NCBI GenBank assembly: GCA_965112735.1
Contig: OZ218964.1
Coordinates: 1,178,001 to 1,242,000, forward strand
Source of the DNA: Phaeosaccion multiseriatum
Lineage: Eukaryota; Protista; Ochrophyta, other classes
Length of the DNA stretch: 64,000 nt
Reading direction: 5' to 3'
The notes beneath the pieces are model-generated. The model made no database searches. It was not told where the DNA came from and was given only the letters and a program-made list of their open reading frames with translations. A program made the translations under genes and the position numbers. This document shows positions 1-64,000 of the stretch, piece after piece. How positions within the stretch are numbered: position 1 is the stretch's first letter; each line of letters opens with the position of its first letter.

Positions 1-1296
1 GGGGCATGAAGGTGAAGGTGAGACCAGAGAAGCTGTAGTCCATGCCGCCGTTGAGGGTCAGCTCCAGGGGGTAGGTACCCGCGGCGTGGGGGGGAGCCTT
101 ACACAGCACCGCGGAGGATGAGAGGAGGATGGCCTCTGAGTCAGTGGCGTCATCGAATCTGCACCGAAGCAGCTTCTTGCTGTTGACGTTGTCGTCACTG
201 TCGTCAGTTGCGTCCACAAAATTACGCCCTGTCACGAGTACCTCCGTACCCACGGGCCCGCGCGGTGGGTTGGCCGCATGTAGCTCCACTTGTTGGTGAT
301 ACGTAAACGTCGCCTGTGTGTAGGACGGAGGAGCGAAGGTGACATTGTTGTTGCTCACCGCCACCGTCACCACGTTGGATAGCGCTCCCGGGGGCCGGGG
401 GGGCGACAGGCAAACCACGGAATGCCCTGCGGGGTCCACCGAGAGGGCCCGAACGGTGGCGGAACTCCCCGAGCCGAAGCGACACACGACATTGGCTTCT
501 GATTCCGTCACGCCCGTACCAAAGTGGTTCCCCGTGACGGTGACACGCGTATAGCCCGAGGGGGGCCCGAGCGGGGGCGAGAGGGACACCACGGAAGGGT
601 CTTCGGTGAAGGAGAAGCGATGTCCGCTGGAAGAGAAGGTCACGCCGTTGCTGCTCACCTCCAGGATGGCGTTTCCGGGTCGGTGTACAGGCGCGACGCA
701 TCGCAGCACTTGCTCGCTCTGAAACACGGCTCGGACAAAGGTCGTCGTCGTCGAAGAAGAAGAAGGCGAAGGGGATGGCACCATAATGCCACCACCACCA
801 CCACCACCACCACCACCACCAAGACCACCATTCCCGCTGCCGATGGAAGTGAACGCGCAGGTGAGATTGGCGGTATTGGTGAAGTTGAGACCCTTCACCA
901 CAATCTCCGTGGCGCCGCTGCTGGCGGGCACCCTGTGGGGGGCAACGCCCAACACCTTTGGCATGGGAAGAGCGGTGGCTTGAGCACGGCTACTCGTCCA
1001 GTCTCCCGTCAAGGCGTCGCCAACCTCCACGTGTATGCCCAACGGGCTCACGTGCAGCGAGTCCAGCGAGGGAGGGACGAGGCACTTGATCACGACCTCT
1101 CCCTCCTCATTACTGCCACCGCCGGAGATGATCGTCCGTTCCACCAAGCCCCGGGACACGAGTGGAGCGGGCTGCCCCAATCCAAGACTAGTTCGACTAG
1201 TCAGTCCTCCTTCCAGTCCTACTGCCGGTTCGTATCTACAGATGGCCACCTCAGCTGTTCCGTTGTCGGTGTCAGGACTGCTGCCGCTGCTGCCGC

Positions 1297-1330
<34 letters not shown>

Positions 1331-2471
1331 GCTGCTGCTTCCGAACCAAGACGAGAGGGTGACGGGGTAAACCCCTCTGCCCGAGGTGACACCTTCCGAC
1401 AGAGCCCGTTGCGTCCAGGAGGGAGTGGTAACTCGAGGGAGGGGTTGGAAGGTGAAACGGGTCGGCTGAGTGTAGGGCTTTCGCGTACCAGCCGCCACGA
1501 GCAACACATCCACCTCCTCCTCCTCGTCGTCGTTGTCGTCGAATCCAGTCGTCGCCATTGCTGAGTGCGGAGGAGTGATACATCTCACTCGGTCTGTGGA
1601 GAGCAGCAGAGCGGGCACAATGTGGGGACCAAAGGCGCAGAGGGTGTCTTGGCGGCCAATGTTGAAGCCGGTCAGAGTCACCACGGTGCCTCCCGCTGCA
1701 CTCCCACGCGGGGGATGGATGGAAGTGAGCACGGCGAGAGGCTCGAAGGTGAAGCCCAGGGGGGCGCCGCGAGTCACAGGTTGGCCACCTATGGATACAG
1801 TCACACGCACCCCCAGGGGGGCGTTAGTCCATTCGCTGGGCAGAGCAGGGGTGACGCACACAACGCTCGAGGACGACTGCACCGTGCCGTTGCTGTGTAT
1901 CACCAACTGCTCATACTGCTGAGAAGAAGAAGCAGAAGAAGAGGAAGAGGAAGTGAAGGTGCATCGTACTGCCGCGGCCCGGTCAGAGCCCCCTCCTCCT
2001 CCGCCTCCGACGCGAAGATTGTCTCCGGCGATCCAGAGCTCCGTGCCTCCACCCGACGGGCCCGAGAGGGGCCAAAGTGATGTCACAACTGGCGGATGGA
2101 CGTATTCGAAGCGCAAGCCGCTGCTGGTGCGCTCCTGCCCTCCCACGGACACCTCCACGGCTACTGCTCCGGCTCGAAGCCCGACGGCGGGCGGCGAGAG
2201 GCAGCGGAGGCGAGAGGAGGAGTAGAACGTGGCTCGGCTGCTCGTAGCAGTCCGCATGCTGCTGCCGCTAGGGCCCGTGACCCGACTAGTGGTGGTGCTG
2301 TCGTCTCTTCCAAAGTGGCACACTAGGTCCGTGGTGTTGGGCCAATTTGCCCCTCGGACGAGGATCTCTTCCCCGCCGTAGATGGATCCAAAAGAAGGCT
2401 CCAATCCTAGCACCTCCGACGCCTCCACATACGTGAACTCCGTCCAATCACCACCACCACCACTAGTCGCA

Positions 2472-2521
<50 letters not shown>

Positions 2522-5500
2522 ACTGCTGTAGTCTTGGCCGTTGGTCGACACCGCCACGCTCACACTTCCCGGTGCGTGAGGAGGACTCAAGCACTCCAGC
2601 GTGAAGTCGTCAATGAACACTGCAGGTACGCTCAGCGTCTTCCCGAAGCGGCAGCGCAATAGAGACCTCGACCCAGAGCCACCTCCACCGCCATCCACTG
2701 CCATCTGGAACCCTTTGCCCTTGATCTGCACCGTGGTGGAGCCCCGGTGGGAGCCCGTCGTCGGACTCAGCTCGAGCACCGTCGGGACAGGTCCGTACGA
2801 GAAGGTGGCCGTGGATATCCAGGCTCGGAGGCCTCCTCCTCCTCCTCCACCACCACCACCACCCGTCACCACCGTGACCCGGGCAGTTATGTGGGCATCG
2901 GTGGTGGTGGTGCCATCGATCCCGGCGGCGGAAGGAGGACGGGGCGGAGTGATGCACTCGACCTGCCTCGACGACAGCCACCTGGCCGGTACGCTCACAC
3001 TCACACTGCCCCCATCACCACCGCCACCACTGCTGCTGCTGCTGCTGCTGCTGCTCCCGTTCTCAACAGACACACTGCCCACCCCATGTTCCTCCTCCTC
3101 GTCAAAGTCAAACTCGAACAGGCACTCCAGCCCTCCGAAAAGATTGACAAAGCCTTCGCCGGACACAACGACGCGGGTGCCCCCTCCCTCCCCTCCGTGG
3201 CTGGGCGAGACTCGAAGCACGCCGGTGGGCTGCAAGTAGCGGAAGTAGGTACCACGACTGCTGTGCACCGAAGACGACCCCCACGCCACGGTAAGAAGGG
3301 CCATCGGAATATCCGCACCACTGACGCCTAGACTACCATCGCCTCCTCCTCCCCCTTCCCCAAAGCCCCCGCTCCCTCCTGCCAGCGACTGAGCCACTGC
3401 ACTGAGCGGTGGCGACACACACGTCACAGTGTGCGTAGTTGGGTCCACTCGCAGGGGCAGGGCACGCCAAGTCCCAAACACACACGTCAGCTCACTGAGC
3501 GCTTCTGGCGAGGCAGGCAGCTGAGTGAAAGAGGTCGTCACCTCGGTGCCACCTAAGCTCCAGCCAAAGGCAGGCACTGCCTCCCCTACCATCTGCAGAG
3601 GCGGCACGTACGCAAAGGTCATCCGGGCCGAGGCGCCAACATCTTCCTCCTCCTCATCATCATCATCCTGCTGCTGAGAGGCAGGAGAGCCGTCCACAAG
3701 CAGCGAGACAGTGGTGTTGCCTTCCCACTCCGAAGGCGGGCTGACGCATTGCACCAATGTGCTGTTGACGAAGGTCGCCACGCTGTCCAGCCTGATAATA
3801 CCGATGCCGAGCCCAACCCCACCTTCATCGAAAGAAGGAGGAGAAGAAGCGAAGTGGCAGAGGATGCGGCTGTACGGGGAGAAACTGTTGCCCGATACGA
3901 CGATGAGTGTGCCACCCGTTGATGGTCCGCTGCGGGGCTGGATTGAGCGCACTCGAGTGGCTGCACGGTACGTCAGCGTGGCGGCTGGAGCTGACGACGA
4001 TGACGTCAGCGCGGATGTCATATACGACGTGGCACCGGAGGAGAAGTGATCGTCCACGCCGTTGAGAGTGACGCCCACGTGCACCCTCCCGGGGGGGTGA
4101 GGCGGCGTCTCGTGGCAAGTAATCTCGGTGGAGGAAACCCACACCGCGGCCGTCGTCATCCTCCTTCTTCTTCTGCCATCCTCTTGTTCCTCTCCTTCTG
4201 CGAGGCTTGACAACAATGACGAAGAAGGCGGGTCCTTGAATACGCAGGCCAGCGTGGCTGAGGGGTGGAAGCCGAAGCCGTAGAGCGTCAGCTGCCCCCC
4301 CCTGGCGCTCGTCCTGCCCGTCTCGGGGGCGTGTCTGGGCGATACAGCAGCCATGTGGGGCGCCTCGTAGTACGAATAGCCCAGGCCGGAGCGACTAAAG
4401 TCCGCACCCCCGTTAATCGACACCTCCACAATCACAGAGCTTTGGGTGGCGGTCAGGTCTTGATGAATGGGTTCCCACGGAGGCGTCAAACAACGTACAC
4501 TGCTGCCAACCAAGTGGTCCAGCAAGACGTCGTCGTTGTTGTTGTTGTTGTTGTTAGGTCGCTGGTCATCCGCGTCGTCGTCGAGTGTAGAAGATACGAG
4601 CGAAGCGAGCACGTTGCGCTGAATGCCGCCATCCTCACTAGAGAAGCGACAGTACAGCTCGTTGGACTCTGAAGCAGCCTCCAGCACGGACGCGCTCACC
4701 CCCGCCACAGCCACCGTCAGGCTCGTTCCTCCACACCCCGGACCGGAAACAGGCTCCAACGCCGTGGTGAGCACCGGCCTGACGAAGGTGTACGTGACGG
4801 CGTCGCTCTCGCTGGTCCAGTGCGCCCCTCCATCCGCCGACACAGCCAGCGCCACCTCCCCCTCGTGCCCCACATGAGAGGGGGTGGTGCATTGCAATTG
4901 TCGCCGACCTCGGCCTTCTCCTCCTTCGCTGCTGACCTCCTGGGCGGCGACGACGACACTCCCGAAGCGGCATTGCAGGCTGTTGCTTAGGCTGTTGTTG
5001 TCCTTCTCCTCGACGCCGTCGTCACCAGCTGTAGAGGCAGAGGAGACAGGCTTGCGTCCTGTCCATGTTACGGTCACCACCGAACCGCCCAAGCTGGACC
5101 CACGGGAGGGTGTGACGCTGTGCACCGTCTGAAAGGGGATGACATGGAGCCTGGCATAGGCCGTGGACATGTCCACTCCGTTGTTTGTCACGCGCACACT
5201 CACAGGACTGTCAACTTGTGTCACAGAGCGGGGTACAGTGCACTGCAACAGGGAGGGAGACAACCACAGTGCAGCCTCGGAGAGCACGCCTGTACAGGCT
5301 CGGGCAGTTGGTGGTACAGCAGTAGCTGTGGTGTTGTTGCTGCTGCCGCCTCCAAAGCAGCACGCCAGCGAGGGAGAGTTGCGGAAGCCGGAGCCCGACA
5401 CCAACACCAGCTGCTGCTGTTGGTCATCGGCCTGATGGTGGTCGTCGTCGTTGTCTTCGCCAACAGCATTGGGTCTCTCCAACACGGTGGATGGTGTGGT

Positions 5501-7927
5501 GTCCACAACCAAGACCTCCTCGAAGTGGAACCAAAGACCCGTGGACGCCGAGCTAGTGCTCAGGAAAGCCCCCCAATCACCACCACTCTCATCACTCTCA
5601 TCTCCCTCCTCAGTCTCGTCCTCATTCTTCGCCTTGGAGGAAGAGGAGGTGAGGCGACGGCTGCGGAGGTGCTCCCCCGAGACGATTCGAATGGGCATGG
5701 AGACCGATTGGGCTTGTGGAGGGGCCTCACAAACCACCTCCTCCGAGGAGAGCACGGTCGTGGAGAGGCCTTCCGTCTTACCAAAGTAGCACAGCGTCCG
5801 AGGGATAGACATGTCCTCCTCATCACCATCGCTCGCCAGGACGAGGGGGGTGAGGAAATTCGTCCCTGATACGGTTACACGCGTACCTCCCTCCAGAGGG
5901 GCCGACAAGGGCCGTACGGAGCGGATGGTGGGCGCGCTGGAGTAGTAGGCGAAGGTGTCATGACCGAAGGTGTTGTCATGGTCAACGTCATCACCATCAC
6001 CGCCGCCCTGCCCCTGCTCCTGCCCCTCTCGAGGAGTGCGAAGGCTCCAATCGAGCCCTCCGTTGAAGCTCACGCGCACCGACACCACCGCCGCTGTATC
6101 ACCAACTTCTGTGCCATTGCCGCTGCCGCTGCCGCTGCTGCTTGGACTCACACACCTCATCTCAGTGCTGGAAAGCACCAACGCGGTAACAATGTCCGCC
6201 TCCCCAAAGAGGCACACCGCTTGCTCTGTACTACCCACGGCAAAGTTTGCTCCGGTCACAGTCACTTCTGTCCCTCCCATACTCGGACCAAGCGAGGGAC
6301 TCAGCGAATGGACCACAGGCGGTAGCTGAAAGGCAAACGGCAAGGCAGGCGTGCTGAGTTGCTGCCCACCGTTGACAGTGACGCGTACGTCAGCAAGAAT
6401 GACGTCACTGTCACCGTCAGCGCCGTTCAAGTACGCACTTGCTGATGATCCCAGTCCTGGCACCCCCGGGCCCAAGAGGTCTGTGAGGGCAGGGGCCGAG
6501 CACTCCATGGTGGAGTTTGATATCCATCGCCCTTGCACCTGCACCGACACCGGCATCGGCACTGAGGAGTTGTGCCTCATCATCAGCTGGCGACGACTAC
6601 TGAAGTCACATGACAGGCCAGGTAAGTCAGGGAGGAACATTCCGTCCAGCAGGACCGATGTGCCTCCCCTGGCCGCTCCAGATGTCGGGTAGAGCGACGA
6701 GACGATGGGTGGGAGAGTGAAGTGGATGGGCCCTGCAGGGACCCATTCGTGTCCGTTAACCGTCACCCACAGCGAGTGAAGAGAAGCAACTTCGCTCCAC
6801 ACCTCACACGCGATGCTGCTGGATGACAGGAAGGAAGCGCTCACGTCCAATGGGGCAGCCGTAGCAGCACCACCGCCACTGGAACTTGTAGTAGAAGAAG
6901 GAGTGAGGCGGCAGCTGAGTTGTGGAGTGTCGAAGAAGCCCGAGCCTCGCACTACCACCCTCAAGGCGGAGGAAGAGGAAGAAGAAGAGGAAGAGGACGT
7001 CGTCTTGGGGCTGCTGTTGTGAACGATGCCCGCGTTGGGAGTCACAGAGTCCACTTGCGGGCTCCGCGCATACTTAAACACAGAGGAGCCCTTTGAGCTG
7101 CTGTTTGAGGTCCCGTCCGAGCTTCCGTTTGAGCTTCCGTCGTCGCCCTCAGCCTCACCTCCATCACCGGCGCTGCCGGTCAGAGGGAGCAAGCGTCTGC
7201 CGGCCATGCTTACGTGGAAGTCCACCTCCACATCCGTACTTGTGTTGGCGACGACCTCCAGTAAGGGAGGTGCCAAGCACATCAGGCTGGTGGCGTTGAC
7301 GAGCGTCGCCCTCACCTCGCGGAGACCGAACCAGCATGATAGCTCCACTGGGAGGGAAGAGGCTCTACCTCCACCTCCACCCTTAGTAGCATTTGTACCA
7401 CCAACAGTAGTGGGGGACTCAGGGCCAGCAGCAGGCCAAGCCATGGCCCTTGTTGTGAGCAGGTTTGCCCCGGTGACGGTTACGGGAGTCCCTCCGCCCA
7501 GCGCTCCGACGGCAGGGGTCAGCACAGACGAGATTTTGGGGTCTGCTGCGAAGACAAAGACCGCCCTGCCATGAGAGGTAAAATCTCTGCCGTTGTTGGA
7601 CATCTCCACCACGACTTCGAGACTGGTATCTCCCCTTCCGCCTCCTCCTCCTCCTCCTCCTCCTCCTCCTCCTCCTCCTCCTCCTCCTCCTCCTGCTGCT
7701 GCTGCTGCTGCTGGAGCTTTAGACTGTGACCGTGCGTTGTGAATCTTGCTGATCTGTTCTTGTCGGAGGAGAGGAATTGGGCACTCTGCCTCAGTGCTGG
7801 ACACCCAACGAGCAGCGACGATCCCTGCCTCGCCAAAGGAACACGATAGGCTCTCCGTATTGTCAAAGCCTGAGCCCCGCACCACAGCCACAGGCCGAGC
7901 TTGCGAGGAAGATGATGATGATGATGG

Positions 7928-8025
<98 letters not shown>

Positions 8026-10178
8026 GTGATGATGACATCTTCTCCCCCGGCTCAATCTCCAGCGTCGTGACCCATGAGGCGACCACTACCGTCGGATAAA
8101 CGGCAGCTACACGGAGAGAGGACACGTAGCTGAAAGTATGCGGCGACAGACGGGCGTTCGGCTCTGCCCGAAGGTGGTCGGACGAGAAGGTGAGGCCGTC
8201 CGTGCTCACACTCACCTCCACCAACACGTCGTCGCCAATCGCGAGTCCAAGGTCAATGTTGCCGGTCGGGGGGGCGGGGGGCGCCTTGCAGGTGAGAGCG
8301 GACTCCGAGATGAGTTGTGCAGGCACCACACTCTCGCCGAACTTGCAGCGTAAGAGAGTGTCACTGCTGCTGCCCATATGACTGCTGCTGCTACTGCTGC
8401 TGCTGCTGCTGTTGCGGCTGTCCATCTCTGTCTCGTCGACAAAGTTCTTGCCTGTGATAGTCACCACGGTGCCCCCTACACTGGGCCCGTTGCTCGGCTC
8501 CACGCGGCTCACCGTTGGCACAGGCATGTAGGAAAAGGGTAGCGCCGTGGCGGCTCCGACGACGGGGGCGGCTCCTGCACTGGCTCCTCGAAGGTCGAGA
8601 GAGACCAGTACAGCTTCGCTGCTGTAGTGATAGCTGGAGCTGTTGTAGTAGTCGTCGTCGCCATTGAGGGAGGAGGAGAAGCTTCGATTCCCTTCTCCTC
8701 CTTCTCCAAAGGCGGCGACAAGGCCAAGTGCAGGGGCGAAGCAAACGACGGTGGTTTCGTCCAGTTGCATAGCGGCCACTCGCCCTGCCCGGCCGAAGTT
8801 ACAGCCCTTGACGAGCATCGCTCCGCCACTGACACCACCGAAGTTAGCACCCTTGACCACGACTTCCCGATTGCCCGTGGAGTATCCTCGGGAGGGGAGG
8901 AGGCGGTGTATATGGGGGTCGGGGTGCACAGTCAGGACAAGTTGATGGTACAGCAGTGGTGCCACCACCCCGGCGACTGCTGTATCACCAACTGCTGATG
9001 CTGCTGCTGGCGACGTTTCTTCTGACGGGAAGAAGTCGACTCCGTTGATAGAAAGGGCCACATGTGCTTGTCCCACCGGCAGGCGCGCGGGCAGGGGACA
9101 CCTGACCTCCGTCCTAGACACCCAGTAGGCGGGCAACACCACAGCATCAAGAGCCCGCTTTGCTGCTGTAGCACCATCTGCGATGGACGAGAAGCGGCAG
9201 GAGAGTAAGGGCGACTCCCTGAAGCCGAAGCCGTTCAGTGTGACGACGGCTCCCTCAGAGGCCGTCTCTACAGTGAAACTCGGGCTCACCGCCAGCACAG
9301 TGGGCGCCGCCTCGTAGGCAAACATCCAGCGGCGGAGACTGAAGTCCACGCCGTTGGCTGAAACCGTCACTGCGACCTTCGCGTCCTCTCCGCTCCACTT
9401 GGGCGACACACACGTAACGACACTGGTGTCAGGATTGCTGCTGTTGCTGCTTTGCACGACTACGCTTTGCCTCGCACTCCTCCCCTGCCCACGCCCCTGC
9501 GGCCCAACGCTCTCAAAGCGGCACGCCACAACCTTGGTGCCCAGACCGGGCCCGGTCAGCACCACCTCCGTACCCCCGCTTAGAGAACCTGACAAAGGGT
9601 GCATGCTCTGCACCACGAGTGGCTCTGTCACAAAGGTGAAGGTCATGTGGGTCTGGAAACCCTCCTCACTCCCACCTGCCAGGCTCTGTCCAGTGCCATC
9701 CACGAGACGCACGGTCACCGTGCCGCCCTCTCCTCCTGCGCGGGCGGGCGTTACACAACCCACACGGTGTGCGTCGACCTTGCCCGCGGGTACAAGGTCG
9801 TGAGGCCCACCGCCGCCGAAGTCGCAGTAGTAAGGAACGTCTCCTGGCACCCTCGGTCCTGACAACACCACCTCCTCCTTCCCCTCCTCCAGCTCGAGAA
9901 GAGCAAGACCGCCGCTGATGGCAATGGTCACCATTGTGCCTCCCTCCACCGGCCCGAAGGAGGGCTGGAGCTTCGTCATCGTGGATACTCCGATGGCGGG
10001 GTGATACAAAAAGTCCGTCGCGCTCACCCCACCGTGCAGTGAGTCTCCTCGGCAGTTGCTTGATACCTCAAGGCGGATACGACCGGGGCCTGCCTGCATG
10101 CGGGATGGTGTGACACAGCGGACGTAGTCGCTCGACAGCCACACAGCAGCACTACTGCTGGTGCTGCTACTTGTGCTC

Positions 10179-10213
<35 letters not shown>

Positions 10214-13200
10214 CGTCGTGGTGCCAAAGTGGCAGCACAAGTCGACAGTGTTGCTAAAGTGTGCCCCCTTCACCACCACCTCTTGCCCCCCCAGCACGCT
10301 ACCCTGCGCAGGCTGTGCCCAGTGGGCCTCCGCCGCAGGCAGCACCAGGAAGGACCCCACTTGGAGCTCCACGTCACTGAAACTGCCACTGCCACTGCTG
10401 TAACTGCTGTCAAGGCGGGCGTTGTCATTCATTTGCAGCGACACTCTCACTTCGCCACTCCTGGAGAAGGCCGGAGTGGAGCAAGTCACAGCGAGGCTGA
10501 GGCTTCTTCCTTCCCTCCTCTCCTCCTTCTCGTGCTCTTGGACTGACCAGTTGGCAGGCGCACTGAGTGCTTCATTGAGGCCCTCCCTGACTCCTTCCTC
10601 GAGAAAGAGGCACCGCAAGGCAATACCGCCCTCGTTCTCCTCCTCCTCCTGCTGCTGCTGCGGCTGTTGTATCACCAACTGCTGCAGCAGCCTTGTTGCT
10701 TCCGAGGAGAAGTCGCCAATGGACAGTGTGGACCCTCCTCGCACATCCCCATAGGCGGGAGAGAGGAGCCTTCCTGCGAGGGGCAGCGCTCCTCCTGCCC
10801 TGTACTCAAAGCGGATGCTCGGCTCAGACTCAGTGGTGGTGCTGCGACCCCCCTTCTCATCCTCATCCTCACTACTCACCACCACCTCAACATTAACCCC
10901 ACCACTCTCCCGCCCCCTTCGGTATGGTGGTGATATGCAAACGATTTGGTTTGAGCTCAGATAGGCCGCCGGAACCCGTTCGCTGCCGTCAAACTCACAC
11001 GCCAAGGTTGGGGTGAAGGCAAAATTCGTCCCCGAGACAGTCACAACCGTTCCTCCGGCCGAGGGCCCCGAGGAGGGCTCCACTCGGATGATGGTGGGAA
11101 GCGTACGCAGGGAGAGGAGGTTCGTTGTCGTGGCGCTGCCGTCCGATGACGATGACGATGATGAAGATGAGAACGATGGAGGAGGTGAGTAGAAGTCCCG
11201 ACCGTTGAAGGTGAGCTCAACCTCGACGGTTACAACGGGTACTTCGTCCCCAGCTCCGGAGCCAGAGGAGGAGGAGGAGGAGGAGGAGGTGGAGGGCGGC
11301 AGCGTCATCGATGGCAGCTGACAGCTTGCTTCGTTGCTGGAGAGCACGTTGGCCTTGACCAGGAGGTGCTTGTTGATGCGACACGCGGCCGCGTGGGTGG
11401 CTCTGAAGTTGACTCCCCGGATCACTGCCGTAGCACCACCACCACCACCAACACTGCTGCTGCTGCTTCTGCTGCTACTTCCCATAGAAGAGAGTGACGT
11501 CAGCAGTGGCGTCTTGTGGTATGTGAAGTACGAGGCCGTCGCTGCTTTCGCCCCGGCCCCGATCATCGGTAGAGACAGCTTCACCGTTGCCCCAGCTGCT
11601 GCTGCTGCTGTTGCTGCTACCGCCTGTGCTTCCATTCGTCCCACCACGTCGTTGTCGTTCCCCAAAGTAGCGCTGGGTAGGAAGAAGGGGGGGAAACCAC
11701 CGTCTTTTCCCTCCTCCTCCCCCTTCTCTTGCTCCACCTCCAGCAGCAAGACAGCGAAGGGCACCGTGGCCACGTCCCCCCCTGGGCCCTCTACCCAGGG
11801 GGGGCTCTTGCACGTTAGCTCGGAGTGGGATTCGACCGTTGTCGGGACCCAAGTCGCCTCATCTCCCTCTCCGAACGCGCACACCAGCAGTTGGTGATAC
11901 AGCCGCGAAGAGGAGGAGGACGAGGAGGCATGGAGACTGGAGTTGAAGTTGAAGCCCGCCCCGCCAATGGAGAGCAAAGTGCCTCCTGCCAAGGCGCCCT
12001 CTCGCGGCTCCAGAGAAGTCAAGATAGGGTGCTTTCCACCTCCTGAGAGAGCTGCTTCCTCCACGTGGTAGGAGAACACCAGCACATGGTCGTCGCCAAT
12101 CACCACACCCCCACTGCTGCCCATATGCCTCTCAGCATTCTCCTTCTCCTCCTCATCATCGTCGTCCTCCTCCTCGGCGAAGAAGCGAAGGGCAATGGAG
12201 ACAGTCCTCCCGGGCACGCCAATGGGGGAGAGGCACCGCACCAGTCCCTGATTCACCACCGCCCCGGCGGCAAGCACCTCGCCCCCAAAGAGACAGGACA
12301 CCGAGCTACCCACGGGGAAGCCTGACCCGGCAATAGACACCTCTGTGTTGCCCAAGAAGGGCCCACCCACCGGGGACAGAGAGTGCACCCTCGGGGTCGG
12401 GGTGAAGGTAAAGCGTGAGAGGGCACTGGGCTGACTCAGCGTTGCTCCTCCGTTGTTGGAGACCGTTACAGAAACCGTCTGAGATCGACCGTCTCTGACG
12501 CGAGGAGGTTTGCACTTGATGTGATGGGCGGAGATCCACACGGCAGGCACTACTTCTGCCACCATCACCGTTCCATCTGCTGCCATCTCTGGGCTTGTCG
12601 TCGGAATGCCATTGCCATCGGTATCAGCACCATCGAAACGACAGACTAGAGTAGGGAGAGGCAAGAAGTTGTAACCTCGGACATCGATGACCTGCTCGCT
12701 GCCCTTGCTGCCGTCCTCCTCCTCGCCGGTGGTGGAAGAGGAGGAGCGGCCGATGAAGCCCTGCCGGGGCGACAGGCTGGTGACGATGGGAGTGGTGTGG
12801 ATGATCACTTCATGGACGTCGTCGGACAGCAGTAGCGGCGTGGTGTCGCCACCGCTCCATAAAGACAGGGGCATGCTGCGCGGTGGCTCCTGCTCGCTGT
12901 TGGCATTCGTCGTGGTCGCCAAATGAGGGTCGTTGAGAAGGAGAAGGAACGACTCCGGAATGGCGCAGGAAAGGGTCATCAAAAGGTCTCCTCCTACTTC
13001 CCCATCCACCTCCTCCTCTGTGCTGCCGCTTGTGGTGTTGGTAACGACGACGATTCCAACCCTCGCGGCAGGAACGAGTCCCAACTCGCCCAACCTGCAA
13101 GACAGAGACGGCGGCGCCGCTCCATCATCTTCTTTCCCTTCTCCTCCGTAAGCGAGGACCCTCGACCCCCACGCCTTGACAGTCAACACCATGCCCGCTT

Positions 13201-15942
13201 GGTCCACCACGGTAGGGCTGACCGAGGCAATGGCGAGTCTCTCTCTGTAGAAGAAGGTGGTGGTGGTGGTCGATACCGTCATACCTTCCTCGCTGCTGCT
13301 GCTGCTGCTGCCCCTGCGACTAAGCCTGAGCTCCACTCCACCCTCTCGCCCTTGAGGCGCCGATGGGCTCACACACGTCATCTTGTTCGGGCCGGCAAAG
13401 CGCGCGGGAACGGGAGGGGCAGTGGGACCGAAGTGACAAAGCAAGCCCCCCTCCTTCTCTTGGTCAAGCACGCTTCCGCTGCTAAAGTCGCTGTAGTCCG
13501 AGTCAGAGGCGTCAAAGGCTTGCCCCGTGATGGTAACAACGGTGCCTCCATCCACCGGGCCGGAGGTGGGGGAGAACGACAAGGTGCTGTCCCAGCGGCG
13601 AGGAGTGTATACCAACGTCACAACATCCTCCCCCTCGTGCTCCTGATAGTCCGCATGTTCACCCTCCTCCTCCAGGTCTTCGTATCCTACCCTGAGCGAA
13701 ACCTGGCCTGGAGGGTGTGCAGGGGCCGTGCAAACAGCCAGCATCGGCGATATCCACACGGCAGGCACGGCAATCACGCCACCACCATGCTGTTTCGAAG
13801 CACTATCACCAGTAGTGCTAGTAATGCCTCTTCCACTGCCATCCGAAGACGATCTGTTGGACCTTCCAAAGAAGCAGCGCAGGCCGTTACCAGCGAAGCC
13901 TGCCCCGTACACATAGACTGCCATCCCCCCCTGGGTAGGCAGAGAGGTGGGCAGTGCCTTGTAGAGCGCAGCAGGAGCAAGAAACTCAAACTCGCGCGAG
14001 GATGGTGACAAGTCCTGACCGTTACAGGATGTACGCACCAACACAGAGCCGGCCCTCTGTTGGGGAGGGGTGCGGCAAGTGGCCTGGCCTGTGCTGGCGT
14101 TGAAGGCCATCGCGGGCACCACGACAGTAGTGGCACTGGCAGCAGTAGTATCAGTAGTGCTGCTGTTGGTGCTGCCTTCGTTGTCCTCGTAGTGGTGCCA
14201 GGCAGTGCCATCATCGTCAAAGCTGCCGCCGCCGGTACCGTCGCTGCTGTTATCAAAGCTGCAAAACACCTTTCCGGAGGACGCGCACGCACCCACACCG
14301 GAGACACGGATCAGAGTGCCTCCTCGTGTGGGTCCACGATGCGGGGTGAGGTCCGTCACGCTCGCCGTGGGAAGGAAGCTGAAGCTCAGTTGTGCTTCCA
14401 GGTTGCTCTCTTGATCGTCTTGGTCTTGGTGCTCGCCCTCCTCGTCGCGGAAGGAGGAGGAGGAGGAGGAGGAGGAGGAGGAGGAGGAGGAGCACGCTCC
14501 GAAGACGTTACAGACCTGCACCTTCACTCCCTGTGCCTCCGTATGCGGCGCTGTCTTGCAGGAGAGATGGTTGGCGTCCAGCACCGTCGCGTTGACAACT
14601 GTGTCTCCGATCACGCACAGCATTCCTTGCTCGAAGTTGGCCCCTGTCAGTCGAAGCCTCGTTCCTCCTGCCGCCGGACCGGTCTGGGGCTGAACCTTCG
14701 CGAGTTTCGGGGTGGTGGCGATGGAGTAAGGCGTTGGTGCGGAGACAAAGCCCGATCCCGATGCTACTGCTGCTGCTGCTGCTGCTGTTGTTGTTGTGGA
14801 CCCTCCATATATGTGGGAGACGGAAACCTCGTGCTCCCCGGGGGGTAATAGCTGCCCCAGACCTCCTCCATGCGCGCACTCTACCATACTTGATGTGAGC
14901 ACTCTACCGCGCATCACCAAGTCATCATCACCTCCATCCACTGCCATCCCCCCTCCTACCCTTCGGAAGCGACAATACACGACCACCGTGGGGTCAAAAT
15001 TGGCTCCGAAGACAGTCACGGGGCCAAAGCCGGCCCGAGGGCGGATCCCGGTGACGACGGGGGTGGGCACAAAGTGGAAGGGCACTGACTGACGGCCGAC
15101 TGGCCGCCCGGTATCTGCGCAATCAGTTCATCAATCAATCAAGTAGACAATCGAACAAGCAAGGTCAAACAATTCAGTTAGTGTTAGTCAACGAAGGAGG
15201 GGGGGCGTGCTCAGGTGTGTGTGTGGGGTGTGTGGGGTGTGTGGGGTCGACACAAACTCAATACAACGATGTGACTGACCGACTAACTGACTGATTACAG
15301 AACTGAGTGAGTGAGTGAGTGAGTGAGTGAATGAGTGAGTGAGTGTGTGACTCACAACTGGTATACATACCTGCGTGGCGAAGTGTGAAGTGCACCACTT
15401 CCATCCGCCTGTGCGGCGGGGCCACACACGTCAACGTCGAAGAGTTGAGCCACTTTGCCCCTGCCGTGGAGGAGAAGGACAAGGAGGACAAGGAGGCGGG
15501 GCTAGAGCTGTTCCCGTCGTCGGTGTTGTTGGCTGCTCCTCTCGCTCTCTCCTGCTGCTGCCACCCTGTCTCCCCTCCCTCGTCAAAGGAGCACACCACA
15601 TCGGGCCGCCATCCGTTGCCGTCGCCATCTGTTGTCACAGTCACGAGAGTCGACCCCTCCATGGATCCGACGGTGGGCTCCAAGCCAACGACGGTTACGC
15701 TTTTGAGGTATGCGTATGTCAAACCACCCATGATTGGTACTGGCGACGCTCCCCGGCCCTCGGAGATACCCAACTTGACGGATTTGGCGCCTACGATGGA
15801 GGGCGGGGCCATGCACTGGAGCCGCTCGGTGGATGACCAACTGCTGTGTGACCAGCTGCGGCTGGGGGTGCGTGGCTGATCGAGTATCGTCCGCACCGCC
15901 GGCACGGACTGGCTCCCGAACCAGCAATAGAATGGGCCGCTG

Positions 15943-15977
<35 letters not shown>

Positions 15978-17938
15978 ACTGCTCTTGAGCCAGACGGAAA
16001 CGAGTGTACCGCCCAGCTCGGAGCCCTTCTGTGGCTCGACCTCCACCACTCCCAAGGCTCTGTAGAGGTAGCTGAGACCCCCCCCTCCCTCCTCCTCCGC
16101 AGGGCACACCACACCATTCACAAGGACGTCAACAGAAACTGAAACTGAAACCTGCCCGCCATCTCCCCGGCCCCACGCTTCACTTCCACTGCCATCCGTA
16201 TCACCATAATCACCACCATTGGCGACGACTGATGCAAGGGGCGGACTCTTGCACTCCACGAGTGTGGACCGCAGCCAACGTGCCGGCGTGGTCACAGACA
16301 CAGAGTCTCCTTCTCCTCCTCCTCCAACACCACCCCCACTGAAGCGGCAGCTGAACGAATCGCCTTGGGCAAAGTGCCGGCCGCTGATCCTCACCACGGC
16401 TCCACCGGAGGAGGGGCCTGTCGAGGGCTCAATCGCCAGGACGATAGGCTCTAGCGTGTACGTGAAAACAGGAGCCCCGCCTTCGGGCGTGTGAAAGACG
16501 TAATGGCCATACACATCGTCCTCGTGCTCGTCGTTATCGTCGCGGATTCTTGACAAGGACACCTTCACCTGTACGTGTTGGTCATCGTCGTCGGGCTCTC
16601 TGAGGAGGGCAGGGACAGCGCAACGCACTTCAGAGGAAGACACGAAGCTCGCCCGCACCAGCACTGGAGGGGAAGAGCCTCCCTCTCCATCGTCGTCGTC
16701 ACTGTGAGTCTCAGTGACGAGAGCGAATCTGCACAGGAGGCCAAGGCCACTGTTGTGATTGGTGACACCGTCAAGTAGTCCGAGCTCCCCCTCGTTGTCG
16801 TCGACGGCTTGCGTCGGGTCTCGAAAGCCCTTGCCGAGTACTGAGATGACCGTTCCGCCCAAGGGGCTGCCCTCCAAAGGCTGCACACTACGCACAGACG
16901 CGGCTTCGACGTACTCAAACCAAGCCGCAGCAGCGCCGTCGCCAACAGGCGAATCACCAACTGGCGACGCAGAAAAGAAGTCGACGCCGTTGTTGCTCAC
17001 CGCCACCACCACAGCCTGCCCCCCTCCTGGGATGGCAGTGGATGGGATCGGCCTTGGTGCCACACACCTCAGCTGCGTGGAGCTCACAAAGTTCGCCATC
17101 ACCTCCACATGTCCAAAGCGTACCCTAAGGGCACTCGTCTGCGCAAAGTTGCTGCCAAAGACAGTCACCAGGTCGCCCCCCTCCGTGGATCCTCGGTGCG
17201 GTGTCACTTTCTCCACCACCGCAGGCGGGTAGTAGGAGAAGCGCACCCCCTCCGTGGAGGTGAAGTCCTCGCCATTAGCGCTCACCTCCACTAAAGTTTG
17301 ACGGAGAGGACTGAGAGCATTTCCACCACCGCCATCACCACCACCATCATCATCAGATAGGGGAGGTGCTAGGCACTGTACTTGCCGAGGTGACACCCAC
17401 TGCGCCGGTACCACTTGACCACCGAAGCGACACACAAGAGCACTGCTGTCTACAAAGTTGTGTCCGCTCACTTTGACCAGCGTACCGCCTGTGACAGGGC
17501 CGCGAGAGGGGGAGGCCCAGAGCACAGACATGGGTCTAAGGTAGGTGAAGCCCAGCGCGTCGAAGGTGAAGTCCCCTCCTCCGTTGGCGCTTACCTCCAC
17601 CGGCACGAGGCCGGGGCGGTGCGCGGGCGGGGCCTCACAGACCACCGCAGTCCGCACTGCTGTATCACCAGCTGCTGTATGGTCTTCTTCTTCTTCATCA
17701 TCACCTTGGCGAAGGGTCTCGATGGACAGTGCCGGTACCACGACTGACCCAAAGCTGCAGCTGACCGCATCCAATCGTTGCTGTATCACCAACTGCTGCT
17801 GCTCATCCTCAGCCTCGCCCTCGCCCGTGGGAAAGTGAAAGAGGTTACTGACAACAATGGTGACAGTGGTGCCGCCCTCCAGGCTCCCGCGCGAGGGGGC
17901 CATCGAAAGTGCAGATGCCGGTGGCCGGAAGAGAAACG

Positions 17939-17980
<42 letters not shown>

Positions 17981-20900
17981 AAGGAAGTGCCGTTGAAGGG
18001 AAGTCCACGCCGTTGTTGCTCACTGAAACCGTCACAGCACCTGCCGGCAGGGGCGGAGTGATACAGCGGAGCTCCGTTGGGCTGATGAAAGTCGGGCGAA
18101 CTTGGTGGCTGGTGTGTCCAAATTGTACCCGGAGGCGGTCAGAGAAGATAAACCCCCTTCCGAGCACTGTCACCTCGGTCCCTCCTTGCGTTACCCCCGA
18201 GGAAGGCTCCAATGACTCCACCACAGTGTCTGCGTAAAAGACAAACGAGTTGGACGAGGAGGACGAGGAGGAGGTCGAGTCGCCACCGTCCACTGGGATG
18301 AAGTCCACGCCGTTGAAACTGACGTAAAGGGGCAGGGACTTTCCATTTGCTGCTGTGGCCTCCTCCGGCGCCATGGTCGGAGTCATGCATTGGAGCTGCG
18401 TTTCCGACAGCCACTGCGCTGCCACAATCACAGCAGTTCCATTGCTGCTGATGCTTCTGCTGTTGCTGCTGCTGGTGCTGTTGCTGGTGCTGTCCCCTCC
18501 CCCAAACACCCCCCCTCTTTGCCCCTCCTCGTCGCCCTCCTCCACTTGCTGGTCGGCTCCTCCTCCTTCTCCGAATCGACACCGCAGCGAGGCGGTATTG
18601 ACGAAGCTCTGCCCTGCCACAAGCACCATTGTTCCTCCCGAGAGCGGCCCGCTCGACGGACTCATGGACCAAACCCGGGGGGGCTCGAAGAGGGTGAACT
18701 TGAAACCGTCGGAGCTGAAGTCCACCCCGCCATTGAAGGACACCTCTACATCCACTACAGTAGACACAGCGACCACACTGCTGTCGACAGATGACGACGA
18801 CGAGGAGGACGTGGAGGAAGGCGGCGCGAGGCACTTGACGTGACTGTCCGAGACCACCGCTGCGGCGGGACTGACCAAGTCTCCAAACCTGCACAGCACA
18901 CGCTGCGCATCTCTGCTGCTGCTGATGGTGGTGGTACTGCTGCTGTTGGCGACGGCCGCCCCGGCGTAGCCCCCTCCTCCCCCTCCCGTCAGCCCCTGGC
19001 CGTAGATGTTGACGAGTGTGCCCCCTTGCCAGCTGCCCATGGAGGGATGCAAGCTCGTCACTCTGGCGGTCGGCTTGTACGTGTACGTCACTGCCACCAC
19101 AGGGCCACGACTCTTCTCCTCCGTCGCTGTAGCACCAACTTGCACACCAGACACAACAGACCCATTTTGGGTGTGGTAGGTGTGGAAGGTAGCGGCAGCA
19201 GTGCTAGCAGTAATAGTGCTGAAGTCCTGCCCATTCAGCGTCACGGACACATCCACCGCTCCAGGGGTGAGGGCCGCAGGAGCCCGACACTTGAGTGCTG
19301 TGGCATTGAGCACCACAACTTCCTCCACCACCTCGAATCCGAAGCGCACCTGCAAGCCAGTTGTGAGTGCGAAGTTGTGGCCCCGAAGGATCACCTCTGT
19401 GCCTCCAAGCGAGGCGCCCGTGTCGGGCTCTACACTCGAAACAAGGGGGGCAGGATAGTAGGAGAAGCTGGTTGCTGCTGCTGCTGTATCACCAACTGCT
19501 GCTGCGGCTGCTGACGCTGATACTGATGCTGTCCCAAAGAGGCCATCGCTGCTGCTGTTGCTGCTCCTGCTGCTGTTGGTGAAGTCTTTCCCGTTGAGAC
19601 TCACCTCCACTTTTACAGTCCGACGTTCTTCCTCTTCCCCGTCGCCGCGGTCAAAATGCGAGTTGCTGGTGCTAGCGTTGTTGCCGCTGCCACTGCTGCT
19701 ACCACTGCTGGTAGTAGCGTTGCCGAAGAGGAAGGCAGCAGCAGGAGGGCTGGTGCACAGCAGCTCTGAGCTGGATAACCAACGCGCGCTGGTCGTCACA
19801 ACCCCCCCCGCCCCCATGTCTCCAAAGGAGCAGAGCAGCCCTTGGCCGTCCACAAAGCCCATGCCCTGAATCACCACTTGGGTGCCCCCGAGGGCCGGTC
19901 CCGAGGAAGGATGCACGCCCAACACCTTAGGTTCGTTGAAGAATTGCAGCGTGACGCCGTCGGATGAAAAGTCCATCCCGTTCATCGACACCTCCACCGT
20001 CACGTATCCTGCTCCACCCCCCATCTTCCCATCCTGGTGATGTCGGCTCAGGCTCGCGAGAGCAGCTGGTGATGTCGGCATTGGGCACCGCAGCTCAGAC
20101 TCAGAGACGAACTCCGCAGGAACCACAATCTCTCCTCCTCCTCCTCCTCCTGTGGCAGTGGTGGCGTCGGAAAGGGAGGAGGAGGAGAAGGAGGAGGAGG
20201 AGGAGCCGAAGCGGCAGCGCAACAATTCCCCGGTGTCTTCAAAGCCCACTCCGTAGACGCTCACCAGCCGCTGAGGCGCATCGTCGTCCCCTTGCCCTTC
20301 AGCGTCACCATCCACTGCCATCGTTGGAACCCTTTCCGGGCTCACGGCAAGTACCGTATGGGCCCATCGGAAGTGAAACGCCAGTCCGTCTCCAGGGGGG
20401 TTGGTGGTATTGGAAGAGGAGGAGGAGGAGGAGGAGGAGGAGCTCACAAAATCGACGCCGTTGTTGCTCACAGAGACCGCAACAAAACCAGAGACCGGTC
20501 CAACTTCTGTACCACCAACTGCTGCGGCAGGCAGAGGCGGGGTGGTGCACCGAATGAGCGTGTCATTCACGAAGACTGCGGGCACTTCCACCAGACCACC
20601 GAAGCGCACGCTCAACCGCCCTCTGCCCCCCCCCTCCGAGGAGGAGGAGGAGGAGGAGGAGGAGAAGCCCCTCCCTATAATGTCTAGCTCTGTACCCCCC
20701 TGCTCCGGCCCGAAGGCTGGACGGAGCGCCAGCAGGACGACGGGTGGCACGTACTCGAATGTTACGGCGCCAAGGATGCTGGTGTGAGTGCTGCTGCTGT
20801 CATTGCTGCTGCTAGTGCTGCTGGTGCGATTGCCCCCTTCCTGCTCTTGTTGCGTCATCGTCTCGTTGTAGGAATAGAAGGAGGAGGAAGAGGAGGAAGA

Positions 20901-23900
20901 GGAGGGAGTGGAGGAAGAATGGTAGTAGTACTCCACCCCGTTGAGGCCCACCCCCACAGACACCAGCCCCGCCCCATCCACTGCCATCCCCAGCCACGTG
21001 CTTGGCGGAGTTAGGCACTCCAGGGTGGTGCTCGACACCCACCGAGCCGGAGCTGTTGCTGTTGCTGCATCACCCATTGCTGTGGTTGCATTCTTCGCTG
21101 TATCACCAGCTGCTTCACTTGTATTCGTCGTCGTCGCCGCTGTGAGCACCTCGCTCCTGAAGCTACACTGCAGCATGTGGGTATCCACGAAGTTCGCACC
21201 TCGCACACGCACCCTGCTTCCCCCCCGGGGAGGACCCGAGGGGGGGTCGATGCTGAGGACCACGGGCTCCGGAGCGAGCCAAAACTCAATGCCGTTCGTG
21301 GTACGGGTGGCGACGTCGTCCCCCTGTTGCACCTCCACTGTCACACGTCCAGCAGTTGGTGATACGGCAGCAGCAGCAGCAGCAGCAAGAGCCGGAGTGG
21401 TACACACGAGCTCTCTTTCAGAGACCCACTCGGCCCTTACAACAGCGAGGTCGTCGCCAAAGACGCAGTACATGTCCGTGTCGGAGTGGAAACCTTCCCC
21501 CAGGACGGTGAGATCCAGCCCCCCCCTCGCACTCCCCACGCTCGGCACCAATGCCTTGATCTTGGCCTCACTGCGATACTCGTATAAGCCCCTCCACCCC
21601 TCCTCCCACCCTCCCCACTCGTCGGTCGATGCCCATCCCACAGGGACAAAGTCCACACCGTTGTTACTCACAGAGATGTTGACGAACGTCCCTCCCCCTC
21701 CTCCCCCCGCCCCCTCCCCTCCGTCCGCCAGCGCCAGTCCAGCGGGCAGTGGGGGTGTGATGCATTGCATCTGTGTGCTGCTAATGACCGTGGCATCCAC
21801 GTCAACAAGCCCACCGAAGCGCACACTAGAGTGGCCTGTGAGGAGGAAGCCTGACCCTTCCAGTCTCACTACTGTGCCTCCGTTGATCGGTCCGGTGGCG
21901 GGGAGGCAGGCAGACACAATGGGTAGCGAGTGGTAGGTGAAGCTCGGGCCCTCACCCTCGCCCTTGACAGGGAAGAAATCCTGTCCGTTGAGGCTGATTG
22001 CCAGCGCCACTCGCCACCTCGTCTCCTCCTCCTCCTCCTCGACTCGGAAGCCCTCCTCCTCCTCCTCCTGCTGCTGCTGCTGCTCGGTCTCCACCGTATG
22101 AGGAGGAGATGTACACTCTATGCGAGCGCTCGACAGCCACCGAGCCGCCGTAGCAACGCCACCGAAGGAGCACCGCAGCTGTCCCGTGTCCACGAAGCCA
22201 AAGCCCGACACGATGACCACCGTGCCGCCGGACACAGGCCCTGTAGAGGGTCGCGCCGCCACCACCTCGGGCTGCTCCACGTAATTATACCACATGCCGT
22301 CGTTAGATCTGTCGACGATCGTCCCTTCTCCTCCGGGAGGAGAAGACAGCAGCAGCACCTCCAAGGCAACTGGTCCTGACGCTTCTGCCGCCGGAGCCGT
22401 GCAGCGAATCTCCGAGGGGGACACCACCACCGCCTCCGATGAAACTTGTTTCCCAAAGCTGCAATGCACCTCGCTACTACTAAGCATTGTACTAACCCAG
22501 TCCTCCTCCTTCTCGTCCTTTTCGTCCTCCTCATCCTCGCTGCTGAAGGCAAAGTTCCGCCCAAAGACCGTCACCTCGCCCCCTCCCGACAGGAAGCCTA
22601 GTCTCGGCTGGATGCTGTCCACAACGGGGGCGAGACGAGACTCAAACACCAGTCTGCTGTTGGTGCTGGTGCTGGTGCTGGTGCTGGTGCTGGTGCTGGT
22701 GCTGGTGTTGCCCTCCTCTGCCCCTGCGGCACCCCCGCCGACAAAGTCCACGCCGTTGTTGCTGACCGAGACGCCCCACACACCTGGCGACAAGCCTGGT
22801 GGAGTGATGCACCGCAGCTCCTCGCTGCTCACGAAGGTGGCTTTGACATCCACTGCCATCTTGTCGCCGACTGACCACCGCACAGTCAGGCTGCTGCTGA
22901 ACACAAAGCCCTGTCCGTGAATGGTCATGACGGTCCCCCCTTCCGTGGACCCTTTTGGCGGGTCCAGACCAGTCACCGCCATATCGACTTCGTAGTATGA
23001 GAACGTTAACAGCCCACCACCACCCCTGCCCTCCTCGGCGGCTGCTGCTGCTGTATCACCAACTGCTGCTGCTCCTTGGTAAGACACAAAGTCCATCCCA
23101 TCGATGCTCACCTCCACACCCACAGCTGACGACGCGCCGGATTCCACTCCGCTCGGTACTGGCGGAGTCGTGCATTGCACCTCTGTCCCCGAAACCCACA
23201 CGCCGGGAACCGAAACCTCTCCCCCGAATCTGCACATCAGACTCTCCGAATCCACAAAATTCGCCCCGCCTACCACCACTGCTGTACCTCCCTGTCGAGG
23301 GCCGCTGCCCGGCGTAACGGACAACACAGCTACATCCCCGGTGAAGGAGTAAAGTACTCCATCTTGGGTATAGTCCACCCCATTGAGGGTCACCTCCACC
23401 TCCACCAGCTCAGCGCTGTCCACCATATCGGGAACCAGGCACGTTACCCGTGTGGGCGAGAGGTACGTTGCCGGCACGATAACTTGATCCTCCCCGCTGC
23501 TGCTCCATGCAGTTTGTTTGCGTTGCTGCCCCTGCTCCCCCTCCTCGCTGCTCCTCCTCCTTCCGAAGCGACAAGCGAGGTCGGTGCTGTCTTCAAAGCC
23601 CCTCCCTGTGACTGTGATGCTGCCCCCGCCCCGCAGCCCCCCCTGTCTTGGCTCCACGCCATGGACTGCAGCCGAGGTGTAACGGAAGAGCGCCGGCTCT
23701 GCACCACCGCCACCGCTGGATGACCAACTAGTGCAGCTGCTGCCTCCGACGGTGGTCACGCCCACCTCCGCGAACTCGAGAACGTCCGTTACGAACAACA
23801 CGATATCCAAGCTGCTGTCGCTGTGACTACTGTATGACCAAGTACTACTGCTGCTGCTGTTCTTGCTGCTGCTACTACTGAGTCCCAAGTAGAGAAGATT

Positions 23901-26900
23901 CGGAGCGTCGAGCGGGACGGAAAAGGCCGTCAACCCCCTCACGCCCTCGTACGTGGTTTGCAAACCGCGGCTCCACACCACTCGCTGCTGTCCACCCTCT
24001 TCCCCTTCCTCTCCCTCCCCCGACCTTGTGCTGCCGCTGTTGAGCACTTCTGCTGCTGCTGCATCAAGACTGTATATCTCAATACTGTAGTCCCCCCCCC
24101 CCCCCCCACCACCACCACCACCCCCAGTGAAGGGGACCCCGCTGCTGCCGTCTAGGAGGTATGTACTTCCTCTGACGATGTTGATGATGCCAGCCCGCCC
24201 CTGTACTGACAGATGCGGTATCCCCTCCTCCTCCCCCTCTTGCCCGTTCTGTAACGCCAAGCGGAGCGTCGTCGGACCCACAGCGGAGGAGGGCGGCGCC
24301 GGAGGCACCACACACGTCATTTGCTGCCTTCCGCTGGACACCACCGAAGGTACAGTATCGCCTCCGATGCTGCAGGAGTGTGTACCCGGCTCGAAGTGCG
24401 TTCCGGTGAGGGTAATGGTGGTGCCGCCCCCCCGGGGCCCACCAAAGGGCTCAATGCTGAGGAGAGTAGGAGGCGGTGTGAAGGAGAAGCTCAGCACTGA
24501 CACGTGCCGCTCCACGCCGTTGGTCCGCAGCCCTAGAGACGCCACGATGGGAGCGCTGCTGCTGCTGCTGCTGCTGCTGTATAACCAACTGCTGCTGCTA
24601 CTGCTGCTGCTGCTGTTTCCCGTATGACTGCTGCCGCTGCTGCCTCTCACGTGAGCAGCCGAAGCCGCAGACGGGGTGCGGCACTCTACCTCCGTCCGAC
24701 TCCGCCATGTTGCTGGTACCGACGCCTCCACCTGCACTCGCACGGCCGTGCTCCTCATGCTACTGCTGCTGCTACTCGCATCATTTGCTCTCTCCTCCTC
24801 CTCCTCCTCCTTCTTCTCCTCCTCCTCCTCCTCCTCCTCCTCCTCCTCCTCCATCTCCTCCTCCACCTCCACCCACCACTGGAAGACGCATTCCATCCCG
24901 TCCGTAGGGAGGAAGCCTTCTCCTTGCACCAGCACAGAGGTGCCTCCACACCGGGGTCCCGACGAGGGCCACACCTGCTTCAGCTCAAGCGGTTTCTCCG
25001 CGAGGAACTGCAGAGCGTTGGACCAAAAGTCTTTGCCGTTGGTCACGCGCACGAGCACAAAGGAGGCAGCGGGCGGAAAGGAGAGGGCAGAGGAGGAGGA
25101 GGAATTGGAACTCGAGTTCGCATCCAATCCACCTGCCCTGCTGCCCGGTACGGTGGCGCTCAGGTCAGGGCTGAGGCAGACCAATTGACTGCCATCTTCG
25201 CTGAGCGTGGCCAGTGTGCGCTCCTCCGCGGATCCAAACTGACACTGCAGCGGCTCGTACCCGCCCCCCCCCTCCTCCTCCTTCGCCTTCGCCTCAGCGT
25301 AGTAGGCTGCAAAGCCCGACCCGGAAATCCGCACCTCCGTACCCCCCCGAGTCGTACCCCCCGGGGGCGATAGCGCCTCCAATTGAGGAATGAGCCCCGC
25401 CCCTCCCGCCGTCACGCTGGTGCTGCTGCTACTGCTACTGCTATTGCTATTGCTATTGCCCTCTGTAGCTGCAGTTAAGCCGATCTCGAAGGTCGAGGCT
25501 TCAGTGTGCCCCGTCTGTAGGTCAGTGACCTCCACAGAGAAGCTGTCGAGTCCGTCGAAGCCGGGGTAGCGAATGTACATGATAGGGGCCGCATTGACAT
25601 AGTTCACCACGTCGCTGGCGGCTCCCGACAGACTCACTCTGCTGCTGAACTTGCTTGGGCCTCCTTCGTTCCAGAAGATGATACCCACTTGTTCTGCACC
25701 CACAGAATCCTCAACCTCATCATACTCCAGCATGAGGGCACTATTGGGGCTCTCAACCCCAAGCACAAAGGACAGGTTGCCACCCGCCCCCGCCCCTCGT
25801 GCATCAATGGTTAAGGGGCTGAGACGCATACGCTGGAAGCTTGGCAGTTGTACCTCCGGGGCGTCGTTGACCGCCAGCACCGAAATAGGCAGCACTTGAG
25901 ACACTGCTGCTTCCTCCTCCCACCCCTCCTCCCCCTCCCCCTCCCCGCCGATTTGCTGTACAATAATGTGCAAGAACTCTACGTGCTGCAGACTGTTAAA
26001 GTCCGTGTGGGGGTGGTACGTGACCTGCTGCAGTGCATTGTTCGCGTCCGCCAAAGACCCCGTGAACACAATGGAGGAGTCCCACTGGCCGCTGGACCCA
26101 TTCTCAAAGGTCAGCCCTACCTCGCTGGCAAGGTCGAGCCGTCCGCCCACCACGGACAAGCGCACGCGGAGATTGAGCACTCCGTAGGGCTCCACGTCGG
26201 CATCATACACACTAATGCCATGGATGGACAAAGAACCATCTTCCTCCACAGAGGGCCATCCCGGCAAGGTCACCGTAGGGAGGTCCGGGGCGGGGAGCAC
26301 GAGGAAGGGAATGGTGACGGTGTCTGTCAACGCCTTGCCCGCTCCTAGGTACATTTGATCGTTCACGGTGATGGTCAGCTCCTCCTCTCCGTACCAGTTC
26401 AGCAACCCTCTGTACTCGAGGCGGCCCAGGGCGTTGTTGACATCCGCTGCGGGCCCTGTGAATATGACGGTTTCGTCTCGTACGCCGTCTCCTGCGCTGA
26501 AGGAGAGCCCCACGGTGCCGTTGAGGGTTATTGTGCCGTCATGGACGGTCATGACCACTGCAAGCTCGTAGGCGTCGGCCACCTCCATATCTATATCGGT
26601 TACCGCAATGCCCTCAATCACCAAGGTAACGTCCTCCACAGCCGTCAAAGACGAAGAGGAAGTAGAAGGAGACCACACCGCCTCCGGCACCTGGATGACT
26701 GGCTGCGTGTTCTCCGCATTGACAAGCACAAGCAGCTCCTCGCCCCCCTGGAATGACTCGCCCACGCCATTAAGTGCCATCCACGGCACCGCGTCCTCCC
26801 CATTGTCGGAGTAGAGTGCCTTCCACTGCAGCGCCGCTGTGTGCTGCCCTGAGGCCAGCGTGAGGACGAGCTGCCCTCTAAGCTCAGCCACCCTTCGCTC

Positions 26901-28549
26901 CGCCCCCTCCTTCTGCCCCCCCGAGTGTCGATAAGGCACACCGTCGATCAACAGCCGCGCCCCAATGGAGCTCCAACGCTCCCAGGACCATGAATCAAAG
27001 GTAGGGTGTCCGTACTGCGTGACTGGCAGACCGTACGTGAAGAGCACGGTTGAAGGAGCGTGCAGAGAGAAGGACAGCACCTTACCGCCCACCGTGTGCC
27101 ACTCCTCCCGAGGGTCGGACATGAGTACCGGGGTGAGCACGTTCTGGCTGACCATGTCGAAGCGCTCTCCCATGGCCATAAGGACGCGGCTCTGTGCGAA
27201 ACCGTCGAGGAAGGAGGGGCTGTTGCGCCACACTCGCACGTACGAGCCCCACTTCTTCCACTGCAGAGTAACGTTGTGGTCGCCTGCAGGGAGGTTGAGT
27301 ACAAGATCCCTCTCTAGGATGCCGCTGTTCATTTGCTTGCTCATAACGGCGAAGGAGCTCATGGACTCGCGGAAGTGCACGCCGTTGACGAGGAGCCTCG
27401 CGGAGACGTCCTCCATGGGCTGTACCACTGAGAAATGGGAAGGTAGGTAGGTAGGTAGGTAGGTAGGTAGGTAGGTAGGTAGGTAGGTAAAGTAGGTAGG
27501 TAGGTGGGTAGGTAGGTAGGTAGGTAGGTAGGTAGGTAGGTAGGTAGGTAGGTAGGTAGGTAGGATGGTAGGTAGGTAGGTAGGTAGGATGGTAGGTAGG
27601 TAGGTGGGTGGATGGGTGGGTGGGTGGGTATGCAAGAGGTGGGGTGAGGACAAAAAGAGCGGCCTTCTAGCAATCAACACGTCAACAGCCCACAACAAGA
27701 GCAGCAACAAGCGAAGTGAAGGGGGCCACGGAGCAGAGAACCAAGACCAGCGTACGTACCATGTGAGCCGAAGTCCTGATCAGGGCGCACACTCATTGAA
27801 TATAGGATGCGGAGGGAGGCAGCCTCCGCCAACGTGAAGGCCAGGTAGCCCTCCGCCACGTCCTCCCACTCTTCCGTCTGCGATATTCTCGCGTCACTAG
27901 TGGCGTACGAGCTCCACAAGTATCGATGCTGCGCAGTCACCACCACCGACCTTGCCGTGGTGAAGCCGTCGGCGGCCGAGGGTACATTCCTCCAGGAAGT
28001 GACAATGCCATTTCCCGACATTTTCCATTGAAGGGCAATGGTGTGGTTACCTGGACCTAGTCTGGTGACCAAATGTCCTCCGAGTGTATCAACAAAGGCC
28101 CCGTACGGCGTGGCCGGGGACGTGTGTGTGGAGGACTGGCGGAAAGGCACGCCATTTACCATGAGGCGTAGCTGCAAGTAGTCTCTAGTGCCTCCTGTTA
28201 TTTGCTTCTGCGAGAGGAAAGAAGAGCCCGGCTTCTCTGGCTGCATGGCGCTCACCGCCATTGAGTATGACACGAGCACTGTCACCTCATTGTCCACCTC
28301 CATCTCCAGCACGGTGTCTGGCACGTGCGTCCAGTTGCTGCTCCCTACGCCCGGCTCTGGTCGCATAAGCTCCACATCCGTGAGCGGCCTAGCGCTCCAC
28401 ATCAGCCCATCTCTGGAGGTTAGCGACGATCCTGCTCCTGCCCCTGCGATTGCTCCCAGCACCGCAACGGAGAGCAGGAGCACAAGACAAAACAGGGGAG
28501 CCAGCAATAACCGCAGCAGCCCCCCTGTCATGTCTATTCTATTCTTCAT
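1..28549 (-). CDS. Giant secreted/surface IPT/TIG-repeat protein (>9,300 aa, 3' end outside the window); exons 28549-27760, 27427-15371, 15114-<1
   Basis: N-terminal hydrophobic signal peptide ([23 protein letters not shown]). Two phase-1 GT-AG introns (27759-27428, 15370-15115) join the exons in frame (...FGSH-VVQPMED...; ...[11 protein letters not shown]...). Exon 3 is in the same frame at 15112 and at 58, gave IPT-type sequence wherever I spot-translated it, and the ORF track lists no terminated ORF in that frame. Repeats match the IPT/TIG pattern P-x-x-G-x3-GG-T-x-V-x-V-x-G-x-x-F...C-x-FG...C-x-x-P...V-x-VS-x-NG-x-DF...F-x-Y; I count 25 in exon 2 and estimate ~35 more in exon 3. Confidence 0.9.
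7910..8035. repeat. (GAT)n trinucleotide tract encoding a ~40-residue poly-Ser linker in the giant protein
   Basis: Near-pure GAT repeat; the coding frame of exon 3 reads it as TCA codons. Confidence 0.85.
27441..27630. repeat. (TAGG)n tetranucleotide microsatellite in intron 1 of the giant gene
   Basis: Directly visible; it explains the spurious PTYL-repeat N-terminus of ORF 15258..27710. Confidence 0.95.
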
Positions 28550-28562
28550 GTTTATCCTCCGC

Positions 28563-28593
<31 letters not shown>

Positions 28594-28693
28594 ACTGCAA
28601 CTCCTCTAAGGTGGATCTAATTTGCCCCTGTGATTATTGGGGCTTGTGCGCCCTCCCATCTGCCAGAAGCAGCATACTGTTTCTTGCTGCCAC

Positions 28694-28727
<34 letters not shown>

Positions 28728-28898
28728 ATGCTGATGCTGATGCAACAATTTGATGTAGCTACACACCGAAGAGTAGCGGGAGCAGAGGGGGGGAAGTGGA
28801 GGGGGAGGCCTCACCGATTTCGATCCGTTAGGACACCGATACACCTCCAAATATTTAGAGGCATACAGAGAAGGGAGAGAGAGGGGTCATTCATCATC

Positions 28899-29203
28899 AT
28901 GCCTTCTTCCCATGGTTTGACTGAGCTCGACGAAGCCATCCGTTTACACTGTAAGCGAGAGGCTTGCCTCTTTCAAAGATGCATGGCGCGAGCAGAAGCG
29001 GACGAGACCAAGTGCACGTAAGTTCGTAAGGTTTGCTCTTCTGTTCTTTCCCTTCCATGTTCTCGGCTCTGTCTCCGCCCTTCTCCTGACCTCTGCTTTC
29101 CCCTTCCGACTTCTCCCTCTCTCACAGGGCTGTTATGAACCACTGGAAGGAGTGTGCAAGGAAAGTGACAAAGCTGACACAGAAAGAGGAGGGAGAGGGG
29201 TGA
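28899..29203 (+). CDS. CMC4: Small twin CX9C protein, CMC4/MTCP1NB-like (64 aa); exons 28899-29017, 29128-29203
   Basis: Spliced translation MPSSHGLTELDEAIRLHCKREACLFQRCMARAEADETKCTAVMNHWKECARKVTKLTQKEEGEG has C-x9-C-x10-C-x9-C with the extra internal Cys typical of CMC4. The intron has a GTAAGT donor and a polypyrimidine-CAG acceptor. Confidence 0.75.
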
Positions 29204-30254
29204 GGAGCTGGGGTATCGCCCCCCCCACCCGCACTAGACTGAGAGCAGAGTGACACCTACGTATTTTCCAGCTCCCCGTACAGCGCCGCTAGATGGAGTC
29301 GCACCGATCGCGCGCTGCCTGCTTCTGCTGCTGCTGCTGCTGTTGCTCTCTCGAACGCCGATCTGTTGAGCAGCGAGTTGGGCTCTCCAGATGTCCTTCC
29401 CTGAGTATACATCTACCTTTGGGACGGGGAGGGTCACAAACGATCGGGAGAGAGGCTGAAGAACGAGCCACTGCTGCACGCCAGCAATTCAGTACTCCAA
29501 CGTTAGCGACTTGCAATCGGCTGCCAGGTCCTTGAGCTACATTACATGGATGGTCCAGTACCGGTGCCACACTAAGGGAGGTGCTCTTTCTCTCTCTACT
29601 GTCTGAGCAGGGCTTGCTGTGATCGACCCCTGAACTGACCACGGCTCTGTGTGCCGCCGAGACGGAGCTACGATGAGTGAAGACGGGCATGTGGGTAAGG
29701 AGCTCCACCCGTCGTCTCGGGACGTGTAGCGAACAAGCGGAACTCGACGGAACGGCAGCAACGGGGTATGGAGACATCGAAATGACGAGGATCGATTCGA
29801 TACGGAGCCTCGGGATTGGGCGAGGACCTCCCACCTCCGCCCCTCTGGGTGGGGGGCGCCCATCGCTACTACAGAGCGGTGCCCTTGAGGGTCATGCGTG
29901 ATTGCTTTCGAATAGGCTGGCAACCGATGGCCTGCCGCCGCGGGTGAAGGAGAAGAGGACTCGGGGAACGAAGAGAGAGAGAGAGAGAATGGGAGAGAGA
30001 GAGAGAGAGAAAGGAGAAAGAAGGAGTGGGGCGGAAAGAGAGGAGAATGGAAGAGCACACGATGGTGTAGCAGAGGATGGGGCAGAAAGAGGGCAGAAAG
30101 AGGGCGTTTGCACTTGGCTGCTTGCTGTTCCGGGTGCTGCTTGCTGCGGCAACAAGCGGTTTCAATTCACAAGTGATGCAAGAGGAAGAATAGATTACTT
30201 CAAGGAGCGACGTTCGCGGCTCTTTTTGTACCTGTATCATAAAGAAACACCCCT

Positions 30255-30345
30255 CTATATATATTATATATATAATATATATTTATAAGAATATACTTCG
30301 AGTATATATATAATTATTTTTTATATATATATATATGTATACATG
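30255..30345. other. AT-rich (TA)n-like island, intergenic
   Basis: About 90 bp almost without G/C in a GC-rich background, downstream of the minus-strand hypothetical gene. Confidence 0.7.
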
Positions 30346-30910
30346 GGTGCGTCTTATGGTTAGACAAGGGTGAATTTGCCCATCGTGCCTCCCCTCCCCT
30401 CGCGTCCGTCAAGAGGACAGACTCTTTCCGAGTACTTACAGTAAGAAAAGCTTACAAATGCTGCGTGCTCACAGATCACCATCCTACCATCACCCCTACT
30501 GTCTGAGAGAGGCCACATGATGCAGCGATTTCAATGGGTATTGAGTAATAGCCGTCGTAGCACGTGCCCGGACCCCAAACCATTCGCAGGAGGCGATAAG
30601 GAGCGTCCAGTGATGGCTGCTGAGGTGCCAATGGTCAAGCCGAAGAGCTAGTCTAACAATGCCTAATGTAGGGGTGAACACCCAGTAGTCTAATGTAGGG
30701 GTTAACTCCGATGGGCGTGCATTTATCACACGCGGACAGAGCGGGAAGTGTTCGACCCTAGCCTCCTCCTCTTCCTCCTCCTCCGCCACCTGCTGCTGCT
30801 AACTGCTGCTACTGTATGACCAACTGCTGCGGCTGCTGCTGCTCATGCCTGGCGTGCTCGCTCCTTCGTCGGAGAGCCTTCGCTCGGCCTCAGAGGACTC
30901 TCACGCCACG

Positions 30911-31350
30911 TCACTCAACACAACCAGCCTCAGAGCGCCGAGGATGAGGAGACGCTTCCTGTCGAGGGGGAGGAGGAGGAGGGGGAGGAGGACAAGTCGG
31001 GGGTGGAGGGGCGGCGGCGACGGGACAGCTCAAAGCAGCAGCCGGCTTGCCAGTGCTAGCGGTGGGCACTCCTGCGGCACCGACGATGGCTCGAGTCAGC
31101 TTCTTGTGCGCCTGCAGAGCCTCTGCTTCGAGCAGCGAAGGCCGTCGGGCCGCCGTACCTCGGCCTCTCATCGCGGCAGCCGCAGGGATACTCTCCGATT
31201 CACTCTCCTCCCCCTCGCCCCCCCACTCCATCCTCTGCTGCAGCTGCTCTCCGGGAAGGGTCAAGGCCAGGCCCAGGGGGGGGCGGTGCGCGTCGTTGCT
31301 GCCCCCTCGGGGCTTGTTGTTCTCTAGCCTACTCTTACTCTGCTGAGTGC

Positions 31351-31387
<37 letters not shown>

Positions 31388-33655
31388 CGGTTTGGGGTGA
31401 AGCGTCTTGGCCTTAAGGTAGTCTTTTCTCATGCGCTCCCGACTGGTCTGCTCACGATCGGCACGCTGCAGCGCCATGCTCAGTTGGAAATCGTCTCTCC
31501 ACGTGGTGTGATGAACATGCCCCACCTTCCAGGAGGAAACGGCACCAAGACATTTGAGCCACAAGAGGGAGAGAGACAGAGAGAGGAGCGGCAGAGGGAG
31601 GGGTGGTGGAGAGGAGGCTCTTAGAGAAGGAAGGACATTGTTTAGGAGAGTCTTGAGCAAAAGCGGATCGATTCAGAAACTAGTTCCTCCCTCCCTCCCT
31701 CCCTCCCTCCCTCCCTCCCTCCCTCCCTCTCTCTCGTTCTCTCCAACTTCCCTCTCTCCCTCTTCCTTCTCCTCTGCCTCCTGCTATTCCTCTCCTCCAG
31801 CACCCCTCGGACTGGGACCCTCTGCTCTTGGCTCGCGCACCTGGAAAGCCTTGGCATCGGCTCTTAGCGAGTGCGCCTCACAGAGGAAGATGGCCCTCTC
31901 CACTGCAGCCCCATTCCTGCCGCAGTCCGCCAGCTCGGCCAAAGTGTGGTCTCGGCGCTCCTCTCTGCCGGGAGGGGGGGGGGGGGTACGGGAGGGGGCA
32001 GGAAGAAGCGAGGGGAGGGAGAGACCACGTCAAACGACACACAAAAGCGCATACATACATACACACACACGCACGCACGCACACACACACATATACACAC
32101 ACACGCACGCACACACACTCACACACACACATACACACACACGTGTGTGTGGTAGCGCTGGATGCTGAGTGCCGCGCTTGTCGACCGGTACCCATACCGA
32201 AGCTTGCCATGCCCTTTGCCATGCCCTGCTGTGCGACTCCCCACCCCCTCCCTCCCGCCCCTCCCTCCCGCCGCTCCTCACCTAAGAACCTTGGCCTCCT
32301 TGGCCCTCTTTAAGAAGCCCTGCACTCCCTTGACCTGATCCAACCCCGCCTCATCACGATACGGGTCTCTCGCCAGGCGACGGATCTCCGCTGTCCTCTC
32401 TTGCTCCTGCTGCAGAAGGCTTGGACGACGGACCCCAGTTCCTATCCGCACGCTGCCGGTTCCAACACTTGGGTCTCCTCCCCCCCATCCTCCTCGCCAT
32501 TCTGTTAGGTCCAGGCTGCGAGTGGGCGAGGAGGGGCAGGGGCGTGGGAAGTAGGCTCCCGAACAGAAGGGCTCGGGACCATGTGCCTGTGTTGGTCGGG
32601 TGCGCTTCACGTGAGCAAAGCTCCACAGCCCTTTGCTTGTGGGCCCCACGTTATCAGGGCATAGACGATTCTGAGGAGACCGGGGCATACATCGGCCCTG
32701 TCTGACCGCCTGCTTGTGCTGGTTTCCACCTTTCCCAGCCGTTGCAGGCCCAGCCCGGCCTTCTTTCGTCGCCTCCCTCCTACTGCTGCGGCTGGCGTGG
32801 CCAAGGCTTTTCTGACCCCCGCCTGCCCCCTCGCCCTGCTGCTGCTGCTGCTGCTGCTGCTGCCGCCGGCACTGGTGCTGCTCCTGTGCTACAGAGGCCG
32901 CCACCTGCTCTGAGCGTGCCTCCTCTCGGCGGCGTGGGTTGTATTTCTGCTGCATATGCCGGAATTGTTTGCGCAGCTTTTCATGCTGTCGCTGCTGCCG
33001 CTGCTTCTGCGATCGCCGCTGCTGGCGCTCATCCCCCTCCTGAGGTTCGCACTGGTGGTGGTGCGGCTCCTGCTGGGCCAAATGCCCTTGCTGCAGCTGA
33101 GTTTGACGCCGCTTGGATCTGCTGAACCGATCTGGTGTGTAGGATGTGCTCGAGAAGTGCGACGGACTCGTGTGCACAGTATTGGCCGTGGTGCGGCTGC
33201 TTGCACTAGGAGAGCGATCATGTCCTGTTGTTGCCACTGCTGCTGCTGCTGCTGCTACTGCAGAGGAGTATGCTGGACCTCCTCCTATTGTCATATGATA
33301 AGTGGCAGAGGCCGGTAAGGGCCCTGTGTACACGCCTAAAGACACATCCTGGTCCTGCTGGGCCCAAGCATGCTCTGCTGGCTCCGCTTGGTCCACTGGT
33401 AGTGCCTCCACGTTCAAGCTGAGAGGGGCCGCAGCGCCAGGCGCGGTAGTGCAGTATTCCTCCTCCTCCTCCTCCTGCGGCTCATGGTGCCGCTGCTCCT
33501 CCTCCTCCTGCTGCTGCTGCTGCTCGTGTCCCCGATGACTTTGTCGCAAGAGGCTGAGATACTCTTGTGAATGCTTCACGGGCTGGTGCCATTCCTCCTC
33601 GTGGTACTCCTGATACTCGTCGAGAGGTGAGGGAACAGACGGCGGCGGCTGCTGC

Positions 33656-33721
<66 letters not shown>

Positions 33722-34507
33722 TGCTGCTGTTCGTCATGGTGGCTCTGTCGTCCACATCCCTCTATTCCCTCGTCTTCTTGTATTCCCTCGTCTTCTTGTA
33801 TGCGTGATCGCTCGTTCCTCACCGCCATTCCTTCCTCTTCTTGCCCCTTCGCATGCTCCTCCTCTCCCATGACTGAGCATCCCTTCTCGCACGGCCTCTC
33901 GGCCCCGGCGCAAAGGTTTTCTCCAGGAGAGTAGAGTCGTTTCGCTGACGTTTCTGTTTGAGATTGCCCATCCACACTACGGGAAGGCGTTCGATCATCT
34001 GACACCGCTACCGCCGCCCTGAGAAAGGGGTGCTCTACCCGCCTCCTCCTTCTCCTTGTTGGCTTCAAATCTCGCCCGCCCTTTGCTTCCCCATTCAATT
34101 CCTCGGGCTCCAACGTGTCCTCTTTCTGTGTATGGATTGGGGAGGGGGTGCGGAGGAGCAGAGATTTTGAAGGCAAGGCCGTACATACCCACAGTCTTTT
34201 CGTTCCTCTTCAAAAGGCGTAGTGCACCCACCTGCTGGACTTCGGCCCATGAAAGGGAGAGTTGGTTGGCCGACAACTCGGACGGAGGAAGCTCGCCAGC
34301 AGATGGCGAACCTCTTCCGCCACTCCCGTCTCCAGCGTTCTCCTTGAGGAAAACCTTGCTCACTCTCCTCGCCTCCTTAATGAGTTGAGAGAGACGAGGG
34401 CTCAGCTCAGGCTCCGGGAGGGAGAACATTCCTCCATCCCCACTGCCACCGTCACTTTCACTGTCACACCTAGGAGAAGCCGGAGAGAATAGGTTGCTGC
34501 TCGCCAT
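30911..34507 (-). CDS. Hypothetical multi-exon Q/E-rich low-complexity protein (exons approx. 34507-34193, 34125-32282, one or two small exons in 32230-31841, ~31525-30911)
   Basis: Chained ORFs 33995..34507, 32278..34176 and 30911..31660 with plausible GT-AG junctions (in-frame intron 34192-34126) and poly-Q/E tracts like those in neighbouring genes. No recognisable domain; 3' exon structure uncertain. Confidence 0.55.
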
Positions 34508-34766
34508 TTTTTCCTTCCCTGTGTGATTGATTAATCACAGCCGGCACTGACGCCTTCCTCTAAGGTTTACCTCTCCCATCGAAGACGCTACAGCTGCAGT
34601 CCAGAAGAGCCATCCTAGACCAGACCAGAAGAAGGCAGGAGGGGGAAAGCCCACTCTTCCGAGAGAACAAAATAGGAGTGCCCCCGAGCGGGGGGGGGCT
34701 AACGGAAAGTAGTAAGTCAGCAATTGTTGACTTACTCGATTTTTAACCTTGCTATCCCAAACCCTC

Positions 34767-37700
34767 ATGTCTCCAGCGGCGGCAATAGCCGGCGAGGTAT
34801 ATCAACCGAGCGCAGAGGTACGATTGAAAACGAGGTGGCTCCCTGACGAGAAGCCTACCTGCCCTCCTCCTCACACGCACCTGCATTACGTTTCCCCCCA
34901 ATGCTCTCCAGGCCCCCAAGGTGCCCCACGACTTTGTTGCTGGAGAGGAGGAGTCTCTCCGCCGAGAGCGTAGACTCGCGAGCAAGTGGTGCAAAGATGA
35001 GCTCGACGCGTGGTTCAAAGTCGCGCTATTGGAGGCCTACGACGACACGCTGCAGGAGATGGCGGCCTACTTTAGGCAAAGCTACGACCCCCGCCAAGCC
35101 GACGGGCTGAATGGGGCCCTTCCTTGGATATTTGCGAGCCATGGTGGCATCCCTACGGCGCTGCTACGCTCCTGTTTGCACGTCTCTGCCAGCGTCGAGG
35201 CGCGGATTGTCTGCGACTCGCTCGCACAGATGTGGTGAGCAACGCAGCAGGCCTTGGGCATGCCTCCGTTATGGTCATGCTTGAGCAGCCGCAGCCGTGC
35301 CTCCCCGCCTAATACCATGATACCATGTGTTCGACCCACTCGACCTTCCTGTGCCTGACACCCTCCATGGATTTCCCCCACCTCCCCGCCCCCCATATGC
35401 GCTACTGCTGCAGTGGGATTGAAGGCAGGGCCGCGTCTGTCATTGTCCTCGAGCCTCGCAAATGCAGCACCCTGGCTGCAGCGATCTCTTCTCTGATGGA
35501 GCAGGTATGATAAGGGAGGCCAGAGGGGAAGGAGGGAGGCAGGGAGGCAGGGAGGCAGGGAGGAGGGCAGCACGGCCCCTTTCTCACAGTCCATACCATG
35601 TCGTTGGGCCCGAGGGAGGGTGGGGGTTGGGAGGGAGGTTCCCAATAGGGAACCTTACATTCCATTCTTCTGGACATCCGATTAGAGCGGTCAAATTGAC
35701 TCAAAAGATCCGTTCTACCAATGCCCCTTGCCCCCCCCTATGGACTAGTGCTTGTCCATTGGCGGCTCTCGCCCCTGGCGGCCTCTGCCGGCAGATGCGC
35801 TGCAAGAATGGTACGCCTCCCTCCCCCCCCACAGACAGGGGCTCCTTGTTATCGTCGTGGAGCATGTGGAGGCGTTCAACAAGACGGTGCTGGAGGGGCT
35901 ACTCTCGGCGCTGGGAGAGTGCGCAGAGGCCACTGGCGAGGCCATGGAAGCGGCAGTTGGTGATACTGCAGCATTGGCGACAGCGGGAGCAGGAGGAGCA
36001 AGAGCAGGAGGAGAAGGAGCAGGAAGAGGAAGAGGAGGACAGTTGGAAGGGGTGGCAAAGAGCAAGCACCAGGACGCGCTCTTCAAGCTGGGCCTGGTGG
36101 TGCAGGTGACAGAGACAACAGGGCTGCCCGTTAGCTTACTCTCCAGGCAGGCTGTGTCTCGCCTACTGATCCAGGTGTGTTGAAGGAGGCGAAAGGGTAT
36201 GGAGACCGGGGAGGGGTCACGGAGGAATAGGGCCCAGTGAGGAGGAGGGTGTCAAGGGTGTCAAATGGATTGGTGCCCGCAACCCCCCTGCTGGCGTTTC
36301 TCACCCTCCAACTCCCGGCCTGTTTTGCTCTTCCCTTTATCCTCGACCAAAACCCCGCATCCACCGAACCACCCCCGCACCCCCGCCAGTCTTTCACGAG
36401 CCCGTCCAGTGCCATCTGCCTGGAAGAGGTGGTGGAGGTGCTCTTTGTGCAGGGCCACTTCCCTATTGAACTCGAGGCGAGGGTGGTGCGGTGGCTGCTG
36501 CGGGCCTTTGCGGAGAGTTACAATTCGCCCGTGCTGAGTCTTCTTCGCCATTTGCACTTCATCCTGGATGACCACTTTAGGCTGCCGTACAGCCACATGG
36601 CACTCATCCACTTCAAGAGCTACGAGGCCTTCCACGCACAGCACGAGCAGCTCAAGACCCCATATGCCTCCACAATATCCTCCTCCTCCTCCTCCTCCTC
36701 CTCCGTCCCCTCCCCCCACCCCCCACACACTCTCTCCACCTCTCCCCCCACCCCCTCTGCCTCCTCTCCCTCCTGCCCCCCATCTTCCTCCTCCTCCGTC
36801 GTTCCCCTCTCTTGTGCCCCCCCGACCGCCTCTCCTACCTCCTCCGCCACACCCTCCTCACTCGACCGGCACCTGTATCTCTACAACGTCTTTCTGGACC
36901 GTCGCCCACTGTGGCTGCTCCGACAGATATTGCCGTCGGTAAACCAAGGCTTTGAGAAGAGCTGCCGCATCAATGCAACTGCCATATCACCAACTGTCGC
37001 CGGTGAGGGTGGGAGGGGTGATAGCGGTGGCAATGGCGGCGAGAGCGAAGGCGGAAGCCCCCCCGCTGCCACCTCCTCGCCTCGACGACGACAGCGAGGG
37101 GGGGGCAAGCGAAAGCGAGGAGCAGGAGGAGCAGGAGGAGGAGCAAAACAAGGCTCTCTCCCCACCAGTCCTCCTTCCTTCCTTCCGGCGATGGTGGCGG
37201 GGAGGGTGTTGTACCCATTGACCAAGAAGTGGACCAACAACATGCTGCACCAGAGGGCCAGGCGGCGACTGGCCTTGGCGTGGTTCGCGGCAGTGTGGAG
37301 CAAAGTAGACAGCTCTCCAGCGGGGGTTGCGGCAGCTGGCGTGGCCGCTGCCAAGAGAAGGAATGTCTCTTCCTCCTTTGCCCTGCAGCAGCAGCTGCTG
37401 CACGAGCCCGAGGCTTCCGTGGTGGATCAAAGTCTCGGCCCCAAGGCCAGCCTGTGGAAAGAGTTTGCAGAGGGGGATGAGGCGTTTAACGAGAAGGTGG
37501 AGCTTGCCGTGCAAGAGGTATTCACACTGCCCACGGACGACATTCTCGATCTGTTGGAGCTGCTGTGCGACTTGGTCTTTGTAAGTAACGGACGCAACGG
37601 ACGCAGCAACAACAGTAGCAACAACAGCAACAACAGCAACAACAACAACAACAACAACAACAATGGCAGCAGCAGCAGCAGCAGCAGCAGCAGGACTAGT

Positions 37701-38849
37701 GGTAGTAGTAGTAAAAGGAGCAACTCAGGTGCTGATGCTGCTTTCAGGAGAGATGGCCAAGGCAGCGAAGAACAAGAAGAACAAGAACAAGGGAGAGACT
37801 TGCAGGAGGGGCTGGACTCATGCATCGGGCACGGCCTGGAGAGCTCCTTTCGAAGGGCCATCTACGAGGAGAGCTGGCGGCTCATGGGATGCTGTGGGGG
37901 GCGAGGGCGCAGGAGGGCAACGAAGGCCAAGAGGAAACACGACAGGAGGGAGGAGGAGGGGGAGGAGGAGGAGGAGGGAGAGGAAGAGGAGGAAGGTGTG
38001 ATTTCTCGGTCTACGCACGATCTGGAGCTTGACCTCCAGACGCTCGTCCTTCAGGTGGTGGTCCATCGAGCTCCACCGGTGGGAGCAGCAGCAGCACCAG
38101 CAGCAGCAGCACCAGCACCAGCAGTTGGTGATACAGCAGCAGGAGCAACAGCAGCAGTTGGTGATAGAGCAGCAGGAGGAGAGTGTGTGTCGCTGGCAGA
38201 AGCGGCGGCGGGGGGGGGGCTGCCTCGCCTTCCCATGCATGAACTCTTTGTGTACACGCGCAGCCCAGATCGATTGGAGCAGGCTTTCCGTCCGAATCAG
38301 AGGGCGAGTTTGAAGCGGCAACTCACAGAGGACAGCAAGAAGGTCTTTGGGGGAGCGGGTGATGATGCATCAGTGGTGTTCGGTCTTGTGTGGGCCCAGC
38401 AGGGCTGGGGTATGAATACCATGGAGTGCTTTCTGGGCTTCACGAGGGCTGTGAGCGAGGGAGAGAGGCAGCGGAGGCAATTGAGGCGTTTGCAGCGGCA
38501 GAAGCACAAGCAGGAGCTGAAGCTGCCGCAAACCAAGAGGCGGAAAGATGGCGGGGGTGGGCGGAAGAAGGCGAGGAGCGGCTCTAGTTCCTCCTCCGCT
38601 GCCGGCGCTGAAGCTGAAACCCAAACTCCAGCTCAAGCCGTTGCCACCGAGGAGGGTGAAGGGGGATGTGAAGGGGAGGATGAGGAGGTTGAAGAGAGTG
38701 ACGAGGAGAGGGATGGCGATGGGGGGGATGACATGGTGAACCCTCAGAGGTGGGCTCGCTTCCATCGCGCCACGGAATCCCTGTGCGCCAGAGGCTTTGT
38801 CAGGCTCAGTGGGAAGCACCTGACCCGCCAGGTGTTCGCATACATGTAG
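34767..38849 (+). CDS. ORC3: Origin recognition complex subunit 3; exons 34767-34817, 34921-35234, 35414-35504, 35749-36174, 36390-38849
   Basis: ORC3-like motifs in the expected order: IPTALL, LQEWY...LLVIVVEHVEAFNKTVLEGLL, LHFILDDHFRLPYS, and C-terminal winged-helix ARFHRATESLCARGFV. All four GT-AG introns keep the frame. Confidence 0.8.
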
Positions 38850-38994
38850 GCAGAACGGACCCCGACCTTAAGCCAAAGCCGACCAAGGCAGATACGTAAG
38901 ATTTCGTCGCCGATTGGCTTCGTCACAGCCCCTCTCTACTCGCTCGCTCACTCACTGTCTGCTCCCTATACTTTGATCAGGGGGGTGACTTAAC

Positions 38995-39062
38995 TTTAAT
39001 TTTATTTTATTCCTTTTTGTTTTCCTTACACTATTCTCAAATTATAAGTTTTACTAACATAA
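38995..39062. terminator. AT-rich putative 3'-end/polyadenylation region between convergent ORC3 and histidine kinase genes
   Basis: T/A-rich stretch (ttttattttatt, i.e. AATAAA on the minus strand) between the two stop codons. Confidence 0.4.
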
Positions 39063-39168
39063 ACGAGGACATCACCAAAGACACACACTTTGTGTGTGAG
39101 TGTGTGTGTGTGTGTGTGGCGCCCTTTCCCCCTGTGGTCAGTTCTCCCTCCTCAAACCTGCACAGTCC

Positions 39169-42100
39169 TCAGCCTACCGCCGCCTTCTCCTCGCCTGGCC
39201 TTGTTGGTTTCGCTTCCGCCGTTCCCCGCGCCATGCTTTGCACGTAGGTGGCCTGCTTCCTCAACTTGCAGAACTCTCGCTCCTTGTCCAAGAGCCAGCT
39301 GCGCTCCGGTGGTGGTAACAGGTGCGCCATTTTCTCAACGATCGCCTCCCGTCGCACAGGTTTATTTGAGAAGTCGTTACCGCCTGCCTCCGTACACTCC
39401 CGGATGGCCTCGGTTGAGCAATCCGCCGTGATGAAGATGATGGGCGTGTACTTGCAAGGGCCGTCGCCAGCTCTCAGCTCTCGAGCGGCGTCGATGCCGT
39501 CCATCACCGGCATGACCTTGTCCAGCAGGATAATAGAGAAGCGCTGCTGGCTGCATGTCTCCACCGCTTGAAGGCCGGTGCCCGCACACTCCACGACCAG
39601 ACCCAGCGAGCCCAGCAGCTTACTCAGCACCATCCGATTGGTCTTGTTATCATCCACCACCAGCACGCTGGGAGGGCGAGGAGGTGAGTCATCACTGTCG
39701 GTCGCTGACGAAAGCCTTCCCCGGGTAGTGATTCCTTCTCCTTCCCTCGAACTCACGCTCTTCGCTGACCCGATCTTAGCCGTGCCCTGTGTGCTCGATG
39801 GGAGGATGGCGTCTCCTTCCACTCGAAGACCATGGTCTCTCGTGTACACTCGCCGGTAGTCTACCGTAGCAGCCTCATTCTCGTTTTGGTGCGCGTTGTC
39901 CGCTGGAACTGCTCCCCCTACACTGCTGGCTTCGGGCCCGGGCCCGGCGGATGCCGGCTCGCGAAGCTTGCCTACCACGCTGAAGGTGCAGCAAAACTCT
40001 GACCCTTCGCCCAACACCGACGTGCAGGCCATATCTCCCCCCATTGCCTGCGCCAGGGCCCCAGATATGGCCAGCCCGAGACCAGTGCCCTGCACATTGG
40101 TGGTGGTGGCGCTGTCGTGCACCTGCACAAAGGGTTTGAACAGGCCCTCGACCGCGTCGGGTGCCATCCCGATGCCGGAGTCACGCGCAGTGAGAAGAAT
40201 CATCACCTCCTCCTCCCCATCCTCCGCCTCCTCTTCCTCCTCTGACTCCTTGCTGCTGCTCATCCGGACGGCGTCCAGAAAGACGTCGATAGAACCGTGC
40301 TTTGTGAACTTTGTGGCGTTACTGAGGAGGTTGTTGAACAGTTGTCGAATCCTCACGTCGTCGCCCACCACGCGCTCCCGTGGCACCTCGCCCCCCACCG
40401 TGAGACTCATGCTGGAGAGCGAAGAGGTGCCACTTGTATGAAGGATGGTCCATGCACTTTCCACCATCTCCACCGCGAGCGTGTCGAGGCGGAACGACCT
40501 CTTGCCAATCTCAATCTTGCCCGCCTCGATTTTGCTCATGTCGAGAATGTTGTTGACCAAGCTGAGCAAGGTGGTAGAGCACGAGTGTATCACATCGAGG
40601 TACGGCAGCACCGAATCGGGAAGGTCGACGCCTTCGAGCAGTTGGGCCATTCCCACGATGCCGTTCATGGGCGTTCGAATCTCGTGCGTAATAGAGCGGA
40701 GGAAGCACGACTTGGCAGAGGAGGCCTCTCTTGCGGCCGCTGCTTCTTGCTTCCTGGCCGCCTGGAGCATGAAATTGCGACGCTCCCAATAGCAGAGTAG
40801 CCCCAGCAGCACACAGCCCCCCGCCAGCACGACGTAGTACTCCTGCGGAAGACCTCGCTTCTCGAGGTGGCGGGGCACAGAGGGCGTTTGCACGTAAAAG
40901 GACGTTTCCGGGTCGAGCGTCTGCTCAAAGCCGAAAATCGTCGTTTCCGACCCCACACCCGGGCCCGAGAATGGCACCCCATGGATGGTCGTCCTCGACT
41001 CACGGTCGCTCGCGAGAAAGCCAATGTCTACTTGAGTGCCAGGGTACGTGGCCTGGAACTTTTGCAACGAGGATTGCTCCAGAACGGGCTCCACCCTGAT
41101 GAAAACGGCGACGGCCCCCATGCTGGCATCGCCTCCCACCCCCCCGGACCCGGACCCATGTACTGCTGCTGCAGATGACGACGACGAGCTGCTGACAAGC
41201 GACGGACCTCCTTTGACGGGCAGCAGCAACGAGAAAATCATTTCTCCTGTATCGCGAGCAGCAAATGGTGTTGAGTATGTGCTTTCTCCTGTGACTATGA
41301 GGCGCTCAATTGCTGGTCTTCGGGTGCTGTCGGCGAAGGTATCAAAGCCCACGAATGCATCGTTGCGTGGCTCGGCGTACATGACTGGCCAGTACTCCCC
41401 CTCGCTAAGATTCGCCCGAGGCACAAATCCTGCACGAGACGCCTCCGTGACGTAAATGTCTTGCCCGTACAAAGCAGACGCAGCCGCCTCGAACTCAGGC
41501 CGAGCTTCCGCAGGCACTCTCGGCAAGTAGACGATAGACCTTCCTTCCGATGTGGCTGGGGCGGTCAAGGCAGAGAATTGGGCCGCAGTCAAATTGCCGC
41601 CAGCACTACTGCCAGTGGCACCCAACATGATCCACAGCGCCTTACTGATGATTTCCATCTCACTGTGTGAAGACTTGAGCTGGTTGAAGACTGTGGTCTG
41701 AAGAAAGGCAACATCGGCTCTATAGGTGCCCATCTCCTCGCTCTCCACAGACTTGGCATATGCCACGGCGAACAAATGGGTCGCCAGCAAGCCCACACAC
41801 AACACGGCGAACAAGCGAAGGTGCCTCAATGCACTCTTGGAGGTGAGCAGCTGCCGGAAGTCCTGGCGTGTCGTCCTCTTGTTGCCCTGCCCCCCCACTT
41901 CTTTCACGTCCACAAGGGAGAATACTGCCACTTTCTTCCCCTCGCCGGCAGCAGGACCGGCTACTACGTTTCCTTCACCATTGCTGGTGGCGGAGGGGTA
42001 CAAGAGGTGACGTCGCTGCTTTCCCTGCGCCCATCCAGGGCCCACTTCCGTGGGTGCCGCGTTGAGCTGTGGCGGTGAACAAATCCGACCTCTTCCGTCC

Positions 42101-42387
42101 CGTGAAGTGTCATGAAAGGGGCGCTGGGGGCGCCACCGCCACCATTGTGCGTGATGAGGAGCAGTGCCTCCTACTTCTATTGTCAGGTGCTCAGCTGCTG
42201 TCGCCTCTACTGTTGCCTCCGTCCCATCATGTTGTTGGACATGGAGGGGCAGCACAGTGGCACCACTTTCGTGGAGGGGAAGCGCTCTCTCTCCTGGTGT
42301 GCAGCCCCTTTCGTTCCACCTTCGTCGTCCACCGATGACTGACTTCCAAGCCATCTTCGTCGGTAGTTCAAAGCAGTCCTCTCCCAT
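39169..42387 (-). CDS. Membrane-bound hybrid sensor histidine kinase: TM-CHASE-TM-HisKA-HATPase_c-REC, single exon
   Basis: 1072-aa uninterrupted ORF. CHASE-like YLPRVPAEARPEFE...YWPVMYAEP...GFD...RRPAIER between two TM helices; H-box THEIRTPMNG; N-box RQLFNNLLSNATKFT; G1 DSGIGM; F-box LFKPFVQ; G2 GTGLGL; receiver VLVVDDN...LLDKVMPVMDG...KP. The true start may lie downstream of 42387. Confidence 0.93.
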   Translation of the reverse strand: MGEDCFELPTKMAWKSVIGGRRRWNERGCTPGERALPLHESGATVLPLHVQQHDGTEATVEATAAEHLTIEVGGTAPHHAQWWRWRPQRPFHDTSRDGRGRICSPPQLNAAPTEVGPGWAQGKQRRHLLYPSATSNGEGNVVAGPAAGEGKKVAVFSLVDVKEVGGQGNKRTTRQDFRQLLTSKSALRHLRLFAVLCVGLLATHLFAVAYAKSVESEEMGTYRADVAFLQTTVFNQLKSSHSEMEIISKALWIMLGATGSSAGGNLTAAQFSALTAPATSEGRSIVYLPRVPAEARPEFEAAASALYGQDIYVTEASRAGFVPRANLSEGEYWPVMYAEPRNDAFVGFDTFADSTRRPAIERLIVTGESTYSTPFAARDTGEMIFSLLLPVKGGPSLVSSSSSSSAAAVHGSGSGGVGGDASMGAVAVFIRVEPVLEQSSLQKFQATYPGTQVDIGFLASDRESRTTIHGVPFSGPGVGSETTIFGFEQTLDPETSFYVQTPSVPRHLEKRGLPQEYYVVLAGGCVLLGLLCYWERRNFMLQAARKQEAAAAREASSAKSCFLRSITHEIRTPMNGIVGMAQLLEGVDLPDSVLPYLDVIHSCSTTLLSLVNNILDMSKIEAGKIEIGKRSFRLDTLAVEMVESAWTILHTSGTSSLSSMSLTVGGEVPRERVVGDDVRIRQLFNNLLSNATKFTKHGSIDVFLDAVRMSSSKESEEEEEAEDGEEEVMILLTARDSGIGMAPDAVEGLFKPFVQVHDSATTTNVQGTGLGLAISGALAQAMGGDMACTSVLGEGSEFCCTFSVVGKLREPASAGPGPEASSVGGAVPADNAHQNENEAATVDYRRVYTRDHGLRVEGDAILPSSTQGTAKIGSAKSVSSREGEGITTRGRLSSATDSDDSPPRPPSVLVVDDNKTNRMVLSKLLGSLGLVVECAGTGLQAVETCSQQRFSIILLDKVMPVMDGIDAARELRAGDGPCKYTPIIFITADCSTEAIRECTEAGGNDFSNKPVRREAIVEKMAHLLPPPERSWLLDKEREFCKLRKQATYVQSMARGTAEAKPTRPGEEKAAVG

Positions 42388-42809
42388 GTGGCCTGGACGA
42401 AGGAGGAGGGTTGAGTTGCTGTGTTAGACACTACAACAACAAAAAACAGAATTCAATTACGTTACAAAAAGCGGGTGAAGAGCAACCGTTGTGTTCCGCC
42501 GTTGAGTTTTCCCCAGCGTCCCAGCCGTGACATGTCCACATCATTCGTCGATGTGGGGGACGTGATATATCCCTCCAGCAAGGGTTAGGTACGAAAAAGA
42601 GTGATGAGCGGCCAAGGCGGGGGCCAGCCACTACCGGCCTCACCCTTCTGCGTTACTAGAACACGGCATAGCTAGAGAGTGGTGCTTCTGGTGACCTGCC
42701 GTACATAGTGTAGCTCTGCTGCTGCTGCTGCTGAAGCTCCTCCTCCATCGCAAGGACCCAGAATTAGAATGAAAGGACCCAGAGGGGTAAGAGGGAGTGA
42801 GTGAGTGAG

Positions 42810-43542
42810 TGACTGGCTGACTGACTGAGTGACTGAGTGACTGACTGACTGACTGACTGACTGACTGACTGACTGACTGACTGACTGACTGACTGACTGA
42901 CTGACTGACTGACTGACTGACTGACTGACTGACTGACTGACTGACTGACTGACTGACTGACTGACTGACTGACTGACTGACTGACTGACTGACTGACTGA
43001 CTGACTGACTGACTGACTGACTGACTGACTGACTGACTGACTGACTGACTGACTGACTGACTGACTGACTGACTGACTGACTGACTGACTGACTGACTGA
43101 CTGACTGACTGACTGACTGACTGACTGACTGACTGACTGACTGACTGACTGACTGACTGACTGACTGACTGACTGACTGACTGACTGACTGACTGACTGA
43201 CTGACTGACTGACTGACTGACTGACTGACTGACTGACTGACTGACTGACTGACTGACTGACTGACTGACTGACTGACTGACTGACTGACTGACTGACTGA
43301 CTGACTGACTGACTGACTGACTGACTGACTGACTGACTGACCGACCGACTGACTGACTGACTGACTGACTGACTGACTGACTGACTGACTGACTGACTGA
43401 CGGACTGACGGACTGACTGACCGACTGACTGACTGACTGACTGACTGATTTACTGACTGACTGACTGACTGACTGACTGACTGACTGACTGACTGACGGA
43501 CTGACTGACCGACTGACTGACTGACTGATTGACTTCGACTGA
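42810..43542. repeat. (GACT)n tetranucleotide array, ~730 bp
   Basis: About 180 units, perfect from ~42840 to ~43340, degenerate at both ends. Confidence 0.98.
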
Positions 43543-43875
43543 CGAGATCACTACCTCACCGACTGCCTGAGCGATGTCTTGCCGACTGACTGACTACTTG
43601 GTGTGTGTGTGGGGGGTGAGTGGGTGAGTGAGTGGATGAGTGAGTGCGTGGGTGGGTGGGTGTGAGTCTGTGGCTGTGTGGATTGTGGGGTGGGTGAGTG
43701 CGTGGGTGCATGTGTGTATGTGTGTGTGCGTGTGGGGGAAAATATGCTTTTTCTTTTACTTGCATGTGTAATTCCAAGTAAAATTAATTAATTAATTAAA
43801 ATGAAATTAGCTCGCCCCATTCACTTTGGGGCCGCACCGCATAACATGCGTACACACCGCGTCGCCTCTCCATTG

Positions 43876-43958
43876 GCTTTATTCTCAGCCGCCTCAGACC
43901 CCGTGCGCAGTGGCAAGGAAATTATTTAAAGTCGTATAGGCAGCGTCATTCAAGTCCG
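43876..43958 (-). promoter_or_regulatory. Candidate SECIS element in the thioredoxin reductase 3' UTR
   Basis: Minus strand reads ATGAC-GCTGCCT-atac-GACTTT-AAA...GGGGTC-tg-AGGCGGC-TGAG: AUGA/GA quartet (43949-43946 and 43887-43884), complementary stem, unpaired AAA. It lies ~550 nt after the stop and is followed by AATAAA. The quartet-to-AAA spacing is longer than canonical. Confidence 0.6.
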
Positions 43959-44426
43959 CTCATCGCCCACATCACCCCAACGGCACAGGGAGGGGGAAGC
44001 ATGTTGTGTGCCAATCAGAGGCACACAAAGCCACACACGCATCCCTTCCCTGCCTGTCGAAGGGCTTCGGGGCGCTACCGAGCTACGCCAATTTACACAA
44101 GCGTCGGTGGTTCGGATGTGCGTATGCATACGTATGCTTACGTACGTGATATGTTAACACGTGGAGGCACGGGAGGATGGCCGTATCTTGGTCTCCTTCC
44201 TTCCGCCCCCTCCATCCACGTTAACAACGCACACACACCCACACACACACCCACACACACACACCTGCAAGACTCGCAGGACCAATAAGCTAACAAAAAG
44301 GAGGGGGAATGGAAAGAAAGGGGCGTGAATGAGGTGTGTGTGGCTGTCGGCCTCTGGTTGCTGCTGAGCCATAGCTGCCGCTATGACTGGCCAGTAGCAT
44401 AACCCCAACCGAAACACATTGATATG

Positions 44427-44457
<31 letters not shown>

Positions 44458-44504
44458 CTCCCCCCCCGCTCGCCCCCCCTCCCTCTCAGCCCCTCGATCC
44501 TGCC

Positions 44505-47500
44505 CTAGCCTCAGCAACCTGTCCGCTCTATGCTCTCTCCTGACCGCTTTGTAACCGATACCGCAGTCACCTCCTCTGCCACCGTGGGGTGAATGCCCAC
44601 CACGTCCACCAAGTCGCCATATGAGAGGCCCAACTTCATGGCCAACGCGAAGGCCTGCGTCACTTCGCCGGCGTTGGGCCCCAGCAAGTGCACGCCCAGC
44701 ACTCGCTGTCGTTGTTGTCGTTGCTCTTGGCGTTGGTGCCGGTGTTGTTGTCGTCGCCACCCCTCGGGCCGCCCCCCCCTCTCCCGTCCAGCCCCCCCCT
44801 TCTTCTTCCCCTCCTCCACCTCCTCCTCCTCCTCCTCCTCCTCCTCCTCCTCCTCCTCCCCGTGCCTCTCGGTGACGACCTTCGCATAGCAGGCATTGTG
44901 GGGTCTTTCTGGGTTGAGCTGCCACTCTAAAGGCGTGAAGCACGAGTGATACACCTCAATACCGTCTGCGCCATACAGGGTCTCCGCTTCCTCCTGCGCT
45001 CCGGCGAGACAAACACGAGACGGGACGCCCATACACACGCACAAAGGCGAGAGAGGGAGGGAGCAAAGGACCTTCAGCAAGGCATCTTGAAACTGCCTAC
45101 AGGGCAACGCTGCTGAGAGTTGGGACTCCCGCCTAAATGGTATGTGTAGGAAGGAAGCGAAAGTAAGTACGCCTCTCCCTCCCTCCCTACGCCCACTTCC
45201 TTCCTCCCTCACTCCTCCCCTCCCCTTCACACCCATCCCTTCCTCCTCTCCTCTCCCCTCCCCTCCCCTCCCTCCATCCCTGTCCCTCCCTCCCTCCCTC
45301 CTCTCCCGTCTCACCTCGCTCAGGCCCACGCAGCCGTACTCCAGCGGCGTGAACACGGTCGTGGGCACACTCCACTCGTCCAGTGACTTGGTGCCGCCCC
45401 CGAACAGCCTCTTGGCCAGCAACTTGCCTGCCATGATCGCCACAGGAGTCAGCTCGTGCCCTCCCTCCACCACGTCACCAATGGCAAACACGCTTGGTGA
45501 AGATATGCTTTGTCCGCCGCGATGGCACTGAATCTTGCCCGCCGCACTCGTGTTTACATGGGCTCTGGCTAGTTGCAGCCTCGACGTTTCCGCCTGCCGC
45601 CCCGTGGCTACAAAGACCGTGTCAAACTCTTCCTCCTCCTCCACCACTTCCTCCTCCTCCTCGACCTCCACCACCACCTCCTCTACAGCAGCCCCACTTT
45701 CCAGCTCCACCAGGGGGCGGCGCTTTATGTCCTTCTTCTGTCTCCTCTGCCAGCCCACCCGAAGCCTTCCCGACGCCGGGTCCCTTCGAATGTAGCGAGG
45801 CACCGCCTGGCGAACAAACCGCGTGCCCTCTCCCTCCATGTACGCCCCGATCCGCTCCGCCGCTCCTTGGTCGAAGCCTCGTAGGAGAATGCTCCGCACC
45901 AGGACGCTCACCTACGGTGGTGTGGAGGGAAGGGAAGAGAAGAGAAGAGAAGACGGCAGCAACAACCAACAACGACAACGACAATGACAACAACCTATCA
46001 AAGACAAGCGTACTCTGTTAGCAATGCTTCCAGAAAATGAGTCAGCCTATATGCTCTCCCCTTTCGCTGCGTCCATCCATCCATCCATCTATCCATCTAT
46101 CCATCCCATCCATCTAGATATCTTGAATCGAACTAACGCAACATGTACGTACATCGAAGCCGAGTCCAGTCAAGAAGCCTGCACACTCCAACGCCACATA
46201 GGATCCCCCAATGCACAGCGTCTTGCCAGGGGGCTGGCGCAGAGAGAAGAGGTCATCTGAAGAGATGGCAAGCTCACCCCCCTCGCAGTCAAGCGCCTTG
46301 GGTCTGCCCCCGACGGCCACAACAATGTGTCTGGCGGTAATGGTACGCGGCTTGTCCTCTACAGGGTAGTCGCCCTCGTCTGCCCACCCCACTTCAATGG
46401 AGTGCGGGTCCAAAAAGCGACCCAGACTGTTGATGTAGTCCACCTTATTGGTGCGCAGGGAGGACGTGTAGCCAAAGTTGAGAGAGCGAATGTAGTTGGT
46501 GACTTCTGTGACAAGGTGGGTCCACTTGTGCTGCATCTTGTGCATCACACTGCCACTGCTGCTGCTGCTGCCGCCGCCGCCGCCACCATCATAGTCGTCA
46601 TCTTCGCTCTCATCATCCTGACCAGCCTCTCCATCAGCTTTAATCTGCCACCCAAAAGAGGGCCCATCTCGAGCAAAGCCCCCAAGTAGTGCGGCCTGAT
46701 GCATTAGCTTTTTGGGGATGCAGCCCACGTTCACACATGTACCTCCCAGGCCCCACGTGGAGCCCTGGGGGGATGGGTGGACAAAGTCCAGACACGCAAC
46801 CTTGGCGCCTAGGGCGGCGGCTTCTTTGCTGCAGGAGAGACCACCAGAGCCTCCTCCGATGACGATCAGATCGTAGTCGTACTCGTTGTGGTCGTCGGCC
46901 GCCTCCTCCTCCTCCTCCTCTCTTTGAGGTCGTGGTGGTGGTGGTGGTGGTGGTTGTTGCTGTTTCTCTGTCTTTTGCTTTTTCTGTTTCTTCTTACGCG
47001 ATTCGCCTCCCTTCGCAATTGCTGTCTTGACTTTTCGCTTCTTAGGCCGTTGCTCCCTGCTGTGCCCTCGCGTCACCCCCTCTCCCCCACCTCCACCTTG
47101 CTGCTGTGACTTCTCCCGAGAGCAGTCCAGCTGCCCCCCCCCCCCAGCAGCAGAGGAGAGGCAATCGGCATGAAGGGCTCGGGTGGATAGCACTCGACTC
47201 TGCAGGAAGTCCCTGAGCTCAGCTTGGGATGTGAGCGTCACCGACGGAGACGTCGCCGCGCTGCCACTAAATATGGAGATGTGCAAGTCCTTGTCGTCTT
47301 TGTCGCCTCCGCGCTTCTTGGTGGTCTTCTTTGTCCTTCTCAAGGAGAATCTATCGCGGCCATAAAGCTCTCGCAAGCCACGGACGATAGCGCGGGAGGC
47401 CTTTGCCTCTGCATCGTCCTTCCGCCCACAGACCTCCACCACAAGTCGGGGAGGGCTGAAGGGCGCGCGAGAAGCCTCACAAAAAGACCCCAGCACACAT

Positions 47501-47550
47501 ACCACACCGACGATCAGAAGAGCAGTTGCCCTCTCCCTGAAAAGCGTCAT
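44505..47550 (-). CDS. TXNRD: High-Mr thioredoxin reductase, selenoprotein; exons 47550-46153, 45911-45315, 44993-44505
   Basis: FAD-binding YDYDLIVIGGGSGG, redox centre GGTCVNVGCIPKK, GGSYVALECAG, TTVFTPLEYG, GIHPT. The C-terminus reads GGT TGC TGA GGC TAG = Gly-Cys-Sec-Gly-stop (TGA 44513-44511, TAG 44507-44505). Confidence 0.95.
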
Positions 47551-47819
47551 TGAATGGACATGAGGAAGGATCCGTGGCTAAATAAAGGGGCTCCCCCAGC
47601 TTGAGACTTAGCCAACTGTGAATCCAGATCCGGAGGACAACATACTTACTTCTCGATTACCTTAGATCGCACTTAAGTTTTATGTTTTATCCGCTCTGCA
47701 CCACCCGCTCCCTCATAGAGGAGAGGGTGAGGTACTAAACGCTGCAGCTGCTCCTATTTATGCTACCTCGCGCTCTGTCACGACAGGGGCAGGTGTTGCC
47801 TCTGACGCGGGCCCAATAA

Positions 47820-48867
47820 ATGAGGCTGTCCCGCGCCCTCGCCAGCGCTACCGCCGCAGTGTCTGCCTCTGCTGTGGCTTACGTTCCCTCCATGCCCTGG
47901 ACGATTACACCTCAGTTCGTGGAAAACGTGTCAGAGATTTTCGCAGACCATGCATCTTCTCGGCATCGACAGCAGCTCGTGGCGGCCTCTCCCCATAGAG
48001 ACGGGGAGCTACCTCTTTCTGGGGCATTTGGAGGACAATTGAGGCGGGCCGATGAGGCCATTGCTCGATGGGGCCTGAAGGAGCAAACTGCGGGGAGAGC
48101 CGCGGCTGTGATGGTGCCTTTGTGTAATAGACACGGAGTGGCGTCGATGCTCTTCACGCGGAGGTCAACGAATGTCAGTTCGCACAAAGGAGAGGTGCGT
48201 GGGCTGTAGGTGGGATGTGCTCGTCGACATGGCCAACATGGTTTGCCCCTGCCTCCTCTCTGCAAACAATGTTGTTTGATTGACACTGCATGGCTGCCCC
48301 ATCACAATCCATCCCCCATCACGCTGCCACGACTGCTACTGCTATACTGCTCGCCCACAGGTGTCCTTCCCGGGAGGGCATTGGGACCCTGGCGAGACGT
48401 GGACTCAAGTGGCGCTCCGAGAAACGTGGGAAGAGATTGGACTGACCGAAGATAAAATTCAGGTACTGGGCCAATGCGCAGCCGTGCCCGCAAAGTCCGG
48501 TAAGGGGGTGACTCCCATCTTGGGCTTCCTGCATCAAGACGTCAGAGACTTTGAGGACTTTCAGCTCAGTGCAGATGAGGTGGCAGCCGTGTTCACCATA
48601 CCTCTGCACCTACTCACAGATGGACAGAGTCTGCTCATGGGGGAGAAAGCGTTTGAGATGGAGGATTTGGGACCTCGGGGCGTGCTTCCTTTCTACGTGC
48701 ATCGAGAGGACAGGGGGGAGGGGGTGGAGGAGGAGGTGGGGGGAAAGAGTGGAGGAAGGGCGAGCAGCAGTGGAGGCACCAGTCACCGTGTGTGGGGTAT
48801 GACGGCATACATTGCCTCAGGAGTGCTCCACAATGTGGTACTCCCCGCCATGCAGATGGACAGATAG
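47820..48867 (+). CDS. NUDT8: Nudix hydrolase of the CoA-diphosphatase class (NUDT8/NUDT7/PCD1-like); exons 47820-48194, 48361-48867
   Basis: AAVMVPL...LFTRRS...HKGE|VSFPGG followed by Nudix box (GHWDPGETWTQVALRETWEEIG), EVAAVFTIPL and VWGMTA. Confidence 0.85.
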
Positions 48868-49067
48868 ATGGATAGATGGAGCTACCCTTGACGATGCTCT
48901 TGACGCAGCTGTACAGCAGTCTCCCCAGGACGGTGTCAGGCAGCCCGAGACCGTGAAGGAAGGAAGGAAGGAAGGAAGAAAGGAAGCGCAGCAAAGCATC
49001 GCTCTGTGAGAATGAGTGAGCGTGAGTTGTGAGAAGCCGTGAGCTCGCGCGCGCGCACACACACACA

Positions 49068-49107
<40 letters not shown>

Positions 49108-49849
49108 CATACACACACACCTGTACATACACACACCCACACACGGATGTAAACACGCAAACACACACAACACATACATACACACCCCTTCCCAACCCAC
49201 ACACACACGTTTGCCTCATACAGCTCCCAGAGCTTGGGCACAGAGGGTGGGGGTGAGAGGGGACTGCCGACTGCAGGTATTGAGGCAAAACAAGCTCGGC
49301 AAGCGGGCAGAGAGGATCAGTCCATCGGCATTCAATACCTTCGTTCTTGGGAAGGGTGAGGACTAGGCGTGGGATTAGGCTTGATGAGGTACCTGGAGGT
49401 TTAGGGTGACGGAATGGTTACGAAATGGGCTCGTCTTAATAGGATCAGGGAGAGAGAGAAAGGGGGATAAAAAAAGGAGACATCGATATTCCAAGGGGGG
49501 GGAATATCGAGGTCATCGAGTTTTTTTTTTCTCCTCCCTTCCTCTTCCCACGCTTTTCTCTTCTTTGAGAGGCAAACATTACATTAAAGAGGACGCAGAG
49601 AGAGCAGAGAGCAAGGAAGATTGTAAACGGTTGATGATAACCCCCAGAGCTGATCTTCCTTTCCTCGCTCGCACCTCAGAAGACTAGCCTTGGGCTTTAA
49701 CATAATCTCATCCTTCCTTGGCGAACTTGCTGCTCTCCCCTTCTCTCGGCGGCAATGAGAATCGACAAGGGGGGCATCCTGTGCCCTCTATTGGGAGAGT
49801 ACGAGTTGGTGGAGGAGCAGCATTAGTAGTAGCAACAGGGTGTGAAAGC

Positions 49850-50197
49850 ATGGAAAGCAGCAGCAACCCACCTGCACCTGCAGCGCCGTCTACAGACAGC
49901 TCAGCGCCGTATCCCAACAGCTCAACCCCGGCCAAAAAGCAAGAACGCCCTCCGCAAGTGCCTACGGCGAATGGAGAAGAAAAACGTAGTGCAGAGGCCG
50001 GTGTGGGAGCGGCAGCAGCTGCTTCTGGAGCTGTAGCAGCGGCAGTGGCAGCAGCCAAAGCCACGCCGCCTAGATCAAGTAGCAGCAGGAGCAGGACGGC
50101 GAGATCCTCACGTACCCACAGAGACACCGCACATGACATTAGCGAGATGGATACCGCGGGGGTTACTGGACTAGGAGGAGGAGGAGGAGGAGGAGGA

Positions 50198-50230
<33 letters not shown>

Positions 50231-51137
50231 GCAGCAGGTGGAGCAGGAGCAGGAGGAGGTGGGGGACGGTACACTCACTATAACCACAAGTCGTCGTCTC
50301 ATCTTGCTCGACGGGCGAGTACGGGGGCCTACGGATTCAGCTCTCCTGCAGGATGGGGGGGGGGGGGCAGGAGTAGGACGAACGGGAGGGGGGGGGCGGC
50401 GGGGGGGCATCAGGCTCGCTGGAGGAGCGGTGACATCTCGCCTCTTCTTAGCACCTCAGCTGGAGGCACTGGAGGAGGAGGAGGAGGGGGGGGGGGAGGG
50501 GGAGGGGCGGGGGAGGGCAGTAGTGGTGCATGGCCAGAGCCCGATCCGGAGAGCTACGCGGATGTGTGGGAGGAGCTTGACTACGTGGGCCACAACCTCA
50601 CCTCGGTCCTCAGCAACCCGAGGGAAAGCTGGGTGGACCACTTGTACGAGGTGGGTCGGTGGGTTGGTAATGCGCTTCGGTGTGTAGTGTGTGGGTGTGT
50701 GGGGTGGTGTCCTTGGGGTGTGGTGTGGGGTGGTGTCCTTCCCTCCCATCAGGGCGAGGAGCGGCCGCAGGTCAGGCAGAAGCGATGCCCTGTGTCTGTG
50801 TGTCTGTCAGCCATTCTTTTCCATTCATTCTCTTGTCAAGAATGGCCCCACAGTTGGCAGTAGAGCTGAACGTCGTGGTATATACGTATGTGTGGTATAT
50901 ATGTATATGTGGTATAAGTATATGTGGTATATATGTATATGTGCATGTCATGGGGTTGCTTGCGGGTGGGGTGTGCATGTGTGTGTGTGTGTGTGTGCGT
51001 GTGTGTGTGTGTGTGTGTGCATGTGTGTGTGCATGTGTCCATGTGTGTGTGTGCGTGTGTGTGTGTGCATGTATGTGCGTGTGCATGTGTGTGTGTGGGT
51101 GGGTGGGTGTGAGTGTGTGTGTGCATGTGTGTGTACA

Positions 51138-51191
<54 letters not shown>

Positions 51192-51301
51192 AGTGAGTGT
51201 GCATCGATGATGCCGTGTGTGTCATTATCCGCTTTTTTTTCCGTCCTGTCTGCATCCTCCTGTGACTGTTCGTTCATGCGTAGTTAACGTTCACACACAC
51301 G

Positions 51302-51333
<32 letters not shown>

Positions 51334-53328
51334 TGCACACACACATGCACACATACATGCACACAACACGCAACGCACAGGCTTTTGATGGTGAGCAGAC
51401 CTACCGGCCGCCGGCAGACGGGCGCTCCAATAGCGGCGGCATCATCAGGAGCAGCAGCAGCAGCAGCAACTTGGGCTCCTCCGGCAACAACCAAAACAAG
51501 AATCGCCCGCAGGCACTGCCCGCAGTAGACTTGTCGGCTTTGCCTCCCTTCCTGCAACAGACGGGGCCCGCCATTGGCACTTTTTATAGGAACCACAAGA
51601 TGGATGCCATGGGGAGGAAGCCAGGCGAAAGGGAGGCAGAGGAGGCGGCGGTAGCAGCCGCAGGAGGGGGAGGATGGCGAGGAGGGAGGTGGGTGGGTGG
51701 GAGGTGGGGAGGAGGAGGAGCGGGGTCTACCCCCGGAAGCAGTCGAAGTGGAAGCTTCCATTCCAATGGAGGCAGGAATGTGGCCAAGACGGGCGAGGAT
51801 GGCAATGCCATAGCGGCAGCAGTCCAGGAAGCGGCGGCTGCGACAGTTGGTGATCCAGCAGTTGGTGATCCAGCAGCGGCGGTGGCTGGAGGGGAAGCAA
51901 GCGGTGGGGCGGGAGGAGGCGGGGGAGGAGCAACTAGGCCCCCTGCATTGGCACTGGAGAAGGTGTCTTCGGGGGGGGCGTCCCTGTCGGGGATGATGAA
52001 GAGAAGCCCCATCAACACTCTCGTCAATGGAGGGAAAGCGGGCATTGCGAGGTGTTTCAACGAGGTGAGTGAGTGAGTGAGTGAGTGAGTGGTTGGGTAG
52101 ATGAGGGAGGAAGGGAGTGGATGGGTGAGTGAGGGTGTGGGGGGGTGAGGGAGTGAGTGAGTGGGTGGGTGGGTGGGAGTGAGTGCGTGAGTGAGTGGGT
52201 GAGTGACTGGGTTGAGTGAGTGAGGGAGTGATGGGATGGGGGTGGGAGGGAGGGAGGGAGGGAGGGAGGGAGTGAGTGAGTGGGTGAGTGAGTGGGTGAG
52301 TGAGTTAGTGAATGAGTAGATGAATGGACGAGGGAAGGAGTGGGTGAGTGGTTGAGTGAGTGGATGAGTGAGTTTGTGAGCGAGTGCGTCAGTGAGCGAG
52401 TGAGTGAGTGGGTGAGTGAGTGAGTGCGTGAGGGAGTGAGTGAGTGGATCCACGTGGCCAAACCAAAGTCGAACCCACTTGGGAGGGTCAAAGTAATTGA
52501 CAACTCCCGCAATCTTATGGGAGTATGGATGACTCCCCTCTCCTCTCCCTCCCCCCCTCGTCTCTCTAACCCCCGCCGCTTTGCTTCACCGTGCTGTCCT
52601 GGCCTGCCCTCTACTGGGCCTGTCTGCCTGTCCTCTACTGGGCCTGTCTGTGTGTCTGTCTGCCTGTCCTCTACTGGGCCTGTCTGTCTGTCTGTCTGCC
52701 TGTCTGTCTGTCTGTCTGTCTGCCTGTCTGTCTGCCTGTCTGTCTGCCTGTCTGTCTGCCTACCTGCCTGCCCCCCTCCTGCTCATACATACATACGTAC
52801 GTACGTACGCACACACGTCACACGTACACATCTCTCTCTCCTAATGACAAATCAAAAGGTTCCCAGCAAGTTCTTTAGTAAGGACTTTTCTTTGGAGAGT
52901 CCCGAAGTGTTCGAGGAGCTGGTGGACAATGGGGGAGGACCGGAGAAGCAAGAGGCCCTCACTGCTCACCTTGACCTTATCGAAGTCTGCCTGCTCAATC
53001 AGATCTCGGCCAGGTACGTCTGTCTCTGTCTGTCCATCTGTCTGTGTATCTATTTTGTCTTTCTGGACATCAACAGGCTGCCCCCAGAGAAGCTGACGAG
53101 AGTGAGTGGTGCAGTGAAGATCATCGGGAGCGGATCCCTCTAAACGCCGATAAGGACGAGGAGGCCTGTCTATCCGTCTGTCTGTCTGTCTATCCGTCTG
53201 TCTGTCTGTCTGTCTATCTGTGTGTCTGTCTCTCTGTCCATCTGTCTGTCTACCTGCCTGTCTGTTAATCTCTCTTTCTGGCTGTCTGTCGGTCTGTCTG
53301 TCAATCTGTCTGTCTGTCTGTCTGTCTC

Positions 53329-53366
<38 letters not shown>

Positions 53367-53416
53367 AATCTGTCTGTCTGTCTGTCTGTCTGGCTGTCTG
53401 TCGGTCTGTCTGTCAA

Positions 53417-53473
<57 letters not shown>

Positions 53474-55365
53474 TTACCTGTCCATCTGTCTATGTACCTC
53501 TCTCTCACTCGTTTTGCGTGCGTGTGTGTGTGTGTGCGTCCCTCCCGCAGGTCCGACGCCTTCTTCGAGGGGATGACGACGACGCACGTGCTGAAGCACC
53601 ATGTGGGAGGCGCGTGCCACAAAGTGCTCAAGCTGAGGAAGGCCATGCACCTCATGGAGAAGGACCTGGAGTACAAGGTCGGTCAGCTCTATTTTATCTC
53701 TTGTCTTTTTTTTCTTTTTTTTTATGTCTCTCTCTCTCTCCATAATCCCTGTCTCTTCTCTCTGTATCTGTCCACTGTTATATCTCTCTCTCTCTGTCGC
53801 CTCTCTCTGTGTCACCCTCTTTCGTCTCTCTCCCGTCTCGCCCCGAACTAACCCCTCCTCCCTTGCCCCTCTCACTCGCCCCGTGCTTGACTACTAAACT
53901 CTCTCCTCCCTTACCCCTTTCACCTCCTGCCATCTCTCTCTCCACCTCAACACACCCTCCTCTCACCCACCTCTCTCTCTACCTCCACCCCTCCCCCCTT
54001 CCCCCTCCCCTTGGCGCCTTGCTCATGTCTACTCCTCCTCCCCCTCCTCTCTCTCTCTTTCTCTCTCTCTCCCCCTCTCTCTCTTAAGGTAATGCGCGTG
54101 CCTCGCCTGGCCGCTCGTCAGCAAAACCACGTGGCGTTGCATGAGCAGCTGGAGCTGATGCAGCAAGTGCAGGGCAGCAAAGGTGCCATACAGGCGCTGC
54201 TCTCTGCTGAGGACTTCTCGGTAAGAGTGACTGAGGCATGCGTGAGGGGGAGGAGGGGGAGGAGGGGGAGGAGGGGGGGGGGAGGGGGGGGGCTCCCTTC
54301 TGCACCGTCAAGAGATGCGTTCTTCTGTCCTCCTTCTTATCCTCCTTTCTTCCTGTCCTGCCCGATCTATCCACTGACCATCTCTTGTCCTTCCTTCCTT
54401 CCTTCCTTCCTTCCTTCCTTCGTCTGTCCACTCATCGCAACCCCCTGTCCATCTGTCAGGGCGCGCTGGACATTATCGCCGTGGCGAAGAAGACATTATC
54501 CGGGAGGATAGGAGAGCTCCAATGCCTGAAGCATGTGGGGAGACAGCTCAGGGAGTATGAGGACCTGCTGGCTGATCTTTTGGGGGGCAAGTTCGTCAAC
54601 CTTGCTACTTCCATCCTTCCTTCGAGTGGGGAGGAGGAGGGGGGCACTGGTGGTGGTGGTGATGGTGATGGCGATGACGGTGGCGACGACTACAGCACAC
54701 GCGGGCACGGGAGTTGGAGGAAAGGAGGAGGAAGTGGAGGGGAGGGGGCGGGGGAAAGGGCAAAGCGAGGGAGAGGGGCGGGGCCGGGGGCCGGGCACAA
54801 GCAGCGGAGAGACAAAGACAAAGACGAGAGCAGTTTCGGCAGTTTCGGCGCTTTGGACGGGTACAGAGACGAACTCTCAGAGGCCTTGCAGGGTTTGGTG
54901 CGGATGGATCGCGTGCCGCTCGTGCTCGACGGTTACAAGCACAGGCTGGAAGAGGACCTACGCACCATCATTCGGACAATCGTTGGAGACTTCTTGTCCA
55001 CGACCGACGAGACGGGCGAGCTTTTGGACTTTTTTGGCGATGCCTCGTCGTCGTCTTCTTCCAAGGCAGGAGGGGGGGGAGGAGAAGGGGGCAGCGGGGG
55101 AGGAGGAGGAGGAGGAGATGGGGGAGGGGGGGTGTCGAAGCTCAAGACATTAGACCACGCGGCCTTCTTTAGCTGCTTGGAGATGTGCTTTGAGCACATG
55201 GTGGCGACTCTGAGGCGGGCCGCGCAGACGCACCGCTGCTTGGTGCACATCTTACTGGGTGATGACCATTCGAAGGAGGAGGAGAGGGAGGAGGAGGGGG
55301 GGGAGGAGGGGGGGGAGGAGGGGCAACACGTGAAGAGAGGAGAGGGCGGTAGCAGCAGTAGTGGT

Positions 55366-55401
<36 letters not shown>

Positions 55402-55681
55402 GGTGTCGACGCTCAGCCGCCGAATGGTGCAAATGGTCATGGAGAGACAGCCACGTCAGGAGCCACGTCAGGAGATGAAGAAGAGGGGGGCAGGGGCAGT
55501 CTCCGTAACAAGGGAATGGCAGAGTCCATCGGGCGAGAGAAGGTGAGGGGAGGAGGGGTGAATGGAGGGGTGAATTGGTGGGGCAAGGGAGGGGGAGGGG
55601 AAGGGGGGGGGGGGGGGGTGGATCGGGGTGCACATTACATTTAGCATGGGAACAGGTAGGCCGCTCCCTCTATTCCACCTG

Positions 55682-55724
<43 letters not shown>

Positions 55725-58700
55725 CCCACACACACATACTCACATAGCATGCACACGCACACTCATTCACTCACGCACACACACACTCGCGCACACACAC
55801 ACTCACGCACACACACACACGCGCAGGCCGAGGAGATGAGCAAGCAGAGTGCGGAGTGCCTCGGCGCGGTGAGCGAACTCGTGGAGAAGAGTGTCTCCCA
55901 ACTGCTCGTAGTGCGTAGGGAGTACCACGCTAGACGGCTGGACGTTTCAGAAATTAAGGCGCTCTGGGATGCCACCACAAGCTTCCTGGAGGAGGTAGAG
56001 AGGTTGGGAGGGAAGAAGGGCTTCAAGCTAAGAACCACGCTACTCAATCAGGCCAAGGCGTTTGTAGATAACCGTAAGTGTCCTTGTGTTGTTTATTGTG
56101 AAGGAGGAAGGAAGGGAGTGAATGACTGAGGGGTGAGTGAGTGAGTGAGTGCTTTGCTTGTGTCGGATGGAGTTGCTAATCCTTCCCTTCCGTTCTGACT
56201 CCATCGCGTATCTGTCCGCACCACCATGCACCATTGACGTACGTACGTATCACCTCCTCCACCTTCTCCCACCCCCCTCCTCCTCCTGCGCTCCCTCCCC
56301 CCCCCCCCCCCCCCCTCCTCCTCCTCCTCCTCCTCCTCCTCCTCCTCCTCCTCCTCCTCCTCCTCCTCCTATCTCCTCCTCCCCCTCCTCCTCCTTCTCC
56401 TCCTCGTCCTCCTCCTCCTTCTCCTCCTCGTCCTCCTCTTCCCCCCCCCCCCCCTCCTCCTCCTCCCCCTCCTCCTCCTCCTCCTCCTCCTCGCAGGCCA
56501 CGAAGGCAATAAGAATGCCCTTGTCGCACGACTCGACGCCGAGAAATGGTCTCAAGTGGACGTCTCTGCGGAGCGGCAGGCAGCCATCAGCAGGCTGGCG
56601 AGCGGGAGGCTTCTCAGCAGCAAGGGGGGGGGAGCGGGGGGGTGGGGGGGGGACAGTGGTGCCTCGGCTGAGGGGGGGACAGGGGGGCGGAGTAGCAGCG
56701 GTAGCAGTAATGGGGGAGGAGGAGGAGGAGGAGGAGGGGGGGGGCGGGGGCGGGGGGTCGGTTTCCAAGAAGGGTGGCAAGGAGAGAGGGGGGTCGCCGC
56801 AGAGAGAGAGGAAGAAGGAGGCCGTGGTCAACTCCAAGAGCTGTAGAGTGGTGTGGTCGGCACTGGTCATGGTTGAGCAGGTGAGTGCGCAGCGGGGAGG
56901 GTGGGAGGGAGGGAGGGAGGGAGGGAAGGAAGGGCGAGAAGGGAGGGAAGGGGGAGGGAGGGAGGGAGGGAGGGGAGGGGAGGGGGGAAGGAGAGAGGGA
57001 GGGAGGGGGTATTTGGGAGGATGTATGCCTTGCTGGCTGACTCGGACGTGCAGCAAGCAAGCAGCCGCAATGGAGACTGAACCTTTTGTCGATGTGCTTC
57101 CCCCTCCCTACACAAGGTGATGGATTGCTTACTCCTCGCGCAATACTTCCCCGCGGTGAGCACCGACGTCCTCGCCCGCGTGTCGGAGTTGCTCCGCCTC
57201 TTCAACAGCAGAACCACTCAGCTCGTGTTAGGCGCAGGCGCGATCCACTCCACCGCAAGGCTAAAGAGCATATCTGCCAAGCACCTTGCCCTGTGTAGTC
57301 AGAGCGTGGCCCTCATCCAGGTAGGTAGGGGTGTTGGTGGTCATGTTGGTTGCTCATCACAGATGGCTCACAGAATCGGTTACAGATGCGTTATGGAATG
57401 CCCGTAGAGTGTCGAGAGTCAAGGAGTTGGGAAAGTTCCCAGGAAAGTTCCCAGCCCCCTTCTCTTGCGTTCCTATGACGTTCTCCTACGTTCGACAAAT
57501 GAACGAACCTGACGTGTTTTTTGTGTGTGTGTGTCTCTGTGTATGTGTGCGCATGTGTACGACCAACGTGACAGGCGTTGATGCCCCACATCCGCGCCGC
57601 TCTGGTGACTCAGCTGCCCCCCAAGCACCACACACTCCTTGTGGAGATGGACCGGGTGGCACAGGACTTTCAGGAGCATCATGACAAGATTATGGGCAAG
57701 TTCGTCACCATCATCGAGGTTAGTGGGGGAGGCGGGGGGGAGAGAGGGAGAAAGAGGGAGAGAGAGAGACCGAGAGAGAGAGGGAGGGAGGGATAGAGAG
57801 AGAGGGAGAGAGAGAAGGGGGGGGGGGGGGGGTAGGTTCGTTACCCTCGTCCAATGGGTAGAGAGAAGAGAAAAGAGGTTTGGGTCAATGTTAGAGAGAG
57901 TAATGTGTCACCATCATCGAATGGGTGGAGAGGGAGAGGGGAGGGAGAGAGAGAGGGCGAGAGAGGGACAGAGAAACAGCATTTTGGTCAGCCTCTCTCT
58001 CTCTGCTCGTCTTCTCCTTCCCCCTCTCGGTACCTCTCACACCTTCGTGATCTTCCATCCCCGTCCCCCCTTCCTTCTTTCCTTCCCTCCCACCCTCTTC
58101 CTTCCTCCCTCCCTCCCTTCACGCTCGTTGCTCGAAATCAACCACAAATGGCAAATCACGAATCACCATATTGCGCAGGAGCTCGTGGAAGGAGCAAGCA
58201 GCTCGATATCTTCAGAGGATTGGGAGAGGAAGGGGAGGGACCAATGCGCCTTCATCAGCGACGTTGTGAGGGGTGTCACAGCGATGCATAAGGTGTTGCA
58301 GCAGCAGCTGCCTCCAGAGCAATTGCAGGTCAGTTGGTCTGTCAGTCGGTCAGGCAGTGAGTCAGGCAGGCAGGGAGGCAGTCAGTCAGTCAGTCAGTCT
58401 TTCAGTCAGTCTTTCAGTCAGCCTGTCAGTCTTTCAGTCAGTCAGTCAGTGTGTCAGTCAGTCAGTCAGTCAGTCAGTCAGTCTTTCAGTCAGTCAGTCT
58501 GTCTGTCAGTCAGTCAGTCTGTCTGTCAGTCAGTCAGTCAGTCAGTCAGTCAGTCTTTCAGTCAGCCTGTCATTCAGTCAGTCAGTGTGTCTGTCAGTCT
58601 GTCAGTCAGTCAGTCAGTCTGTCTGTCAGTCAGTCAGTCAGTCAGTCAGTCAGTCTTTCAGTCAGCCTGTTATTCAGTCAGTCTGTCTGTCAGTCAGTCA

Positions 58701-58752
58701 GTCAGTCAGTCAGTCAGTCTTTCAGTCAGCCTGTCATTCAGTCAGTCAGTGT

Positions 58753-58788
<36 letters not shown>

Positions 58789-59144
58789 AGTGTGGTATAC
58801 TCCTCACCCCTCCCCCCACCCCCTCGCCCACCCGCCTTGCCCCGTTTCCCCCCATATCCTCCTCGCAGCACGTATTTAGTCGCATCTTCACCCTCTTAAG
58901 CCGCCGCGTGCCCGAGCTCTTCAATCAAGGAGCGGAGGAAGGGGCTGGCTCCTCTACCTCCTCCTCCTCCTCCTCCTCCTCCTCCTCCTCCTCCTCCTCC
59001 TTGTCGAAGTCAATGTTCTCCAAGTCCGGTTCCGGCCGGGACCGCTTGCTCGATGAGATCGGCTTCATGGTGAATGCTTTAAGGACGCTGAGGGGCATCG
59101 ACGCCTCTAACCTCACCTTGTTGGAAGCCTTTGAGGAGAGATGA
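49850..59144 (+). CDS. VPS54: GARP complex subunit VPS54; exons 49850-50650, 51381-52064, 52859-53013, 53551-53677, 54089-54220, 54460-55542, 55827-56073, 56497-56880, 57117-57320, 57575-57718, 58179-58328, 58869-59144
   Basis: VPS54 motifs [83 protein letters not shown]...[15 protein letters not shown]; consistent GT-AG junctions. One apparent frameshift in exon 8; start codon uncertain. Confidence 0.92.
52065..52446. repeat. (GTGA)n/(GGGA)n compound microsatellite at the 5' end of a VPS54 intron
   Basis: Directly visible; begins at the donor site. Confidence 0.9.
53165..53490. repeat. (TCTG)n microsatellite in a VPS54 intron (similar tract at ~52620-52770)
   Basis: Directly visible. Confidence 0.9.
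58329..58788. repeat. (CAGT)n microsatellite filling the last VPS54 intron; reverse complement of the (GACT)n unit
   Basis: Directly visible; begins at the GTCAGT donor. Confidence 0.9.
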
Positions 59145-59230
59145 AGGGACTGAGCTTGTTGGAAGCCTTTGAGGAGAGATGAAGGGACTGAGCTTGTTGG
59201 AAGCCTTTGAGGAGAGATGAAGGGACTGAG
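59117..59230 (+). repeat. Three perfect tandem copies of a 38-bp unit spanning the VPS54 stop codon
   Basis: CTTGTTGGAAGCCTTTGAGGAGAGATGAAGGGACTGAG at 59117, 59155 and 59193. Confidence 0.95.
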
Positions 59231-59818
59231 GGACTGAGGGAGGGACTGAGGAGAGGCTTCTTGGTTCGTTCTTCGTTGTTCGTTCTCGTGCTGCGGGTGC
59301 GGGTGTACGGGTCTCAAGCGTGCTTGAGCGTGCCTGGGTCCGACGTGTTGTGTGGGCCCTCCACGCTATCCGATCTTTCTGTCCCCAGCAGCGGCAGAGG
59401 AGCAGCAGCTCTCGGTAAGGAGGAGTGGAATGCGTGCAAGCTCAGCTCAGATCGACCAACCAACCGACCGACCAACCAAACAATCAACCAACCAACCGAC
59501 CAACCAACCAACCAACCGACCAACCAACCAACCAACCGACCAAACAACCAACATGTCAAGAGGCGGCGCAAGGTGTTGACACACTTGTGCAAATGTACAC
59601 ACAGCACTTGGGATGCCGGTCTCGCTCCATTCCAATTAGTGTTGTCGACGAGTTTTAATGTAAGACGTACCAAACCGTGAGTCGGCCCTTCGGCACCTAT
59701 GTACAATCCTCATTTTCCCTCCTCTGCAGAAGGCATGCCTGCCCTGCTTCTCCTGCTCGGCCCCACTCCCGTCCCTTCCCGTCCCTTCCCTGCCCTTCCT
59801 TGCCCTTCCCTGCTTCTC

Positions 59819-60499
59819 CTACTCGAAGTCGCTATCGCTATCGCTGTCCCTGCCCCCGCTGCCGCTGCTGGGCTCGCCGGCATCGCTGGACGCTGCCGAT
59901 GGCGGTGGGAGGCCGCTCGTCTGTCTCCTCCTCGACCCCTGCCCCTCCCCCACCTTCGCTTTCTTTCCTCTCTTTTCCTCCTGGGTATTGTCGTCCTCGT
60001 CATCCTCGTCCTCCCCCTCCCTCGCCTTCCCCTTTTCCCTCCTGTTCTCCTCCTGCGTCTTCTCGTCGTCGTCGTCGTCCTCGTCCTCCTCCTCCTCCCC
60101 CTCCTCCTCCTCCCCGTCCTCCTCGTTGTACCGCCGCTTCACTGTTGACCTATACATTCTCTTTTCTTCCCGTGTAAAATCGTCCTCCTCCTCACCACTG
60201 CTGCTCACTAAATCGACGGTTTCGACGGTTTCGCCCCTGCATCCTCCTCCTCCTGCTGCTGCTCCTCCTCCCTTGCCTTCGCCCTTCCTTCCTTCTCCAT
60301 CTTCCGGCTTCACCCTCTTGCGCCCTAGGCCTCGGCCTCGAGCCTCCTCCACCTCCTCCTCCTGCTGCTGCTGCTGCTGCTCGTCTTCAGTCTTTTCGTC
60401 ATCGTCATCTATAATCATCTCCACTTCATGCCCCACCCCCCCACCGCCAGCACCCTTCTCTTCCCCCCTCTTCGCCTTGCCTCTCCCTCTCCCTCTCCC

Positions 60500-60544
<45 letters not shown>

Positions 60545-61685
60545 CGCTCCTCCTGTTCCTCCTCGTGCTGCTATTTTCTTGCCGTTACTGCTGCTGCTAG
60601 TGCTGCTGCTGCTGCTGGCGGTGGTGTTGGTGGTGGGGGTGGTGTGTTTCTTCTTTCCCTGCGCTTGCTGCTGCTGCTGCTGCTGTATCACCAACTGCTG
60701 AGGCCTGCGAGACACCTTGACCTTGAGATGCCCGCTCTCCACGGCATTGGCCAGGGCCCCAGTGATAACGTAGTGATTGATGCTGTAAGCCGTGTACTTG
60801 AAGAGGTCCCCGAGGATGTCTTGACACAGCAAGTGGTTCACGAAAGCCTCGCTCTGCTCTCGGCTCAACTCCGTTGGTCGGCTGAGCACCCCAGGCAACT
60901 ACAGCCGGGGGGGAGGAGGGGGGGAGACGTAGAGAGAGATAGAGAGAGGGAGAGAAGTGACACAGACAGAGAGAGAGGGAGAGGGAGAGGGAGACACAGA
61001 GAGAGAGGGAGAGAGACAGGCAGACAGACAGAGAGGGAGAGAGAGACACACACACAGAGAGAGAGAGAGCAAGACGGAGAGAGAGTGGGGACGGAAACGA
61101 CCGACATGAGTGAGTGAGTGAGAAAGATGCTCATGACGAGGAAGAGATAGGGAATGGCAATGGCAATGGCAATGGCACTGGCTGGGAGAAGAAGGGGGCG
61201 GGGGGGGGGAGGGGAAGGGCTCAAAATCCTTGAGGCTCCTTCCCATCACTTCATCCCTCACCCCACCCCCTCCAGCAGGAAGTGACTAAACTGACAGACA
61301 CGCAGTCACCCACCTGCTTCTTCTGCCTCCAGTAGTCAGTGAGCTGCTTGCACGTAACACTGTCCCCCTTGGCATTGACATGCCTGAGCACGGCAATGAG
61401 AGACAGCGCATGACGCGTCATATCCACCTCAACAAGCTGAAACTGTGGCTGCCCCCCCTCGCCCCCCCCACCCCCAGCAGAAGCAGCGCAGTTGTCGCAG
61501 GTACCCTCACAGGCGCCTCGGTCGAAGGGCTCCCCGAGAGCGTCTGCCAAGAGCTTTCGTCTAGAGGGAGGGCGGGGGGGGGGCGGGCGTTTGTCATCGT
61601 CATCATCATCACCACCACCATCATCATCATCATCATCATCATCATCGTCACCACCATCATCATCCTACTCCTCATCCTCCTCCTC

Positions 61686-61717
<32 letters not shown>

Positions 61718-61817
61718 CATGATCACCATCATCATCATGATCATCATCATCATCACCATCATGATCACCATCGTGATTACCATCATGATCACCATCATCA
61801 TCGTCATCATCACCATC

Positions 61818-61879
<62 letters not shown>

Positions 61880-61941
61880 GATTACCATCATCATCACCAT
61901 CATCATCACCATCATCATCATCATCATCATCATCACCATCG

Positions 61942-62023
<82 letters not shown>

Positions 62024-62057
62024 CATCACCATCATCATCATCACCATCACCATCATC

Positions 62058-62115
<58 letters not shown>

Positions 62116-63759
62116 CCATCATCACCATCATCACTCTCTACCTGCACGTCCCGGGGTCTTGTGCGTAACTCATCATCTTGCGAAGACAAGCCACCCCGTT
62201 CTTACTCTCGTGGGACTGACCCGCGAGGGCAGAAGCGTCGCCAGCCTGTGCATGTGTGTGGGGGTGTGGTGCACACGTCGTTCGGAGGAGAGAAGAACGG
62301 GCAGTTGGTGGTACAGCAGTACACGTTGGTGGTACAGCAGCAGTGAGGAGGTGAGCAGCAGAAACCTATGACTCAAGACTCCCTCATACATACTTCACAC
62401 CCATCTGTCTCTCTGTCTCTCTTTCTCTCTCTCTTCCTCTTCTTCATCTCTCTCCCTCTCTCTCTCTCCCTGTCTCTCTCAATCTCTCTCTCTCTCCCTC
62501 TCTCTCTCTCCCTCTCTCTCTCTCTCCCTCTTTCTCTCATTCGCTCCCTCACCCGATAGAAGAGCACGCAATCGGCCTTCTTCCCGTCCCTGCCTGCCCT
62601 GCCGCTCTCCTCTGATGGGGGACATGGAACGAGGGTGAATATACCAACACAAGAAACAGACATATTGAAGAGGAAGGGAAGGGAAGGGAAGGGAAGGGAA
62701 GGGAAGGGAGAGGCAAGAGGAGGAAGAGAGGAAGAATATTGTAGAGTACAAGGTCAGCACAAGTTCCCTCTCTCGTCTCTCATCTCTCACCTCGTCACTA
62801 CCTCACTGCCTCACTGCCCCACTACCTCATTGCCTCACTACCTCACTACCTCACTACCTCACTACAATACGACCTCACTAACTCACTATCTCACTGCCTC
62901 ACTACCTCGCGGCCTCACTACCTCACTACCTTCCCTTCTCACTCACGATAGTAGCCCTCCACGCTCTTGCTCAACGAATAGTGCACCACGTAGCGCACGT
63001 CGAGCTTGTTGATGCCCATCCTGTACATTCACAGTCACAGTTGGCACAGTCACAGTTGGCACAGTCACAGAGTCAGCTTCTTGTTGCCCGTCCTCAGGCC
63101 CTGTGCATTCGCAGTCACAGTTGGCAAAGGCACAATCAACGTCCACACGCTTCCTTGCTACGCCCCTTCGCCACCTTGCCCCCTGCCCCCCTCACCCTTC
63201 CCAAGCTAAGCTCACCACCCCCTTGCAAGACAAAAGAGCTGTCTAGCCAGAGCATAGGCAGGCAGGGTATGGGGCAAGTGTAGGGTATGGGGCAAGTATA
63301 GGGTATAGAAAGGGCCGAGGAGGCATAGGGTATGTATGTAACACATACCCGAAGGCAATGGTTGCCACGCACACTTGGATCAGGCAGGGTATGGGGCAAG
63401 TATAGGGTATGGGGCAAGTATAGGGTATAGAAAGGGCCGGCGAGGCATAGGGTATGTATGTGACACGTACCCGAAGGCAATGGTTGCCACGCACACTTGG
63501 ATCAAATCCCTCTGCCACGCCCTCTGCACGCGTGCCCTCCCTTGGTCGTCTGAAGAAGAATTGTGAACATAAAAAGTTAGTGATTGACGAAGCTCCTTGT
63601 GAATACCTTCTCTCCCAGGCCGGCGGGATGGCACCAGTAGCACCCCGCCCCTCTCTCCTTCCTTCTCTCCCTCTCTCCATCTCCTTCCCTGCCCACCTGC
63701 TTGCCTGCCTGCCTGCTTGCCTGCCCGCCTGCTTGCCTGCTTGCCTGCCTGCCTGCTTG

Positions 63760-63823
<64 letters not shown>

Positions 63824-63863
63824 CATGCCTGCCTGCCTGCCTGCCTGCCTGCTTGCCTGCTTG

Positions 63864-63895
<32 letters not shown>

Positions 63896-64000
63896 CCCTC
63901 TCAGTGGCACCCCCCGGATCTCAACTCAACTCACCCATGCCGGCATGATAACAGCCCGCTCGGATGCCCTTGTCAATGAGGTACTGAGCCACCTCCTCAC
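59819..64000 (-). CDS. RECQL: RecQ-family helicase, RECQL/RecQ1-like, 3' part; exons >64000-63935, 63549-63471, 63020-62947, 62611-62553, 62245-62142, 61560-61314, 60898-59819
   Basis: Spliced motifs YHAGM, VCVATIAFGMGINKLDVRYVVH, SKSVEGYYQESGRAGRDG, zinc module CRR...C...CDNC, and winged-helix end FKYTAYSINHY resembling RECQ1 FTAYATISY; acidic low-complexity tail. Confidence 0.9.
61594..62133. repeat. (CAT)n trinucleotide tract (~540 bp) inside a RECQL intron (62141-61561)
   Basis: Flanked by in-frame helicase exons, so the poly-I/M/D ORFs here are spurious. Confidence 0.93.
63259..63502. repeat. 122-bp tandem duplication covering a RECQL exon end, donor site and intron start
   Basis: Units 63259-63380 and 63381-63502 are nearly identical; both contain the IQVCVATIAFG coding sequence plus a GT donor. 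Confidence 0.9.
63695..63897. repeat. (CCTG)n microsatellite in a RECQL intron
   Basis: Directly visible. Confidence 0.92.

Follow-up and report, generated by a model that had tools for sequence, protein, structure and literature searches.

Whether a single gene of the alga Phaeosaccion multiseriatum can encode a surface protein of megadalton size, and how such a protein would be held at the cell, is the question raised by two very long minus-strand open frames in the 64,000-nt stretch of DNA that we analysed (the window). The first frame runs from 27779 to 15261 (4,173 codons) and the second from 15127 to 2, continuing beyond the window edge. With stops expected about every 31 codons at 60% GC, a chance origin of so long an open frame is excluded. 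A preliminary description of this DNA had proposed a megadalton eukaryotic surface protein, and our full model bears this out with six exons that encode 11,823 aa and 1.24 MDa without internal stops. We consider it probable that a single gene of this ochrophyte (heterokont) alga occupies the locus and encodes a giant surface receptor or adhesin, with a type-I (N-out) orientation and a multipass membrane anchor, whose function we infer.

A six-exon gene that extends beyond the window

The window holds most of the gene, with the rest lying beyond the window start. Its minus-strand exons of 790, 12,057 and at least 15,114 nt sum to 27,961 nt, or 9,320 codons, which is the same number of stop-free codons that had been counted earlier as a minimum for three exons. 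That account had also described much of the gene as hidden from the ORF track, and the ORF list indeed omits the 15-kb exon, since this continues past the window edge. Translation past the edge yields three more exons, a stop in exon 6 and a multipass transmembrane anchor, giving a coding sequence of 35.5 kb in total without a stop or frameshift; exon 3, in which such defects were looked for, has none. All five introns are GT-AG with consistent phases, including the GT donor of exon 1 at 27759. Database, family and fold searches were made exon by exon, and the spliced model was used for length, composition and alignments to relatives. The features are as follows.

27760..28549, minus strand: exon 1 (790 nt), which begins at the ATG (28549) and encodes the signal peptide, head repeat 1 and head repeat 2 up to intron 1
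26718..28417, minus strand: head, three repeats in tandem of ~150 aa each at model aa 45-500, with intron 1 lying within them
27428..27759, minus strand: intron 1 (332 nt), GT..AG, phase 1, largely a CCTA microsatellite
15371..27427, minus strand: exon 2 (12,057 nt), with the remainder of the head, the cadherin-like repeats and TIG domains 1-25
25473..26705, minus strand: cadherin-like repeats at model aa 505-915, of which two are clear and the third is divergent, with a VNDAPEV linker
1..25382, minus strand: TIG/IPT array, 61 of 64 domains in the window, at a spacing of ~127 aa
15115..15370, minus strand: intron 2 (256 nt), GT..AG, phase 1, low-complexity (TCAC and CCCCACA repeats)
1..15114, minus strand: in-window part of exon 3, an exon that carries TIG domains 26-63 and then Ephrin_rec_like cysteine-rich modules
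C15:1175502-1174082, off the window: exon 4, with the last cysteine modules, TIG domain 64 and the start of the juxtamembrane module
C15:1173634-1173182, off the window: exon 5, the middle of the juxtamembrane module
C15:1172832-1169467 (stop included), off the window: exon 6, with the final ~255 aa of the juxtamembrane module, 11 transmembrane helices and the cytosolic tail

As a whole, exon 3 measures 17,385 nt and ends at G000:C15:1175730, 2,270 nt beyond the window start. The encoded order is thus a signal peptide, three head repeats, cadherin-like repeats, 64 TIG domains, Ephrin_rec_like cysteine modules, a juxtamembrane module, 11 transmembrane helices and a tail. The signal peptide, already noted in the preliminary description, spans aa 1 to ~38 and has its hydrophobic segment at aa 14-32, just after the ATG at 28549.

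The exons probably encode one polypeptide

On the sequence evidence, the six exons are one real gene. Several introns fall inside domains: intron 1 splits head repeat 2, which comes back in frame once the intron is spliced out; intron 2 splits a TIG domain, whose last strand, with the 11-residue inter-domain linker, comes from the first exon 3 codons; and intron 3 splits a CPxGxYC module. Junctions 1, 3, 4 and 5 are each crossed by single orthologue alignments, and exons 4-6 are colinear in homologues. Moreover, three relatives of 6.9-7.5 thousand aa (P0049, P0041 and P0116) have an N-terminal head and a C-terminal membrane module in one protein, which supports a single polypeptide, and in L007, a further relative whose introns are few or absent, continuous ORFs hold both the TIG array and the membrane module.

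We weighed this against a locus made up of two or three adjoining genes, such as one for a secreted head-plus-TIG protein and a separate one for a TIG-plus-membrane protein, and against a silent or decaying locus, all of which we regard as highly improbable. The separate-genes reading gains from junction 2, which has no clean orthologue alignment, its sole crossing alignment being an ambiguous, repeat-level match at 24% identity; it also gains, as does that of a silent locus, from the fact that the gene was seen in DNA runs only (we located four sequencing runs, from one DNA sample). Against separate genes, exon 3 opens in the middle of a TIG domain and has no start codon or signal peptide context, and relatives hold the head and the membrane module in single proteins. 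Against decay, the whole coding sequence is intact and the DNA reads concur over the 6 kb tested: in the four DNA runs of the source sample, positions 12200-18199 show 0 substitutions and 0 indels. Reads over this interval give uniform, DNA-like contigs that break at microsatellites, with all apparent joints at CTG/CCT repeats. Diverged repeats (median identity 32%) that are still open in frame argue in the same direction.

A stalk of 64 diverged TIG domains

Pfam TIG (PF01833) matched pieces of the array at E values of 5e-215, 8.5e-104 and 7e-123, with piece scores of 696.6, 340.2, 401.3 and 82.4 bits where the cut-off is 20.9, and a profile trained on the gene's own repeats found 64 domains. 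The earlier estimate of about 60 IPT/TIG domains was therefore close, at 61 in the window and 64 in total. Pairwise identity among the domains has a median of 32% and a maximum of 57%, which indicates that the array is old and diverged and is neither an assembly artefact nor a recent duplication. The array is punctuated by Ser/Gly/Ala/Glu/Gln homopolymer inserts that are encoded by CTG/CCT/GGA-type microsatellites, and the protein overall contains 12.8% Ser and 84 N-glycosylation sequons. At ~4-4.5 nm per domain, 64 domains would form a semi-rigid stalk about 0.3 µm long.

A repeated head and cadherin-like modules at the tip

At the distal end, the head repeats resemble one another with pairwise z scores of 15-25 versus shuffles, in agreement with the three repeats counted earlier. 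A Pfam search with them gave no match, and in an Atlas feature search the head was most like TNF/C1q-like lectin folds (Bc2l-C_N 0.91, CTHRC1_C 0.88) at a recognition score below the trusted level, so that we treat a lectin-like head as a lead only. Of the three cadherin-like repeats that had been proposed, two are clear (C1-C2, z 19.5), whereas the third is divergent and does not score significantly with either (z below 3). The best-scoring Pfam families for this region are of bacterial type, namely Cadherin_4 (24.0 bits, cut-off 25.1) and Big_9 (22.2 bits, cut-off 23.6). Both parts of the tip recur at the N-termini of P0049, P0116 and P0041, with E values of 1e-60 to 1e-51 and 29-31% identity for the head and 1e-16 to 1e-7 for the cadherin-like region.

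A conserved 11-helix membrane domain lies beneath the stalk

The stalk base comprises ~550 aa of Ephrin_rec_like cysteine modules, detected as three stretches at the end of exon 3 and extending as CPxGxYC modules into exon 4. These end ~830 aa ahead of the first membrane helix, and the conserved juxtamembrane module of ~830 aa has no Pfam match. Eleven transmembrane helices follow at model aa ~10,958-11,480, and then a cytosolic tail of ~340 aa. An AlphaFold2 model of the membrane domain reached a pLDDT of 91 and a pTM of 0.91 with 11 helices, and the positive-inside rule, applied to the loop sequences against the model helices, fits a predicted N-out, C-in orientation. The preliminary description had inferred a filament for adhesion or prey capture, or a cell-coat or hair component; the three additional exons, with their cysteine modules, 11 helices and conserved cytosolic tail, speak against a free filament or hair subunit, and the helices and tail together indicate a multipass-anchored receptor or adhesin and not a secreted filament.

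Of all portions of the protein, the membrane and cytosolic one shows the highest conservation by sequence identity: the exon-6 product aligns with class-level relatives (brown-algal, Phaeothamnion and Chrysoparadoxa proteins) at 59-65% identity over 84-96% of its length, compared with 29-31% for the head in the full-length relatives, which are more distant. Near-invariant acidic residues lie within the membrane helices, namely Asp662 of the exon-6 product and the Glu of a near-invariant EFS motif in the A3 family consensus (A3 being a 116-sequence family profile). Together these observations suggest that the membrane domain is more than an anchor, and the strong conservation points to a putative receptor or transducer over a passive stalk.

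No sequence or fold search assigned this domain to a described family. Across the whole protein, only TIG-type families and Ephrin_rec_like exceeded Pfam cut-offs; the membrane domain had no Pfam or PDB sequence match, Atlas feature and PDB sequence searches with the exon-6 product were blank, and searching PDB sequences with the profiles A1 and A3 returned chance matches only. A first AlphaFold2 model of the whole exon-6 product (pLDDT 62.7) gave only low TM-scores in an Atlas shape search, to TM9SF/EMP70, tectonic and CLPTM1L, and no significant match in Foldseek, which likewise found none for the pLDDT-91 model. By eye, the exon-6 sequence ahead of the first helix is devoid of a GPS/GAIN autoproteolysis motif (CxC..HL(T/S)). 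Meckelin/TMEM67 (PF09773) was considered and rejected: a single homologue (P0007) matched it, at 17.2 bits and E 0.0014 against a cut-off of 25 bits; Foldseek listed it at E 0.4 for the initial model and not at all for the improved one; and a separate, true Meckelin is encoded on C2 of the same genome.

These results bear on whether the protein is mainly structural, that is, a spacer or coat (glycocalyx, flagellar or surface hair, wall or scale attachment) whose membrane module serves anchoring or trafficking only. We judge this very unlikely. The membrane module has 11 helices, a cytosolic loop and a tail at 59-65% identity across algal classes, with invariant charged residues, which a passive anchor would not need, and the head and cadherin-like modules are kept in distant relatives, which argues for specific binding. 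Known heterokont mastigoneme proteins are, in addition, much smaller and of EGF type. Some features do suit a structural role, among them the extreme length of the protein, its serine and sequon content and the many Ser/Gly homopolymer inserts, which would bear glycans. Furthermore, the true Meckelin indicates that the organism builds cilia; named members of the family all come from lineages that are flagellate or are known to form flagellate cells; and mastigoneme anchoring via MST3 provides a precedent (PMC11015965).

A large protist family shares the architecture

A profile of the C-terminal module retrieved 2,136 protein clusters when matches of E<=1e-3 were accepted and 568 when the limit was set to E<=1e-30. 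The named members, all annotated as hypothetical, belong to brown algae, a diatom, oomycetes, Cantina and Bigelowiella; those derived from transcripts (Leptocylindrus MMETSP and Cantina Trinity) indicate that the family is expressed. The search for the same architecture in other protists, which had been suggested at the outset, turned up relatives that share the head and the membrane module and others that share the TIG array and the membrane module. In P0014, TIG and then Ephrin_rec_like precede the C-terminal module in the order seen here; for P0017 and P0027, Pfam reports the TIG part only, and the cysteine-rich region of P0017 aligns at 51% identity. Many of the annotations examined here split or lose genes of this kind, and most database members are fragmentary. 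Orthologues are widespread and none is characterised, and a literature search on TIG-array proteins of stramenopiles, oomycetes, diatoms and mastigonemes found no description of the family, which is large, uncharacterised and protist.

What the membrane domain might transduce

In the mechanism that we propose for the receptor or adhesin, the TIG stalk would keep the tip at a great distance from the cell surface, with a head that binds sugars or other ligands and with cadherin-like modules stiffened by calcium. Once the tip is bound or mechanically pulled, the signal could travel down the cysteine-rich base of the stalk into the membrane domain, which, with its conserved cytosolic loop and tail, may convert it into an intracellular response such as ion flux, lipid or protein rearrangement, or regulated secretion.

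A rival explanation, which we think unlikely, is a mechanosensor in which the 11-helix domain is a very divergent TMEM16/OSCA/TMEM63/TMC fold, acting as a channel or scramblase gated by pull on the ~0.3-µm TIG tether; the protein would then be a single-chain counterpart of the hair-cell tip link plus TMC, or of the ciliary MST3-PKD2 of Chlamydomonas. With two independent models, this superfamily dominates the structural neighbours among 48,161 chains, and with the pLDDT-91 model 10 of the 13 top matches are TMEM16A/K/F, afTMEM16, OSCA1.2/2.3/3.1, TMEM63A and TMC-1/2, with noise-level Z scores of 6.3-7.9 over 191-268 aligned residues at an rmsd of 4.9-8.2 Å. Eleven helices with the N-terminus outside is the topology of OSCA/TMEM63, the OSCA1.2 alignment begins at its N-terminal helix, and acidic residues are conserved inside the membrane helices. 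MST3 again offers a precedent, here for a giant ectodomain joined to a channel-like domain (PMC11015965). Nonetheless, a Z below 8 is the usual best for models without a true match, helical models reach up to 14, and unrelated designed helical proteins score equally well (Z 7.7). The large cytosolic loops are placed unlike those of OSCA, and the blank Foldseek and PDB-sequence profile searches also count against kinship. In 14 family members, Pfam searches that admitted E values up to 10 gave no hit to Anoctamin, RSN1_7TM or TMC, and hhalign of A3 against a six-sequence OSCA alignment (A4) gave a probability of 0.4%. For this comparison the genome's own OSCA-like protein served as query; a word search with it was blank and a conserved-region search gave five sequences.

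A second rival invokes secretion, after the cysteine repeat modular proteins (CRMPs) of alveolates, in which contact made by a large adhesive ectodomain on a multipass core licenses exocytosis (rhoptries, mucocysts). CRMPs are described as combining ERC and EGF modules with a conserved core of 9 TM helices; they are proposed to sense contact with the host, and Dictyostelium proteins contain a similar core (PMC9815656, PMC9670195). By analogy, the protein studied here would be a contact sensor that prompts the discharge of extrusomes or adhesive vesicles once its tip touches a surface, prey, a mate or a pathogen. Apicomplexan and ciliate CRMPs (CRMPa/b, PCRMP1-4, TtCRMP1/2) are likewise large, with a signal peptide, adhesive N-terminal domains and, near the membrane, Ephrin_rec_like/EGF-type cysteine modules ahead of a multipass core and cytosolic tail, and the present family is found in groups that secrete on contact, oomycete zoospores being an example. 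We nevertheless rate this as unlikely. Such cysteine modules are frequent among protist surface proteins; the core motifs ELFHG, HGWK, RWKG and CFSSQ are missing from the CRMP sequences in the PMC9815656 supplement; and, in a comparison made by description and motif look-up, CRMPs have 9 TM helices (Toxoplasma, Plasmodium) or 5 (Tetrahymena) versus 11 predicted here, lack a TIG array and measure 3-6 thousand aa versus 11.8 thousand.

The most far-reaching reading of the protein, in which a ~0.3-µm TIG tether, a lectin-like, pseudo-trimeric tip and an 11-helix, deeply divergent TMEM16/OSCA/TMC-type channel or scramblase form an unrecognised single-chain class of tether plus transducer in stramenopiles and Rhizaria, with pull or binding at the tip gating ion or lipid flux, is in our estimation distinctly unlikely. 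The broader reading, that of a multipass-anchored receptor or adhesin, has wider consequences. If it is correct, heterokont algae, oomycetes (including crop pathogens) and chlorarachniophytes would have in common a family of surface receptors that, at 7-12 thousand residues, are larger than any others known in eukaryotes and whose best conserved part is an 11-helix membrane domain with neither a Pfam family nor a solved relative. Such proteins would be testable candidates for sensing contact, flow, mates, prey or hosts hundreds of nanometres off the membrane. The membrane domain would also present structural biology with a confidently predicted new fold, with possible kin in TMEM16/OSCA/TMC or in the apicomplexan CRMP invasion sensors.

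Comparison with known systems

The preliminary description had likened the protein to a bacterial giant adhesin. Part of this comparison stands: like adhesins of the LapA, SiiE, MpIBP and Bap/RTX type, it has a long stalk of ~100-aa Ig-like repeats that projects a binding region, and its cadherin-like repeats score best against the bacterial Cadherin_4 and Big_9. The remainder does not, since the gene is eukaryotic, with five introns and an N-terminal signal peptide, its binding modules are N-terminal and distal, and its C-terminus is a multipass membrane domain instead of an RTX/type-1 secretion signal; no RTX or haemolysin-type domain was matched by Pfam in the exons searched.

A tandem IPT/TIG stalk on a membrane protein is shared with fibrocystin/PKHD1, PKHD1L1, plexins, MET and the Dictyostelium Tgr proteins. 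Animal TIG-array receptors and Tgr proteins have about 3-15 TIG domains and one membrane helix, in contrast to the 64 domains and 11 helices found here. Membership of the fibrocystin/PKHD1L1 group is contradicted by this helix number and by the absence of G8 and PbH1 from all exons in Pfam searches, and that of the plexin/MET group, which places Sema and PSI domains before the TIG domains and has a cytosolic GAP or kinase domain, by the lack of any Pfam match above cut-off other than to TIG-type families and Ephrin_rec_like.

The last comparison is with animal polycystin-1 and with the Chlamydomonas mastigoneme axial protein MST3 and its partner PKD2. PKD_channel/TRP gave no match in Pfam, PDB-sequence or fold searches of the membrane domain, and the stalk here is built of TIG domains and not of hydroxyproline-rich helices or PKD/REJ domains. 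What is shared is the combination of a huge ectodomain, bearing Ig-like and (here putative) lectin-type domains, with a multipass membrane domain. In the MST3/PKD2 system this domain is of channel type and fastens an extracellular filament to the membrane (PMC11015965).

A six-exon gene for a 1.24-MDa protein

On the minus strand, one stop-free frame of 4,173 codons runs from 27779 to 15261 and another from 15127 to the window edge, and the signal peptide claimed in the preliminary description is found as a hydrophobic segment that follows an ATG at 28549. At 60% GC a stop would occur roughly once in 31 codons, so frames of this length are not the product of chance, and all large pieces of the gene matched the Pfam TIG family (PF01833, E 5e-215 to 7e-123). 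The three in-window exons (790 + 12,057 + 15,114 nt) give exactly the 9,320 codons that had been reported, and the 15-kb exon is, as had been noticed, absent from the ORF list, solely because it continues beyond the edge.

The source genome comprises 67.1 Mb in 22 contigs, of which C15 contains the window (G000:C15:1178001-1242000), and the gene was traced into 40 kb of flanking sequence past the window start. The third frame extends 2,270 nt past that point to a total of 5,802 codons and ends in two further TIG domains and three Ephrin_rec_like stretches. Beyond it lie three more exons, the last of which encodes a hydrophobic helix block and a charged tail with the terminus KRFKRK-stop.

Exons of the giant gene (window positions; C15 is the full contig)
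28549-27760, minus strand: exon 1
27427-15371, minus strand: exon 2
15114 to C15:1175730, minus strand: exon 3
C15:1175502-1174082, minus strand: exon 4
C15:1173634-1173182, minus strand: exon 5
C15:1172832-1169467, minus strand: exon 6

All five introns have GT..AG borders and matching phases, and the model encodes 11,823 aa (1.24 MDa, pI 4.75, 84 N-glycosylation sequons) with zero internal stops, including in exon 3, where stops had been named as grounds for refutation. Search and fold tools were applied to each exon, and the joined protein was used in local scripts only. A search for sequencing runs of the source found four, all of DNA and from one sample, and none of RNA that holds the gene; the DNA runs match the sequence with zero differences over the stretch compared, 12200-18199. 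The introns at 27428-27759 and 15115-15370 are largely microsatellite (CCTA repeats in the former, TCAC and CCCCACA repeats in the latter), and a GACT repeat supplies the window's commonest 12-mer and 21-mer.

Elsewhere in the window, a 1,084-codon frame at 39172-42423 (minus strand) encodes a hybrid histidine kinase with CHASE sensor, HisKA, HATPase_c and Response_reg domains, an architecture that by its domain content is cytokinin-receptor-like. Two adjoining frames at 44514-47577 (minus strand) encode a pyridine nucleotide-disulphide oxidoreductase (Pyr_redox_2 and dimerisation domain) and are probably one gene with an intron between them.

The exons probably encode one polypeptide

Intron 1 splits the second head repeat, which is restored on splicing, and intron 3 falls within a cysteine module of the CPxGxYC type. 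Exons 4-6 are colinear in homologues, and junctions 1, 3, 4 and 5 are each crossed by single orthologue alignments. At junction 2, where the two giant exons meet, no clean orthologue alignment was found because the TIG array is repetitive; here exon 2 breaks off inside a TIG domain, whose last strand and inter-domain linker are supplied by the opening codons of exon 3, which therefore cannot begin a separate gene. In three relatives, 6.9-7.5k aa long, this head with its cadherin-like modules stands at the N terminus and this membrane module at the C terminus, and in a metagenome relative that has few introns, if any, the TIG array and the module lie within continuous ORFs. With junction 2 and DNA-only runs on one side and these continuities on the other, we give hardly any credence to a set of separate or silent genes.

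Domain anatomy

Features of the predicted protein (model residues)
1-~38: signal peptide, a hydrophobic segment
45-500: three head repeats of ~150 aa each, pairwise z 15-25
505-915: cadherin-like repeats, two clear and one divergent, C1-C2 z 19.5
946-~9,510: 63 TIG domains; exon 4 holds a 64th
~9,570-10,125: Ephrin_rec_like cysteine modules, from Pfam
~10,126-10,950: conserved module, one TIG-like domain and a beta-rich domain adjoining the membrane
~10,958-11,480: eleven membrane helices, from hydrophobicity and the structure model
Last ~340 aa: cytosolic tail, from sequence

The three head repeats and roughly 60 TIG domains of the preliminary description are borne out, the count of the latter being 61 in the window and 64 overall; of its three cadherin-like repeats two are clear, but the third is divergent. 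Pfam searches of the head repeats and of the conserved module gave no match. The cadherin-like region scored 24.0 bits for Cadherin_4 (cut-off 25.1) and 22.2 bits for Big_9 (cut-off 23.6), and contains a cadherin-type linker, VNDAPEV. In the Atlas feature search the head resembled TNF/C1q-like lectin folds (Bc2l-C_N 0.91, CTHRC1_C 0.88) at a recognition score below the trusted level, and we treat this predicted fold as a lead only.

Pairwise identity among TIG domains has a median of 32% and a maximum of 57%, by which measure the array is old and diverged. The domains are spaced at ~127 aa, with loops widened by Ser/Gly/Ala/Glu runs that derive from CTG/CCT-type microsatellites, and the protein holds 57 homopolymer runs of at least five residues (Ser, Ala, Gln, Glu, Gly). 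In-frame trinucleotide microsatellites (CTG/CAG, CCT/GGA and similar) occur within 12200-18199 and all through the coding sequence (for example 13283-13324, 14409-14501, 14749-14803, 15930-15992 and 17928-17992). They seem to be accommodated in loops, whether inside a TIG domain or between neighbouring ones; contigs from the source sample's short reads are interrupted there.

In the cytosolic tail (exon-6 residues ~880-1,100, C15:~1169530-1170190), a conserved CxxC...CxxC pair ~50 residues apart may bind zinc, and three similar basic, Trp-containing amphipathic motifs (IRWWLAQARKR, LLQWYRKAQ and AVFWLRTARSR) could be candidate calmodulin- or lipid-binding sites.

A predicted eleven-helix membrane domain

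Pfam, PDB-sequence and Atlas searches with the membrane domain returned no match. Folded with 116 homologues, it gave a model of 11 helices (pLDDT 91, pTM 0.91) across which the loop sequences obey the positive-inside rule, which fits an N-out, C-in topology. A Foldseek search of this model against the PDB found no match. An exhaustive structure aligner gave 10 of the 13 top places to TMEM16A/K/F, afTMEM16, OSCA1.2/2.3/3.1, TMEM63A and TMC-1/2, with 191-268 residues aligned at Z 6.3-7.9, values that models lacking a true relative commonly reach at best; an earlier, poorer model had a similar list of neighbours. Profile-profile comparison of the family with OSCA, by way of an alignment derived from the source genome's own OSCA-like gene, gave a probability of 0.4%, a weak negative given an alignment of six sequences only. 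We take kinship with TMEM16, OSCA and TMC as a lead, not a finding, and a tethered channel, which these neighbours would suit, is in our judgement rather unlikely.

A weak Meckelin signal was also considered and rejected. The genome has a true Meckelin/TMEM67 gene at G000:C2:3602227-3606758 (minus strand, seven exon-wise matches), and the organism therefore builds a ciliary transition zone.

A large, uncharacterised family

The exon-6 product is 59-65% identical to unnamed proteins of Choristocarpus, Phaeothamnion, Chrysoparadoxa and Ectocarpus, and 47% identical to a Leptocylindrus transcript; these matches, all from heterokont algae, place the source among the ochrophytes. In a search of 1.84 billion representatives, a profile of the C-terminal module matched 2,136 clusters at E<=1e-3, of which 568 reached E<=1e-30; many of the matches are 6-7.9k aa long with the module C-terminal. 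Further named members come from Albugo laibachii (7,926 aa), Pythium, Phytophthora, Cantina and the rhizarian Bigelowiella; all named members are annotated 'hypothetical', and partial relatives have up to 51 TIG domains. Our literature search found no paper describing this giant TIG-array membrane-module family, which is large, conserved and uncharacterised.

The same genome holds a second giant paralogue at G000:C14:~1881000-1917000 (plus strand; loci L012-L015, L028, L029), with exons of 2,060, 1,152 and 2,641 codons, at least 25 TIG domains, ~1,650 aa without a Pfam match and then a membrane module related to the present one (33-42% identity with the exon-6 product). On metagenome scaffold ZHEN20-1..scaffold_225 (L007), a family member at 14733-24659 (minus strand) has a dynein heavy chain gene as its neighbour in tail-to-tail orientation, which may be coincidence.

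Interpretation and comparison with known systems

To judge from these alignments, no other part of the protein is as well conserved as the membrane and cytosolic part, in which algal classes share 59-65% identity, against 29-31% for the head in more distant full-length relatives, and which has invariant charged residues, some within helices. This argues that the membrane part does more than anchor. A mainly structural protein, serving as coat or hair anchor, would suit the long stalk, and we hold it to be quite improbable. We favour, as reasonably probable, a giant receptor or adhesin whose TIG stalk would keep distal binding modules ~0.3 um from the cell (a length estimated from domain number) and whose membrane domain would relay binding or pull at those modules into the cell. 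The megadalton adhesin-like surface protein of the preliminary description stands in its size and design, but the multipass membrane domain and the large conserved family had been missed.

The cysteine repeat modular proteins (CRMPs) of alveolates likewise have cysteine modules followed by a multipass core. Their published sequences, compared by motif only, are without the core motifs of this family. A CRMP-like secretion sensor is in our judgement an unlikely reading. We rate the protein as belonging with giant modular receptors on multipass cores, a kind already known.

What the first reader, a model, noticed from the sequence alone, without database searches (positions are those of the whole stretch)
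1896..62340. A ~21-bp DNA motif (CAGCAG-TTGGTGATA-CAGCAG) overprinted on exons of unrelated genes in five of six reading frames
Seen: at least 9 exact copies of the 15-mer core (chance expectation about 1e-4 for 64 kb on two strands with uniform bases) and about 20 near copies. They occur in both orientations in the giant IPT gene, ORC3, VPS54 and RECQL, and in a RECQL intron (62301, 62325). The motif is translated as AVGDTA (8977, 19481, 23048, 35953, 38119), QLVIQ/H (1896, 10668, 17779, 60680), AVSPTA (21350; AISPTV 36985), LYHQL (11885, 8941) and S-W-x-YS (24574, 23829). Conservation is therefore at DNA level, not protein level. Established analogies: Neisseria/Pasteurellaceae DNA uptake sequences, Chi sites and HIP1 bend protein sequence in this way, but those are bacterial. 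Inference: a dense genome-wide signal (chromatin, insulator, replication or recombination factor site; the core contains CAGTTG, an E-box/MYB-type site, next to TGATA, GATA-like), or the frame-preserving 9-bp footprint of an element that targets (CAG)n tracts. This is my best candidate for an undescribed system.
Basis: partly seen in the sequence, partly recalled or inferred. Interest (0 to 1): 0.92.

Follow-up and report, generated by a model that had tools for sequence, protein, structure and literature searches.

The report
Tiny DNA unit copied among CAG-repeats
A fixed 21-letter DNA unit, CAGCAG-TTGGTGATA-CAGCAG, occurs about thirty times in this 64-kb stretch of a repeat-rich stramenopile alga, mostly inside protein-coding exons in whichever reading frame stays open, and it matches none of the mobile-element or repeat classes I tested.

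Summary
CAGCAGTTGGTGATA occurs 10 times exactly and CAGTTGGTGATACAG 7 times. About 30 copies lie within 2-3 mismatches, against 0.03-0.05 expected at 0-1 mismatch under codon-preserving and order-5 Markov nulls. It is the top non-simple word of the window. Short-read contigs from two samples confirm individual copies.

It always has the same orientation relative to CAG triplets. It is read in five frames. The sixth frame contains TGA, and there only stop-killing variants survive. In the giant IPT/TIG gene most copies sit in loop or linker insertions.

It has no inverted ends, no target duplication, no longer relatives, no fold and no Rfam match. New here:
- The left flank is exactly CAGCAG far more often than a random 9-bp insertion would give, so about 21 bp is copied, or at least 6 nt of homology is needed.
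- An identical 24-mer variant sits at two unrelated sites.

Best reading, at modest confidence: a self-propagating interruption copied between CAG tracts by microhomology template switching during repair or replication, then filtered by selection. A dedicated mobile machinery or a bound signal is not excluded.

The scan found the same motif before in at least 15 other windows of this genome, and no follow-up agent found the mechanism.

The parts
1897..1909 (-). motif copy, exact 13-mer; read QLVIH in the 5042-aa IPT/TIG ORF
5301..5324 (+). variant copy (TTGGTGGTA); 24-mer CGGGCAGTTGGTGGTACAGCAGTA identical to 62298-62321; antisense in the giant ORF (AVPPTA)
6096..6108 (-). motif copy, 1 mismatch; read EVGDT
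7395..7407 (-). degenerate GGTA-variant copy (2 mismatches)
8938..8956 (+). degenerate inverted copy 20 bp from the 8977 copy; read LYHQL; its 3 differences are all synonymous
8977..8997 (-). exact 21-mer; read AVGDTA; lies in a linker between TIG domains
9168..9180 (-). degenerate copy (2 mismatches)
10664..10684 (-). 21-mer with 1 mismatch; read QLVIQ in a TIG loop insertion
11885..11905 (+). 21-mer with 1 mismatch in a non-CAG context (flanks 6/4); antisense, read LYHQL
15831..15843 (-). stop-frame copy with TGA>TCA (SSWSS)
16951..16963 (-). copy with 1 mismatch, non-CAG context
17657..17677 (-). isolated 21-bp unit (flanks exactly 6/6), T>C variant; confirmed in read contigs
17778..17798 (-). 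21-mer with 1 mismatch; read QLVIQ in a TIG loop insertion; confirmed in read contigs
19129..19141 (-). degenerate copy (2 mismatches), in a linker
19481..19501 (-). exact 21-mer inside a CAG tract; read AVGDTA; short-read contigs break here
20504..20524 (-). GGTA-variant copy; present with 0 differences in a contig of the second sample (X5)
21095..21115 (-). copy with T>C variant in a TIG loop insertion
21350..21370 (+). 21-mer with 1 mismatch; antisense, read AVSPTA
23048..23068 (-). exact 21-mer; read AVGDTA; in a linker
23830..23843 (-). degenerate stop-frame copy with TGA>TCA (TWSYS)
24574..24594 (-). stop-frame copy with TGA>TTA (SWLYS) in a long CAG tract
30809..30829 (-). copy (G>C variant) in a CAG tract outside any long ORF
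35951..35971 (+). copy in the ORC3-like upstream exon; read AVGDTA
36984..36996 (-). antisense copy in the ORC3-like 870-aa ORF; read AISPTV
38119..38172 (+). two copies 33 bp apart (tandem 33-bp unit x2.4) in the ORC3-like ORF; read AVGDTA..AVGDRA
51841..51876 (+). two overlapping tandem copies (15-bp unit x2.2) sharing the GATCC variant
60680..60700 (-). exact 21-mer; left flank exactly CAGCAG, right flank a long CAG tract; read QLVIQ in a 359-aa ORF
62298..62343 (+). two GGTA-variant copies in tandem; the first is the 24-mer identical to 5301-5324

Best explanation
The unit (CAG)2-TTGGTGATA-(CAG)2 is a self-propagating interruption of CAG microsatellites. It is copied as DNA from one CAG site to another when a replicating or repairing 3' end that finishes in CAGCAG anneals to the CAGCAG of a copy elsewhere. 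The end then copies across TTGGTGATA-CAGCAG and returns to its own template through the same microhomology. This is template switching of the SDSA / MMBIR kind.

Even a bare CAGCAG site can receive the unit, which gives the isolated 21-bp units. Longer tracts give copies embedded in tracts. The flanks can later grow or shrink by slippage.

Selection acts only as a filter. In exons, only copies that keep the frame, lack the in-motif TGA and fall in tolerant loops or linkers survive.

Shown:
- copying acts at the DNA level;
- the link to CAG and the orientation relative to CAG are fixed;
- CAGCAG flanks are in excess;
- transposon hallmarks are absent;
- the stop filter operates.

Inferred: the template-switch mechanism itself, and why this one sequence won.
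For: - The 9-mer is flanked by CAG in a fixed orientation and is never found in a CTGCTG context.
- It lies within 24 bp of 9 of the 42 (CAG)>=4 tracts.
- It accounts for about half of all interruptions of 9 bp or more in CAG tracts. Every other complex interruption is a singleton.
- Similarity between copies ends in the CAG flanks (24-60 bp). No longer element exists.
- There is no target duplication beyond chance, no fold and no Rfam family.
- The perfect left flank is exactly CAGCAG in 8 of 16 copies against 0.165 expected (p=0.0014). The right flank shows the same trend. This fits a need for about 6 nt of homology.
- CAGCAG sites are the commonest class of tract (139 of 220).
- Local tandem duplicates share private variants, and a 24-mer variant is identical at two sites 57 kb apart. 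This shows copying of variants, not convergence.
- 12 of the 19 copies in the IPT/TIG gene fall in HMM insert states or linkers, and stop-frame copies all carry a stop-killing change.
- Differences from consensus are 9 synonymous to 23 non-synonymous, roughly what I would expect without constraint.
Against: - A generic homology-driven process should spread many different interruptions, yet only this family has spread. A sequence-specific bias is therefore still needed and is unexplained.
- The two identical 24-mers (5301, 62298) sit in non-CAG contexts. Their variant bases reach the very edges of the shared segment, so they were copied with almost no flanking homology.
- Several good copies have only 1-5 nt of CAG on one side.
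- The integrity of the 9-mer correlates only weakly with flank length (Spearman -0.30, p=0.11).
- I found no empty or filled allele, and no orthologous site, to show what an event looks like.
- The sample is about 30 copies from one window.
Confidence: 0.4

Rival explanations
1. A dedicated mobile machinery moves it. One version is a sequence-specific transposase, recombinase or nuclease. Another is a CAG-tailed non-LTR retroelement whose reverse transcript is primed on CAG tracts and joins back at an internal CAG run. Either would insert a discrete unit of about 21-24 bp, so the motif would be the smallest non-autonomous passenger of an element located elsewhere in the genome.
For: - The unit looks discrete, with modal flanks of 6 and 4-6 nt.
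- Only one sequence family has spread.
- An exact 24-mer subfamily occurs at two sites without flanking homology, like transposon subfamilies.
- The mismatch spectrum (7, 15 and 3 copies with 0, 1 and 2 mismatches) fits a fairly recent burst.
- Earlier notes of the scan report retroelements in this genome (unchecked).
Against: - The unit has no terminal inverted repeats (its ends are direct CAGCAG).
- There is no target-site duplication beyond chance.
- Among about 30 copies none is longer, and there is no gradient of truncation.
- The window holds no candidate master element.
- 21 bp is below the size of any described eukaryotic non-autonomous element (my own knowledge).
Confidence: 0.25
2. 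It is a working cis-signal kept by selection. Candidates are the binding site of a sequence-specific protein (a recombination or repeat-stabilising factor, in the manner of a minisatellite core or a PRDM9 motif) or the target of a 21-nt small RNA. Copying would then only supply the raw material.
For: - The unit is 21 nt, the length of a small RNA.
- Copies are mostly in the sense orientation in transcripts: about 19 sense to 4 antisense in long ORFs.
- Three or four loci show nascent tandem duplication around the motif, as expected of a recombinogenic core.
- Many copies are exact.
Against: - The orientation bias follows from CAG, GCA and AGC being tolerated as Gln, Ala and Ser runs, and it matches the orientation of the CAG tracts themselves.
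- Copies lie wherever CAG tracts lie, not at particular gene features.
- Diverged copies change at all codon positions in about neutral proportions.
- One old copy kept its peptide while losing the DNA word (8938-8956).
- In the stop frame the word is readily given up.
- No binding, chromatin or small-RNA data could be obtained.
Confidence: 0.15
3. It is not a DNA element at all, but a peptide motif, a chance product of codon usage in CAG-rich exons, or an adapter or assembly artefact.
For: Most copies lie in low-complexity coding sequence rich in CAG triplets.
Against: - The motif is read in five frames on both strands.
- The codon-preserving and order-5 Markov nulls give 0.03-0.05 copies against 22 observed.
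- Copies also lie outside long ORFs (30809, 62298).
- Contigs of runs from two samples reproduce the copies.
- The giant ORFs stay open across 19 copies.
Confidence: 0.02

Closest known systems
Rickettsia palindromic elements and yeast or algal organelle GC-cluster / palindromic mini-repeats (selfish short repeats inserted in frame into genes; from my own knowledge)
   Same: Short non-coding DNA units are copied many times, including into protein-coding genes. There they survive only when they keep the frame and fall in tolerant surface loops.
   Different: Those units are 30-150 bp, palindromic (hairpin-forming) and found in bacterial or organellar genomes. This unit is 21 bp, not palindromic, shows no fold, is nuclear, and is tied to CAG microsatellites.
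Bacterial over-represented words: Neisseria/Pasteurellaceae DNA uptake sequences, Chi, cyanobacterial HIP1
   Same: A 9-15-nt word occurs far above chance throughout genes, is read in several frames and bends protein sequence.
   Different: Those words are maintained by uptake, RecBCD or methylation-linked processes in bacteria, and they occur in any sequence context. This is a eukaryote, and the word occurs only with CAG flanks in one orientation.
Microhomology-mediated template switching (FoSTeS/MMBIR) and SDSA-templated insertions
   Same: Short templated insertions bounded by a few nucleotides of microhomology, with no target duplication and no element ends. This fits the CAGCAG borders.
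   Different: Known cases copy nearby or arbitrary sequence once. A single sequence amplified many times across a genome (roughly a thousand by an earlier unchecked note) has, to my knowledge, not been described.
Microsatellite-targeting non-LTR retrotransposons and microsatellite-associated repeats (for example the Dong, Waldo, Kibi and Koshi LINEs; mini-me of Drosophila; from my own knowledge)
   Same: Repeat families that insert specifically into, or travel with, simple-sequence tracts.
   Different: Those are hundreds to thousands of bp long with truncation series and coding masters. Here nothing is shared beyond about 21-24 bp.
Minisatellite core sequences (Jeffreys core; the PRDM9 13-mer)
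   Same: A 10-15-nt core is shared by many repeat loci across a genome and is associated with local tandem duplication (3-4 loci here).
   Different: Those cores are degenerate and lie inside long tandem arrays. Here most copies are single, near-exact, and embedded in a different (trinucleotide) repeat.
Canonical excision footprints of Tc1/mariner-type transposons
   Same: The same few extra bases are left between duplicated target triplets at many sites.
   Different: Those footprints are 2-7 bp and derive from the inverted ends of an element that is present. Here the segment is 9 bp, shows no inverted-end relationship, and no parent element was found.

Membership tests
DNA transposon / MITE | terminal inverted repeats | tested here: not met
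   The unit ends are direct (CAGCAG...CAGCAG). Single copies show no fold better than shuffles.
DNA transposon / MITE | target-site duplication of fixed length outside the element | tested here: not met
   Direct repeats at unit borders are 0-1 nt in 21 of 29 copies, no more than at random positions. The CAG(CAG) flanks themselves could be read as a 3-6-bp duplication, but they cannot be told apart from homology.
Non-LTR retrotransposon / SINE fragment | series of 5'-truncated copies sharing a common 3' end and longer upstream sequence | tested here: not met
   blastn of +/-200-bp flanks of all copies against the window finds only the 24-60 bp of motif plus CAG. Information content falls to background outside about -7..+20.
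Non-LTR retrotransposon / SINE fragment | a full-length source element encoding reverse transcriptase and ending in the unit | not testable with these tools
   Only 64 kb of the genome is readable, and the collections searched do not hold this organism.
Bacterial-type genome signature word (DUS / Chi / HIP1) | the word occurs independently of flanking sequence context | tested here: not met
   27 of 39 9-mers (<=1 mismatch) have CAG on at least one side, none lies in a CTGCTG context, and the orientation relative to CAG is fixed. The organism is a eukaryote (best TrxR hits Ectocarpus, 57-59%).
Protein sequence motif | one reading frame and conservation at the amino-acid level | tested here: not met
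   The motif is read in five frames on both strands. Changes are 9 synonymous to 23 non-synonymous.
Ordinary interrupted microsatellite | interruption derived from the repeat unit by one or two substitutions and private to a locus | tested here: not met
   TTGGTGATA differs from CAGCAGCAG at 7 of 9 positions and recurs at more than 25 loci. Other complex interruptions are all singletons.
Introner / intron-generating element | copies are spliced introns carrying or creating splice sites | tested here: inconclusive
About 23 copies lie inside uninterrupted long ORFs and keep them open, so they need not be spliced. No RNA run was available to test splicing directly. I saw no such arrangement in this window.
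Minisatellite core family | core embedded in tandem arrays at many loci | tested here: inconclusive
   Only 3-4 of about 25 loci show 2-2.5 tandem units (38101-38178, 51844-51876, 62298-62343). The rest are single copies.
Known structured RNA | match to an Rfam covariance model | tested here: not met
   No family reaches its gathering score anywhere in the window.

The most novel reading that the evidence does not exclude
The unit is driven by a sequence-specific agent: a protein, or a 21-nt small RNA, that recognises TTGGTGATA between CAG repeats. The agent would bias break repair so that uninterrupted CAG sites are converted to interrupted ones, a homing-like drive without an intron or a gene on board. 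Each inserted unit may in turn seed new CAG microsatellites from its own (CAG)2 arms. That would be a new class of ultra-short nuclear selfish DNA that rewrites protein loops genome-wide.
Probability: 0.15. Interest if true: 0.9.

Novelty: categorically new. Interest (0 to 1): 0.74.

Why it matters
If the copying is real and ongoing, this alga shows that a DNA unit far below the size of any known eukaryotic mobile element can still multiply. It has no ends, no hairpin and no gene. It can also insert the same 5-7 amino acids (AVGDTA, QLVIQ, AVSPTA, LYHQL) into loops of unrelated proteins.

It would link microsatellite instability to a copy-and-spread process. It gives a natural system for measuring ectopic template switching between simple repeats. 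It would also explain part of how low-complexity inserts arise in proteins.

The stop-frame variants give a clean, countable readout of selection filtering a mutational input.

Tried and rejected
Searches outside the window
- Exact 21-mer in viral contigs: 0 hits.
- Exact 21-mer in JGI metagenome contigs: one hit, a bacterial-looking contig with a single chance copy.
- Homologues of the CHASE histidine kinase: only distant, mostly bacterial-type kinases, and no close relative.
- Homologues of the thioredoxin reductase exon: best hits Ectocarpus at 57-59%. No species close enough for orthologous-site comparison is in the collections.
- Look-up of the kinase by exact sequence: not on record.
- Control loci from Ectocarpus (33 kb) and a metagenomic contig holding a TrxR homologue (20 kb): no copy of GTTGGTGATAC. 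This is a weak negative.

Sequencing runs
- No run is labelled RNA. All holders behave as DNA of the same organism.
- The second-sample run X5 has low coverage with 0 differences.
- So I found neither splicing evidence nor presence/absence polymorphism.

Tests inside the window
- Search for paralogous 'empty sites': none.
- Rfam: nothing.
- Folding of single copies: z-scores from -0.6 to +1.5. Only the inverted pair at 8938/8977 folds, as any inverted pair must.
- Correlation of core integrity with flank length: weak and not significant.

Literature
- Searches for the word and for comparable phenomena returned only primers and organelle or bacterial repeats.

Ideas rejected
- Ultra-short GT..AG intron (GTGATACAG is 9 nt, too short for a spliceosome).
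- Telomere-type addition (an earlier unchecked note points to a TTAGGG-type telomere in this genome).
- Derivation from a tRNA D-loop or an snRNA (only 7-8 nt resemblance, from memory).
- Sequencing adapter.

Full report
**1. What is there**

The window is GC-rich (55-63%) and dense with simple repeats.

Copy counts:
- CAGCAGTTGGTGATA occurs 10 times exactly.
- CAGTTGGTGATACAG occurs 7 times exactly.
- Twenty sites lie within 3 mismatches of the 21-mer CAGCAGTTGGTGATACAGCAG.
- 29 sites lie within 2 mismatches of the 13-mer CAGTTGGTGATAC.

Dinucleotide shuffles give none. I also ran two stricter nulls on the 15-mer CAGTTGGTGATACAG. One shuffled codon/triplet order, with the two giant ORFs shuffled in frame. 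The other was an order-5 Markov chain trained on the window itself, motif included. They give 0.03 and 0.05 copies at 0-1 mismatch against 22 observed. At 3 mismatches they give 1.2-4.7 against 10 observed.

An unbiased census of 11-, 12- and 14-mers puts pieces of this motif in all the top places among non-simple words. Information content is high from about -7 to +20 around the 13-mer and falls to background outside that range.

**2. It is in the DNA of the organism**

Logan contigs of four runs from two samples and studies were laid on 17500-23400.
- Unique contigs reproduce individual copies with no differences. X1 and X3 cover 17500-17930 with the copies at 17657 and 17778. X5, from the other sample, covers 20450-20616 with the copy at 20504.
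- Contigs end at the exact 21-mers (19484/19500 and 23048/23065).
- More than 100 contigs per run align across the 19481-19501 copy and then diverge on either side.

So the unit with its CAG arms is present at many other places in the genome.

No run behaved as RNA, and the second sample showed no differences. Splicing and polymorphism therefore could not be addressed.

**3. Where it sits**

Nineteen of the 29 copies are in one giant minus-strand gene. It consists of a 5042-aa ORF that runs off the window start and a 4150-aa ORF (15258-27710). This gene is an IPT/TIG-repeat protein, and an iterated HMM finds 63 TIG domains.

Twelve of the 19 copies fall in HMM insert states or in linkers, next to poly-Ser, poly-Glu, poly-Gln or poly-Ala runs. 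These are insertion-tolerant loops rather than conserved codons.

Other copies lie in:
- an ORC3-like gene, whose two ORFs give collinear but sub-threshold ORC3_N hits;
- a 359-aa ORF without a family;
- DNA outside long ORFs (30809, 62298).

VPS54 and RECQL were not verified.

**4. DNA level, not protein level**

The unit is read as [26 protein letters not shown] and CCITNC-type strings. The sixth frame reads AGT TGG TGA TAC. All five copies in that frame inside the 4150-aa ORF have TGA changed to TCA (four) or TTA (one).

Differences from consensus in ORF copies are 9 synonymous to 23 non-synonymous. That is roughly what I would expect without constraint on either the peptide or the DNA word.

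One old inverted copy (8938-8956) has kept LYHQL through three synonymous changes while losing the DNA word.

The sense bias (about 19 to 4 in ORFs) follows from the orientation of the CAG tracts themselves, which must be read as Gln, Ala or Ser.

**5. Relation to CAG tracts**

The 9-mer TTGGTGATA (<=1 mismatch) has CAG on both sides in 16 cases and on one side in 11. It is never next to CTGCTG.
- Nine of the 42 (CAG)>=4 tracts carry it.
- It makes up about half of all interruptions of 9 bp or more in CAG tracts. Every other complex interruption is a singleton.

New here: among copies with perfect CAG on both sides, the left arm is exactly CAGCAG in 8 of 16. A 9-bp insertion at a random CAG|CAG junction in the window's own tracts would give 0.165 (chi-square p=0.0014). 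The right arm shows the same trend, 6 of 16, p=0.07.

Several copies are isolated units of about 19-21 bp in non-CAG DNA, for example 17657-17677 with arms of 6 and 6 and 11885-11905 with arms of 6 and 4. So either about 21 bp is the copied unit, or copying needs about 6 nt of homology on each side.

**6. Tests for known classes**
- No similarity between copies extends beyond 24-60 bp of motif plus CAG, and the window holds no paralogous empty site.
- There is no target duplication beyond chance.
- The ends are direct, not inverted, and single copies fold no better than shuffles.
- There is no Rfam family.
- A variant 24-mer, CGGGCAGTTGGTGGTACAGCAGTA, is identical at 5301 (antisense in the giant gene) and at 62298 (another locus). 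The flanks are unrelated. This shows that variants are themselves copied.
- Tandem duplicates share private variants (38101-38178, 51844-51876, 62298-62343).

**7. Organism and spread**

The thioredoxin-reductase exon is closest to Ectocarpus and other stramenopiles at 57-59%. No closer relative is in the collections.

The exact 21-mer is absent from viral contigs. It occurs once, by chance, in a bacterial-type metagenome contig. GTTGGTGATAC is absent from 33 kb of Ectocarpus and from 20 kb of a metagenomic contig holding a TrxR homologue.

The scan has met the same motif in at least 15 other windows of this genome. Several follow-up agents reached the same description: same orientation, about a third of tracts, a TTGGTGGTA variant, and roughly a thousand copies. 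None found the mechanism. One of them placed an 11-base word (letters withheld) at intron ends. I did not see that arrangement here.

**8. Interpretation**

The most economical mechanism is template switching or SDSA between CAG sites. A 3' end finishing in CAGCAG anneals to a copy elsewhere, copies TTGGTGATA-CAGCAG and returns.

This explains the fixed orientation, the CAGCAG arms, the lack of element hallmarks, the isolated 21-bp units at bare CAGCAG sites (the commonest class, 139 of 220 tracts) and the embedded copies in long tracts.

It does not explain why only one interruption has spread, nor the 24-mer copied without flanking homology. Those two points keep a sequence-specific machinery or a bound signal alive as rivals. 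I put the template-switch reading at 0.4, a dedicated mobile machinery at 0.25, a selected cis-signal at 0.15, and artefact or peptide motif at 0.02.

**9. Novelty**

The word itself appears in the literature library only in unrelated papers, presumably as primers. Searches for comparable phenomena returned only organelle and bacterial short repeats.

The unit failed most of the membership tests I could run for transposons, retroelement fragments, signature words, protein motifs, ordinary interrupted microsatellites and known RNAs; the introner and minisatellite-core tests were inconclusive. The phenomenon is real, abundant and unexplained. I rate it high but not maximal, because the data here are about 30 copies from one window and the mechanism is inferred.

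Noticed in passing
window 2-27710 (-): One giant IPT/TIG-repeat gene. It has a 5042-aa ORF running off the window start and a 4150-aa ORF, separated by about 130 bp (15128-15257) of simple repeats, probably an intron. An iterated HMM finds 63 TIG domains, many swollen by low-complexity loop insertions.
   Followed up: partly
window 8938-8997: An exact sense copy and a degenerate inverted copy 20 bp apart form a hairpin-capable pair inside the coding sequence (DNA fold -16.3 kcal/mol, z -2.0). The inverted copy differs from consensus only by three synonymous changes, so it still reads LYHQL.
   Followed up: partly
window 5301-5324 and 62298-62321: An identical 24-mer variant of the motif (CGGGCAGTTGGTGGTACAGCAGTA) sits at two unrelated sites without CAG-tract flanks. 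This is a sub-family that was copied with almost no flanking homology.
   Followed up: partly
window 58329-58788; also 43548 and 62795-62915: The (GTCA)115 array holds seven copies of the same interruption, GTCAGTCTTTCAGTCA. Two (GTGA)n arrays 19 kb apart share the variant unit GTGAGGTAGTGA. Tetranucleotide arrays may therefore carry recurring interruptions too.
   Followed up: no
window 42798-43534, 52065-52446, 53166-53491, 61594-62133: Very long pure microsatellites lie between genes: (TGAC)184, (GTGA)96, (CTGT)81 and (TCA)180. This points to unusually high slippage or weak repeat control in this genome.
   Followed up: no
window 39169-42387 (-): A single-ORF 1072-aa hybrid histidine kinase with CHASE, HisKA, HATPase_c and receiver domains. 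Its nearest database relatives are bacterial-type kinases at 33-41% identity over the kinase part only.
   Followed up: partly
window 44511-47550 (-): A large-type thioredoxin reductase in at least two exons, with a long insertion between the FAD/NAD and dimerisation domains. Best hits are Ectocarpus at 57-59%, which places the organism among stramenopile algae with no close sequenced relative in the collections.
   Followed up: partly
window 35752-38849 (+): An ORC3-like gene. Two consecutive ORFs hit ORC3_N at collinear profile positions (184-226 and 258-321), both below Pfam's threshold. It carries four motif copies in three frames or orientations.
   Followed up: partly
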